Virus record (IMG/VR): IMGVR_UViG_3300037692_000185
Span: 1-46,204 of that record
Source: a virus
Lineage: Duplodnaviria > Caudoviricetes
Direction: 5' to 3' (one strand)
DNA: 46,204 bases
This document shows positions 1 to 46,204 of the stretch, one piece after another (the first letter of the stretch is position 1; each line of letters starts with the position of its first letter). The translations under genes and the position numbers were made by a program. The notes below the pieces were generated by a model that ran no database searches, was not told where the DNA came from, and saw nothing but the letters and a program-made list of their open reading frames with translations.

Positions 1-34
1 GGCGCAAATCTCTGCTAGTTTCAGCATGGTTTCT

Positions 35-80
35 GAGTCCGCATCAGGAGTCCGCATCAGGGGTCCGCAGGGGTCCGCAG
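35..80 (+). repeat. Four direct repeats of GTCCGCA upstream of terS (GAGTCCGCATCAG x2, then GGGTCCGCAG x2)
   Basis: GTCCGCA at 37, 50, 63 and 73 (spacing 13/13/10), between the genome end and the terS ATG at 85. Confidence 0.9.
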
Positions 81-84
81 TCGT

Positions 85-711
85 ATGAGCACACCGGCGT
101 CTGGCACCTCGTCGCTTCGTCAGCTCGCACGCCTGATCGGCGTGTCGGAGAAGGCCGTGCGCAAGGCCAAGGCTGCTGGTGTCTTCAGCCCTGAGTCCAT
201 GGGTCGCGAGGCCGGCGGCGCGCCCGTGGTCCTCGACCTGAACCTGGCGGTCAGGGAGTGGGAACGGAGCGGCCGGAAGTTGCGCGGGACGCGGCGGCCC
301 GTCGCGACAGAGCCGTCAGCTCAGAACTCACAACTCACAGCTTCGGACGTGCCCGCGCTCGGTGACGACGGCGCCGAGCTGGACGACGAGGCCGACGCCG
401 GCGAGCTGCCCGTGGGGTTGCCGGCGTCGCTCGTGGACGCGCAGCGCATCACGATGATCGAGCGCGCGCGGAAGCTCCGGCTCGAGAACGATCTCCGGGA
501 GGGCCAGCTGCTCGAGCTCGCGGCCGCGACGCGCGAAGCGTTCGAGTTCGCCCGGGTGCTGCGCGAGTCGGTTCTGAACATCCCAGCCAGGCTGTCGGCC
601 GAGCTCGCCGCGGAGCCGGACGCTGGGCGCGTCTACTTGCGCCTGGACGGCGCGTTGCGTGAGGCGCTCGAAGCCACCGCAACCACGCTGGAAGCGGCGG
701 TTAATGGGTAG
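85..711 (+). CDS. terS: Terminase small subunit (Nu1-like)
   Basis: N-terminal HTH (LRQLARLIGVSEKAVRKA) and a C-terminal Nu1-like coiled segment (ARKLRLENDLREGQLL...LNIPARLSAELAAE). First gene after the putative cos. Confidence 0.88.
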   Translation: MSTPASGTSSLRQLARLIGVSEKAVRKAKAAGVFSPESMGREAGGAPVVLDLNLAVREWERSGRKLRGTRRPVATEPSAQNSQLTASDVPALGDDGAELDDEADAGELPVGLPASLVDAQRITMIERARKLRLENDLREGQLLELAAATREAFEFARVLRESVLNIPARLSAELAAEPDAGRVYLRLDGALREALEATATTLEAAVNG

Positions 712-718
712 AGGAGGA

Positions 719-1360
719 ATGCGCGTGGAGAATTCTCGTGAACGGCTTGTGCGGCATGTGCAGGAGTTGGAACGCTTGGAGGAGGAGAAGCGAGATGCGG
801 CTGCTGCACTGGCGGATCGCTTCAAGGCTGCCAAAGCTGAAGGCTACGACACGACGACGCTGAAGGTTGTACTGAAGCTGCGCAGGATGACACCTGGCCA
901 GCGACAGGAACGACGGGCGCTCGAAGCGATCTACATGGCCGCGCTCGGTATGCTCGAGGGCGACCCGTTGCCTGACGAGGCGCGGCGCCGGCTCGACCCG
1001 GAACCTCCCAAAGAAGAGTCCAGCCAGCCGCCCCGTGGGCCGAGCCGCGCGCCGCAGGAGGAGGCTGCGCCCCAGCCGCCCCTTGTGGAGCAGCCGCCGC
1101 TCATCCAGAAGGATCCAGCCGACGCGCGCCAAGAGGGCGCCGCCGCGGCGTCCGCAGGGAAGCGGATCTACGACAACCCTTACCAGGCTGGCGATCCGTG
1201 TCGTGCTGCCTTGGACGAGGGCTGGTGCAGTCAGCGCAATTCAAACGGGATGGACGTGCCGAAGGCATTCCAGCGACGCGACGCGTTGCCGCCGGCGAAG
1301 AAGCAAGACGACGACAAGGATCGCGGCCAAGGCGGTGACGTCGAGCGAGGTGCCGCCTGA
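719..1360 (+). CDS. GapR/DUF2312-family DNA-binding protein with Pro-rich linker and C-terminal Rmf-like motif
   Basis: N-terminus LERLEEEKRDAAAALADRFKAAKAEGYDTTTLKVVLKLRRM...YMAALGM matches the DUF2312 pattern. C-terminus has EGAAAASAGKRIYDNPY...RAALDEGW. SD GAGGAGG at 711-717. Confidence 0.8.
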   Translation: MRVENSRERLVRHVQELERLEEEKRDAAAALADRFKAAKAEGYDTTTLKVVLKLRRMTPGQRQERRALEAIYMAALGMLEGDPLPDEARRRLDPEPPKEESSQPPRGPSRAPQEEAAPQPPLVEQPPLIQKDPADARQEGAAAASAGKRIYDNPYQAGDPCRAALDEGWCSQRNSNGMDVPKAFQRRDALPPAKKQDDDKDRGQGGDVERGAA

Positions 1361-2256
1361 TGGACGATATGGTCCGACAGGCGCTGGCCGACCTTGAGGC
1401 GTTCGCGGACATCCTCTACCCAAGCGACGTCGATGAGCCGATTCTCGCACCCAGCGTGGCGCACGCCGTCCACGAATGGCTGGTCGAGCTTAATTACGCG
1501 TCCGAGCTGGCGGCCGTCAGTGTGCAGCCACGGCGGATGGCGCTCCTCTACGGCCCGCCGGGCACGGGCAAGACCACGCTCGCGCATCATCTAGCCGCGC
1601 GACTGGGCCTCCCACTCGTCGCGGTTCAGTCCGAGCGGATCGTCGGTAAGTACCTCGGGGAGACCGGCACTAACCTTGGGCGGCTGTTTAAGATCCTGAA
1701 GGGGATCGAACAGCACTGCGTTCTCTTGCTGGACGAGTTCGACGCCCTCGGCGCGACGCGGACGCGCGAAGAGGGCGGCGGCGCCACGGCCGAGATGAAT
1801 CGCGCGCTGACCACGCTGCTGCAGAAGATTGAGACGTACGGCGGCATCGGCGCGGCGGCGACGAACACGAAGGATGCTGTTGACCCTGCGATGTGGCGCC
1901 GGTTCGGGTTGCAGATTTCCGTCGACCTGCCAGGTGAAGTCGAACGCTTCGCCATCATCCGTAAGTATGCGCTCCCCTTCGATCTGGAGGACGAGGCGAT
2001 CGATCTTCTGGTTGTGGCGACGCGCGGCTGCAGCCCTAGCCTACTGCGGCAGTTGATGGAGGGCATGAAGCGCACGCTCGTGCTGGCGCCGCGTCTGAGT
2101 CTCGACGTCAGTCGGCCGGGCGTGGTATTCGCGCACATCGTCGCCTCGATCGCGCCGCCGCCGGAGATGGCGCAGCCACCACTCTGGGCGAATACGCGCG
2201 CGGCGATGGAAGAGATCGATCGCATCTCGTGGCCCCCCACGCGCGGGCACTCGTGA
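1360..2256 (+). CDS. AAA+ family ATPase
   Basis: Walker A GPPGTGKT, pore loop GKYLGET, Walker B LLLDEFD, sensor AATN, Arg finger DPAMWRRF. Start overlaps the upstream stop. Confidence 0.93.
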   Translation: MDDMVRQALADLEAFADILYPSDVDEPILAPSVAHAVHEWLVELNYASELAAVSVQPRRMALLYGPPGTGKTTLAHHLAARLGLPLVAVQSERIVGKYLGETGTNLGRLFKILKGIEQHCVLLLDEFDALGATRTREEGGGATAEMNRALTTLLQKIETYGGIGAAATNTKDAVDPAMWRRFGLQISVDLPGEVERFAIIRKYALPFDLEDEAIDLLVVATRGCSPSLLRQLMEGMKRTLVLAPRLSLDVSRPGVVFAHIVASIAPPPEMAQPPLWANTRAAMEEIDRISWPPTRGHS

Positions 2257-2275
2257 CCGCTTAGGGAGGGAAGCG

Positions 2276-2725
2276 ATGGATCTGCAAAACTGGCTGATTT
2301 TCGACGAGCGCAGCGAATGCTACTGGGGGCCGAATCGTCGCGGCTACTTCAAGAGCATCGCGGACGCAGGGCTCTACACGGAAACGGAAGCGAAGGCGGC
2401 GGAAGACTTCGCGCGCCGTTTCGGACGGCATGAGGTTGCGAGGTCGCTCAGCGAGTTCCGCGATCCGATCCTGCGGTTGTCCGTCGCGCTTGAGGATGGC
2501 TTTCGGCTCTGCACACGGTGCGGGTGCGCGACTGTCGGAACGTGGCCATCGAATGATCTGCGCCGTGCGTTCGTGGCGGGCGCGCAGTGGTGGGAGTACA
2601 CGAGTCAAGGTGCCACGATGTGGGGCACCGACCGGAATAAAGCTGAGGACGAAGCCGAGCGGCGCTATCCGAATGGGGTCGCTCCCAGCCCAGCGCGCGA
2701 CGCTAAAGAGGAGGAGGCCCCTTGA
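2276..2725 (+). CDS. Hypothetical phage protein (contains CxxC)
   Basis: 149-aa ORF with a GGGAGG SD, in the operon. Confidence 0.65.
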   Translation: MDLQNWLIFDERSECYWGPNRRGYFKSIADAGLYTETEAKAAEDFARRFGRHEVARSLSEFRDPILRLSVALEDGFRLCTRCGCATVGTWPSNDLRRAFVAGAQWWEYTSQGATMWGTDRNKAEDEAERRYPNGVAPSPARDAKEEEAP

Positions 2726-3222
2726 CTCACGGCGAACTCGTTGCGGTCGCTGTCAACTGGCTGCGGAATTCTCGCGGGTGTGGCGTTGTCCTGTCGGAGC
2801 GCGGGACACACGAAATCCCAGACGCCATCGGTTGGGGGAAGCTCACGATCGTCGTCGAGGTGAAGGTGACGCGCGCCGATTTCCTGGCCGACCTAAGGAA
2901 GTCTCACCGCAACGGACCAGCCGCGTTCGGCCGCGAACGCTGGTATCTCACGCCGAAGGGTCTGCTTGCCTGTGAGACCATCCCAGCGCCGTGGGGGCTG
3001 CTCGAATGGAACGGCCGCGTGTGTCGCAGGATCGTGCTGCCAACGGTCCTGCCGGATTGCTTGGAGTCCGTCGAACACGAGCGCCGATTGCTGCTCGGAG
3101 AACTCCGGGCGTACCACGCGCAAGGCATCACCTACAAGCGCGGCGCGGCGCGATGGAATTTGCCCACTGATGGCACGGCGCGCGCGCCGCTCCAAGGACC
3201 TCAAGAGGTAGGGCTGTTATGA
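2722..3222 (+). CDS. PD-(D/E)XK nuclease-like protein (MmcB-like)
   Basis: EIPDAIGW...VEVKVTRADFLADLRK...RWYLTPKGLL...WGLLE. TTG start overlaps the upstream stop; SD GAGGAGG. Confidence 0.7.
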   Translation: MTHGELVAVAVNWLRNSRGCGVVLSERGTHEIPDAIGWGKLTIVVEVKVTRADFLADLRKSHRNGPAAFGRERWYLTPKGLLACETIPAPWGLLEWNGRVCRRIVLPTVLPDCLESVEHERRLLLGELRAYHAQGITYKRGAARWNLPTDGTARAPLQGPQEVGLL

Positions 3223-3701
3223 AAGCGCTCTCGCTTATCCAGCCGTGGGCGACGCTCATCGCGATCGGCGCGAAGCGCATTGAGACGCGCAGCTGGCCGA
3301 CCGACTACCGCGGCCCACTGGCGATCCACGCGTCGAAATGGCTCGGCACCGATGGGCGTGTCGTCAGCGCGCACGTGGCCGACTGTTTGTCGTGCTGCCA
3401 TGAGGAGCCGTACCGGACGGCGCTGACACGGTCGGGGATCGAGTCGGTTCGGGACCTCCCCTCTGGCGCGCTCGTCGCCACCGTGCGCCTGGTTGGCGTG
3501 TTGCGCACCGATTCCTCGCTCCTCCGGGTGGACTTCGAGGAGCGCGAGTTCGGCGACTACTCGCCCGGCCGCTACGCTTGGCTCCTCGCCGACGTGCGTC
3601 CTCTACCGACGCCGATTCCGTTCCGGGGAATGCCTGGGCTCTGGGAGTTCCCCGACGCCGCCCTGACTGTGCAGACGTCTGCACTCCCGAAGGAGACCTG
3701 A
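3219..3701 (+). CDS. ASCH domain protein
   Basis: MKALSLIQPWATLIAIGAKRIETRSW.T.YRGPLAIHAS and C-terminal PIPFRGMPGLW are typical ASCH motifs. Confidence 0.92.
   Translation: MKALSLIQPWATLIAIGAKRIETRSWPTDYRGPLAIHASKWLGTDGRVVSAHVADCLSCCHEEPYRTALTRSGIESVRDLPSGALVATVRLVGVLRTDSSLLRVDFEEREFGDYSPGRYAWLLADVRPLPTPIPFRGMPGLWEFPDAALTVQTSALPKET
3669..3684. repeat. 16-bp palindrome GTGCAGACGTCTGCAC, copy 1
   Basis: Exact copy in the last codons of the ASCH gene, about 120 bp before terL. Confidence 0.95.
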
Positions 3702-3802
3702 TCGAGATACCACAGGGGCACGGCGCGCGAGCGACCGACAAAGCCGGGATGCTTCCGTAATCGAGCAAGTGGTAAAGCTGCTCGCGTGCCCCGCCCACGT
3801 TG

Positions 3803-5806
3803 ATGTTCACCATCCTTCCCACCGCCCCGGCCGCCCCTGAACCGCCCCCGCCTCGCGCGGTCGCCGCGCTGCGCCAGGCGTACATCGCGGGCATCCGTCC
3901 CGACACCCAACAGACCGTGTCCGAGTGGGCCGACGCGCATCGGCGGCTGCCGAAGAAGGCGGCCGCGGAGCCGGGGCCCTGGCGCACGGACCGCACGCCG
4001 TATCTGCGCGAGATTATGGACTGCCTTTCAACCACGTCCGAGGTTGAGGAGGTGGTGTTCATGAAGGCCAGCCAGGTCGGCGGCTCCGAGACTATCCTGA
4101 ATGCGCTGGGCTACATCATCGACCACGCGCCCGGGCCCGCCATCCTGGTGCAGCCGACCGTCGACCTGGCGAAGCGCTTCAGCCGGCAGCGGCTCGACCC
4201 GCTCATCACCGACACGCCGCGACTGGCGAAGAAGGTTGCCGAGGCGCGCCGCCGCGACAGCGGGAACACGATGCTGTCGAAGGAATTTCCCGGCGGCCAG
4301 TTGATCGTGACGGGCGCGAACAGCGCGGTCGGCCTGCGCTCGATGCCGGCGTTGTATGCGTTCCTCGACGAGATCGACGGCTACCCGGGCGACGTCGACG
4401 AGGAGGGGTCGCCGATCGAGCTCGTCGAGGCGCGCCAGCGCACCTTCGCGCGGCGGAAGCGCATCAAGGTTTCGACGCCGACGATCGAGTCTCGGTCGGC
4501 GATCGAGGCCGCCTATCAAGGATCCGACCAGCGGCGCTTCTACGTGCCGTGCCCGCACTGCGGCGAGATGCAGCCGCTCGTCTTCGCGCGCCTGGTGTGG
4601 ACCGATCTCCTGCTGCCGCCCGAGCAGGCCGTCTACAAATGCCGCGCGTGCGAGCAGCCCATCCAGAACCACCAGAAGACGCAGATGCTGGCCGCCGGCG
4701 CATGGCGGCCGGAACGGCCGGAGCACGTCTCGGCGAAGATCCGCGGCTATCACCTGAACGCGCTCTATGCGCCGGTCGGCTGGATGTCCTGGGGCGAGAT
4801 CGCGGTGATGTTCGTGCGGGGGCACCGCAATCCCGAGAAGCACCGCGTGTTCGTCAACACGGTGCTCGGGGAGTCGTGGAACGCGAGTGGCGGCGAGGCG
4901 CCGGCGTGGGAAGTGATTCAGCGTCGCCGCGAGACCTACGCGATCGGCTCGGTCCCGGCGGGCGTGCTGCTGCTCACGGCTGGCTGCGACGTGCAGAAGG
5001 ACCGCATCGTCTACGAGGTGGTAGGGTGGGGGCGCGGGAAGCGGTCCTGGTCGATCGACTACGGCGAGCTGCCGGGTGACACGGCGGACCTCGAGCGCGG
5101 GCCCTGGGGCCAGGTGGACGCGCTGCTTGCCCGCAGCTACGCGCACGCCGGCGGCGTCGAGATGCCGATCCGGATGCTGGCGATCGACTCCGGCTACAAC
5201 ACGCAGCACGTGTACGACTGGGCTCGCCGGTACCCGATGAACCGGGTGATCGCCGTGAAGGGCCGCGACGACGGCGGCGCGCTCCTTGGCTCGCCGAGCC
5301 CCGTCGAGGTGTCCGACCGGGGACGGAAGCTAAAACGCGGGTACCGAGTGTGGCCGGTGTGCGGCTCGATCGCGAAGTCGGAGCTGTATGGCTGGCTCCG
5401 TCTCGAGATCCTGCCGGAACGCGGCGAGCCGGCCGGCTACTGTCACTTCCCCGAGTACGCCGACGAGTACTTCCGCCAGCTCACGGCGGAGCAGCTCGTC
5501 GCGCACAAGACGGCGAAGGGGTTCGTGCGCCTGACGTGGGAGTTGATCCCGGGCCGGCAGAATCACGTCCTGGACGCGCGGGTGTATGCGCGGGCCGCGG
5601 CGGCGCTCGCGGGGCTCGATCGCTTCAACGAGTCGGACTGGAAAGCGCGCGAGCGCATGCTGGGGGTGTCCGTCGTGGTCGCCGAGCCGGCGGTCGTACC
5701 GGCGGCGCTGCCGCCCGTGGGTCCTGGCGCGGCGCCGGCGCGGACGCCTGGGGGGTGGCTGGGGCAGCGGCCACGTGGAAATTGGTTGCGTGGGCCCCGT
5801 GGCTGA
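3803..5806 (+). CDS. terL: Terminase large subunit, lambda gpA family
   Basis: TVSEWAD, RTPYLREIMD, Walker-like KASQVGGSE, FLDEIDGYP, STPT, zinc motif VPCPHCG...C..C, AGCDVQKDR, NHVLDARVYARAA. Start is 3800 (TTG) or 3803 (ATG). Confidence 0.97.
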   Translation: MFTILPTAPAAPEPPPPRAVAALRQAYIAGIRPDTQQTVSEWADAHRRLPKKAAAEPGPWRTDRTPYLREIMDCLSTTSEVEEVVFMKASQVGGSETILNALGYIIDHAPGPAILVQPTVDLAKRFSRQRLDPLITDTPRLAKKVAEARRRDSGNTMLSKEFPGGQLIVTGANSAVGLRSMPALYAFLDEIDGYPGDVDEEGSPIELVEARQRTFARRKRIKVSTPTIESRSAIEAAYQGSDQRRFYVPCPHCGEMQPLVFARLVWTDLLLPPEQAVYKCRACEQPIQNHQKTQMLAAGAWRPERPEHVSAKIRGYHLNALYAPVGWMSWGEIAVMFVRGHRNPEKHRVFVNTVLGESWNASGGEAPAWEVIQRRRETYAIGSVPAGVLLLTAGCDVQKDRIVYEVVGWGRGKRSWSIDYGELPGDTADLERGPWGQVDALLARSYAHAGGVEMPIRMLAIDSGYNTQHVYDWARRYPMNRVIAVKGRDDGGALLGSPSPVEVSDRGRKLKRGYRVWPVCGSIAKSELYGWLRLEILPERGEPAGYCHFPEYADEYFRQLTAEQLVAHKTAKGFVRLTWELIPGRQNHVLDARVYARAAAALAGLDRFNESDWKARERMLGVSVVVAEPAVVPAALPPVGPGAAPARTPGGWLGQRPRGNWLRGPRG

Positions 5807-5984
5807 CGCCCCGACGCGTGTCTCTGTGTCTGCAGCCTCGGCGCGCGAGGTATTGGCGGACGAATGCCAGAAGTGCGGCGGGGATTCGCGCGTTTTGCGC
5901 GTGCGTCGTCGTCCGTCGGTGCGGCGGCGGCGCGAGTGTGTGGCGTGCGGGTTTCGGTGGACCACGCGCGAACGAAACGACTAG
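5799..5984 (+). CDS. Small zinc-ribbon protein (NrdR N-terminal/Ogr-like), possible transcription regulator
   Basis: CQKCGGDSRV...RRRRECVACGFRWTTRE. GTG start inferred from overlap with the terL stop. Confidence 0.7.
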   Translation: MADAPTRVSVSAASAREVLADECQKCGGDSRVLRVRRRPSVRRRRECVACGFRWTTRERND

Positions 5985-6074
5985 GCACTATATATGGTGC
6001 CTTCACGGCTACGCGGCGCGGATATTCTGTGAGCGCATTCTGTGAATCGTCACCGGCGCGGAGTCTTGATGTAA

Positions 6075-6281
6075 ATGGCCTACACGCAAGCCGACCTCGA
6101 CGCGCTCGACGCGGAGATCGACACGATCCGATCGGTCAAGGCGATGTCGTTTGGCGATCAGTCCACGACCTTCCGCGATCTTGACGAGCTCTATCGCGAG
6201 CGCGAGCGCATCGCGCGCGCGATCAGTGCCGCGGCCGGCCGATCGACGACCCGCTACGCGGTCACCAACAAAGGCGTCTGA
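6075..6281 (+). CDS. gpW-like head-tail joining/head completion protein
   Basis: 68 aa, MAYTQADLDAL...SFGDQSTTFRDLDEL; directly upstream of the portal gene. Confidence 0.85.
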   Translation: MAYTQADLDALDAEIDTIRSVKAMSFGDQSTTFRDLDELYRERERIARAISAAAGRSTTRYAVTNKGV

Positions 6282-7897
6282 TGGTGCCAGCCTCCCAGTC
6301 CTGGATCGATCGCACCCTCGGCAACGTGGCGCCACGCTGGCAGTTGCAGCGGGTGCGGGCCCGCATCGCGAGCGAGCTGGTACAACGGCACTACGAAGGT
6401 GCGTCGACGGGCCGTCGGACGCAGACATGGAACCGTGCCTCCGGAGATGCGAACAGTGTGCACGGGGGCGCGACCCTGGCGCGCCTGCGCGAAGTCGCAC
6501 GGGACCTGGTGCGCAATAACCCGTACGCGGCGTCGGCCGTCGCCACGATCGCCGACCACGTCGTCGGGTGGGGCATTACCGCGAAGCCGTTGCCGGCGAG
6601 CCCGGCGATCGCGGCGCGCTGGAACGCGTGGGCGGGCACGACCGCGTGTGATGCCGACGGCCGCCATGACCTGGCGGGCCTCGAGAAGCTGGTCGTGCGA
6701 TCGGTCGTCGAATCGGGCGAGGTCCTGGTGCGTCGGCGGATCCGTCGTCTCGAGGACGGCCTCCCAATCCCGATACAGCTGCAAGTGCTCGAAGCTGACT
6801 TTCTTGACACGTCGAAGTCGCGGCCATTGCCGGGCGGCGGGAAGATCGTCCAAGGCGTCGAGTACAACGCGCTCGGCGCGCGGGTGGCGTACTGGCTCTA
6901 CCCCGAGCACCCCGGCGCGTCACTGACGTCGGCGAGCGCGCTATTTTCGCCGTCGCGCCGGATCCCGGCGAGCGATGTGCAGCACGTCTTCGACGCGCGG
7001 CGGCCCGGCCAGGTGCGGGCGGCTTCCTGGTTCTCGCCGGTCCTTCTCCGGATGAAGGATTTCGACGAGTACGAGGACGCGACGTTGATGAAGCAGAAGA
7101 TCGCGGCGTGCCTGTGTGTTATCACCAGCGACGTCGATGGGACGTCGGCGCCGCTCGGCACGGCCGACGATACGGTCTCCCCGGCGACCGATACGATTGA
7201 GCCGGGCGCGTTGATCAACGCGCCGGCCGGCAGGTCGATGGAGGTGGTCCAGCCGCCGACAGTGCGGGAGTACGGTGACTACTGCTCGGTGACCCTGCGC
7301 GCGATCGCGGCCGGTCTCGGCCTGACGTACGAGGACCTGACGGGCGACTACACCGACCTGCCGTTCTCGGCGGCGCGGATGTCGCGGCTGCGCCACTGGG
7401 CGCGGGTCGAGGACTGGCGCTGGCGGATGGTCATTCCGCAGTTCTGCGGTCCGGTGTGGGGCTGGGCGATGCAGGCGCTCGTCATTCAGGGTGACGTGAC
7501 GACTCCGCCTGTGGCGCGATGGTCGGCGCCGCCGGCGCCGATGATCGACCCGGCGGCCGAAGGGTTAGCCTATCAGCGCAACGTCCGCACGGGCATCCAG
7601 AGCCTGTCTGAGGCGATCCGTGAGCGGGGGTATGACCCTGACGAGCTGCTCGAGGAGATGGCCGGCGACAACATGAAGCTCGACGCGTTGAAGCTGGTGC
7701 TCGACAGCGACCCGCGGCGCATGACGCAAGCCGGCCAGGCGCAGGCGCTGGCGACGCTTGATAATGGGACGCGATCGGAGTTTGGGCGGACGCTCGACCG
7801 GTTTGCCGCCTTCCTCTCGAGTTTACCTGACGACAAGGCGGTCGATATATTTGCGGCGATGTTCGGCGAGCGGAAGCCGCGGAGTGATGGCGAATGA
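6281..7897 (+). CDS. Portal protein, lambda family
   Basis: YEGASTGRR, ARDLVRNNPYA, LQVLEADFLD, RPGQVR, IAAGLGLTYEDLTGD, SLSEAIRERGYDP. Confidence 0.96.
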   Translation: MVPASQSWIDRTLGNVAPRWQLQRVRARIASELVQRHYEGASTGRRTQTWNRASGDANSVHGGATLARLREVARDLVRNNPYAASAVATIADHVVGWGITAKPLPASPAIAARWNAWAGTTACDADGRHDLAGLEKLVVRSVVESGEVLVRRRIRRLEDGLPIPIQLQVLEADFLDTSKSRPLPGGGKIVQGVEYNALGARVAYWLYPEHPGASLTSASALFSPSRRIPASDVQHVFDARRPGQVRAASWFSPVLLRMKDFDEYEDATLMKQKIAACLCVITSDVDGTSAPLGTADDTVSPATDTIEPGALINAPAGRSMEVVQPPTVREYGDYCSVTLRAIAAGLGLTYEDLTGDYTDLPFSAARMSRLRHWARVEDWRWRMVIPQFCGPVWGWAMQALVIQGDVTTPPVARWSAPPAPMIDPAAEGLAYQRNVRTGIQSLSEAIRERGYDPDELLEEMAGDNMKLDALKLVLDSDPRRMTQAGQAQALATLDNGTRSEFGRTLDRFAAFLSSLPDDKAVDIFAAMFGERKPRSDGE

Positions 7898-8109
7898 TCG
7901 AGCGCGACCACCGCGCCGTCTTTTCGGAGCAGCTCCGGCAGCGGCGCCGCGGGCGGCCGCGGTGCGCGGCGCCGAAGGTCCGATTGAGTGTCCGCGTCCC
8001 GCAGGATGTCTTCGACTCGCTCTGTGGCCTGGCGTCCGAGCGGCGCGCGCCCCTGCACGCATTTGTTGAGCAGGCCCTCACCTCCCGCGCGCGTGATCCG
8101 CGCGTCTGA
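7894..8109 (+). CDS. Small ribbon-helix-helix / BrnA-like DNA-binding protein
   Basis: RGRP AT-hook-like motif, then PKVRLSVRVPQDVFDSL..LA; ATGA overlap with the portal stop. Confidence 0.65.
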   Translation: MIERDHRAVFSEQLRQRRRGRPRCAAPKVRLSVRVPQDVFDSLCGLASERRAPLHAFVEQALTSRARDPRV

Positions 8110-8164
8110 TTTTTCGTCCTAAAAAAATACGAATCGGCCGCGGCTCTGCGATGCTGCGATTGTT

Positions 8165-8797
8165 ATGGCTCCCCCCCAGACGATCGAACTCGCGCCCTTG
8201 GACCTTCGCGCGGATGTCGGCGTCGTCACCGACGAGACGCGGTCCGTCGAGTTGATTTTCTCCACCGGCGCCGACGTCGTGCGCTACGACTGGATGACCG
8301 GCAAACGGTACTTCGAGCGGCTCTCGATGGACCCGAAGCACGTGCGGCTCGATCGTCTGAATAGCGGGGCCCCCCTGCTGAATGCCCACAGCGCGTACTC
8401 CTTGGCCGACCAGATCGGGATCGTCGAGCCGAAGACCGCGACGCTGGATGGGAAGACGGCGCGCGCGACGGTCCGTTTCTCGAAGCGGGCGGATGTCGAG
8501 CCGTTCTACCAGGACGTGCGCGACAAGATCATCCGGAACGTGTCGGTCGGCTATCGCGTGCACCGGTTCGAGGAAACACAGGGGAAGGCAAACGAGCTGC
8601 CGGTGCGGCTGGCCACCGACTGGGAACCCTATGAGATCAGCATGGTCCCGATGGGTGCCGACGCCGGCGCCCGGGTGCGCAGCTCCAAGGACGTGCCGAC
8701 CCACGCGTGTGTGCTCGTCGCGCGCGCCATCGACGTCGCCAGGCAGGATGCCGATCGCGGCCGGCGCTCCCGTCTGGCGCGTGCTCGCTGCTACTAA
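8165..8797 (+). CDS. HK97-family prohead protease
   Basis: APLLNAH, IIRNVSVGY, WEPYEISMVPMGADAGA. Confidence 0.92.
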   Translation: MAPPQTIELAPLDLRADVGVVTDETRSVELIFSTGADVVRYDWMTGKRYFERLSMDPKHVRLDRLNSGAPLLNAHSAYSLADQIGIVEPKTATLDGKTARATVRFSKRADVEPFYQDVRDKIIRNVSVGYRVHRFEETQGKANELPVRLATDWEPYEISMVPMGADAGARVRSSKDVPTHACVLVARAIDVARQDADRGRRSRLARARCY

Positions 8798-8813
8798 ACC
8801 GAGGAGAGACGTA

Positions 8814-10622
8814 ATGAACACGCTGACCGTCGTGCCGTTCCTGTTGGCGATGTTCGCCGCGGTGGCGGCGATGCCCACGAACATTTACCAGATCTGCGCC
8901 TGGAATACGGGGACCATCGAGATCGAGCCCTGGCGCCGGCGGACGTCCGGGGCGCTGCGCTCGGTTGCGCAGAGCCTCCGCGCCTGGTTCGCCGCGCTGT
9001 GGAGCCCGCGGCTTGCGTGCGCCTGTCTGGCGGTGCTGCTGGCCGTTCTGCTGGTGCAGCTGAGTGTCAGCGACGGCGTGCTGCTGGCGATCGCGCCGGC
9101 CGCCGTGCCGCTCGTCGAGAAGCGGACGCAGCTCCTGCGCGAGGCCGAGGCGTTGAAGCAGGCCGACGGGACATTCAAGGACGACGTGTCGCGGACGGCG
9201 TTCGACGCGAAGCTGGCCGAGGTCGAGGGGCTCGATACGCAGATCCGCACGATCGAGGCGACCCCGCCTCCGACTCCGACTCCTGCGGTGCCGAGCGCCG
9301 CGGCCGACGAACGGGCGCGCGTGCTTGGTATCCAGGCGGCCGTCCGCACCGCCAAGCTCGACGAGGTGTTCGCGACCGACCTGGTGACGCGCGGCGTGAC
9401 ACTCGAGACGGCGCGGTCGGAGATCTTCGCGAAGATGGCCGCCGCGTCGGATGCGACGCCCACCGACCCGCACATCCCGCACGTCGCGATGGGCGAAGAC
9501 GCCCGCGACAAGTGGCAGCGCGGCGCCTCAGCGTGGCTGATGGTCCGGTCCGGCCTGGCGGCGATGGTCGCCAAGCACGAAGGCGTGACGGCTGACAAGC
9601 TCGACCCGGGCGAGTTCCGCGGCCTGTCGCTGCTCGACCTGGCGCGGGAGTCGCTGACCCGGGCCGGACAGCAGGTCCGTGGCATGGACAAGATGAAGCT
9701 CGCCGGATTCGCGATGTCGTTCCGGTCGAACTATCAGACGACGAGCGACTTCTCGACCCTGCTCGAAAACACCATGCACAAGGTGCTGCGCGCGGCCTAC
9801 GCGATCCAGCTCGACACCTGGTCGCGCTGGTGCGGCATCAGCACGGTGAGCGACTTTCGCACCCATAACTGGTATCGCACGGGCGCGCTCTCGGTGCTCG
9901 AGGACCTGAACGAGCACGGGGAGTTCAAGAACAAGAACATCCCGGACGGCGAGAAGGCGACGCACGTCGTCACGACGAAGGGCAACATCATCGCGATCAC
10001 CCGCCAGGTGATTGTCAACGACGACCTCGGCGCCGTGATGCGCCTGACCGAGCAGCTCGGGCGCGCCGGCAAGCTGACGATCGAGAAGGCGGCGTATGCG
10101 CTGCTCGCGCAGAACAGCGGGCTGGGGCCCACGCAGAGCGACGCGCAGCCGCTCTTCCACGCGAACCGCGCGAACGTCGGATCGGGAGCGGCGATCACGA
10201 TGGCGGCGCTCGACGCCGACGCGACGGTCATGGCGATCCAGACCGACCCGAACGGGGAGGACATCCTTGACCTGCGCCCGGCGGTGCTGCTGGTGCCCCG
10301 TGGGCTCGAGGGCACGGCGCGCAGCATCAACCAGGCCGAGTATGACCCGGACACGACTGGCAAGCTGCAGAAGCCGAACATCGCCCGCGGCATGTTCTCC
10401 GACATCGTCGGCACGGGCCGCCTGACGGGCACCCGGCGCTATCTGTTCGCGGATCCCGCCGCGTCGCCGGTGTTCCTGGTGTCCTTCCTTGACGGCCAGC
10501 GCGAGCCGATCCTCGAGACGCAGGATGGCTGGCGGACGGACGGCGTCGAGATGAAGGCGCGCCTGGATGTCGGCGTCGACGTGGTGGATTACCGCGGCGC
10601 GGTCACCGACGCAGGCGCATAA
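8814..10622 (+). CDS. Major capsid protein (Mu gpT-like/HK97 fold) with N-terminal hydrophobic leader and scaffold region
   Basis: TTSDFSTLL...K.LRAAY, VSDFR, ITRQVIVNDDLG, LFHANRAN, LRPAVLLVP, RLDVGV..VDYRG. SD GAGGAG at 8801-8806 supports the ATG at 8814. Confidence 0.93.
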   Translation: MNTLTVVPFLLAMFAAVAAMPTNIYQICAWNTGTIEIEPWRRRTSGALRSVAQSLRAWFAALWSPRLACACLAVLLAVLLVQLSVSDGVLLAIAPAAVPLVEKRTQLLREAEALKQADGTFKDDVSRTAFDAKLAEVEGLDTQIRTIEATPPPTPTPAVPSAAADERARVLGIQAAVRTAKLDEVFATDLVTRGVTLETARSEIFAKMAAASDATPTDPHIPHVAMGEDARDKWQRGASAWLMVRSGLAAMVAKHEGVTADKLDPGEFRGLSLLDLARESLTRAGQQVRGMDKMKLAGFAMSFRSNYQTTSDFSTLLENTMHKVLRAAYAIQLDTWSRWCGISTVSDFRTHNWYRTGALSVLEDLNEHGEFKNKNIPDGEKATHVVTTKGNIIAITRQVIVNDDLGAVMRLTEQLGRAGKLTIEKAAYALLAQNSGLGPTQSDAQPLFHANRANVGSGAAITMAALDADATVMAIQTDPNGEDILDLRPAVLLVPRGLEGTARSINQAEYDPDTTGKLQKPNIARGMFSDIVGTGRLTGTRRYLFADPAASPVFLVSFLDGQREPILETQDGWRTDGVEMKARLDVGVDVVDYRGAVTDAGA

Positions 10623-10701
10623 ACGTCGTCGGGTTTCGTTTCTCTCGGTTACTTGGGTTACTTGGGCCACGGCGGGCCGGTATCGCCGCAAAGGAGTCGG
10701 A

Positions 10702-11379
10702 ATGGCCAGAAACTACGTGCAGCCCGGGAAGGTTCTCACGCTCACGGCACCGTATCAGCGCGATTCCGGGAAGGGTGCGCTGGTCGGCTCGCTGTTCGCC
10801 GTGGCGCTGCAGACTGTCGCGAACGCGGTGGCGGGGGAATTTGCGGTGTCCGGGGTGTGGACACTCGACAAGACGTCCGCGCAGGCGTGGACCGTTGGCC
10901 AGAAGATCTACTGGGACAACGGGAACAAGCGGTGCGACAGCGATTCGACGGTCGGCCAGTTGATCGGCGTCGCGACGGCGGTGGCCGACAATCCGTCCAG
11001 CACCGGCGAGGTGCGGCTGAACGGCGCGGCGCCGGCGACTGCCGAAGGCCCGCAGGGGGCTATCGTGGCTCTGACCGACAACACGGGTGACTCGGGCACG
11101 CACGACGACACCCTGGCGGACGGTCTGACGGCCACGGCGCCGGCGGCCATCACGGACTACACCGCGGTGGTCAATATGACCGACCCCGTCACGAAGGCGG
11201 AAGGCGAGGCGGTGTCGGCCGCCTTGGCCACGCTCGAGAACGAGGTCACGGCGCTCCGCGCGACCGTGGCGGCGGTCGTGACGGACGTGACGGTCCAGAA
11301 CCAGAACGACAGCGACTTGGCGCAGAAGATCCTTGAGATCCGCACGGCGCTGATCGCGGCGGGCATCCTGGCCGCGTAA
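10702..11379 (+). CDS. DUF2190-family capsid decoration/cement protein with C-terminal coiled-coil extension
   Basis: MARNYVQPG..LTLTAP, GVWTLDK, AWTVGQKIYWD, VRLNG, followed by about 115 extra residues. SD AAGGAG. Confidence 0.85.
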   Translation: MARNYVQPGKVLTLTAPYQRDSGKGALVGSLFAVALQTVANAVAGEFAVSGVWTLDKTSAQAWTVGQKIYWDNGNKRCDSDSTVGQLIGVATAVADNPSSTGEVRLNGAAPATAEGPQGAIVALTDNTGDSGTHDDTLADGLTATAPAAITDYTAVVNMTDPVTKAEGEAVSAALATLENEVTALRATVAAVVTDVTVQNQNDSDLAQKILEIRTALIAAGILAA

Positions 11380-11406
11380 TCGACGCGGTCTGTCACGAGG
11401 TGCCTC

Positions 11407-11745
11407 ATGGACATCACCGCCCTCCGTGGGTTCGTGCTCGACAAGAGCGCGGCCGTCTATGGGGCGGCGGCGATCATCACCCGACCGGGTGAAGAGGCCA
11501 TCACGGCGACGGGGCTCTGGCTGCCGCCCCTGGCGGAAGACCTGCCCGTCGGCCGTGAGTTCCAGCGGCGGGACCCTCGGCGCATCCTGGCCTTCCGCGT
11601 ATCGGAGGTGGCCGCGCTGCCGAGGGGCACCCTGATCGACATCGCGGAATACGGCGGCGAGTCCCGCACCTGGAAGGTCGAGGGACTCGCCGAGCACCAG
11701 AGCCCGGAACAGATCCGCGTCATCATCGTCCCTGTCCCAGCCTGA
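11407..11745 (+). CDS. Head-tail joining protein (gpFII-like)
   Basis: Size (112 aa), beta-rich pattern and position. Confidence 0.6.
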   Translation: MDITALRGFVLDKSAAVYGAAAIITRPGEEAITATGLWLPPLAEDLPVGREFQRRDPRRILAFRVSEVAALPRGTLIDIAEYGGESRTWKVEGLAEHQSPEQIRVIIVPVPA

Positions 11746-11750
11746 CGCTT

Positions 11751-12332
11751 ATGGCCACGAGCTACACGATCGAGTTCAACGCCGATGCCGCGCTGCAGAC
11801 GCTGCGGCAGTTCCCCGAGCGGACCACCCGGGCGGCGATGCGGTCGTTGAATCGGTCGCTGACGACCGGCCGCGCGACGCTGGCGCGGCTCATCGCGGCG
11901 GACATGGGGATCAAGGTGAGCGACGCCAAAGAGGCGATCAAGGTCCGCCAGGCAACCCCGTCGACGCTCGAGATTCGCCTGGCGGCCAGCCTGCAGCGGT
12001 TACCGTTGATCGACTTCAAGGCGCGTCAGACAGGGCGTGGCGTTTCGGCGAACACCGGCGGGGGCCGAAAGACGAACCCCCATGCGTTCATCGCAACGAT
12101 GACATCGGGTCACGTGGGCGTGTTCGCACGTACGCGGTATACACGCGGCGCGCCCGTCTGGGGCCTGCGCGACAACCCGAAGCGGGAACGGATCGATCAG
12201 CTCCACGGGGCGTCCATTGGGCGCGTGTTCGCGAAGCACCAGGCTGCGGCGATCGCGGCGATGGAAGAAGCGTTCGCGAAGAACCTCCCGCACGAGCTGC
12301 GCTTCGCGCAAACCGAGGCGCCTCGTGCCTGA
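11751..12332 (+). CDS. Minor tail protein Z-like tail completion protein
   Basis: Basic protein with RAAMRSLNR, LPLIDFKARQT, HAFIATMTSGHVGVF.R. Confidence 0.8.
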   Translation: MATSYTIEFNADAALQTLRQFPERTTRAAMRSLNRSLTTGRATLARLIAADMGIKVSDAKEAIKVRQATPSTLEIRLAASLQRLPLIDFKARQTGRGVSANTGGGRKTNPHAFIATMTSGHVGVFARTRYTRGAPVWGLRDNPKRERIDQLHGASIGRVFAKHQAAAIAAMEEAFAKNLPHELRFAQTEAPRA

Positions 12333-12801
12333 CGAACCGCTGGCGCTGCGCATCGTGCAGAACATTCAGGCCGCCGTGCGTGGGATCCGGGTGTCGCAGG
12401 GCTATCACCACACCGTCGGCGCGGTGGCCGTGAAGCTCGATCCGAACCACAACGTGGAGGCGCTGATCGGCGACGAGCAACTGCGGCCGTTCTTCATCAT
12501 CGAGATGCTACCGGAGACGTTCGAGTACGTCCCGGCGGGCGGGGTGTGGGTGACGATGTCGGGCATCGTGCACGGCGTCCACACCTCGGACGTGGAGAGC
12601 GACGACGACTGGATGACCACCTACTACCGCCTGTGTGCGGACATCGAGCGCGCCCTGACGCAGGACCTGACGCGCGGTGGGCTGGTCCCGGACACGCGCA
12701 TCGAGTCGACGGCGTTTCGGGCGCGTGGGGGGGCTGAGGTCTGGGCGCAGGTGCCGATCGTGATCCGGCTGCGCCGGCAGTTCGGATCGCCAAACGGGTA
12801 G
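12325..12801 (+). CDS. Putative tail terminator protein
   Basis: Position between the gpZ-like and tail tube genes; ADIERALTQDLTRGGL motif. GTG start inferred. Confidence 0.6.
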   Translation: MPDEPLALRIVQNIQAAVRGIRVSQGYHHTVGAVAVKLDPNHNVEALIGDEQLRPFFIIEMLPETFEYVPAGGVWVTMSGIVHGVHTSDVESDDDWMTTYYRLCADIERALTQDLTRGGLVPDTRIESTAFRARGGAEVWAQVPIVIRLRRQFGSPNG

Positions 12802-12817
12802 GGGGGGGAGAGGCAAT

Positions 12818-13060
12818 ATGGAACGCGTGCGCTGCATCGCGAACGGTTTGACGGTGGCGGGGATTCCGGCCGCCCGGACGTTCGTGCCGGGCGACGTCGT
12901 CGATCTCGATGTCGTGATTCACGGGCAGAGCACGACCTGGCGTGACGCCATCGGTCGCTATCGGGCCACTCATTTCGACGCGGTGTCCGAGCCGGCCTCG
13001 GTGCCACCGCGCGTGGCGCGCGTGACGGCGCCGGCGGGCGGCGCCGGTGAAGGAGACTGA
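12818..13060 (+). CDS. Hypothetical tail-region protein
   Basis: 80-aa ORF filling the gap, with a purine-rich SD. Confidence 0.6.
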   Translation: MERVRCIANGLTVAGIPAARTFVPGDVVDLDVVIHGQSTTWRDAIGRYRATHFDAVSEPASVPPRVARVTAPAGGAGEGD

Positions 13061-13062
13061 GC

Positions 13063-14220
13063 ATGCCGACCTATCAGATCCGGAGAAAGGGCCGCGTCTA
13101 CGTGGCCGAGGAAGCGACCTACGCGACGGCGCCCGGCCTGGCGGCGACCGACGCGGTGCGGCACCTGTCGGCGCAGCTGAACCACAGTCCACGCAACCGC
13201 GTCAACGCGCCGACCCGGCACGTGCATCCCTCGCAGGTCTATCGCCGCACGCGCCGGCAGACGGCCACGTGGTCGATGCGCGGCGAGCTGTTTCCGTCCG
13301 GCGCGCTCAACACGCTCCCCGATATGGACCCGATCCTCGAGCACGGGATGGGCGGGACGACGCGGAACGTGACGCTCGCCACGACGGTCTCGGCGTCGCC
13401 GTCGCCGACGACGACCGTGTTCACGGTGTCCTCGGTGACGGGCCTGGCGGTGAAGGACGCCATCCTAATCACCATCGCGGCCGGGGCCTTCGCCGGCAAG
13501 TACATCCGCTGGATCACCGAGATCAACACGCTGGCGCTGACGATCGAGCCTCCGCTGCCGGCGGCGCCGGCGAGCACGAACACCGTCAAGGGCTGCATCG
13601 CGTACAAGCTGGCGACGGACCTCGCGAAGTCGCTGAACATCGGGCACTACCTCGAGAGCCACTCCTATCAGGGGTACGGCGCCGTGGTCGATGCGCTCAA
13701 GTTCACCTTCGACGCGAACAACGAAGTGATGTGGGAAGCGTCGGGCCCGATGCAGTCGCGCGCGCGCAACGCCGCGACGGCCGACCCCACCACGTTCACC
13801 ACGTCTGGCACGACGCCGCCCTCGGGACTCACGGGCGGGATGCTCGTGAATACGACCGAGGAGGACTACATCCGCGCTGAGGTGATGCTGGCCAACGCGA
13901 TGGACCTCGACAACTTCGCCGGTGGCACGAGCCAGGCGCGCGGGTTCTTCCGCCGCGGCAAGCGCCGCGTCGAGGTCAACGTCGACTCGATGGTGAGCGA
14001 CGACGTCTCGGTCGCCGACCTGGCGGAAGCCAACACGCCCACGCCGGTGCTGCTGCAGGCCGGCGAGACCGAAGGGTCGATCTTTGCCGTGTATGCCCCG
14101 CTCACGGAGTTCGAGGTGCCCGACGACGAGGACGCCGACGAAACGACCGACTGGAAGTACCGCGGCGAGGGGCTGGCCACGATCGCGGGCAACGACGAGC
14201 TCTACGTGGCGTTCGCATAG
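13063..14220 (+). CDS. Tail tube (major tail) protein, probably with an inserted beta domain
   Basis: YVAEEATYAT start, Thr-rich insert, C-terminal GNDELYVAFA; sits before the chaperone and tape measure genes. Confidence 0.82.
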   Translation: MPTYQIRRKGRVYVAEEATYATAPGLAATDAVRHLSAQLNHSPRNRVNAPTRHVHPSQVYRRTRRQTATWSMRGELFPSGALNTLPDMDPILEHGMGGTTRNVTLATTVSASPSPTTTVFTVSSVTGLAVKDAILITIAAGAFAGKYIRWITEINTLALTIEPPLPAAPASTNTVKGCIAYKLATDLAKSLNIGHYLESHSYQGYGAVVDALKFTFDANNEVMWEASGPMQSRARNAATADPTTFTTSGTTPPSGLTGGMLVNTTEEDYIRAEVMLANAMDLDNFAGGTSQARGFFRRGKRRVEVNVDSMVSDDVSVADLAEANTPTPVLLQAGETEGSIFAVYAPLTEFEVPDDEDADETTDWKYRGEGLATIAGNDELYVAFA

Positions 14221-14235
14221 GCGCGCGCCTGGTTG

Positions 14236-14261
14236 GGGGAGTGCAGACGTCTGCACTCCCC
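14236..14261. repeat. Palindrome copy 2, extended to a perfect 26 bp (GGGGAGTGCAGACGTCTGCACTCCCC); may double as a terminator
   Basis: Core at 14241-14256, just after the tail tube stop, followed by GTGTTTT. Confidence 0.95.
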
Positions 14262-14401
14262 GTGTTTTCCTGCATCCTGGCTTGTGCACGTCGAGGCGGC
14301 CCGCCTTCCCTGCGGGACCCGCTGCCGACTCTCACCGCACCGGCACCGACCGCTCGACACCCTGTCACCCGCGCCCTCGAGGGGCGCATAAGGAGCCGTC
14401 C

Positions 14402-14959
14402 GTGCCGCCGAAGATTCGCACCGAGTCCACGTTCCCGACCACGCTGGAGATTGACGGCGTGGCGATCGATGTCCGTGTGAAACGGATGACCAATACCGAG
14501 TTCGACGCGTTCTCCGCAGGGTTGGACCGCTGGAGCCAACCGCGCGGGACGGACGAATCGCCGGAGGCGCACCAGGCGCGCGAGGCGGCCTCGGCGACGT
14601 GGATGCGCGAGGCCCTCGACGCCTACCTGACGATCGTGCCCGGTGAGTACGAGCACTGCGGCCGGGAGATCACCCAGGGCGGCGAGCTAGTGGACATCTA
14701 CGCGGGACGGCTGGACGTGGTGCCGCAGGCGATCGCGCTGGTGTTCACCGAGAACCGCCTCAGCGAAGCGAAAAAAAAAGCCTCGAGGTTGGCGCTCGCT
14801 TCACAACTTGGCTTGCCGAGCGCGCCCCCGCCGACGGCGCCTGGCGACGCACCGGCACCGATTGCGGCCGGTGTCGAGCCGAGCGGCTCTGCGCCGATCG
14901 CGGCTGTGGCGAACGCCCCGCACGACGGATCGTCTGGCACGACGGCCCCATCCGTTTGA
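14402..14959 (+). CDS. Tail assembly chaperone (gpG-like)
   Basis: SD AAGGAG and GTG at 14402; lies between the tail tube and tape measure genes; contains an A9 slippery run. Confidence 0.8.
   Translation: MPPKIRTESTFPTTLEIDGVAIDVRVKRMTNTEFDAFSAGLDRWSQPRGTDESPEAHQAREAASATWMREALDAYLTIVPGEYEHCGREITQGGELVDIYAGRLDVVPQAIALVFTENRLSEAKKKASRLALASQLGLPSAPPPTAPGDAPAPIAAGVEPSGSAPIAAVANAPHDGSSGTTAPSV
14770..14780 (+). other. -1 programmed ribosomal frameshift site giving a gpGT-like fusion (14402-15231)
   Basis: GAAAAAAAAAG. The -1 frame is open from 14779 to the stop at 15231 and joins ORF 14956-15231. Confidence 0.85.
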
Positions 14960-15214
14960 GGACGTGTCCAGTGCGCGCGCTGACGCCCGACGTGGAGAGC
15001 GCGCTGCGCTGGTTCGAGTGGACGCACGCGCTCGTAATTGTGCCGATGGTCGGGGCCCGGTACGAGCGCAACAGCTGGCCGGCGGCCGGCGGGGCCGGCG
15101 ACCAGGAGGCGTGGTTGACCCAGGCGCTGACGTGGCTGCGCCGCGTGTATAACGCGATGCTCCGCGAGGAGATCGCTCGCACGTCGACGAGACCAAAGGA
15201 GCCGATGAGACATC

Positions 15215-18187
15215 GTGGCCGACGCCGTTGAACTCCTGATTCGTGCGAAGACGCTGACCGCGGAAGCCTCGAAAGCGGCGGCGGCCGACATCCAGAAGTT
15301 GGGCGCCAGCTCGGCGGAAGTGAATGTCCGTCTGCGCGCGGTGAAGGATGCCGGTGTCGCGGCCGATCGGGCGTTGTCGGAGGCGTTCGGTGAGCCACAG
15401 CGCCGCCGGGCCGAGGCCGTCGCGGCGGCGATTCAGTCGGTCGGTGGCGTCACCCGGCTGACCGATGGCGAAGCGAAGCGGCACCTCAGTACGCTGGACG
15501 CCTGGGTCCAGAAATCGCAGCACCTCGGGACAGAGGTGTCAGCGGACATGCTGAAGACACGTAACGCCCTCGCGTCCGTGGCGCAGCCGACGTCGCGCGC
15601 GGCCGGCCTGTTTGGCGATCTCGGCACGCAAGTCAAAGCGACCGCCCTCGGATTCCTGTCCGCGCAGGCCATTGTCGCCAGCGTGCGCGCGGGTATGCGC
15701 GCGCTGACGGAGTTCGTCAGTGGCTCGGTAGAAGCCTACGCGCAGCAAGAGGCCGCGACGAAAAAGCTCGTCGCGGCTCTGACCGCGCAGGGCACCGCGA
15801 CCCCCGCCCTTATCTCGCAGTACCAAGCGCTCGCGAGCCAGTTTCAAAAGACGACGGTCTACGGCGACGAGTTGCTCATGGAGATGCAATCGTTGCTCGC
15901 GGAGATCGGGAATGTCGCGCCACGGAATATGGGCAAGGCCCTCACGGCGGCCACAGACCTCGCCTCGGGGTTAGGGATCGATCTGAAGACGGCCACGATG
16001 TTGGTGGGGAAAGCGTTCGCCGGCGAGACGGGCACACTGAAGCGATACGGCATCGTGATCGACGAGGCGAAGCTGAAAGCTGAGGGGATGCCCGCGGTGC
16101 TCGATGCGATCCAGTCACGCTTCGGTGGGCAGGCGGCGGCGGACATTGACACCTATGCGGGTAAGGTCAAGCAACTCGCCAACGCGTGGGGCGATGTCAA
16201 AGAGGCCGTCGGTAAAGCGATCGTGGAGGATGAACTCCTCAAGCAGGCACTGCGTGCGATCGCTGGACAGATGGACGACCTGAACGCGGCGGCGGCGCAA
16301 AGCCAACCGACCATCACGGAGTGGTGGGCGCGTCTGTCTGGTGGACCGCATGTCGCGCTAGCGATCCGCTATATACAGATCGTCCAGCGGGCCATCTCCG
16401 AGACGAACGCGGGCGTTCGCGACCTGCGGTCGAAGGTCGCGACGCCTGTGGGCTTCGAGGGTAGTGCGGGTCCGCAAGCCCGAGATGAGTCGGCGATCAT
16501 CGAACGGGAGCTGGCGCACTTTGACGCGCGAATCAAACGACTGAAAGAAACCAAGGCTGAAGCCGAGCGCGCGGCTGAAGCCATCGACAAGTACGTGCGG
16601 GCGTTGGCGAAAGGGGAGGGTCTCCCCGGTATTGGGCTGGGTCTGTCTGGCGCGATCGGCATGAAGTTCGATGTTCCTGACATCGCCAAACAATTAGAGG
16701 TGATGTCGCAGGGGATGAAGGCCGGCGGCGCGTTGCGCTCGCTCCCCGGCATCGAGATCCCGATCACGTTGCCGAAGAACATCAACGAGCAGATCGCGCG
16801 CCAGCTCACTCAAGCGGAGTTCGGGCAGAAGCTCGCCGGGTCGGTGATGGCGGCAATCCAGGGCGGCGGGAATGTCCTCGATGCCGCCGGCGGGACGATC
16901 GGCACGTCGGTCATGAGCGGCCTGGCGAAGCGCCTGACGACCGTCAAGGACGGCGCTAAGGCCGCCCTGAGTGGCTGGCTGGGCGGCGCCGCGAGTGCGG
17001 TCCTGCCGATGGTGGGCTCGCTCCTGGGGCCGCTGGCAGGCGCGGTCAGCGAGAAGCTGATCGGGATGTTCGATCGGAACAAGGGCCGGGACGCGGTGAA
17101 AGAGTTCGCCGAGTCGATGGGTGGGTTCGAGTCGCTGCACGCGCGCCTCGGCACGCTCGGTCCGGTGGTCGGCGAGAAGCTGTGGAAGGGTCTCACGCAT
17201 GGCGTCGGCCGAAACAATCCGCAACAGGCGAAGTCCGCGATCGACGCCATTACCGCGGCGCTCGGCCAGGCGGACGCGAAGAACGCGGCGTTCAACGCGA
17301 CGCTCGGCGGGATGCTCGGCAAGATCCAATCGCTGGGTGGCGGCTTGTCGGAGTCGCTGCGCGGGTATCTCGACAGTCTGCGCCAGGGGAAGGGGCTGAC
17401 GCAGGAGAATCTCGACCTCCTGGCCAGCCTGAGTAGCGGCGGCGTCGCCAACTGGCAGCAGATCGAAGAGGCGGTCGGGCGCTACGGTGGCGAGATCAGC
17501 AAGCTCGGTGGCACGTTCCAGGAGGCGCGGCTCCACGACAGCTGGCAGCAAATCATCGACGACATGGACCTCTTCCAGCGGGGAGGGGTCAGCGCCGGTG
17601 ATGCACTCGACCTGACGAAGGCGAAGGTCCAGGAGCTCGTCCAGCAGTCGATGGCGTTCGGCACGGAGATTCCGGAGAACGTCAAGGGCTGGATCCAGAC
17701 GCTGATCACGTCCGGGCAGCTGCTTGACGCGAACGGTCAGAAGATCTCCGACATCAATTCGCTCAAGTTCGGGGAGTCCCTGCAGACCACGATCGCGTCC
17801 CTGACCGCCGCGATCCGCGAGCTGGTCGCGCAGTTCAATGCGGTGCCCGCCGCGATTGGGCGTATTCCCTCGACGATCGACATCGACGTACGGGCGCGAA
17901 AGTCCGGCGACGGCTGGGACGAGCCCCAGACCGGCGACATCCAGAGTCACGCGGATGGCGCCTTCGTCCGGCGCGACCACGTCGCGCGCATCCACGAGGG
18001 GGAGTTTGTCGGGTCTCCAGACTTTATGGCGGGTGTGATGGCCGATGCGATGGCCGCACGCGGCGGTGGGGGCCGCGGGGGCGGGGAGATGACGGTGCGG
18101 ATCCCCGTGATCCTCGACGGCCGGCAAGTGACAGAGGTCGTCGCGCGGCGCCTGGGCGCGTTCGTCAACAGCTACGGAGTCTCCTGA
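15215..18187 (+). CDS. Tape measure protein
   Basis: 990 aa, Ala/Gly-rich and helical; LKRYGIVID and LANAWGDVKEAVG motifs; follows the chaperone genes. Confidence 0.92.
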   Translation: MADAVELLIRAKTLTAEASKAAAADIQKLGASSAEVNVRLRAVKDAGVAADRALSEAFGEPQRRRAEAVAAAIQSVGGVTRLTDGEAKRHLSTLDAWVQKSQHLGTEVSADMLKTRNALASVAQPTSRAAGLFGDLGTQVKATALGFLSAQAIVASVRAGMRALTEFVSGSVEAYAQQEAATKKLVAALTAQGTATPALISQYQALASQFQKTTVYGDELLMEMQSLLAEIGNVAPRNMGKALTAATDLASGLGIDLKTATMLVGKAFAGETGTLKRYGIVIDEAKLKAEGMPAVLDAIQSRFGGQAAADIDTYAGKVKQLANAWGDVKEAVGKAIVEDELLKQALRAIAGQMDDLNAAAAQSQPTITEWWARLSGGPHVALAIRYIQIVQRAISETNAGVRDLRSKVATPVGFEGSAGPQARDESAIIERELAHFDARIKRLKETKAEAERAAEAIDKYVRALAKGEGLPGIGLGLSGAIGMKFDVPDIAKQLEVMSQGMKAGGALRSLPGIEIPITLPKNINEQIARQLTQAEFGQKLAGSVMAAIQGGGNVLDAAGGTIGTSVMSGLAKRLTTVKDGAKAALSGWLGGAASAVLPMVGSLLGPLAGAVSEKLIGMFDRNKGRDAVKEFAESMGGFESLHARLGTLGPVVGEKLWKGLTHGVGRNNPQQAKSAIDAITAALGQADAKNAAFNATLGGMLGKIQSLGGGLSESLRGYLDSLRQGKGLTQENLDLLASLSSGGVANWQQIEEAVGRYGGEISKLGGTFQEARLHDSWQQIIDDMDLFQRGGVSAGDALDLTKAKVQELVQQSMAFGTEIPENVKGWIQTLITSGQLLDANGQKISDINSLKFGESLQTTIASLTAAIRELVAQFNAVPAAIGRIPSTIDIDVRARKSGDGWDEPQTGDIQSHADGAFVRRDHVARIHEGEFVGSPDFMAGVMADAMAARGGGGRGGGEMTVRIPVILDGRQVTEVVARRLGAFVNSYGVS

Positions 18188-21100
18188 TGGCGCTGACGCT
18201 CTACATCGACAGCGTCGACCGTACGCCGCAGTGGTTCCTGCCGGGGCTGCAGGGCGGGCAGATGCGGTTCTCCCGCGTCTCGGGTGGTCGTGGGCCGGCG
18301 ACGTTCCGCCTCTTCGACCCCGACGGCGAGACCGGCTACCGTCCGTCGATCGGGGAGCTGGTGGAGCTGTATGACGACGCGACGCTCGTCATGGCCGGGG
18401 AGATCCTCGACGTCGACGAAGGGCCGCTGAGCGACGAGCTCGACACCGGCGTCGTCACCACGATCACGGTCGCGGATCAGCAGCGCATCCCGGAGCAGGC
18501 GCTCTACAGCGTCACGTACGAGGCGAACACCGTCACGCTGGCGCAAGTCCTGACCGACCTCGTGGACGACTGCCTGGCGGACCACGGCGTGACGCTGGAT
18601 GCGGGCCAGGCGACCGGTCCGACGATTCCGTTCAGGATCGAGTACGTCAACGCGTACGCCGTCCAGTTGCTGAACGACCTGCAGACGGCGCTTGGATGGA
18701 TCTGGCGCCTGCCGCCGACTCTCGCGCTGGTGATGGTCGAGGCCGCGACCGCGTCGTCCGGGATCACACTGGACGAGGACGCCGACATTGAGGCGCCGGT
18801 CCGGTATGCGCAGCGGCGATCGACCGAGTACGCGACCCGGGTCATTCTCGATTTCGGGGAGGGGAACCGCGACGTCGAGGACGTGCTCGAGGGCGACGGC
18901 GTCACGACCGTCTTCGACCTGCACTACCGGTCGGCGACCACGAGCGGGTACGGGCACGTCTATCTCGACGATGTCCTCGAGTTGATGGGCGTCTACGGCG
19001 TCGACGACAGCAACCCGAGTGTGCCGTGGCTGCTCGACCAGGCCAACGGCCAGGTGCGCCGCAACACCGGGCAGGGCTACACCGCGCCGGCGGACGAAGC
19101 GGAGATCCGAGTACCGTTACCCGCCGTCTTCCCCGCCCAGGTGCAGTGGGAGGACGCGGCCGCGATCGCCGCGAATGGCGGCGTGGCGATCGAGAAGCGC
19201 ATTTCGCGCACGGACGTCTTCGACTGGGAGCTCGCGCAGGCGCTCGTCGACGGGATCGGTCCGAGCTACAGCGCGACGCCCAAGACCGTGACGGTCCGCC
19301 ACCGTGAGGGGCTGGCCTGGCCCGGCCAGACCGTCGTCCTCGACATTCCCTGGCGCGCGCTCTCCGGCACGTTCATGATCCTCTCGGTCGAGGCGGAAGA
19401 CGACGTCGATGGCGAGCTCGTCTACGTCTTCGAGTGTCTCGAGGGCGATGCGCTGCAGCGGGTGTGGCTGGACTACTTCCGCGGCGTGAGCGGGGCCTCG
19501 TCTGGGAGCGGGGCGCTCACGGGCGGGGTCTCGATCGTCGAGGTGGACGGCGTGCAGGGGTCCGGCACGGTGGGGAACGTGGCGGTGTGGGTGGCGTCTG
19601 GGCAGCTCGGCGCCGGGCCGTTGGCCTCGACGGTGGTGCTGACGTCGGGCTCCTATGCGGACCCGTCGTGGCTGACGTCGCTCTCGGCGAGCAAGCTCAC
19701 GACTGGGACGATTCCTGCCGCCGCAATCGCGGGCCGGAGTCTCGGCGACCTCGGCACACGGAGCGCGGGCGATTTGTCGAGCGGCAATCTCGCGCACGCC
19801 CGGATGCCCACGGGGGCGGGGACATGGAGCGTCACGCCGACGATCAGCGGGGCCGTCACGATTGCGCCGGCGACGGATGTCAGTGCGCTGCTCGTGACAC
19901 CCACGGCCGCGGCGTATACCGGTAATGCCATCTACGTCAATACGACGCGGGCTGCGAGTAGCGCGTTTTCGTTGCTCACGCTGTTGGCGGATGGCGTCCC
20001 GCAGTTCACGGTTGATGGCGCTGGGATCACGACGATCGCGGGTCAGGTCAACATCGCCACGCACCTGCGGCCAACGGTCAACTGGACCTCGGATGTCGGC
20101 TCGCAGACCCTGAAACTGCGGAAGCTCTACGCAGCGGAACTGGAAGTCGATACGTTGGTGGCGCAGGACGTCATCGCGACCATCGGCGGTGAAGTGCTGA
20201 CGATTCCCACGTCCACGCTGTCGGCGGCCATTGACGCGAGCACGACGGCGATCACGGTCGAACACAACGACTTCGCCGTGGACGATCAGTTATGGCTGGA
20301 GGCGCGTGGGCAGTTCGAGATGTTGCTGATCACGGCGGGGCCGACCGGGACCGGCCCGTACGGCTACACGGTCACGCGCAATCGCGACGGCAGCGGGGGG
20401 AACAGTTGGATCGCTGGCGATGCGGTGGTGAGCACGGGCACGACGGGTGACGGCTACATCCACCAGTACGCGCGCAGCGGCCGGTTCGCTGGGACGGGGC
20501 CGACCATCGTCGGGCAGGTGCGAACAGGAACGGCGTACAACGACATCGCGGCGCGGTGGGCGATTGGAAACTTGAACGGCGTGGGGTACGACGGCATTGT
20601 CACGAACGTCTACGGCGCCGCGTTTGGTGTTCCGACTGGTACGCACACCATCGTCACGGATGCTGGTGGCTTCCAGATTCTGCATAACACGACGGTGAAA
20701 TTCCAGGCGGATCCGGATGGCGACCTCTTCCTCGCGGGGTCGCTGACGGCGCAAGGGTCGGGCTCGTTTCTCGCGGGCGACCTCACGATTGATGAGGATG
20801 GGATTCGCCTACCATCTGCGTCGTCGGCTACGTTCAACGCGGTTCGCACGTACGGGTTCACTACATCTAGCGGATCCGATACCGGACTCCGTTGCTATGA
20901 AAGCGGCAGCGATGAAGTCGTAATGGTCTGCTCGTTGGAGAGCGGAACGACGGCTGATTTAAGACGAGCGGGTATTGAAGCGTTTCAAGTGAACTCAGTT
21001 GGGGTCACCGTGACAGCGTTCGGGTCTGGACAGTCGCACCAGACAGCAGTCGTTGCGTCTGCGATCCAAGGCACGGTTACGTTAACGTCATCGCAAGGAT

Positions 21101-21945
21101 TAGGGACGGAAGTATCTAGCCTACTGATTGACGGCGACGAGATCGTACTGCAGTTGGACGCATCTAGCGGCCTATTCACGGTCGAAGGCGACACCGACAT
21201 TGAAGGCGACGCGGACATCGAAGGTCTGCTGTCAGTGACCGGACTCGGCGCGCACACATTCAGTGCAAGTGGTGCCGGTGAAAACAGCCTCGTCGTCAGG
21301 AACACCAACACGGCCGACGCCTCTGGCGTGGTCGTCGGCGCCGATGCGGATTCTGCGACAGGGTATGCGGAGTTGCAGTCCATCGCAGGCACTACGGTAG
21401 CGCAGCTCATTGCCTACGGCCAATCGCACGCCACGGTGGCGGGAGTGTCACGACTTCAGGCCGGCGGCGCCGGAGGGTTGCAAATACGCGCCTACCACGC
21501 ATCCGGGCCGATCAAGCTGTACGCGAACGGCACGACCGAAGTCGCCCGGCTGACGAGCACGGGCCTGTACATCGGCGGAGCGGCAAACGCAGCCTATCAA
21601 ATCGAACTGCAAGCGGACAGCGCGGGCAAGCCCAGCACGTCAACGTGGACCATCACGTCAGACGCGCGCACGAAGAAGAACATCCGCGACTACGACCACG
21701 GCCTCGATCTGCTCCGGCAGATCCGGCTGAAGGAATACGAGCACAACGGCCTCGGCGGAACCGTGGACGGAGCCCGCGGCGTGGGCGTGCTGGCGCAAGA
21801 CGTCGAAGCGATCCTGCCGACCAGCGTCGGGCGCCGGCAGGATGACGACGACACGATGACGTTCAACGCGCACGAACTATTCATGCTCACGGTCAACGCG
21901 GCCAAGGAACTCGACGCGCGGGTGACGACACTAGAAGGGCGATAG
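18187..21945 (+). CDS. Fused tail tip/hub and tail fibre protein with C-terminal peptidase S74 intramolecular chaperone
   Basis: 1252 aa. Acidic N-terminal hub-like part, Gly/Thr/Ser-rich fibre, C-terminal SDARTKKNI...GVLAQDVEAILP...AAKELDARV. Confidence 0.88.
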   Translation: MALTLYIDSVDRTPQWFLPGLQGGQMRFSRVSGGRGPATFRLFDPDGETGYRPSIGELVELYDDATLVMAGEILDVDEGPLSDELDTGVVTTITVADQQRIPEQALYSVTYEANTVTLAQVLTDLVDDCLADHGVTLDAGQATGPTIPFRIEYVNAYAVQLLNDLQTALGWIWRLPPTLALVMVEAATASSGITLDEDADIEAPVRYAQRRSTEYATRVILDFGEGNRDVEDVLEGDGVTTVFDLHYRSATTSGYGHVYLDDVLELMGVYGVDDSNPSVPWLLDQANGQVRRNTGQGYTAPADEAEIRVPLPAVFPAQVQWEDAAAIAANGGVAIEKRISRTDVFDWELAQALVDGIGPSYSATPKTVTVRHREGLAWPGQTVVLDIPWRALSGTFMILSVEAEDDVDGELVYVFECLEGDALQRVWLDYFRGVSGASSGSGALTGGVSIVEVDGVQGSGTVGNVAVWVASGQLGAGPLASTVVLTSGSYADPSWLTSLSASKLTTGTIPAAAIAGRSLGDLGTRSAGDLSSGNLAHARMPTGAGTWSVTPTISGAVTIAPATDVSALLVTPTAAAYTGNAIYVNTTRAASSAFSLLTLLADGVPQFTVDGAGITTIAGQVNIATHLRPTVNWTSDVGSQTLKLRKLYAAELEVDTLVAQDVIATIGGEVLTIPTSTLSAAIDASTTAITVEHNDFAVDDQLWLEARGQFEMLLITAGPTGTGPYGYTVTRNRDGSGGNSWIAGDAVVSTGTTGDGYIHQYARSGRFAGTGPTIVGQVRTGTAYNDIAARWAIGNLNGVGYDGIVTNVYGAAFGVPTGTHTIVTDAGGFQILHNTTVKFQADPDGDLFLAGSLTAQGSGSFLAGDLTIDEDGIRLPSASSATFNAVRTYGFTTSSGSDTGLRCYESGSDEVVMVCSLESGTTADLRRAGIEAFQVNSVGVTVTAFGSGQSHQTAVVASAIQGTVTLTSSQGLGTEVSSLLIDGDEIVLQLDASSGLFTVEGDTDIEGDADIEGLLSVTGLGAHTFSASGAGENSLVVRNTNTADASGVVVGADADSATGYAELQSIAGTTVAQLIAYGQSHATVAGVSRLQAGGAGGLQIRAYHASGPIKLYANGTTEVARLTSTGLYIGGAANAAYQIELQADSAGKPSTSTWTITSDARTKKNIRDYDHGLDLLRQIRLKEYEHNGLGGTVDGARGVGVLAQDVEAILPTSVGRRQDDDDTMTFNAHELFMLTVNAAKELDARVTTLEGR

Positions 21946-21950
21946 ATAAG

Positions 21951-22382
21951 ATGGCAAAGAAGCCGGTCGAGGCAGTACCAACCGAGATCGTCACCACGAT
22001 GCGTGGACTTGTCGATGCTGAAGCGGCGCTCCGGCGCGTGGCCGACTTGCCGGAGTTGTCACCACGCGCGATCTATCACGTTGCCAAGATGGTGCGATTG
22101 GTCGGCCAGGAGACGCGGCACTTCTACGAGCGGCGCAACGCGCTGATCAAGCAGTACGGGATCGAGCGTGACTCCCGCACGCCTGACGAACGGCGGCAAG
22201 GCCCGAAGGTCACAGAGGTGGCGCCGGGCGCGATGAAGGAATTCGCCTCGCGGATCGAGGAAGAGTTGGACGTGCCGGTGACGGTACCGTGGTCGCCGGT
22301 GCGGTCGGTGGATGTGCCTGGTGCGCGCGCGCGCGACTTGGCCGACATGGGTCCACTGTGCGATCTGGTGGAGCCGACGTAG
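21951..22382 (+). CDS. Hypothetical phage protein following the tail fibre
   Basis: 143-aa ORF with RRNALIKQYG; tight spacing to the fibre gene. Confidence 0.65.
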   Translation: MAKKPVEAVPTEIVTTMRGLVDAEAALRRVADLPELSPRAIYHVAKMVRLVGQETRHFYERRNALIKQYGIERDSRTPDERRQGPKVTEVAPGAMKEFASRIEEELDVPVTVPWSPVRSVDVPGARARDLADMGPLCDLVEPT

Positions 22383-22550
22383 AGGACGGAGGGGCGACGC
22401 CGCGACTGCTAGGACAGTCACGGGATTTATCGCCCCACGCAGCGTGAAGTAGGCACGCCGGAGATGGAACGTCGCCCGAAGCACTATCGGCGCGTCCCGG
22501 TCTGGCCTGTAGGTTCTGAGATGACTGCACGGCAACGGGAGCGGAGACTG

Positions 22551-22871
22551 ATGGCAGCACGGCGACAGCAGGATGCGAGCACGCTCACGTTCCCGATTCA
22601 GATGGTGGTGCTCATCACCACGACCGTGCTGACCGTCGCTGGGGCCGTCTACGGATCGCAGGCTGGGATCCGCTCTGATTTGCGGGACATCCGCACGCGC
22701 ATGGACATTGCGGCGGAGGCGAACAAGGAACTGCGCGACGCCGAAGGTCGGACGGTGGCGGCCCGGGAGGCCGAAGCGCGGTCGAGGGTCGATGCGGTAG
22801 ACAAGCGGCTGAAGCTGCTGGAATTGCAGTTCCAACAGCTTCAGGCGGACGTCATCAAACTGCAACGCTAG
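22551..22871 (+). CDS. Membrane protein with coiled coil (lysis module)
   Basis: One hydrophobic segment followed by heptad repeats; start uncertain. Confidence 0.6.
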   Translation: MAARRQQDASTLTFPIQMVVLITTTVLTVAGAVYGSQAGIRSDLRDIRTRMDIAAEANKELRDAEGRTVAAREAEARSRVDAVDKRLKLLELQFQQLQADVIKLQR

Positions 22872-22882
22872 GAGGAACGCAC

Positions 22883-23113
22883 ATGGGCGATCCGGTTCTG
22901 TTGAATTGCGCGCTTGAGGTGTGCTGCAGCCCTGCCCAGGCCGCGGAACGTCTGGCGGAATTGTTCCGGTCAGACGCCGGGCTGGATGCGGTGTCCGCGA
23001 AGCTGGCCGCAGCGTGCGTGCAGAAGCACTTCGATCTGGCGGAGCGCGGCACGTTGGAGCCGCTGAAACGGTCGATCGCTGCGCTCGCCCGCGGTACGGC
23101 AGCAGGGGTGTGA
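22883..23113 (+). CDS. Hypothetical protein
   Basis: 76 aa with a GGAGGA SD. Confidence 0.65.
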   Translation: MGDPVLLNCALEVCCSPAQAAERLAELFRSDAGLDAVSAKLAAACVQKHFDLAERGTLEPLKRSIAALARGTAAGV

Positions 23114-23406
23114 TGGACGACACGTTGATCCGGTCCTTGCTCAGTCTCGGAATTGGCGGGGTGTTGTCCGCCGTCATGCTTCTGCTCCTGCTGCGCATGA
23201 TCGATCAACGGGTGAAGGACGCCAAAGCGGAAGCCGGACGCTGGGAGCAGCAGACGAAGCTGCTGGTGGAGATCGTCGGTCGGAATGCTGAGGTCATGGC
23301 TGACGTGCAGGCAGCGGTGTCTGACATGGCGGTCACGAATCGCGAAGTGCGATCGGCGGTCGAGTCCTTGGGCCGTGATCTCGCCGGACTCCGGAGGCTC
23401 ACGTGA
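23113..23406 (+). CDS. Putative holin (single TM plus coiled coil, BhlA-like architecture)
   Basis: LLSLGIGGVLSAVMLLLLL TM segment; upstream of the endolysin; TGATG coupling. Confidence 0.55.
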   Translation: MDDTLIRSLLSLGIGGVLSAVMLLLLLRMIDQRVKDAKAEAGRWEQQTKLLVEIVGRNAEVMADVQAAVSDMAVTNREVRSAVESLGRDLAGLRRLT

Positions 23407-23693
23407 TCCCTGAGGCGAATCTCGCGCCGTGGGTACTGTGGTTCTCGCGGCTCATGGGACTGGTCTGGGCGTTGGCGATGTCGGTGCTGATCCTGCGCAT
23501 CTCTGGGGATCTGCGGATGCTCGGACAGAGTCTTCGCGTCGTGCGCCTCGAGACGGATTACACGGTGCGGCTGCTCACTGTGTGGGTCGCGACATGGGGT
23601 CAGCCTGCGGACGATGTACGCCGTCAGCTGGCGCTGGTGCGGCAAGCCTCAGTGACTGTGCACCCAGGGAGACGCCACGATGACGATACGTGA
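23403..23693 (+). CDS. Small membrane protein (lysis module)
   Basis: N-terminal hydrophobic segment; GTGA overlap with the upstream stop. Confidence 0.55.
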   Translation: MIPEANLAPWVLWFSRLMGLVWALAMSVLILRISGDLRMLGQSLRVVRLETDYTVRLLTVWVATWGQPADDVRRQLALVRQASVTVHPGRRHDDDT

Positions 23694-24195
23694 GAAGCGA
23701 TCGCTCATGGCCGCTGCGACGTTCGACACGATGTTTGATCGACTGATCGGACACGAGGGCGGATACTCGAACGATCCAAACGATCCTGGTGGCGAGACGA
23801 ACTGGGGGATCAGCAAGCGTAGCTATATGCACCTAAACATCAAGACGCTGACGCGGGAGCAGGCGAGGCAGATCTATCTCAAAGACTTCTGGCGGCGCAT
23901 CCACGCGGACACATTGCCTGATGGTGTGGCGTGGCAGGTGTTCGACTTTGCGGTCAACTCCGGCATCGAGACCGCCGTCCGGTACCTGCAGCGTGCATAC
24001 GTCGTGGCCGATGACGGGTATTGGGGGCCAGTGAGTCAGCAGGCGGCTGACGCGACAAGCGAGACAGACGCCATCATGCGGCTGATTGGCGAACGGTTGG
24101 ACTTCAACACGCGCCTCAAGAACTGGCCCCACGCAGGGAAGGGCTGGGCGCGGCGCGCGGCGCAGAACCTGCGGTACGGTGCGGAGGATTCCTAG
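23680..24195 (+). CDS. Endolysin, glycoside hydrolase family 108 with peptidoglycan-binding domain
   Basis: HEGGYSNDPNDPGGETNWGI, VFDFAVNSG, DDGYWGP, GKGWARR. Start may be 23707. Confidence 0.93.
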   Translation: MTIREKRSLMAAATFDTMFDRLIGHEGGYSNDPNDPGGETNWGISKRSYMHLNIKTLTREQARQIYLKDFWRRIHADTLPDGVAWQVFDFAVNSGIETAVRYLQRAYVVADDGYWGPVSQQAADATSETDAIMRLIGERLDFNTRLKNWPHAGKGWARRAAQNLRYGAEDS

Positions 24196-25587
24196 ATGGT
24201 CCCGCGCAACTTCCCCTACGGTGTCATGCCGTCGATCGCATCAGGGCGGATCGCCTTCGGCGTCGTCGGCGACGCGATGTACGTCTACGACTGGGCCGGG
24301 CCGGATCCGATTTACCGCGATGTGTACGCGCCGACCAGGGGCGATCCCGACCTCAGCCCGGACGGGCAACTCGTCGGCTACTTCGACGCGCGTGACCAGG
24401 GGCACGTCAGGGGGCTGGAGAAGCAGCGCACCATCGCACTGCTTGGCACGGTCCGCGGGCTGCACGCGATCCGGATGCGCGACGATGCCGTGGTCTACAC
24501 GCGCCAGCACGAGGCCGTCGTCGAGCGCCGGCTGAGTAACGGGGTCGAGCGGATCCTCGGGCCCTACTCCCCGACAGGGATCGCGTATCTAACCCCTGGC
24601 AGCTATGTGAGCAGCGAGGCCAATCTGGCGCCACCGCTGCTCAATCCGTCTCGGGCTGGCGTGTTCGCGGCGGGCTCGATCGCCCCGGATGCACTCGGCG
24701 TCGTGCTCGACGGCTCGCCGCTACTGACCGTCGGCCGCGGCATCAACTGGCAGGACTGCCGCGTGCTCGAGACCGGGCCAGGCGAGTGGGCCCTGGCCAC
24801 GTGGTCGGACGTCCTCCACGTGTGCCGGCTCGTCACCGGGATCCGGACACTGGCCGACATCGCTGCCGCGTTCCCAGAGACGAGCACGAAACCCGCGCCA
24901 ACGCCTGACCCTGAGCCACAACCGGAGCCTGACCCCATGCCGACACCCTACATCCCTATCCAGTCGCACCTGGACGTCGTCGACGCCATCTGGCGACTGG
25001 CCACGCCGGGGCAGCGAGCCGCCCATGGGTTAGTCGCGAATGCCGTCGCCTGGGAGTTGGACCGCGTTCGCGCCGACGGCCGCAGGTGGTACCGCAACCT
25101 GAAGCGCGGTGGACCCTACATCAGCGAGGACGCGATCAGCACCCCGCACCCGCAGGGTGCAGGGGGCTGGGCGATCATCGATGTCGTCAGCGCTTTCGGG
25201 CGCGACGACGCGGCACCGGCGTGGATCGACGTGACGCAGCAGACGATCGACCTCGGAGAGATCGGTGGTGGGCTCCCGCCCGTCGACCCGGGGATCGAGA
25301 CGCCGGCGCCTCCAGCGCCGAGCCCTCCCGCGCCTGTCCCGTCACCAGCGCCGTGCCCATTGCCTCATACGCAGCCGGAGGAGTACTTTCCGCGGTACAA
25401 GGAAGTGCTGCATCAGGCGATGGATAGCTGGCGGGCGATTCGCGACGAGATGATGCCGCCCGACTTGCTGATGCATCTAGCCTGGCGGCTGCAGCGCGAC
25501 CACCGAGGGCCGCACAACAGCGCCGAAGCGGCGGCGCTCGCAGAGACAGAACTCAGGGCCAATGGAGAGTGGCATGAGAACTGGTGA
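24196..25587 (+). CDS. Multidomain hypothetical protein with two Pro-rich linkers
   Basis: 463-aa ORF; beta-rich N-terminal part (LSPDG), PAPTPDPEPQPEP and PAPPAPSPPAP linkers. Confidence 0.7.
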   Translation: MVPRNFPYGVMPSIASGRIAFGVVGDAMYVYDWAGPDPIYRDVYAPTRGDPDLSPDGQLVGYFDARDQGHVRGLEKQRTIALLGTVRGLHAIRMRDDAVVYTRQHEAVVERRLSNGVERILGPYSPTGIAYLTPGSYVSSEANLAPPLLNPSRAGVFAAGSIAPDALGVVLDGSPLLTVGRGINWQDCRVLETGPGEWALATWSDVLHVCRLVTGIRTLADIAAAFPETSTKPAPTPDPEPQPEPDPMPTPYIPIQSHLDVVDAIWRLATPGQRAAHGLVANAVAWELDRVRADGRRWYRNLKRGGPYISEDAISTPHPQGAGGWAIIDVVSAFGRDDAAPAWIDVTQQTIDLGEIGGGLPPVDPGIETPAPPAPSPPAPVPSPAPCPLPHTQPEEYFPRYKEVLHQAMDSWRAIRDEMMPPDLLMHLAWRLQRDHRGPHNSAEAAALAETELRANGEWHENW

Positions 25588-25600
25588 TGCAGAGAGTCTA

Positions 25601-25828
25601 ATGATGTGGGAGCTACTTGCGGCCGTCGTCTTTGTCTTGCTGTATTGGCTGGTCTTCGGGAATCCGATGACGATCTACGCAACACCGTTTGGTCTGCCGC
25701 TGCAACTGCTACTGGAGTGGACGGTGACTGAGCCGCAGAACGATGTTGCTCGCTACCACCCTTGGGCAGCGGTGGGGCTGAGCGTGGTTATTCTGACGGC
25801 GCTCATTGTTTTGCGGTACTCAATGTGA
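25601..25828 (+). CDS. Small two-TM membrane protein
   Basis: Two hydrophobic segments; start uncertain (25562-25604). Confidence 0.5.
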   Translation: MMWELLAAVVFVLLYWLVFGNPMTIYATPFGLPLQLLLEWTVTEPQNDVARYHPWAAVGLSVVILTALIVLRYSM

Positions 25829-25883
25829 AGTCGCTCGCAGAGACGCAGATGCGCGCGCGCGGAGAATGGCAGGAGGACTGGTG

Positions 25884-26309
25884 ATGGCGAAGCCTGTCGC
25901 GCAGTTCCTGACGCCACTCCGGCTCGAGGACATCGACGGCCACCGCGCTCGGCTATTCGACGCGTTGCACTACTACTCGGCCGACCTGCGGGGCGTCTTC
26001 GTGGTCCCGGCCGGGTTCGAGACGGATTTTGCCAGCATCCCACGCGGGCTCTGGAACGTCCTGCCGAAGCGGGGCAAGCACGATGCCCCGGCCGTCCTGC
26101 ACGACGCGGCGTATCGGGGAGCACTGCTGACGGGAGGTGGTCTGCGTGTGCGACTCGTGCGGGCACTCGCTGATGACCTGTTCCTCGAGGCGATGCGCGC
26201 CCGTGGCGTCAATCGCGTCAGCCGTCGGCTCATGTACTGGGCGGTCACCTGGTGGGGTAGTGGATCGTATCGCGGCGTGCCGCTCGACGAGCCAGACGAT
26301 GTGGCCTGA
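25884..26309 (+). CDS. DUF1353 family protein
   Basis: VPAGFETDFASIP, AVLHD..Y and ADDLFLEAM motifs; SD AGGAGG. Confidence 0.88.
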   Translation: MAKPVAQFLTPLRLEDIDGHRARLFDALHYYSADLRGVFVVPAGFETDFASIPRGLWNVLPKRGKHDAPAVLHDAAYRGALLTGGGLRVRLVRALADDLFLEAMRARGVNRVSRRLMYWAVTWWGSGSYRGVPLDEPDDVA

Positions 26310-26565
26310 TCCTCCCGTGCTCGACGTGTCGATCGTGGACGAGATGGGCCGCACGCCAATGGCGCGTGCGTTTACTGCGGCAGAGACGACGGGTTCACCG
26401 AGGTCCGATCCTGCGGGGCCGTGCATCTCGAGCGGTGCTGGGCCCGCTACACGACGGTGCAGCGACGACGCACGCGACTGTCGATGGTGTGATGCGGCGC
26501 ACTCGCTCGACGCGGACGGTTGGTGCTGGTGCTGCGGCAAGAGGATGACGGTGACGCGCCTGTGA
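26299..26565 (+). CDS. Hypothetical Cys-rich protein
   Basis: CRWC...CWCC at the C-terminus; start inferred. Confidence 0.35.
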   Translation: MWPDPPVLDVSIVDEMGRTPMARAFTAAETTGSPRSDPAGPCISSGAGPATRRCSDDARDCRWCDAAHSLDADGWCWCCGKRMTVTRL

Positions 26566-26682
26566 ATCGCCCGCTGGGAAGCGCAGGCTGAGACATCCTG
26601 CGGAGGGTGAAGATCAGGCCGTCACCGTCAGCGATCGTACGATCGTACAACGAACGACAGAAAAACAAGAGGGACAAGAACA

Positions 26683-27084
26683 ATGGCTATCCAACTCGCG
26701 GTCTCCACTCGGAATGCCCGTCTCGATGCGATCGAGACCGACCTGGGCGCCAGCCCGCTGCTCGAGCTCCGCACGGGTGCGGCTCCCGCCGACTGCGCCG
26801 CCGCCGACAGCGGCACGCTGCTTTCGAGCTTCGCGCTGCCGGCGGATGCCTTCGCCGCGGCCGCCTCTGGCGCGAAGGCGAAGACCGGCACCTGGCAGGA
26901 CACCGGCGAAGCGGCGGGCACGGCCGCGCACTTCCGCTTGAAGACGAGCGGTGGGGTCTGCAAGGTGCAGGGCACCGTCACGGCGACGAGCGGTGGCGGC
27001 GACCTCGAGCTGGACAACACCGTGATCGCGGTCGGTCAGACCATCACCATCACGACGTTCGAGCTGACCGACGCCAACGCGTGA
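26683..27084 (+). CDS. Putative virion structural protein
   Basis: RNARLDAI...GTAAHFRL...QGTVT..GGGDLELDNT, a pattern recurrent in phage structural modules. Confidence 0.7.
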   Translation: MAIQLAVSTRNARLDAIETDLGASPLLELRTGAAPADCAAADSGTLLSSFALPADAFAAAASGAKAKTGTWQDTGEAAGTAAHFRLKTSGGVCKVQGTVTATSGGGDLELDNTVIAVGQTITITTFELTDANA

Positions 27085-27121
27085 CAGCCGCGATCCGGCG
27101 ACGGACCGCAGGAGTGACCAA

Positions 27122-27862
27122 ATGAGGAGCTGGACTAGATTCGTCGCGGGCAAGGTACTCACGTGCTGCGTCGTCTGCGGGCTCAGCATCGCGCCGGTCT
27201 CCGGACAAGATACGCCACGGAGTCCGTACACGACGGTGATCTTTACCGCGAGTGCGGATCATGCGGCGACGAGCGGCGGCACGGTGCTGCTGACGCGGTA
27301 CGTGCTGGAGATCGTCGTCGCCGGGAAGGTGCTCACGACGGCGGATCTGGGCAAGCCGACGCCAGTCGGTGGGGACATCGCGTGGGCGGGCCTCGCGGCG
27401 CTGACGGCGAGTCTGGCGCCTGGTGCCTATGATGTGCGCGTGGCGTCGGAGGGTCCTGGCGGGCGGACCTTGTCCGCGCCGGCGCCACTCACTATTGAGC
27501 CGCCGTCTCCTCCGCCTCCTCCGCCACCTCCACCCCCGCCACCCCCACCCCCGCCGACCTGTCCGGCCGGCGCCGTGGTGCTCTCGGTGGGGGATTGGAC
27601 GCGCGGTGGGCCGCCCAAGGGGAGTGGGCGGGTGCTGTTCGCGCTGACCTCGAGTACGCGACCGATTGTGAGGCTGGAGACGAGGCTGAACGGCGCGCTG
27701 ACGCCGAACGTACAGCCGATGGCGGACGACCTCCGGTTCGTCGCCGGCTCGTACTTCGACCTGCCGGCGACAGCCGGCACGTATCAACTGACGGTTGCTG
27801 CCTTCGATGCGCTGGGCTGCAGCGACGGCGCCGCGCGACCGATGACGATCGTCGTGCAATGA
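27122..27862 (+). CDS. Secreted/surface protein with two beta domains joined by a poly-proline linker
   Basis: Signal-like N-terminus; near-uninterrupted Pro run; GTYQLTVAAFDALG Ig/Fn-like end; SD AGGAG. Confidence 0.7.
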   Translation: MRSWTRFVAGKVLTCCVVCGLSIAPVSGQDTPRSPYTTVIFTASADHAATSGGTVLLTRYVLEIVVAGKVLTTADLGKPTPVGGDIAWAGLAALTASLAPGAYDVRVASEGPGGRTLSAPAPLTIEPPSPPPPPPPPPPPPPPPPTCPAGAVVLSVGDWTRGGPPKGSGRVLFALTSSTRPIVRLETRLNGALTPNVQPMADDLRFVAGSYFDLPATAGTYQLTVAAFDALGCSDGAARPMTIVVQ

Positions 27863-28299
27863 CATTGACGTTACGCAAGCGTCTCGATCGGATCGAGCGC
27901 CTGCTGGCCGACATTGGCCGAGTGCTGCAGGACATGGCGCCACCTGCGCCTGCAGCGACACGAATCAGAATCTGGTGGCAAGGAGCGGCAGACATGGAAA
28001 TGCTACAGACAGGCGTCCCGCGAACGGCGCGGATCACCCTCGAAGATGCGAGCGGCAACCCCGCGACGGTCGACGGTCTACCGGAGTGGGCCAGCTCGGA
28101 CCCACGGATCGCGGCGGTCGTCCCGGCGCCGGACGGGATGTCAGCCATCGTCACGCCGGGCTTGGCGGGAGAGTGCCAGATCAGCGTCACCGTGGACGCG
28201 GATCTCGGGGATGGCGTCAAGCCGATCGTGGGGGAGGCGGCCGTGCGTGTGTTGTCCGGTGAGGTCACGCGCGTGGCCATCGCCTTCGACCCCGCATAG
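27859..28299 (+). CDS. Ig-like (Big_2-type) domain protein
   Basis: EWASSDPRIAAV...GECQISVT; ATGA overlap with the upstream stop. Confidence 0.7.
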   Translation: MTLTLRKRLDRIERLLADIGRVLQDMAPPAPAATRIRIWWQGAADMEMLQTGVPRTARITLEDASGNPATVDGLPEWASSDPRIAAVVPAPDGMSAIVTPGLAGECQISVTVDADLGDGVKPIVGEAAVRVLSGEVTRVAIAFDPA

Positions 28300-28308
28300 G
28301 GACCGTGC

Positions 28309-28881
28309 GTGCCCGGTGATGCTGAGGTGGGCCCTGAAGAGATCGCGCGGCGCCTGCTCGCGAGAATCGCGTGCAGCCGAGGCCTGCACGCATCCCTCGA
28401 GGCCGCGGCAGATACCGTGGATGCGCTGATGGTGCGTCTCCACGTTAGCGCGAAGGAGATTCAGGCGGAGCAAGCGGCGTTGCAGCGGATCCTCCCGGAG
28501 GGAGGCGTTATCGTGGTGGGAGATCTGGCGGTTGTGGTCGAGTGCCACGGGGTGCGCGTACTTCCTGCGCACACCTCGAGTTCGATCTGCGGCGTCGGCC
28601 CTGTGCAGACGGTGAAAGGACTAGACGACAATGGCCTATCCAACAGGAATGCTGAGCCTCGTGCTCAGCCACATCGACCAGCACCTGGTCGGGCTCAAAC
28701 TGATGGTGCAACAGGTGCGCGCGGAGGCGGCGGCAGGATCGATCCCGTCGTCGCGGATCCTGACGCTGTTTATCGATCTGCGACAAGCCCGAGTGACCAC
28801 GGCGCTCGACGCTGTCACGGATTGGATCAGCGCAAACTTCCCCAAGGACGGCCACGCTGCGGACGCAACTCGATAGTCTGA
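28309..28881 (+). CDS. Hypothetical protein (3' half overlaps the next gene)
   Basis: N-terminal half is helical and protein-like; the C-terminal half looks like an off-frame run-on. Confidence 0.4.
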   Translation: MPGDAEVGPEEIARRLLARIACSRGLHASLEAAADTVDALMVRLHVSAKEIQAEQAALQRILPEGGVIVVGDLAVVVECHGVRVLPAHTSSSICGVGPVQTVKGLDDNGLSNRNAEPRAQPHRPAPGRAQTDGATGARGGGGRIDPVVADPDAVYRSATSPSDHGARRCHGLDQRKLPQGRPRCGRNSIV

Positions 28882-28898
28882 TCGCGACGATCGACTAG
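28631..28898 (+). pseudogene. Probable frameshifted/deleted phage gene
   Basis: The ORF stops at 28876 after FPKDGHAADATR, but the +1 frame at 28854-28898 reads TLRTQLDSLIATID-stop and ends 9 nt before the next ATG. Confidence 0.45.
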
Positions 28899-28907
28899 AG
28901 CCCTACG

Positions 28908-30992
28908 ATGCCGACTCCTCCGAGCTTCATCCAGGAGCGCGAGACCGCGTGGAACACGACGACGCCGAAGTCGACGTCGTCGTTCTCCGTGCTGGCCGAC
29001 GACATCCTGATTGCGCTCGCCGGGATGGAATCCGCTCCCCCCGATCTGGATACGCCCACGGGGGGCTCGCTCACGTGGACGGCACGCGCGACAGAAGACG
29101 ACGGGTCTAGTAACCGCGCGGAAGCCAGGATTTGGTCAGCGCTGGTGGACAGCGATAAGTCCATGACGGTCTCGGTGTCGCGGTCCGGGATCACCCTGAC
29201 GTTCGGCGCGAACGTGCTCACCTTTCGCGGCAGCGATGGGATCGGCGCGGCGGCGAGCACGAACAACGGCACGGGGGCCGGTGCGCCGTCGTTGGCCATC
29301 ACCACGACGGAGGACAATTCAGCCATCGCAGTGATCGTGGTGGACTGGAATGCGATCGACGGGGCCTCGCGTACGTGGCGCACGGTCAACGGCATCGCGC
29401 CGAGTGCGGCGAATGGGTACGAGCTGACGTACAACCGCAACAGCGCGACGCATACCGCGTACATCGCGTACTACCCGGACGCTGGGGCGGCGGGCAGCAA
29501 GACAGTCGGGCTGACGGCGCCGAGCACACAGCGGTACGTCATCTGCGCGGTCGAGATTCTGGGCGCGGCAGGCGGCAGCGTCGAGGGTGTCCTTGATGCC
29601 ACGCTCGGCGCGCTGACTGGGACGGGCGCCGGCACTGTCGCGATTGTCGGGACCGCGGATGCCACGCTCGGCGCGCTCACGGCCGCGGCCACTGGCGAGA
29701 TAGTACTTGCGGGCGCGCTCGAGGTGACGCTCGGTGCGTTGACCCTCGCGGCGACCGGTGGCACGACGCCTGCCGAGGGCGTGCTCGACGCGACGTTGGG
29801 CGCCGTCACGCTCGCGGCCGCGGCGACGAGCACGATCAGTGGCGCGGCCGCCGTCACGCTGGGGGCGCTCACGTCGACGGCCGCGGGCGAGCTGGCGATC
29901 GACGGCGCCGCGTCGATCACGCTGGGAGCTGTCTCGACGGACGCGACAGGGGCCGTCGCGGTCACTGGCGCGCTCGAGGTGACGCTGGGGGCGCTGACCC
30001 TCGAGGCGGTTGGCGAGAATGGGACCACCGGCGCCCTGGATGCCACGCTCGGCATCCTCACGACGACTGGCGCCGGTACGGTGGCCATCACCGGAACGGC
30101 GTCACCGACCCTTGGGGCGCTGACGACCACCGGCGCCGGTGGAGTAGCCATCGTCGGGCAGGCTGATGCCACGCTGGCTGCGCTGACGTCGACGGCCGCC
30201 GGGGCTGTCGCGATTGTGGGGGCACTGGACGTCACGCTCGACGCCCTGACAGTCGAGGCTGCCGGCCTGGTGCAGGAGCCTGGCGCGATCACTGGGGCGC
30301 TGGACGTCACGCTGAGCGCGCTGACATTGTCCGGTGTCGGCGAGGTGGCCATCGTCGGCGCCGCGGCCGTGACGCTTGACGCGCTGACGCTGGACGCGGC
30401 CGCCGGCGTGGCCGTCGGCGGCGACCTCGAGCAGACCCTCGACGCGCTCGTGGTGACCGCGGCCGGCGTGGCGCCGATTGCCGGCGTGCTTGAGACCACC
30501 CTGGGGTCGCTCGCGCTGGAGGCCGGTGGTGGCACGACGCCGGCCGAGGGCGTGCTCGCCGTCACCCTCGGCTCGCTGACCCTGCAGGCGGCGGCCGCCG
30601 TCGCGATCACTGGGAGCGTGACCGCCACGCTGGGCGCGGTGACCCTCGACGCGACCGCGGCCGCGCTAGTGACCGGCACGCTCGGCGCCACACTCGCGAC
30701 GGTGACCGTGAGCGCCGCCGGTGCCGTCGATGTGGTCGGCGCGCTCAACGTCACGCTGGCGCCGACGACCGTTGTGGCCGTGGGGATTGTCGGGGTCTAC
30801 GTCGAGGGGGCGCTCGATGTCACGCTGGGCGCCCTGACGCTCGCTGGCTTCGGGTTGGTGTTTGACCCGGGCGTGCTGCTCGGGCGTGGCAGCTACGTGG
30901 CGACTCTGGACGGGATCGGGTCGTTCTCATCCAGCCTGGCGGGTCGCGGGAGTTATGTGGACGCGCTCGAGGGCGCGGGATCGCTGGAGTAG
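28908..30992 (+). CDS. Large repetitive virion/fibre-like protein
   Basis: N-terminal domain of about 220 aa, then many ~21-23-aa repeats of G.L..TLGALT..A.G.V.I; GGTTPAEGVL occurs twice. Confidence 0.8.
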   Translation: MPTPPSFIQERETAWNTTTPKSTSSFSVLADDILIALAGMESAPPDLDTPTGGSLTWTARATEDDGSSNRAEARIWSALVDSDKSMTVSVSRSGITLTFGANVLTFRGSDGIGAAASTNNGTGAGAPSLAITTTEDNSAIAVIVVDWNAIDGASRTWRTVNGIAPSAANGYELTYNRNSATHTAYIAYYPDAGAAGSKTVGLTAPSTQRYVICAVEILGAAGGSVEGVLDATLGALTGTGAGTVAIVGTADATLGALTAAATGEIVLAGALEVTLGALTLAATGGTTPAEGVLDATLGAVTLAAAATSTISGAAAVTLGALTSTAAGELAIDGAASITLGAVSTDATGAVAVTGALEVTLGALTLEAVGENGTTGALDATLGILTTTGAGTVAITGTASPTLGALTTTGAGGVAIVGQADATLAALTSTAAGAVAIVGALDVTLDALTVEAAGLVQEPGAITGALDVTLSALTLSGVGEVAIVGAAAVTLDALTLDAAAGVAVGGDLEQTLDALVVTAAGVAPIAGVLETTLGSLALEAGGGTTPAEGVLAVTLGSLTLQAAAAVAITGSVTATLGAVTLDATAAALVTGTLGATLATVTVSAAGAVDVVGALNVTLAPTTVVAVGIVGVYVEGALDVTLGALTLAGFGLVFDPGVLLGRGSYVATLDGIGSFSSSLAGRGSYVDALEGAGSLE

Positions 30993-30996
30993 AGTG

Positions 30997-31383
30997 ATGG
31001 CATTACGACAGGATTTCGGCGTCGACGATCAGCGGCCGTATTTTCTCGGCGAAAACAAGGTCCTGCGGTTCGAGATCTTTGGGGCCGACGACGTGACGCC
31101 GATCGATGTCGCGACCTTCGCGATGAAGTGGGCGGCCGCGCGGAAGCGTACGGGTGAGGTCCTGATCGAGAAGACTACCGCCGACGACGAGATCGAGGTC
31201 ACTGGTGTCTTCGACGTGGACCCCGTGGTCAACACGCAGCGCGTCGAGGTCACCGTGGACGACAGCGACACCGACGATCTCGCGGCGGGCGTCTACGATC
31301 ATGCGCTGAAGCGGATGGACACCGACGACGAGGGGATCCTGAGCTGGGGTGACCTGCGGTTTCGCCAGGCGGCCGCGCGCTGA
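30997..31383 (+). CDS. BppU-like/Ig-fold structural protein
   Basis: Acidic beta-rich 128 aa with VTVDDSDTDDL..GVYDH; last gene of the rightward late unit. Confidence 0.6.
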   Translation: MALRQDFGVDDQRPYFLGENKVLRFEIFGADDVTPIDVATFAMKWAAARKRTGEVLIEKTTADDEIEVTGVFDVDPVVNTQRVEVTVDDSDTDDLAAGVYDHALKRMDTDDEGILSWGDLRFRQAAAR

Positions 31384-31387
31384 TTCC

Positions 31388-31407
31388 GCGTGCAGACGTC
31401 TGCACGC
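31388..31407. repeat. Palindrome copy 3 (20-bp perfect GCGTGCAGACGTCTGCACGC)
   Basis: Core at 31390-31405, in the 40-bp gap between convergent transcription units. Confidence 0.95.
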
Positions 31408-31423
31408 AGGAGGAAACTCCCTT

Positions 31424-31756
31424 CTACCGCGTGGGTCGTCGACGCGGTTTGCGCGCACGCCGTGACGTCTCCTCCCGCGTGAGACACGTCGAGCACCGCG
31501 ACGTATGCCCGCCGAGGTCGCCGCCGCAGCGGCACAGGCCGAGCTGGCGCCTGGCCGCGATCCATTGTTGACGCCACGAGCGATCCTCGCTCGCGCACGC
31601 GGCGCAGTACCAGATCCGTCCCGGCTCTCGCCGGTGGCCGCACCGGGCACACCGCCCGGCGGCCGCGCGTCGACGCTGCAGGAGCGCCTGCGGGCTCGTG
31701 TGGTGCGCGCGGGCCGTCGCGCTCAGCTCGCCGTAGTCACCCTTGTGCTTCGCCAT
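31424..31756 (-). CDS. Basic multi-Cys zinc-finger protein
   Basis: CARC, CAAC, CRC, CSTC; ATG overlaps the upstream TGA. Confidence 0.6.
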   Translation of the reverse strand: MAKHKGDYGELSATARAHHTSPQALLQRRRAAAGRCARCGHRREPGRIWYCAACASEDRSWRQQWIAARRQLGLCRCGGDLGGHTSRCSTCLTREETSRRARKPRRRPTR

Positions 31757-32121
31757 CAGATCCGGTCTCCAGTACGCCAGCCCGCGTCGATCAGGCGCCG
31801 GGTGAGGGTCGGCATGTCGGCGTGCGGCACGCGCAGCGCCCCGCCGACCCACGCCCACCCGTGGCGGGTCGCCAGCGCCATCGACCGGAGATGGTCGAGC
31901 GCCTCGGCCGACTGCGGCGCGACGAGCATCCCGATCGCGCCATCGCGCGCGTACAGGTAGTCCACGGGGCGCTGCTCGTGGGTCGCTTGCCACGCCGCCT
32001 TGCGCGCCCGACAGACCATCGGGCGGCCGGCCACGACTCGACAGGGGCGACGGATCGCGGCGCCGCAGGTCGGGCACGGACCGATCGCCAAGATCTTGGT
32101 CTCGCGGTTTTTGTCCGTCAT
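31756..32121 (-). CDS. Hypothetical protein with zinc-ribbon motif
   Basis: CPTCGAAIRRPCR...CRAR; coupled to both neighbours. Confidence 0.65.
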   Translation of the reverse strand: MTDKNRETKILAIGPCPTCGAAIRRPCRVVAGRPMVCRARKAAWQATHEQRPVDYLYARDGAIGMLVAPQSAEALDHLRSMALATRHGWAWVGGALRVPHADMPTLTRRLIDAGWRTGDRI

Positions 32122-32807
32122 TCGGCCCTCGCGACGTCGAGGTCGTACTCGCCCGGCTGGTAGCTGACCTCGGTGAACCCCTGCTCGCCGGTGTCAGGAC
32201 GCTGCGCCCACGTGTCCGTCGTGCGCCCGCAGCCGCAGCGGAGGCATGCCTCGTGGATGATCACGCCGCCGCCGTGGCCCCACACGCCGGGGTTCTCGGC
32301 GAGCCCACCGACAAGCGCGTGTGGGCTCTGCCAGTCGTGCTCCCGGCCGTCCACGCAGTCGGGCTTTTGGGGCTGGAGGACCGCCGTATCCGTACCCGTC
32401 TCGCCGGTGAGGTCACACTCGGCCCGCACGGTGATGTAGATCGTGGCCTGCCGCGCCTCCTCGTCGTAGTCGCCATCCTGCGACCACGCCACCGCCTCCT
32501 CGAGCGCCTCCGCGAGACTGGACGCAATGATGGTCTGCTCGGCGCCGGAGTCCTCTCGAATTCTCCACGCCCTGGGCTCGTCTGATGCCGCCAGCGCGAC
32601 GCGCGCGACCTCGATGGCGGCGTCCAGCTCACGCTCACGGGCGTCGTAGGCGGCCGAGTATGCCGCGTACTCGAGGCTCTCGTCTGGCGTCGGGGTCGGC
32701 ACGGCCTCGTAGAGGGCCGCGATGTCGGGCAGGGCGTCGATGTCGGCGCGCTGCGCCAGGAGGGTGCGGAGGGTATCGGCGAGCGGGGTCGGTGTCGTCT
32801 GGGCCAT
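32118..32807 (-). CDS. Acidic hypothetical protein
   Basis: SD GAGGAG before the ATG at 32807; C-terminal HDW...HGGG...CLRCG; downstream of a strong promoter. Confidence 0.75.
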   Translation of the reverse strand: MAQTTPTPLADTLRTLLAQRADIDALPDIAALYEAVPTPTPDESLEYAAYSAAYDARERELDAAIEVARVALAASDEPRAWRIREDSGAEQTIIASSLAEALEEAVAWSQDGDYDEEARQATIYITVRAECDLTGETGTDTAVLQPQKPDCVDGREHDWQSPHALVGGLAENPGVWGHGGGVIIHEACLRCGCGRTTDTWAQRPDTGEQGFTEVSYQPGEYDLDVARAE

Positions 32808-32863
32808 CGGTCTCTCCTCGATGGAGGCGCTCGGCGGGAGTGCCGAGCGCGTCTTACACAATC

Positions 32864-32892
32864 AATATACGACTTTCAATGGGGCCGGTCAA
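32864..32892 (-). promoter_or_regulatory. Sigma70-type promoter TTGACC-17bp-TATATT
   Basis: -35 at 32892-32887 and -10 at 32869-32864, in an AT-rich gap upstream of the leftward operon. Confidence 0.8.
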
Positions 32893-32953
32893 GTCGAATC
32901 GATACCTGGACTGTCGATGTTTGAAGAAATGGCGAAAGCTGTTCAGGCCAGAA

Positions 32954-33358
32954 TCAGCGCCCGACGACGGTGTCCGCCCAGGCCAGTGGGTACGGTCCGT
33001 CCGGGAGCACGACGCACGCCGGATGCCCGCCCGGGCACGTGATGGACGCGACCGGCTCTTTCTTCGGCGCCGCCGGCGGCACCGCGTTGTCGTTCGGGTG
33101 GAAAAATCGGCGCGCGATAACGGCACCGTTGCCGCCGTGTTGGCCCGTCGCGCAGTGATAGAACACCCACACGGAGCGATCGTACACGACCGGTGAGGCG
33201 CTGAGCGTGGTCACGCCGCAGGGGCTCGGCGGCAGCTGGTGGTCCTGATACCCGTTCCCGAAGTGGGTGAAGATGTAGTCCTGGGCGCCGACGCCGGCGC
33301 CCAGGAGGACGATTCCGATGATGAGGGCGGCGATGGGGTGTGTCTGGATGCTTCGCAT
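32954..33358 (-). CDS. Secreted protein (signal peptide)
   Basis: MRSIQTHPIAALIIGIVLLGAGVGA/QD; four Cys; SD GAGG. Confidence 0.7.
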   Translation of the reverse strand: MRSIQTHPIAALIIGIVLLGAGVGAQDYIFTHFGNGYQDHQLPPSPCGVTTLSASPVVYDRSVWVFYHCATGQHGGNGAVIARRFFHPNDNAVPPAAPKKEPVASITCPGGHPACVVLPDGPYPLAWADTVVGR

Positions 33359-33401
33359 TGTCTGGCCTCGGTTCATGGGTGACCTGGTTGACTTTTAATG
33401 T

Positions 33402-33417
33402 GTGCAGACATCTGCAC
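33402..33417. repeat. Palindrome copy 4, one mismatch (GTGCAGACATCTGCAC)
   Basis: Immediately after the integrase stop codon (33420). Confidence 0.9.
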
Positions 33418-33419
33418 GC

Positions 33420-34973
33420 TCACGCGGCGCGGGGGAGGGTGTCGTAGAGGTGCCGGAGCCAGGCGAGGGTTGGGTTCCAACTCGGTGTGAGAAGGTCCAC
33501 CAACCCATTATCCGACCCTCCGACGACAGGTAAAGTATAGAACGACAAGCACGTTGAGGGGGTTCCAACTTGCCCGTCGCGGAACGTGAGCCCGGTTGGA
33601 AAAAACGCCCACTGCACGGCGATCCGGTGCTCGATCGTGTCGGCCGCGGTCCACAACGCGGCGGCGTGCTCGAGCGCGTGTTCCGCGAACGCCAGCAACC
33701 CCTCGACGTCGATCGCCTCGGTCTCGAACTCGGTGGCGTCGATGCGCGCGACGGCGACTGCCTCGCGGAGCTCGTCACGCTGCCGGCGGTACGTGACCTC
33801 GTCGATCGTCCGCGCGAACAGGAATGCCTCCTCTACCCGCGCGAGCTTCGCCTCGACGTCGCTGAGGCGCCGGCGGGCGGCCGTGTGTGCGGCGGTCGCC
33901 TGCTGCTTCGACGCCCGCCAGGTCTCGAGCACCGCGGCCCGCAACACGCGCCAGTACTCCGGCCGCGGGCGCAGCGCCTCGAGCAGCTCGAGGAACTGTT
34001 CCTCCAGCTTCCCCTTCGTGATGCTCGCGCAGCCCCGCTTGCAGTGATAGAACGGATACCGTCCGCCGCGGCGGCCGCGGGACCAGCTCCCGCTGAGCGC
34101 GGCGCCGCACGTACCGCAGCGCACGAACCGCCGCAGGGGAAAGTCCGGATGGTTCACGTGCTTGTCGGCCGCGGCGGCGCGATGCGGGCGCTCGAGCTGC
34201 GCCTGGACCTGGCCCCAGACCTCGTCGGTGACGAGCGGTGTGAAGTCGCCCTGGACGGCTGCGCCCCACGCCTGGTGGTGCACGCGTCCGGCATAGACCG
34301 ACTGGCGCAGCATCTCGTAGAGACGGCTGCTCGAGAGCGGGTGGCCGTGCTTGGTGCGCAGGCCGAGCGCGCTGATGTGCGCCAGGAGGGCGCGGCCCTT
34401 GACGCCGCGGGCGCAGAGCGCGAACGCCTCGCGCACGGCCGGTGCGCGTTCGGGATCGGGCACGAGGCTCGGGCCCCGGCGCGGGTCGGCGTTCAGATAG
34501 CCGAGCGGCGCGGGCCAGACCCAGCGGCCGCGCTCGACGGCGGCCTTCATGCCGGCCGTCACGCGCTCGGCGCGGACATCGTTGTCAAACTGCGCCATCG
34601 CCGCCAGGATGCCCTCCATGAGGCGCCCGGACGGCGAGTCGTCGATCGGTTCGGTCACCGATCGCAGCGCGATGCCGAGGCCCCGCAGGAGGCTGGCGAT
34701 GGCATGGTGGTCGGCGCTGTTGCGTGAGAATCGGGTGAGCGAGTAGACGACGACGGCGTGCAGGCGGCCGCGACTGTGGCGGCAGGACTCGAGGAGGCGT
34801 AGGAATTCGGGCCGGTCCGTCGTCTTCGCCGACTCGCCGGCGTCGACGAACACCTGGTCGATGGTGTACCCGTGCCGGGCGCAGTAGTCGCGGCAGGCTT
34901 TCTCCTGCGTCGGCAGGCTCAGGTTCTGGGCCTGCTCGGTCGTCGAGACGCGACAGTAGATGACAGCGTTCAT
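33420..34973 (-). CDS. Large serine recombinase (integrase)
   Basis: YCRVST catalytic Ser, DAGESAKTTDRP, LTRFSRN, recombinase domain APLGY, zinc ribbon CGTCG...YHC...C, coiled coil. Confidence 0.96.
   Translation of the reverse strand: MNAVIYCRVSTTEQAQNLSLPTQEKACRDYCARHGYTIDQVFVDAGESAKTTDRPEFLRLLESCRHSRGRLHAVVVYSLTRFSRNSADHHAIASLLRGLGIALRSVTEPIDDSPSGRLMEGILAAMAQFDNDVRAERVTAGMKAAVERGRWVWPAPLGYLNADPRRGPSLVPDPERAPAVREAFALCARGVKGRALLAHISALGLRTKHGHPLSSSRLYEMLRQSVYAGRVHHQAWGAAVQGDFTPLVTDEVWGQVQAQLERPHRAAAADKHVNHPDFPLRRFVRCGTCGAALSGSWSRGRRGGRYPFYHCKRGCASITKGKLEEQFLELLEALRPRPEYWRVLRAAVLETWRASKQQATAAHTAARRRLSDVEAKLARVEEAFLFARTIDEVTYRRQRDELREAVAVARIDATEFETEAIDVEGLLAFAEHALEHAAALWTAADTIEHRIAVQWAFFPTGLTFRDGQVGTPSTCLSFYTLPVVGGSDNGLVDLLTPSWNPTLAWLRHLYDTLPRAA
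33467..33506. other. Candidate attP inside the integrase 3' end
   Basis: GGGTTGG...CCAACCC inverted arms with inner CTC/GAG symmetry; includes GGTCCACCA, which resembles a tRNA 3' end. Confidence 0.45.
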
Positions 34974-34991
34974 GGACGTCGGGGTTGATTG

Positions 34992-34997
34992 ATTATA
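34992..34997 (-). promoter_or_regulatory. Perfect -10 box TATAAT upstream of the integrase
   Basis: Lies 18 nt upstream of the integrase ATG; the expected -35 (35015-35020) falls inside palindrome copy 5. Confidence 0.65.
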
Positions 34998-35006
34998 GGC
35001 CCACCG

Positions 35007-35024
35007 AGTGCAGACGTCTGCACT
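35007..35024. repeat. Palindrome copy 5 (18-bp perfect AGTGCAGACGTCTGCACT)
   Basis: Core at 35008-35023, in the intergenic region upstream of the integrase. Confidence 0.95.
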
Positions 35025-35037
35025 GGATGCTCGCGCG

Positions 35038-35280
35038 TTATCCCCACCCCTTCTCGGTCATCGCGGCCTTCCACTGGTCGCCCTCGTCGAGCAGCGCGCC
35101 GTCGTCCCGGAACACCTGGCTCCGCACCAGGTCGCCGTTGATGGTGAGCCGCAGCTCGAGGCCGAGCGGGTGCGTGACGATTACGGCCCTCGCCCGGCGG
35201 TTGTTTCCCTTCTTCAGCGCGAAGAGTTCGGCGAGCTCGCGCAGTGTGCCGTCCCACTCCGTGCGGGTGAAGATTCTCAT
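35038..35280 (-). CDS. Small hypothetical protein
   Basis: 80 aa, HPLGLELRL...SQVFR...WKAAMTEKGW; ATGA coupling. Confidence 0.75.
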   Translation of the reverse strand: MRIFTRTEWDGTLRELAELFALKKGNNRRARAVIVTHPLGLELRLTINGDLVRSQVFRDDGALLDEGDQWKAAMTEKGWG

Positions 35281-35906
35281 CGACCGTAGTAGATGTCCGT
35301 AGCTTGCTGAAGGGACTCGTCGGCCTTTCTCCAGATGTACTGCACCGCGTCCCCTGGCATCGCCTTGTAAAGCGCTCCAGTGTATTGGACCTTCCTGTCG
35401 ACGATCGGGATTCCGTATCGCTGGGCGATGTCGAGGATAGGCTCGGGGTTCCCTCCGTCCTTGAAGGAGAAAGGGATCTCACCTTTCCATATGTCGTCCG
35501 ACGCGCTGATCTTCATCGACCAAATCGTCGAGCTCGTGTGGTAATGGTCAAACACCTCTTGGAACGCCGCGAGCAGCTTCACGTCGGCGTCTGTGAGCTT
35601 CTGGTCCTTCGCGATGGCGTTCTCGGTCGCGAATGCCTGAAGCAGTTCGCTGAATCGCTGGTGGGTGACGCCTGACGCCACCGCGCCTTGAATGGCCTTC
35701 GCGGATCGATAGACGGGTTCAAATGTCGATTTCGTGATGGCTGGCGGCGCGGGGACCGGTGTACTGGCCGGCGGGGTGCTGGCCGTCGTCGTGGTGGCTT
35801 TGGGAGTTGGCCCAGAGCAGGCCGCCGCCATAAGCGAGACGGCCATCGCAACGAGCGCGGCGCGTCGGCGCCCCGGTGTTGTGACGATTGGCGGTGTCGC
35901 TTCCAT
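35277..35906 (-). CDS. Lipoprotein in the repressor operon (possible superinfection exclusion)
   Basis: RRR plus hydrophobic stretch plus lipobox AAA-C, then a Thr/Pro linker; SD GGAAGG. Confidence 0.75.
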   Translation of the reverse strand: MEATPPIVTTPGRRRAALVAMAVSLMAAACSGPTPKATTTTASTPPASTPVPAPPAITKSTFEPVYRSAKAIQGAVASGVTHQRFSELLQAFATENAIAKDQKLTDADVKLLAAFQEVFDHYHTSSTIWSMKISASDDIWKGEIPFSFKDGGNPEPILDIAQRYGIPIVDRKVQYTGALYKAMPGDAVQYIWRKADESLQQATDIYYGR

Positions 35907-35913
35907 TTATCAT

Positions 35914-36480
35914 CTACCTTCCTTCTTCGTCCGTTCCTGTTCGATCAGACGGTCCACGACTCTCTCGATCATCATCATCAGGCCAGGGCGGAGCAGTGCT
36001 AGGAGTTGGAGCTTGTCGCCCAAGGAGCGTTGCCGCGGCGCGCGAGACCTGCTCGCCGAGGTCGAAGAGGACGGCAGCGACATCGATAACATCTTCGATT
36101 GGGACGGACGGTCGTTCCGAGCGACGAGCCGGAGCTTGGACACCGGGATCCTCCTTCGTTTGTAGAAAGTGAGGATCTGACAATGGTGCCGCCCCCTGAC
36201 GGATGAGGTCATCCGCGCCTGGGAATTCGAGTGCAGCGACGAGGAGCTGAACGACGATGGGCACGGGCACGCCGTAGACGCGGCTTAGCGCGGCCAGTAA
36301 CGGCCAGCTCGGCACCCTCCCTTGTTCGATTTTATAGAGCAACGACTGGTCGACTTTCAAACCGGTCGCTTGAACAAGCGGCCGGACGCGCTGCGCGATC
36401 TGCTCCAGTGTCCGGTCTCCACGCTGTAACTGCAACCATTGACCCAACTTAGGGCTCTTGACTGGCGGCTGCTTTGCCAC
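35914..36480 (-). CDS. XRE-family immunity repressor (CI-like, no S24 peptidase domain)
   Basis: LGQWLQLQRGDRTLEQIA...VDQSLLYKIEQGRVPS..LLAALSRVYGV; divergent from the cro-like gene. Start uncertain (GTG at 36480 or 36510). Confidence 0.8.
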   Translation of the reverse strand: MAKQPPVKSPKLGQWLQLQRGDRTLEQIAQRVRPLVQATGLKVDQSLLYKIEQGRVPSWPLLAALSRVYGVPVPIVVQLLVAALEFPGADDLIRQGAAPLSDPHFLQTKEDPGVQAPARRSERPSVPIEDVIDVAAVLFDLGEQVSRAAATLLGRQAPTPSTAPPWPDDDDRESRGPSDRTGTDEEGR

Positions 36481-36540
36481 GATGGCTGGTAGCGTACTCG
36501 TGGCCGTCACTCTAATTGTCCATCTTGTCAAAAAAAACTC

Positions 36541-36579
36541 TTGACGACATGGAAAACTGAGGCGTAGTCTATTTTCCAT
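36541..36579 (+). promoter_or_regulatory. Rightward lytic promoter TTGACG-18bp-TAGTCT with overlapping inverted repeat ATGGAAAA-N15-TTTTCCAT
   Basis: AT-rich divergent gap; repeat arms at 36549-36556 and 36572-36579; a back-to-back TTGACA on the minus strand at 36531-36526. Confidence 0.7.
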
Positions 36580-36580
36580 C

Positions 36581-36844
36581 GTGGCAAATGCAAGGCCGAG
36601 AGCTCGCTGGAAGGTCGACCGGATCACCGCAGACATGGCGCTGCGGCGGTGGAACACGGCGGCGCTCGCTAGAAACGCTGGGATCTCCTACAAGACCGCG
36701 GACCGTTTCCTGCGCGGCGAAATTCAGACTCCCAAAACCGCCGGGTGTATTGCGGATGCCCTTGGGTACTCCGTGCGTCGGTACTTCTCGCATGTGGAAG
36801 CGGTTGAGTCGGAGTCGGGCGCGCGGTTTGAGAAGGCTGTGTGA
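36581..36844 (+). CDS. Cro-like HTH protein
   Basis: TAALARNAGISYKTADRFLRG...IADALG; first rightward gene after the switch. Confidence 0.82.
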   Translation: MANARPRARWKVDRITADMALRRWNTAALARNAGISYKTADRFLRGEIQTPKTAGCIADALGYSVRRYFSHVEAVESESGARFEKAV

Positions 36845-36845
36845 C

Positions 36846-37220
36846 ATGCGAACAAGTGTGCAGCATGGCTTCGGCCCGATGGAACTTGAGAGAGTTGGGA
36901 CGGCGTCCCCAACGCTCCCCAACTCAGTTGGGGATTGGCGACTGCTCGTCGCTCGCGCGCTCGGCCGAGCGGGTATCAGTCAGAAAGCGGCCGCGGCCGA
37001 TCTGGGGCTGACACCGCAGGCGCTCTCCCGACAGTTGGCCGGCATGGAGCATCTGTCGTTCTGGCGGATGTATGCGCTTTCTCCGGAGTTCTGGCGCGAG
37101 CTCGTCGCGCTCATCTGTGAATTCCACGACATCGCGATCGGGCAGACGGTTCAGGACCGCACCGATGCGGAGATCGGCCGTCTGGTGCGTGAGGCTGTGA
37201 CGAAAGCGGTGGCCCGGTGA
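36846..37220 (+). CDS. CII-like HTH protein
   Basis: ISQKAAAADLGLTPQALSRQLAG; directly after the cro-like gene. Confidence 0.7.
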   Translation: MRTSVQHGFGPMELERVGTASPTLPNSVGDWRLLVARALGRAGISQKAAAADLGLTPQALSRQLAGMEHLSFWRMYALSPEFWRELVALICEFHDIAIGQTVQDRTDAEIGRLVREAVTKAVAR

Positions 37221-37423
37221 GGGCGCCGCGCACGCTTCACCTCGCGTTGAAGACCTGCGACCTCGTGCCTATCGTCGCGCGCTCCTGGTCGCAGGACACG
37301 ATCAAGGTCCCCTGCTACGACGTCAATCGCGCTGACCGCACGTGCTTCCTGACGATGTCGCTGCCGGAGGCGCGATTGTTCCTGTCGGAGTTGCAGGCTC
37401 GTGTCGAGGCGGTGCCGCGGTGA
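37217..37423 (+). CDS. Hypothetical early protein
   Basis: GTGA-coupled 68-aa ORF. Confidence 0.55.
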   Translation: MRAPRTLHLALKTCDLVPIVARSWSQDTIKVPCYDVNRADRTCFLTMSLPEARLFLSELQARVEAVPR

Positions 37424-37638
37424 CGGATTCCCCTGTGCGCTTCGCCTGGCTCGTGCTTGATTCCTGGGCCGGTCGCACGAGGACGGAGGTCGAGGTCCTC
37501 GAGCTCGGCGCACGCGTGTTGATCCGCGCGATCGATGACACGAAGCTCGCCGGACGATGCCGCACGCTGCGGCGCGATGAGACCGCGCGGGTCCCGATCG
37601 GCGCGCTGGTGTTCCAGCCGCAGGCGGTGACGCGGTGA
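37420..37638 (+). CDS. Hypothetical early protein
   Basis: GTGA-coupled; LDSWAGRTRTEVEV. Confidence 0.6.
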   Translation: MTDSPVRFAWLVLDSWAGRTRTEVEVLELGARVLIRAIDDTKLAGRCRTLRRDETARVPIGALVFQPQAVTR

Positions 37639-37760
37639 GCGGCTGGCTCTACGTCCACGGGCCTTCGATTCTGCTCGGCGCCGTCCTGGCGGCGATCGTG
37701 TGCGGCGTCGCGTTCTTCGCGTTCGTGCGCCGCGCCGCCGATCCGAGGTGGCGCCGGTGA
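37635..37760 (+). CDS. 41-aa single-TM peptide (not in the ORF track)
   Basis: MSGWLYVHGPSILLGAVLAAIVCGVAFFAFVRRAADPRWRR; overlaps the stop and start on both sides. Confidence 0.6.
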   Translation: MSGWLYVHGPSILLGAVLAAIVCGVAFFAFVRRAADPRWRR

Positions 37761-37945
37761 TGTCACTCGAGGAGGTCCGCGCGTTGCTCGGCCCGGCGGC
37801 CGACGGGAAGTCGGACGCGGAGATCGACGCGATCCGCGAGGACGTGTTCGGGTTCGCTCGCGTGATCTTTGACTCGTGGCGGCACCGTCATCGCGCCACA
37901 GCGGCGGCGGCGGCGGCAGACAACAAGGATCGGAGGACCGCGTGA
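37760..37945 (+). CDS. Small helical protein; candidate recombination directionality factor
   Basis: MSLEEVRALLG...SDAEIDAIREDVFGFARVIFDSW; SD GAGGTG. The function is an inference. Confidence 0.55.
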   Translation: MSLEEVRALLGPAADGKSDAEIDAIREDVFGFARVIFDSWRHRHRATAAAAAADNKDRRTA

Positions 37946-38178
37946 GGTTGCTGGGGCGGATCGTCGCGTTTCCGGTGCGTCAGGAGTTTTGCTCGGCGTG
38001 CTGTCGGCCGACGTCGACGCATCGCGTGAACGGTCGCTGGGTCGGCTGCTCGCGCGACATCGTGATCGGCCGCGACGTCGCCACGTTCGACAAGTGGCTG
38101 CGCGTCGCGGCGCTGCAGCCGCGCGTGGTGAAGGTGCAGCCGTTCGGGATCGGAGCGGGTGATGGACCCCGGCGCTGA
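37942..38178 (+). CDS. Hypothetical early protein
   Basis: GTGA-coupled, SD GGAGG, CxxC...H...C. Confidence 0.5.
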   Translation: MRLLGRIVAFPVRQEFCSACCRPTSTHRVNGRWVGCSRDIVIGRDVATFDKWLRVAALQPRVVKVQPFGIGAGDGPRR

Positions 38179-38578
38179 CCTCCTCGCGCTGCTCGGCGTG
38201 CTCGAGACGCTGAAGAAGCAGCACCGTGCGGGACTGTCGCCCACCTTTGGGCAGGTCGAGGACCTGTTCCAGTACGCCGACCAGGTGCGCGGCGGGTCTC
38301 CGATCCCGGGCTGGGGCGCCACGGCGCCGGACGTCGAGCGCGACCAGCGTGACGTGCTCGAGGCGCTGCGCGCGGCGCCCGACCAGGCCGTCGCGCGCGA
38401 GCTCGAGATGCAGGCGCTCGCCCGACGACTCCAGGAAGAGAACGCGGCGCTGCGCGCGCGGCTCCACGGCGTCTCGGACCAGCTCGCACTCGTCGTGAGG
38501 AATTGCTCGTCGGCGCCTGATGTGCCGGCGCAGGGGTTCTGCGCCCGGCCGGACACGATCTCTCTGGGGAGGCTGTGA
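38162..38578 (+). CDS. Hypothetical protein with coiled coil
   Basis: LARRLQEENAALRARL. Confidence 0.6.
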   Translation: MDPGADLLALLGVLETLKKQHRAGLSPTFGQVEDLFQYADQVRGGSPIPGWGATAPDVERDQRDVLEALRAAPDQAVARELEMQALARRLQEENAALRARLHGVSDQLALVVRNCSSAPDVPAQGFCARPDTISLGRL

Positions 38579-38724
38579 TGACTGGAGAGCATGACGAGCT
38601 GGACGATCCGATGGCGACGATGGCGGCGGCGATCTGCATTGGCCTGCTGGTCGGCGCGGGACTGCTCGCGCTGATCGTGGTGGCGATCCAGTGGGTGCGT
38701 GCCGGGTTGGTGATCAATGGCTGA
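38578..38724 (+). CDS. 48-aa single-TM peptide (not in the ORF track)
   Basis: TGATG coupling; AAAICIGLLVGAGLLALIVVAI. Confidence 0.55.
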   Translation: MTGEHDELDDPMATMAAAICIGLLVGAGLLALIVVAIQWVRAGLVING

Positions 38725-39034
38725 CCAGAAGCTCTGCACGACAGACGGCCGGTCCGTCGAGGACGTGCGGGCCGGCCAGACGAACCGGACGGGTCAGCAC
38801 GACGGTTACATCGTGCTGTGTCCAGACGAGCGCGCGAAGGGCTTTGTGCGGCCCTACCGCGACAGCTACCGGCACGGCGCCTGCGGGACGGTCACGACGA
38901 TGGGCCGTGCGCTCTCTGAGACATACGCCCGCGACCCCACGTTCTACGGCGCAACGTTCTGCTGCCACTGTAATCGACACCTGCCAGTCGCGGAGTTCGT
39001 CTGGACGGCTGACGGTCAGGTGGTGGGGTCGTGA
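38717..39034 (+). CDS. Conserved phage zinc-binding hypothetical protein
   Basis: ERAKGFVRP.R.SY.H..CG...ETYARDP.FYGATFC..C. Confidence 0.75.
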   Translation: MADQKLCTTDGRSVEDVRAGQTNRTGQHDGYIVLCPDERAKGFVRPYRDSYRHGACGTVTTMGRALSETYARDPTFYGATFCCHCNRHLPVAEFVWTADGQVVGS

Positions 39035-39288
39035 AGAACGAGCACATCGTCTGGGCCTACGCCGAGCGGGAAGACGGGGAAGGCTCGGTGGTCATCCTGG
39101 GTATCACGGACGCCGGGCTCGACTTGCTGCGGGCCGGTGAGGGCACCGCGAAGAAGACGCTGCTCGCGAATCCGCCCGGCCGTGGGTTCGCGAACGTGAC
39201 GCAGCTCGTGATCTTCCACGAGAAGGACAAGGCCACGCTGAAGCGACGGCTGCGTGAGTCCGGACTCGTCGTCTCAGAGGTGAATTGA
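39031..39288 (+). CDS. Hypothetical early protein
   Basis: GTGA-coupled 85-aa ORF. Confidence 0.6.
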   Translation: MKNEHIVWAYAEREDGEGSVVILGITDAGLDLLRAGEGTAKKTLLANPPGRGFANVTQLVIFHEKDKATLKRRLRESGLVVSEVN

Positions 39289-39328
39289 CTGGATTCCCAG
39301 AAACCGGCGCTCAAAGGATGGTGACGTG

Positions 39329-39604
39329 ATGGATGAACACTTCCGGCTACTCGGCTTCGCGGTTCGCGACGTGGTGACTGGCTTCACCGGCGTGGTCACG
39401 TCGATCAGTTTCGATCTGTACGGGTGCGTGCAGGCGATTGTGTCGCCCGGGTGTGACGAGAAAGGGAAATTGGACGAGGGCCGCTGGTTCGATACCAAGC
39501 GCCTTGTCGCGACGAGTGATGAGCCGGTGATGGCCGTGCCGTCGTTCGTCGCTGTGCCCGGCGGCCAGTCGTTGCCGACGTTTCCGTCAAAACCAACGCG
39601 GTGA
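39329..39604 (+). CDS. Conserved phage hypothetical protein (small beta fold)
   Basis: VRDVVTGFTGVVTSISFDLYGC...WFDTKRL. Confidence 0.7.
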   Translation: MDEHFRLLGFAVRDVVTGFTGVVTSISFDLYGCVQAIVSPGCDEKGKLDEGRWFDTKRLVATSDEPVMAVPSFVAVPGGQSLPTFPSKPTR

Positions 39605-39621
39605 ACTCGGGACGTGATCTT

Positions 39622-40113
39622 ATGGCGAAACGAAGTGTCAGCCGCGCGAACGGGCGGGCGTCTGGTCCCGCCGTTCAGTCCTCCTCTTTCGACAGTAGCT
39701 GCGTCTCAGTCGTCCGGGCTCAGGCGTGTGGCAGGTTGGCGGCGCTCGACGCTGAGCGCGCCGACCTGCAGGCGCTGCTCGCGGGCCTCGATCGGTTGTG
39801 CGGCCCGCCGGCAGCGGCGGATCGTCCACGGCCGCCTTCTCGTGTCGTCGTCGACGCCGGCGGGCCGATTCCAGCGCTGACCACGAGGCCGGTGACGTCC
39901 GACGACTCCCTGCCCTCGTGGGTGAAGCTCGACGCGATCCGCGCCGCGCTGAAGGAGGGCCCGGCGCCGGTGTGCTAGTTCGTGGCGAAGACGAAGCTGT
40001 CGCGCTACCAGGTGAAGCTCCTGCTCGACCTTGGGTTCATCGTGGCGACCGGCCGGACGAGTGCACGCCGGCTGTCGCTGCCAGGCGCGCCGACGCCGAA
40101 GGAGGAGCCCTGA
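39622..40113 (+). pseudogene. Coiled-coil plus winged-helix protein interrupted by an in-frame TAG at 39976-39978
   Basis: The frame continues after TAG as FVAKTKLSRYQVKLLLDLGFIVATGRTSARRLSLPGAPTPKEEP, completing a wHTH-like pattern. Confidence 0.6.
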
Positions 40114-40361
40114 CGCGGCGGGCGCGCTCGAGCGCGAAGAGGGCGCCCGGCTCCAGCGCATCGCCGCCGCGGCGCCACCGGCGTCGAGCTTCGATGGGCG
40201 GCTGCAGCGGTGGCGCGATGAGCGCGAGCAGCTCGAGACGGTCTGGGACGGCTCGATGAAGACGCCCCTGACGGATGGCCACGGGCTGATCGGATCGTCG
40301 CTGGCGCCGGGGTCCGGGCTGTTGCTGCGGTAACCAGCTTTCGGGTGAGGAGGTTGAAGCC

Positions 40362-40604
40362 ATGGACGTACTTTCGGTGTTCGTCGAGCGGTACCCGATC
40401 CTGATCGTTGTCGTCGCGGGCGCCGTGCTGGCAGCCATCACGTGGCTCCTGGACCTGCGCGCGTCCCGTGCCGAGCGGCGGGAGATTGCGGCGAGGGCGC
40501 GGCGCGCCGCGGACCTCCGGCGCCGGCTGGCCGACGATAGCGGCCAGCGCACTCGGGCCCGACGCGTTGTTGAGGCCGACCGCCGGCTGTGGGACCGCCG
40601 ATGA
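40362..40604 (+). CDS. Single-TM protein with basic tail
   Basis: SD GAGGAGG; ILIVVVAGAVLAAITWLL. Confidence 0.7.
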   Translation: MDVLSVFVERYPILIVVVAGAVLAAITWLLDLRASRAERREIAARARRAADLRRRLADDSGQRTRARRVVEADRRLWDRR

Positions 40605-40813
40605 GCGTCCTCCGCCGCCTGCGCTGTCGGCTGAATGGTGGTCATCTCCCTGTCAGGGTGGCTGGGGCCGGGACGCTGACCGAGCGGTGCTTCGCCTGCG
40701 GTGCCATCCTGACGCCCGGGTGGGACTGGAGCGAAGCGGTCCGCCGCTTCCAGGCCCGTCGGGTGCGCGCCCGGCGGCGTCGTGCCGTGCGGCGCCTGCG
40801 GCGGGTCGCATGA
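40601..40813 (+). CDS. Small basic zinc-binding hypothetical protein
   Basis: C....GH...CFACG; ATGA-coupled. Confidence 0.55.
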   Translation: MSVLRRLRCRLNGGHLPVRVAGAGTLTERCFACGAILTPGWDWSEAVRRFQARRVRARRRRAVRRLRRVA

Positions 40814-41058
40814 GCGTCCACGTCACGCCGGCCCTGGCTGAACGGCTGCGCGCGATGGTGCTCGCCCACTGCGGCGGCCAGGTGCGTGTGTTCACGTGCG
40901 AGTTCCGGCCCGGTGGGCGCACGCACGGGGTCGGCGTGGCTTCGGATTTGTGGTGTGTCAACTGCGGTCACTCGCGCATGTGGCACGACGTCGCGATCGC
41001 GGCGGCGCTGGTCGTCGAGCGCGAGGCGCGGCCGCCTCTTCTCCGTGAGGTGTCATGA
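40810..41058 (+). CDS. Small Cys/His hypothetical protein
   Basis: C..F...CVNCGH...H; ATGA-coupled. Confidence 0.55.
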   Translation: MSVHVTPALAERLRAMVLAHCGGQVRVFTCEFRPGGRTHGVGVASDLWCVNCGHSRMWHDVAIAAALVVEREARPPLLREVS

Positions 41059-42695
41059 ACTACCAGGACCTCCCGCTCGACCGGCTCGTGCCGTCGCCAC
41101 TCAACCCGCGCAAGCACTTCGACGAGGGCAAGCTCCGCGAGCTCGCGCAGAGCATCACCGGGGCGGGCATGATCGAGCCGGTCATCGTGCGGCCGAACGG
41201 GTCGCCCGGCACCTTCGAGATTGTCGCGGGGGCCCGCCGCTACCGCGCCGCGCAGCTGGCGCAGCTCGAGACCGTGCCGGCGATCGTCCGTGAGCTCACC
41301 GACGCCCAGGTCCTCGAGATCATGGTCGTCGAGAACAACCAGCGCGAGGACGTCAACCCCCTCGAAGAGGGTGACGGGTTCGCGCGCCTGCTGAAGCTCG
41401 GCTACGACCTCGACCGGCTCGCCGAGCGGATCGGGCGGTCGAAGAAGTACATCTACGACCGCATCAAGCTCCTCGAGCTGGAGCCAACCGCACGGCGGTT
41501 GTTGCTCGACGGCCGGATGTCGGCCGGGCATGGCATCCTGCTCGCCCGCTTGAAGCCCGAGGACCAGGAGCGCGCGCTCGACCCGCACAATGGCGGCGTC
41601 TTTCGACGCGAGAAAGCGTACGAGGACCTCACAGACGACGACGAGGACGCCTACACCGGCGTCGTCGCGGGGTCGGTGCGGGAGTTTCAGAGTTGGCTCG
41701 CCAGCCACGTGCGGTTCGATGTGGCGCACGCCGCCAAGGCCGCCCCGCTCGACTTCGGCGACGTCGCCGAGCGCGTCGGGGCCGCCGCGGCGAAGCCTGG
41801 GCGCGGGAAGAAGGTCATCCCGATCACGTTCAGCCACGTCGCGCCGGAAGACACGCGTGACGATACCGAGCGCACCTACGGGTCGTCCGCGTTCCGGCTC
41901 GCCGACGGCCAGATGCACGGGGCACGGTATCGCGACGGGGCCGCCGTGGCGCCCGTCTGTGACTATTCCGTCCTGGGCGTGGTCGTCGCCGGCGATCGCT
42001 ACGGCCAGGCGTTCGAGGTCTGCATCGCGCGGGATCGGTGCGAGGTGCACTGGAAGAAGGAGATCGCTCAGAAGCGGAAGACGCAGAAGCTCCGCGAGAG
42101 CGGAAAGGTGGTCGAGGCCGACAAGGCGGAGAAGCGGCAGCAGGAGACCTACGAGTCCAGGTGGAAGCGCGAGAACGAGGAGCGCAAGCGTAGCGAGCGC
42201 GCGTGGGATGCGGTTCGTGACCGCGCCGTGACGCGGTTGGCTGAGGCGCTGAGTAAGGCCGGGGCGACGCCGATGATCGTCGAGGCGGCCTTTAAGGCGG
42301 CCATTCCACACCAGGATGCCGCCGATGCGAAGCTGTTGGCGAAACTCCTCGGGCCGGTGACCGGCAAGAACGTCGTCGTCGCGATTCTGTTCGCGGCCAT
42401 CCTCGACGACGCGGCCCGAGAGATTGGCGGGTTCTCGAAGATCGCTAAGGTTTACGGGGTCGACCTCACCGACCTGCGCAAGGAATACGAGGCCGCGCTG
42501 ACGCCGCCGGCGAAGGCGCCAGCTGCCATGATGGCAACACCGAAGAAAGCAAGAAAGACGCGCGCCGTGCGCCGGCAGCCGGGCGAGAGCAATGTCGAGC
42601 GCCTCAAGACCGAGATCGCGGCACGGGAGGCAAAGGCGCGCGGAAGGAAGCCCACGGGTAAGCCGCAGACGTCTGCACGAAAGAAGAAGCGGTGA
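41055..42695 (+). CDS. parB: ParB/RepB/Spo0J family protein with long C-terminal extension
   Basis: NPRKHFD, ELAQSI...GMIEPVIVRP, IVAGARRYRAA, ENNQREDVNPLEE, HTH LAERIGRSKKYIYDRIKLL. Confidence 0.93.
   Translation: MNYQDLPLDRLVPSPLNPRKHFDEGKLRELAQSITGAGMIEPVIVRPNGSPGTFEIVAGARRYRAAQLAQLETVPAIVRELTDAQVLEIMVVENNQREDVNPLEEGDGFARLLKLGYDLDRLAERIGRSKKYIYDRIKLLELEPTARRLLLDGRMSAGHGILLARLKPEDQERALDPHNGGVFRREKAYEDLTDDDEDAYTGVVAGSVREFQSWLASHVRFDVAHAAKAAPLDFGDVAERVGAAAAKPGRGKKVIPITFSHVAPEDTRDDTERTYGSSAFRLADGQMHGARYRDGAAVAPVCDYSVLGVVVAGDRYGQAFEVCIARDRCEVHWKKEIAQKRKTQKLRESGKVVEADKAEKRQQETYESRWKRENEERKRSERAWDAVRDRAVTRLAEALSKAGATPMIVEAAFKAAIPHQDAADAKLLAKLLGPVTGKNVVVAILFAAILDDAAREIGGFSKIAKVYGVDLTDLRKEYEAALTPPAKAPAAMMATPKKARKTRAVRRQPGESNVERLKTEIAAREAKARGRKPTGKPQTSARKKKR
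42663..42678. repeat. Palindrome copy 6, degenerate (ccGCAGACGTCTGCAC, 14/16)
   Basis: Inside the last codons of the ParB-family gene (PQTSAR). Confidence 0.85.
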
Positions 42696-42738
42696 CGACT
42701 CTGGCTGCCCGAGTTCTTCGGGCTCCGGTGGGCCGCTG

Positions 42739-43773
42739 ATGGGCGACAAGACCGGCATCGAGTGGACCGACGCGACCTGGAACCCCGTCAGCGGGTGCTC
42801 CAAGGTGAGCCCGGGCTGCGCGCACTGTTACGCCGAGACCGTGGCGGACCGGTTCTGGGCGACGCAGTACCCGACCTTCCGAGTATCGCCTGGTGAAGAT
42901 GGCGAAGGGATGTGCGGCCCTGATTACTCCGAGCGTCCGCGTCGATTCACCGACGTCATGTGCCACACAGACCGGCTCGACCAGCCGCTCCGCTGGAAGA
43001 AGCCGCGGCGGGTGTTCGTCAACTCGATGAGCGACCTGTTTCACGAGGACGTGCCGGACGCCTTCATCGACAAGGTGTTCGCCGTGATGGCGCTCGCGCC
43101 GCAGCACACGTTCCAGGTACTCACGAAGCGCGCGGAGCGGATGCGGGCCTACTGCTTGACGCTCGGGCGGTATCACGAGATCGACCGCGTCTCGTTGGCT
43201 GCGAAGGCGATGCAACCCGACGGTAGTGGCTTCATGTGGACGCTCGGCAGCAACGGCTGGCACATCGACAATGTCTGGCTGGGCGTGAGCGTCGAGAACC
43301 AGCGCTGGGCCGACGCGCGGATCCCGCTGTTGCTCCAGACGCCGGCGGCGATCCGGTTCATCAGCGCCGAGCCGCTGCTCGGGCCGATGGATCTGGGGAA
43401 CCTGCGAGGCGGGACGTTTGATGCTATGACCGGGTGCGGTGACCGCGAACGACTGACGACGTGGGAGGATACGCCCCGCCTTGATTGGGTGATCGTGGGC
43501 GGCGAGAGCGGCCCTGGCGCGCGGCCGTGCCGTGTGCAGTGGGTCCGGGACATCGTCGCGCAGTGTCGTGCCGCCAGCGTGCCGGTGTTCGTGAAGCAGC
43601 TCGGGGCGAAACCGGAAGGCGATCCGCGGCCGCCGGAGCGCCGCGACCCGGTGACGGGCGCCCGCATCCTCACGGTGATGCAGGCCATCGAGATCCGCGA
43701 TCGCAAGGGCGGCGATCCCTCCGAGTGGCCCGAAGATCTCCGCGTGCGTGAGTACCCCGAGGTGCGCGCATGA
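42739..43773 (+). CDS. Phage Gp37/Gp68 (DUF5131) family protein
   Basis: IEWTDATWNP..GC.KVSPGCAHCYA, VFVNSMSDLFH, FQVLTKR, WVIVGGESG, VFVKQLG. Confidence 0.95.
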   Translation: MGDKTGIEWTDATWNPVSGCSKVSPGCAHCYAETVADRFWATQYPTFRVSPGEDGEGMCGPDYSERPRRFTDVMCHTDRLDQPLRWKKPRRVFVNSMSDLFHEDVPDAFIDKVFAVMALAPQHTFQVLTKRAERMRAYCLTLGRYHEIDRVSLAAKAMQPDGSGFMWTLGSNGWHIDNVWLGVSVENQRWADARIPLLLQTPAAIRFISAEPLLGPMDLGNLRGGTFDAMTGCGDRERLTTWEDTPRLDWVIVGGESGPGARPCRVQWVRDIVAQCRAASVPVFVKQLGAKPEGDPRPPERRDPVTGARILTVMQAIEIRDRKGGDPSEWPEDLRVREYPEVRA

Positions 43774-44408
43774 GCGACTGGATCATGACGGCGTCCGGGC
43801 GCCGGTTCTGGCCGCTCGCGCCATGCGTCGAGGACGTCTCGATCGTCGACATCGCCCATCACCTCGGACACCTCTGTCGGTTCACGGGCGCGGTGCGGAC
43901 GTTCTACTCGGTCGCCCAGCACAGCGTCCTCGTGTCGTTCGCGCTCGCCATCGACCACCGAGAGTCCGGCTCCTGCGGGAGCATGACCGTCGAGACGGCT
44001 GGACTCTACGGGCTCTTGCACGACGCGTCGGAAGCCTACCTGATGGATGTGCCGCGGCCGCTGAAGCGAGACCCGCAGTTCGCTCCGTATCGCGAGGCGG
44101 AGGCGCGCCTGCAGGCGGTGATCTATCGGGCGTTCGATCTTGACCCGGCGGGTGAGCCGGCGGTGCTGAAGGCGATCGATCGGCGGGCGCTCCGCACTGA
44201 GCAGCGCGATTTGATGCCTGACCCTGGCGAGGGTGAGCGGCGCGACGACGTGGTGCCCTTCCGCACGTCGCTCCGGGAGCCAGACTACCCATCCATCGCT
44301 CGCTTGAAGTTCCTGGCGCGCTTCATAGAGTTGACCGGCTGGCAGCCGCCGACGGTCGCTGATGCCCTCGCCGTTTCCGCCGCACGGCGACCTGTAGGAG
44401 GCCGCTGA
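43770..44408 (+). CDS. HD-domain phosphohydrolase (YfbR/YfdR-like 5'-deoxynucleotidase)
   Basis: DIAHHL...CRF.G, YSVAQHS, LLHDASEAY..D.PRPLK, D...L.TE.RDL. Confidence 0.9.
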   Translation: MSDWIMTASGRRFWPLAPCVEDVSIVDIAHHLGHLCRFTGAVRTFYSVAQHSVLVSFALAIDHRESGSCGSMTVETAGLYGLLHDASEAYLMDVPRPLKRDPQFAPYREAEARLQAVIYRAFDLDPAGEPAVLKAIDRRALRTEQRDLMPDPGEGERRDDVVPFRTSLREPDYPSIARLKFLARFIELTGWQPPTVADALAVSAARRPVGGR

Positions 44409-44587
44409 TGGCGTGGCCGACCCGTACCTACTGGTCACGCGACCAGGCGCGCCAGATGGGACGTAGAGGCGGCAAAGCGCCGCGGCAAGGGAAGACCCGC
44501 GGTGAGGAATACAAGCGCGGCTACCAAGCCGGCTGGCGGGCCTGCGAACGGTTCTGGCGGCAGCGAACAGATGGGGCGGTGTCGTAG
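44408..44587 (+). CDS. 59-aa basic protein with KGG-like motif (not in the ORF track)
   Basis: MAWPTRTYWSRDQARQMGRRGGKA...EYKRGYQAGW; SD AGGAGG and TGATG coupling; stop 1 nt before the next ATG. Confidence 0.65.
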   Translation: MAWPTRTYWSRDQARQMGRRGGKAPRQGKTRGEEYKRGYQAGWRACERFWRQRTDGAVS

Positions 44588-44588
44588 G

Positions 44589-45575
44589 ATGCCTTGGGGT
44601 CGGTTGGATGATCGGGCGAACGCGAACGCGAAGCTCCTCGCGCTCTCGGATGCGGCGTGGCGGATGTGGGGTTGTGGCTTGATCTACTGCCAGTTCAACC
44701 TGACCAACGGGCTCATCCCTGACCATGCGATCCACACGTTCGGGGTGCGCGCCCGCAACAAGGAGGCTGTGGCTGAGGAGCTCTGCGCGGTCATGGTGCC
44801 AGGTAAGGGGCCATGTTGGCACCGCGTCGATGGCGGCTACCAGGTCCACGACTACCTGGATTGGAACGACTCCAGGGAGGACATCGAGCAGGACCGTGCG
44901 GCGGGCCGTGCGCGTTTGGAACGCTTCCGGAAACGCAAACTAACACGCATTTCAAACGCATTACATGGTCCGTTACAAACGGAGCACGATACGCGTTCTG
45001 AACAGGTGTCCACGACCACTACCACAGAAGATCGTTCTGGAAGACCAGAACGATCTCGACGCACGCGCGCGCGTGTGTTCGTCGGATCCCGGCTGAAAGT
45101 CTCGGCGGCGCAGCACCAGGTGCTACTGGACGAGCTCGGCTCTCAGGCAGCATGTATCGACTGGCCGGCACAATACGCCGTCTGGGATGCCGAGTTGGTT
45201 GAGACCGGCGAAGAGTTTGACACGCTGCCCTTTATCAAGACGAAGGCTGCGGATGTCGTGCAGGGGCTGCGGCGCGGCGGGCCCGCGCGCGCCAGTGACG
45301 AGGCCGCCGATCGTCTGTGCGAAGAGCAGCGGGTGCGTCGAGAGCAGGCCGAGGCCCGCGCGACCGCCACTGCCGCCGATGTATTCCACGCGCTGACAGC
45401 AGAGGAGCAGCTGGCGCTCATCGCTGAGTGCCGGAAGGACTTCCGTGACCGGTTCCCCTACGCGGCGGAACCCGACTGGATTGCCCTCGCGAAAGCCGAA
45501 ATCCGCGCGAACCTGCGGGGACCTGAATCGGACGCGCTCGCGCACGTCCGGTCGTGGCTGAAGGTGTCGGCATGA
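44589..45575 (+). CDS. Putative replication initiator (replisome organizer type)
   Basis: MPWGRLDD...KLLALSDAA...YQVHDYLDWN...RARLERFRKR N-terminal pattern; central repeat- and hairpin-rich linker. Confidence 0.7.
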   Translation: MPWGRLDDRANANAKLLALSDAAWRMWGCGLIYCQFNLTNGLIPDHAIHTFGVRARNKEAVAEELCAVMVPGKGPCWHRVDGGYQVHDYLDWNDSREDIEQDRAAGRARLERFRKRKLTRISNALHGPLQTEHDTRSEQVSTTTTTEDRSGRPERSRRTRARVFVGSRLKVSAAQHQVLLDELGSQAACIDWPAQYAVWDAELVETGEEFDTLPFIKTKAADVVQGLRRGGPARASDEAADRLCEEQRVRREQAEARATATAADVFHALTAEEQLALIAECRKDFRDRFPYAAEPDWIALAKAEIRANLRGPESDALAHVRSWLKVSA

Positions 45576-45877
45576 CAGACGGCGTGACGGCTCGCCGCGT
45601 GTGTGTCGATGACACGCCCGAGAGTGCGTTCATCCGCGAGATGAAGGCGGCCCTCGCCCAGCGCGGCGAGGCGGTCACTGCCGGTGACCGGCTGGCGGTG
45701 GAGCGTGAGATGGTCGCCATCATGCGGCGATATATGGGCCCGGGCGCGTGTGAAGACGCGCAACGTCGAGACCAGCCGATGCGCCGGCATCTGGCGCGCG
45801 TCTCCTTGGTGGCGCGCAGGTATCGCGGCGGCGACTACGACGGCAAGCTCGCGGCCGCTGGCCGTGACGACGAGTGA
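45572..45877 (+). CDS. Hypothetical protein
   Basis: ATGA-coupled; ends DGKLAAAGRDDE. Confidence 0.6.
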   Translation: MTDGVTARRVCVDDTPESAFIREMKAALAQRGEAVTAGDRLAVEREMVAIMRRYMGPGACEDAQRRDQPMRRHLARVSLVARRYRGGDYDGKLAAAGRDDE

Positions 45878-45891
45878 AGGGAGCGGGACAA

Positions 45892-46101
45892 ATGGTGGAG
45901 CCTGGCGTCGTCGAGGCGTTGATGGACATTGCGGCGCGCGACCTCGAGACGGCGATCGACCGGCTCGAGCGCGGGGAGGCCACGCGCCAGGACGAGCTGT
46001 TCGTTGCCCGGGTCGCCAGGAGTGTCCTGTCGCTGGCCGGGCAAGAGGGGCGCCGCGGCGCGGCTGTGCTGCTCGCGTGTCCCCGGGTGCCGTTGAACTG
46101 A
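45892..46101 (+). CDS. Hypothetical protein
   Basis: Last ORF before the cos-like region; start 45874 or 45892. Confidence 0.45.
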   Translation: MVEPGVVEALMDIAARDLETAIDRLERGEATRQDELFVARVARSVLSLAGQEGRRGAAVLLACPRVPLN

Positions 46102-46110
46102 TCGGCGGGA

Positions 46111-46126
46111 GGTTCCACGTGGCACA
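46111..46126. promoter_or_regulatory. Near-canonical bacterial parS-like site GGTTCCACGTGGCACA
   Basis: 14/16 match to TGTTCCACGTGGAACA, intergenic. Confidence 0.5.
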
Positions 46127-46160
46127 CAACGGGGCGTGCGCGGGTCGGGGGGGTGTGGTT

Positions 46161-46204
46161 AGGTTCTTCCAGCGACTCTCGACAGCGGGTGAGCGCGGCG
46201 CAAA
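46161..46204 (+). other. Putative cos region (cosQ/cosN-like)
   Basis: AGGTTCTTCCAGCGACTCTCGACAG resembles the lambda right end GGGTCCTTTCCGGTGATCCGACAG; the terminase is gpA type; the site is directly upstream of terS across the junction. Confidence 0.55.

Follow-up and report, generated by a model that had tools for sequence, protein, structure and literature searches.

A dispersed 16-bp palindrome as candidate target of an orphan ParB protein in integrating phages

The DNA considered here, called the window, is a complete record of 46,204 nucleotides from a temperate phage, in which one 16-bp palindrome (GTGCAG-type arms around a central ACGT) recurs at scattered places and a ParB-family protein is encoded without an adjacent ParA. 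This raises the question of which protein reads the palindrome, and to what end. Six copies are present, four of them exact, one with one mismatch and one with two, and no further copy with up to three mismatches occurs in the window. By chance a mean of 0.41 copies would be found at up to three mismatches, six being reached in 0 of 100 shuffles, and 1.7e-5 exact copies of the 16-mer are expected. The claim of a first-pass annotation, made from the sequence letters, that the four exact copies lie far beyond chance was thus confirmed, and so were the coordinates of all six.

Sites, genes and the ParB protein of the source phage

The phage record encodes a lambda-type terminase and portal, a tail-tube gene, a serine integrase and an HTH repressor, with an early unit that holds parB, DUF5131, an HD phosphatase and a replication initiator. 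A full-length relative of its ParB is labelled Vicinamibacterales, which hints at the host group of the phage; contigs aligned over 30500-43000 gave no clear integration junction. The sites and the genes around them are as follows:

3669..3684, no strand, exact palindrome: part of the final codons of an ASCH gene (read in frame as VQTSA), about 118 bp ahead of terL
14241..14256, no strand, exact palindrome: 20 bp past the tail-tube stop codon, with flanks that lengthen the inverted repeat to an 11-bp stem
31390..31405, no strand, exact palindrome: 6 bp past the last rightward late gene, where the late and leftward units meet
33402..33417, no strand, palindrome with one mismatch: 2 bp past the integrase stop codon
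33420..34973, minus strand, large serine recombinase (integrase), flanked by two palindrome sites
35008..35023, no strand, exact palindrome: 14 bp past the stop codon of an 80-aa gene and 34 bp before the integrase start
35914..36657, minus strand, HTH repressor of uncertain start, called CI-like from the layout
36635-36844, small ORF called Cro-like from the layout, preceding parB in the divergent rightward early unit
41055..42695, plus strand, orphan ParB of 546 aa: ParB_N and HTH, Cys/His middle domain, long helix, helical C-terminal domain
42663..42678, no strand, 14/16 palindrome: part of the final codons of parB (read in frame as PQTSA), where close relatives place it likewise

None of the six sites is more than 20 bp away from a stop codon, and two are read in frame within the final codons of a gene. 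This words more sharply the earlier description of the six as sitting at module boundaries, the placements themselves being as then described. Their spacing in this genome alone is no more even than random (p=0.44). On the minus strand, a perfect TATAAT lies 10 bp downstream of the site at 35008, which overlaps the expected -35 of what looks, from the sequence, like the integrase promoter. It is plausible that this copy serves as a local operator for that promoter, whose TATAAT was not called by a consensus promoter scan because the -35 match is poor.

The ParB protein was recognized by both PF02195 (ParB_N) and PF17762 (HTH_ParB) in a profile scan of 66 ORFs, among which no member of the ParA family was found, so that the annotated combination of a ParB with an HTH and no adjacent ParA is borne out. 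It also passes the TIGR00180 cut-off (145.6 vs 58.45 bits). ParB_N covers aa 4-95 (GARRYR, ENNQRE) and the HTH aa 98-174, with the recognition helix RSKKYIYDRIKL. Residues R19, G59, R61, R62, E93, N94 and R97 are invariant in 12 aligned rows, the CTP-box residues being invariant or nearly so, and the ParA-binding motif is absent from the first 80 residues in 96 of 96 ParB kin. The middle domain carries the invariant residues C302, C323, C329 and H332, from which we infer a metal site, and is followed by a 50-residue helix and then by a helical domain. Of the solved sequences, Spo0J and ParB come nearest (E=1e-39), with KorB far weaker (1e-11). In a monomer model built from the alignment (pLDDT 88.7; a single-sequence fold was poor, with pLDDT 47, and was not used), the N-terminal 220 residues resemble KorB, with Z 13.5 and an rmsd of 12.4 across 151 residues, and Spo0J, with Z 12.0 and an rmsd of 3.2 across 166 residues. 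A wide fold search probed mainly the N-terminal part, and the long-helix matches that were all the C-terminal part gave are uninformative as to its novelty.

The GARRYR box was rightly noted at first pass to be also the motif of plasmid RK2 KorB, a protein that still hydrolyses CTP (PMC11790492, available part). In Myxococcus ParB, the same Glu-to-Ala change is described as slowing hydrolysis and widening spreading (10.1101/2021.05.05.442810, available part). The special tie to KorB that had been drawn from this box did not survive comparison: because no more than 18 of 96 close and 8 of 146 wider ParB kin have the GARR variant, this variant is, on sequence grounds, no sign of KorB descent, in agreement with the far better match to Spo0J.

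Distribution of the site and its link to the recognition helix

The palindrome is not private to the source phage but common to many unrelated phages. The exact 16-mer was estimated, from 12 of 64 parts of a viral collection, to occur in about 680 stretches, a number to set beside the 2 and 15 of two control palindromes of equal length. Among prokaryote genomes (596 Gb) it was found in about 470 stretches, where even base use would predict 139 matches, the named hosts being mostly Betaproteobacteria with some Acidobacteria. When ten host genomes were searched whole, seven had blocks of 3-10 sites in 22-39 kb with at most one site outside; of the other three, one had two sites 1.9 kb apart and two had a single site. 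A long ParB was encoded in, or within 3 kb of, a site block in all five host genomes tested. Since host sites lie mostly in prophage-sized blocks, the 16-mer is a prophage feature rather than a host repeat. A plasmid search returned nine records, and the one inspected was a circular phage with an integrase.

The association with ParB was followed in 50 motif-bearing viral records, taken from loci L001-L096 (of 127) with a minimum length of 27 kb. ParB_N was detected in open frames of 508-920 aa in 41 of them, and in none of 34 records of matched size that had been selected with control palindromes, where one weak match fell below the cut-off. Records with ParB hold 2-8 site copies (median 5) and those without it 1-5 (median 1), three of the latter having 3-5 sites and no detectable ParB at an estimated completeness of 81-95%. 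ParA (PF13614) was found in 0/50 and a tyrosine integrase in 39/50. Eleven multi-site phages, for which ParB presence was among the selection criteria, were typed and fell into three terminase families, some with and some without a tail sheath. By tblastn, no protein of the source phage other than ParB was matched in more than 4 of these 11, and its repressor, RHH and GapR-like proteins were matched in none, although small proteins can escape such a search.

The relation between site and recognition helix was studied in 44 records chosen by ParB similarity and not by motif (position 134 follows the phage ParB numbering; G132, with parB beyond the fetched part, and G025, without a full HTH, were left out of the counts). 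A site with up to two mismatches is present in 16 of 26 Tyr134 records (11/26 outside parB) vs 0 of 18 with another residue, whereas 60 control palindromes matched on average 0.58, and at most 4, of the same 26. Among full-length ParB kin, the GTGCAG-type site accompanies 8/32 Tyr134 and 0/24 Trp134 loci and a TCCAG-type form 0/32 and 4/24 (p=0.002), p-values here being overstated because the records are related; the remaining 20 of the 24 Trp-helix loci, which are partial contigs, have neither form. The protein tails read QTSA in 6/10 Tyr proteins and QTSG in 9/79 Trp proteins. Six of the 18 non-Tyr134 phages hold at least five copies of another palindrome, and two of these, with similar helices (TQRFVQ), have similar palindromes; such palindromes were counted only with at least five well-matched copies, the null of the de novo search being weak in GC-rich records, which give false positives.

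The site can be carried inside parB in two ways, either in the gene tail, as in the source phage, or over an ADVCT stretch ahead of the conserved cysteines, as in another branch. In the ADVC copy the rare Ala codon GCA is used in 14 of 18 cases vs 2.1 expected, and in 3 of 7 non-Tyr rows vs 0.7 expected. Some of these non-Tyr rows are close Phe variants.

The helix rule works one way, as Tyr134 does not guarantee the site: 10 of the 26 Tyr134 records lack it at up to two mismatches, many close kin have the in-parB copy alone, and G127 has Tyr134 yet a different palindrome. Placed on the tree, the motif label required 15 scattered changes, and 48 of 500 shuffles were equally low; clustering is thus not significant and the number of sites is labile.

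Two further ideas about the Trp-helix kin were discarded. A CCCCAG-armed palindrome had a single match in the viral collection, the TCCAG form fitting four loci instead. Nor is the TCCAG word exclusive to the Trp helix, with ParB_N in 12 of 39 records bearing the TCCAG 14-mer and no Trp helix among four ParBs encoded within 2.5 kb of it.

Taken with the exclusion of a host repeat, the co-occurrence and helix co-variation strongly favour the palindrome being the cognate site of the orphan ParB, a pairing that we regard as highly probable. The first-pass proposal that the phage's own ParB is the most likely reader therefore stands on the checks named with it, that is, co-occurrence with the ParB clade, co-variation with HTH residues and counts in host chromosomes; the readers listed as its refutation (the repressor, a GapR-like or an RHH protein) found no match in the eleven multi-site phages by tblastn.

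Placement of the sites and competing roles

Placement was analysed over 73 sites in 17 records, with gene calls made for this analysis. Thirty-four sites are intergenic (7.8 expected) and 39 lie inside genes; taking 40 bp as the limit, 31 have a stop codon nearby (7.8 expected) and 19 a start codon (8.1 expected), with tandem gaps holding 30 sites and divergent gaps 1. The profile of -10-like boxes near 232 distinct exact sites is flat, with no peak (11/232). Across 14 records, the widest distances between neighbouring sites fall short of those in random placement (combined p=8e-4). Between close relatives, site positions are partly kept and partly turned over, and in many phages one copy lies in, or just before, parB. 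These observations suggest that the exact place counts for less than how many sites there are and how widely they are spread, the sites settling where they cost least. A general role as operators, whether at module boundaries or for integration, as initially envisaged, fits poorly with the flat -10 profile and with the relative L630, which has no site at its integrase. The integrase site of the source phage (35008) is an exception to this promoter-free placement.

In the proposed mechanism, which leans on what is known of the protein family, the ParA-less ParB would close on the palindrome as a CTP-dependent clamp and slide outwards, five or six spread sites allowing it to coat the whole phage DNA. 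The protein would be made early and, judging from the layout, under CI repression; since parB lies in early units beside the repressor, it is likely expressed on infection or induction. The purpose, which is the least certain part, would be mainly physical, marking and organizing the phage DNA as self and offering the Cys/His domain to a partner, while local transcription effects, such as those of the copy in parB or of the copy over the likely integrase promoter, could be a side use. Of the earlier description as a sliding-clamp regulator or genome organizer, the organizer half fits better and the repressor half less, the sites being mostly off promoters. We consider it an even call whether genome coating by CTP-loaded clamps is the main role, and this places coating ahead of the three alternatives weighed below.

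A distinctly less probable, though serious, alternative keeps the same ParB-site pair and makes distant transcription control its main output, a partner halting the clamp at promoters as in repression by KorB or activation by BisD. KorB represses in a CTP-dependent manner from an operator 1.5 kb away (PMC11790492, available part), and BisD loads at two parS-like sites and accumulates at BisC-bound promoters (PMC12409273, available part), so that distant operators need no promoter location; the site over the likely -35 at 35008, the intergenic excess and the copy that many phages have inside parB or shortly ahead of it also agree with it. What weighs against it is that no shared KorA- or BisC-like partner emerged from the tblastn survey of the eleven phages (where small proteins can escape), that -10 boxes are not enriched and that site positions turn over between close relatives. 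To this may be added the cultured Variovorax phage VarioGold, which has the same helix type and six sites with up to two mismatches, four of them in coding sequence and none in the cI-cro interval. Its parB lies in a leftward unit ending in a MerR-type gene next to the integrase, that of the source phage in a rightward unit. The start-codon excess (19/73) and the operator-like position of 35008 suit a regulatory role and count against coating.

It is unlikely that the pair serves instead the inheritance or positioning of excised or not-yet-integrated circles through a host ParA or SMC. The nearest solved sequences are indeed chromosomal ParBs, the TIGR00180 cut-off is passed and chromosomal ParB is described as recruiting Smc. 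Nevertheless, ParA was found in none of the 50 records and the ParA-binding motif in none of the 96 kin, 39 of the 50 carriers have an integrase, and the sites are dispersed and form no centromere-like cluster. Least probable of all, and by a wide measure improbable, is that a host factor, a phage repressor or a recombinase reads the palindrome, or that it works as a terminator- or REP-like hairpin, with parB merely hitch-hiking. Sites do follow stop codons, longer stems or T-runs are seen at a few of them (14241; VarioGold 5756), and 9 of 50 motif-bearing records have no ParB. However, 72 of 121 exact sites lack any extra stem pair, 8 have a T-run and symmetric double changes occur in 4 of 51 imperfect sites; stems being seldom extended and changes seldom symmetric, protein recognition is the better fit. 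The three terminase families among carriers, the clustering of most host stretches and the base changes that track ParB helix changes argue likewise.

Building on the coating model, a broader and more tentative scenario, which we hold to be speculative, is that of a portable self-marking module of integrating phages with several head and tail types in at least two host phyla. The word would be present 5-8 times in the genome, once in the gene, and the clamp would paint only word-bearing phage DNA after entry or induction. There the Cys/His domain would act, whether as a defence shield, in a phage DNA compartment or on co-resident phages. Helix variants might then correspond to compatibility groups, and site-bearing phages without parB might borrow the clamp of a neighbour.

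Known ParB systems, cultured carriers and significance

Among ParB-family proteins, Noc is one with dispersed sites. The Spo0J-parS and Noc-NBS systems give the best sequence match (E=1e-39) and share a 16-bp palindrome with central ACGT and a specificity linked to the HTH region, Noc being also without a ParA partner (PMC7383237, available part). Unlike them, the phage site has other arms and its reader another recognition helix (SxxY[IV]YxRxKL), and the system is phage-borne and ParA-less; the phage ParB also stays below the cut-off of the Noc model TIGR04285 (149 vs 315 bits). With KorB-OB of the IncP-1 plasmid RK2, the phage system has in common the ParB-family CTPase fold with HTH, the GARRYR box and palindromic sites away from the gene, but sequence likeness is weak (E=1e-11) and the site differs from OB (PMC11790492, available part). 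Moreover, the phage has no IncC/ParA, no shared KorA-like partner was found in the eleven multi-site phages by tblastn (small proteins can escape), and its ParB, carried by integrating phages, has an extra 370-aa C-terminal part and belongs to the GARR minority of its family.

Longer ParB proteins offer other parallels. BisD of ICEclc, a long hybrid ParB, belongs to an integrating mobile element, over which it spreads after loading at palindromes of its own; it differs in having two sites, a ParA and the partner BisC, while the phages have 5-8 dispersed sites and such partners were not found in them (PMC12409273, available part). HerB/YfjB of the F plasmid is likewise an orphan long ParB, produced soon after DNA entry and joining further C-terminal domains to a CTP domain and an HTH, but it binds the host chromosome without a consensus site, whereas the candidate site of the phage ParB is confined to phage DNA (PMC13370423, available part). 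The match of the phage protein to PRK13832 is far under cut-off (34 vs 640 bits). The PRTRC ParB (TIGR03734) is also long, and two wider kin match its model into the Cys-containing region; the phage ParB itself stays below the cut-off (121.5 vs 278.6 bits), matching over its N-terminal 176 aa alone, and the phage has no PRTRC neighbourhood. From ParABS partition the phage system differs in having no cognate ParA (PF13614 0/50), no ParA-binding motif (0/96 kin) and sites that are dispersed, one often in parB, rather than clustered like a centromere near par genes.

In the literature searched, as far as its text was available, the exact 16-mer was not found and its 12-base core appeared only in unrelated contexts. 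A ParB-palindrome system of phages was also not found described there, where KorB, BisD, HerB and phage parABS came up (subscription journals being largely uncovered). A fold survey reports orphan ParBs as common on prophages and mostly unexplained, its main text, in the available part, being without the string "palindrom" (PMC12704722). The VarioGold paper names just a ParB domain, and the available main text has none of "palindrom", "inverted repeat" or "operator" (PMC9658991). The present case contributes a single palindrome common to integrating phages that are otherwise unrelated, along with a sister form that follows the helix and a carrier available in culture.

One widespread orphan-ParB clade thereby gains a precise candidate DNA target together with a helix-linked neighbouring variant. 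VarioGold, being cultured, inducible and equipped with six sites, allows binding, spreading and function to be studied together. Should coating prove true, CTP clamps would act in the lytic or establishment phase of phages, in a role unrelated to partition. A ParB-site pair with natural specificity variants would also be useful for studying how HTH specificity evolves and, possibly, as an orthogonal DNA label. A further named carrier, the Acidovorax phage Aval, has a variant of the palindrome with C at position 6.

Sites in other genomes, their possible second roles and their distance from parB

In the cultured Variovorax phage VarioGold (L722), one copy of the 16-bp palindrome is part of a larger structure:
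5756-5771, palindrome at the top of a longer hairpin, after the capsid gene

A T-run comes next, and at this position the palindrome therefore doubles, judging from the sequence, as a likely terminator.

Phage G006 (L333-L334) carries two distinct palindrome families, with 7 and 14 copies, yet only one ParB, and the second family may pertain to a protein other than ParB. Another phage, G020 (L361-L363), has palindromes similar to the host parS, and the recognition helix of its ParB differs:
12295, 20272 and 34463, palindrome centred on CACGTG, in three copies

Sites were also observed apart from a ParB gene. The Acidoferrum genome G080 presents five on one contig (C220, 6246-39384) and ten on another (C504), the latter being the only one where the long ParB was detected. 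The C220 sites may be served in trans by the clamp encoded on C504, or the assembly may be split. In cyanobacterial contigs (L215/L216 and L191/L192) exact sites occur in pairs separated by about 1.9 kb, and their 6-kb flanks gave no match to ParB.

The ParB phosphate box and the terminase region

41229-41246, ParB phosphate box of the window, compared in alignment A2
659-3701, five-gene stretch between terS and terL of the window

The phosphate box in the full-length ParB subfamily is often GECR (45/96), rather than GERR or GARR. In the motif-bearing phage G004, a reverse transcriptase gene lies directly upstream of parB (L354:11822-13252).

The stretch between the terminase genes encodes a GapR-like DNA-binding protein, an AAA+ ATPase, one unknown, a DNA-repair-like nuclease (phrog_631/5429) and an ASCH protein, the last being the only one of the five retained in the relative L630.

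Ends of the record

1-8 and 46197-46204, 8-base terminal repeat at both record ends
46111-46126, host-type parS-like site near the right end, with 2 mismatches to the chromosomal consensus

The terS gene starts at position 85, near the left terminal repeat, and the record was probably opened at a cos site. The parS-like site had no counterpart in 100 shuffles, and a similar one is present in only 2 other phages among those compared.
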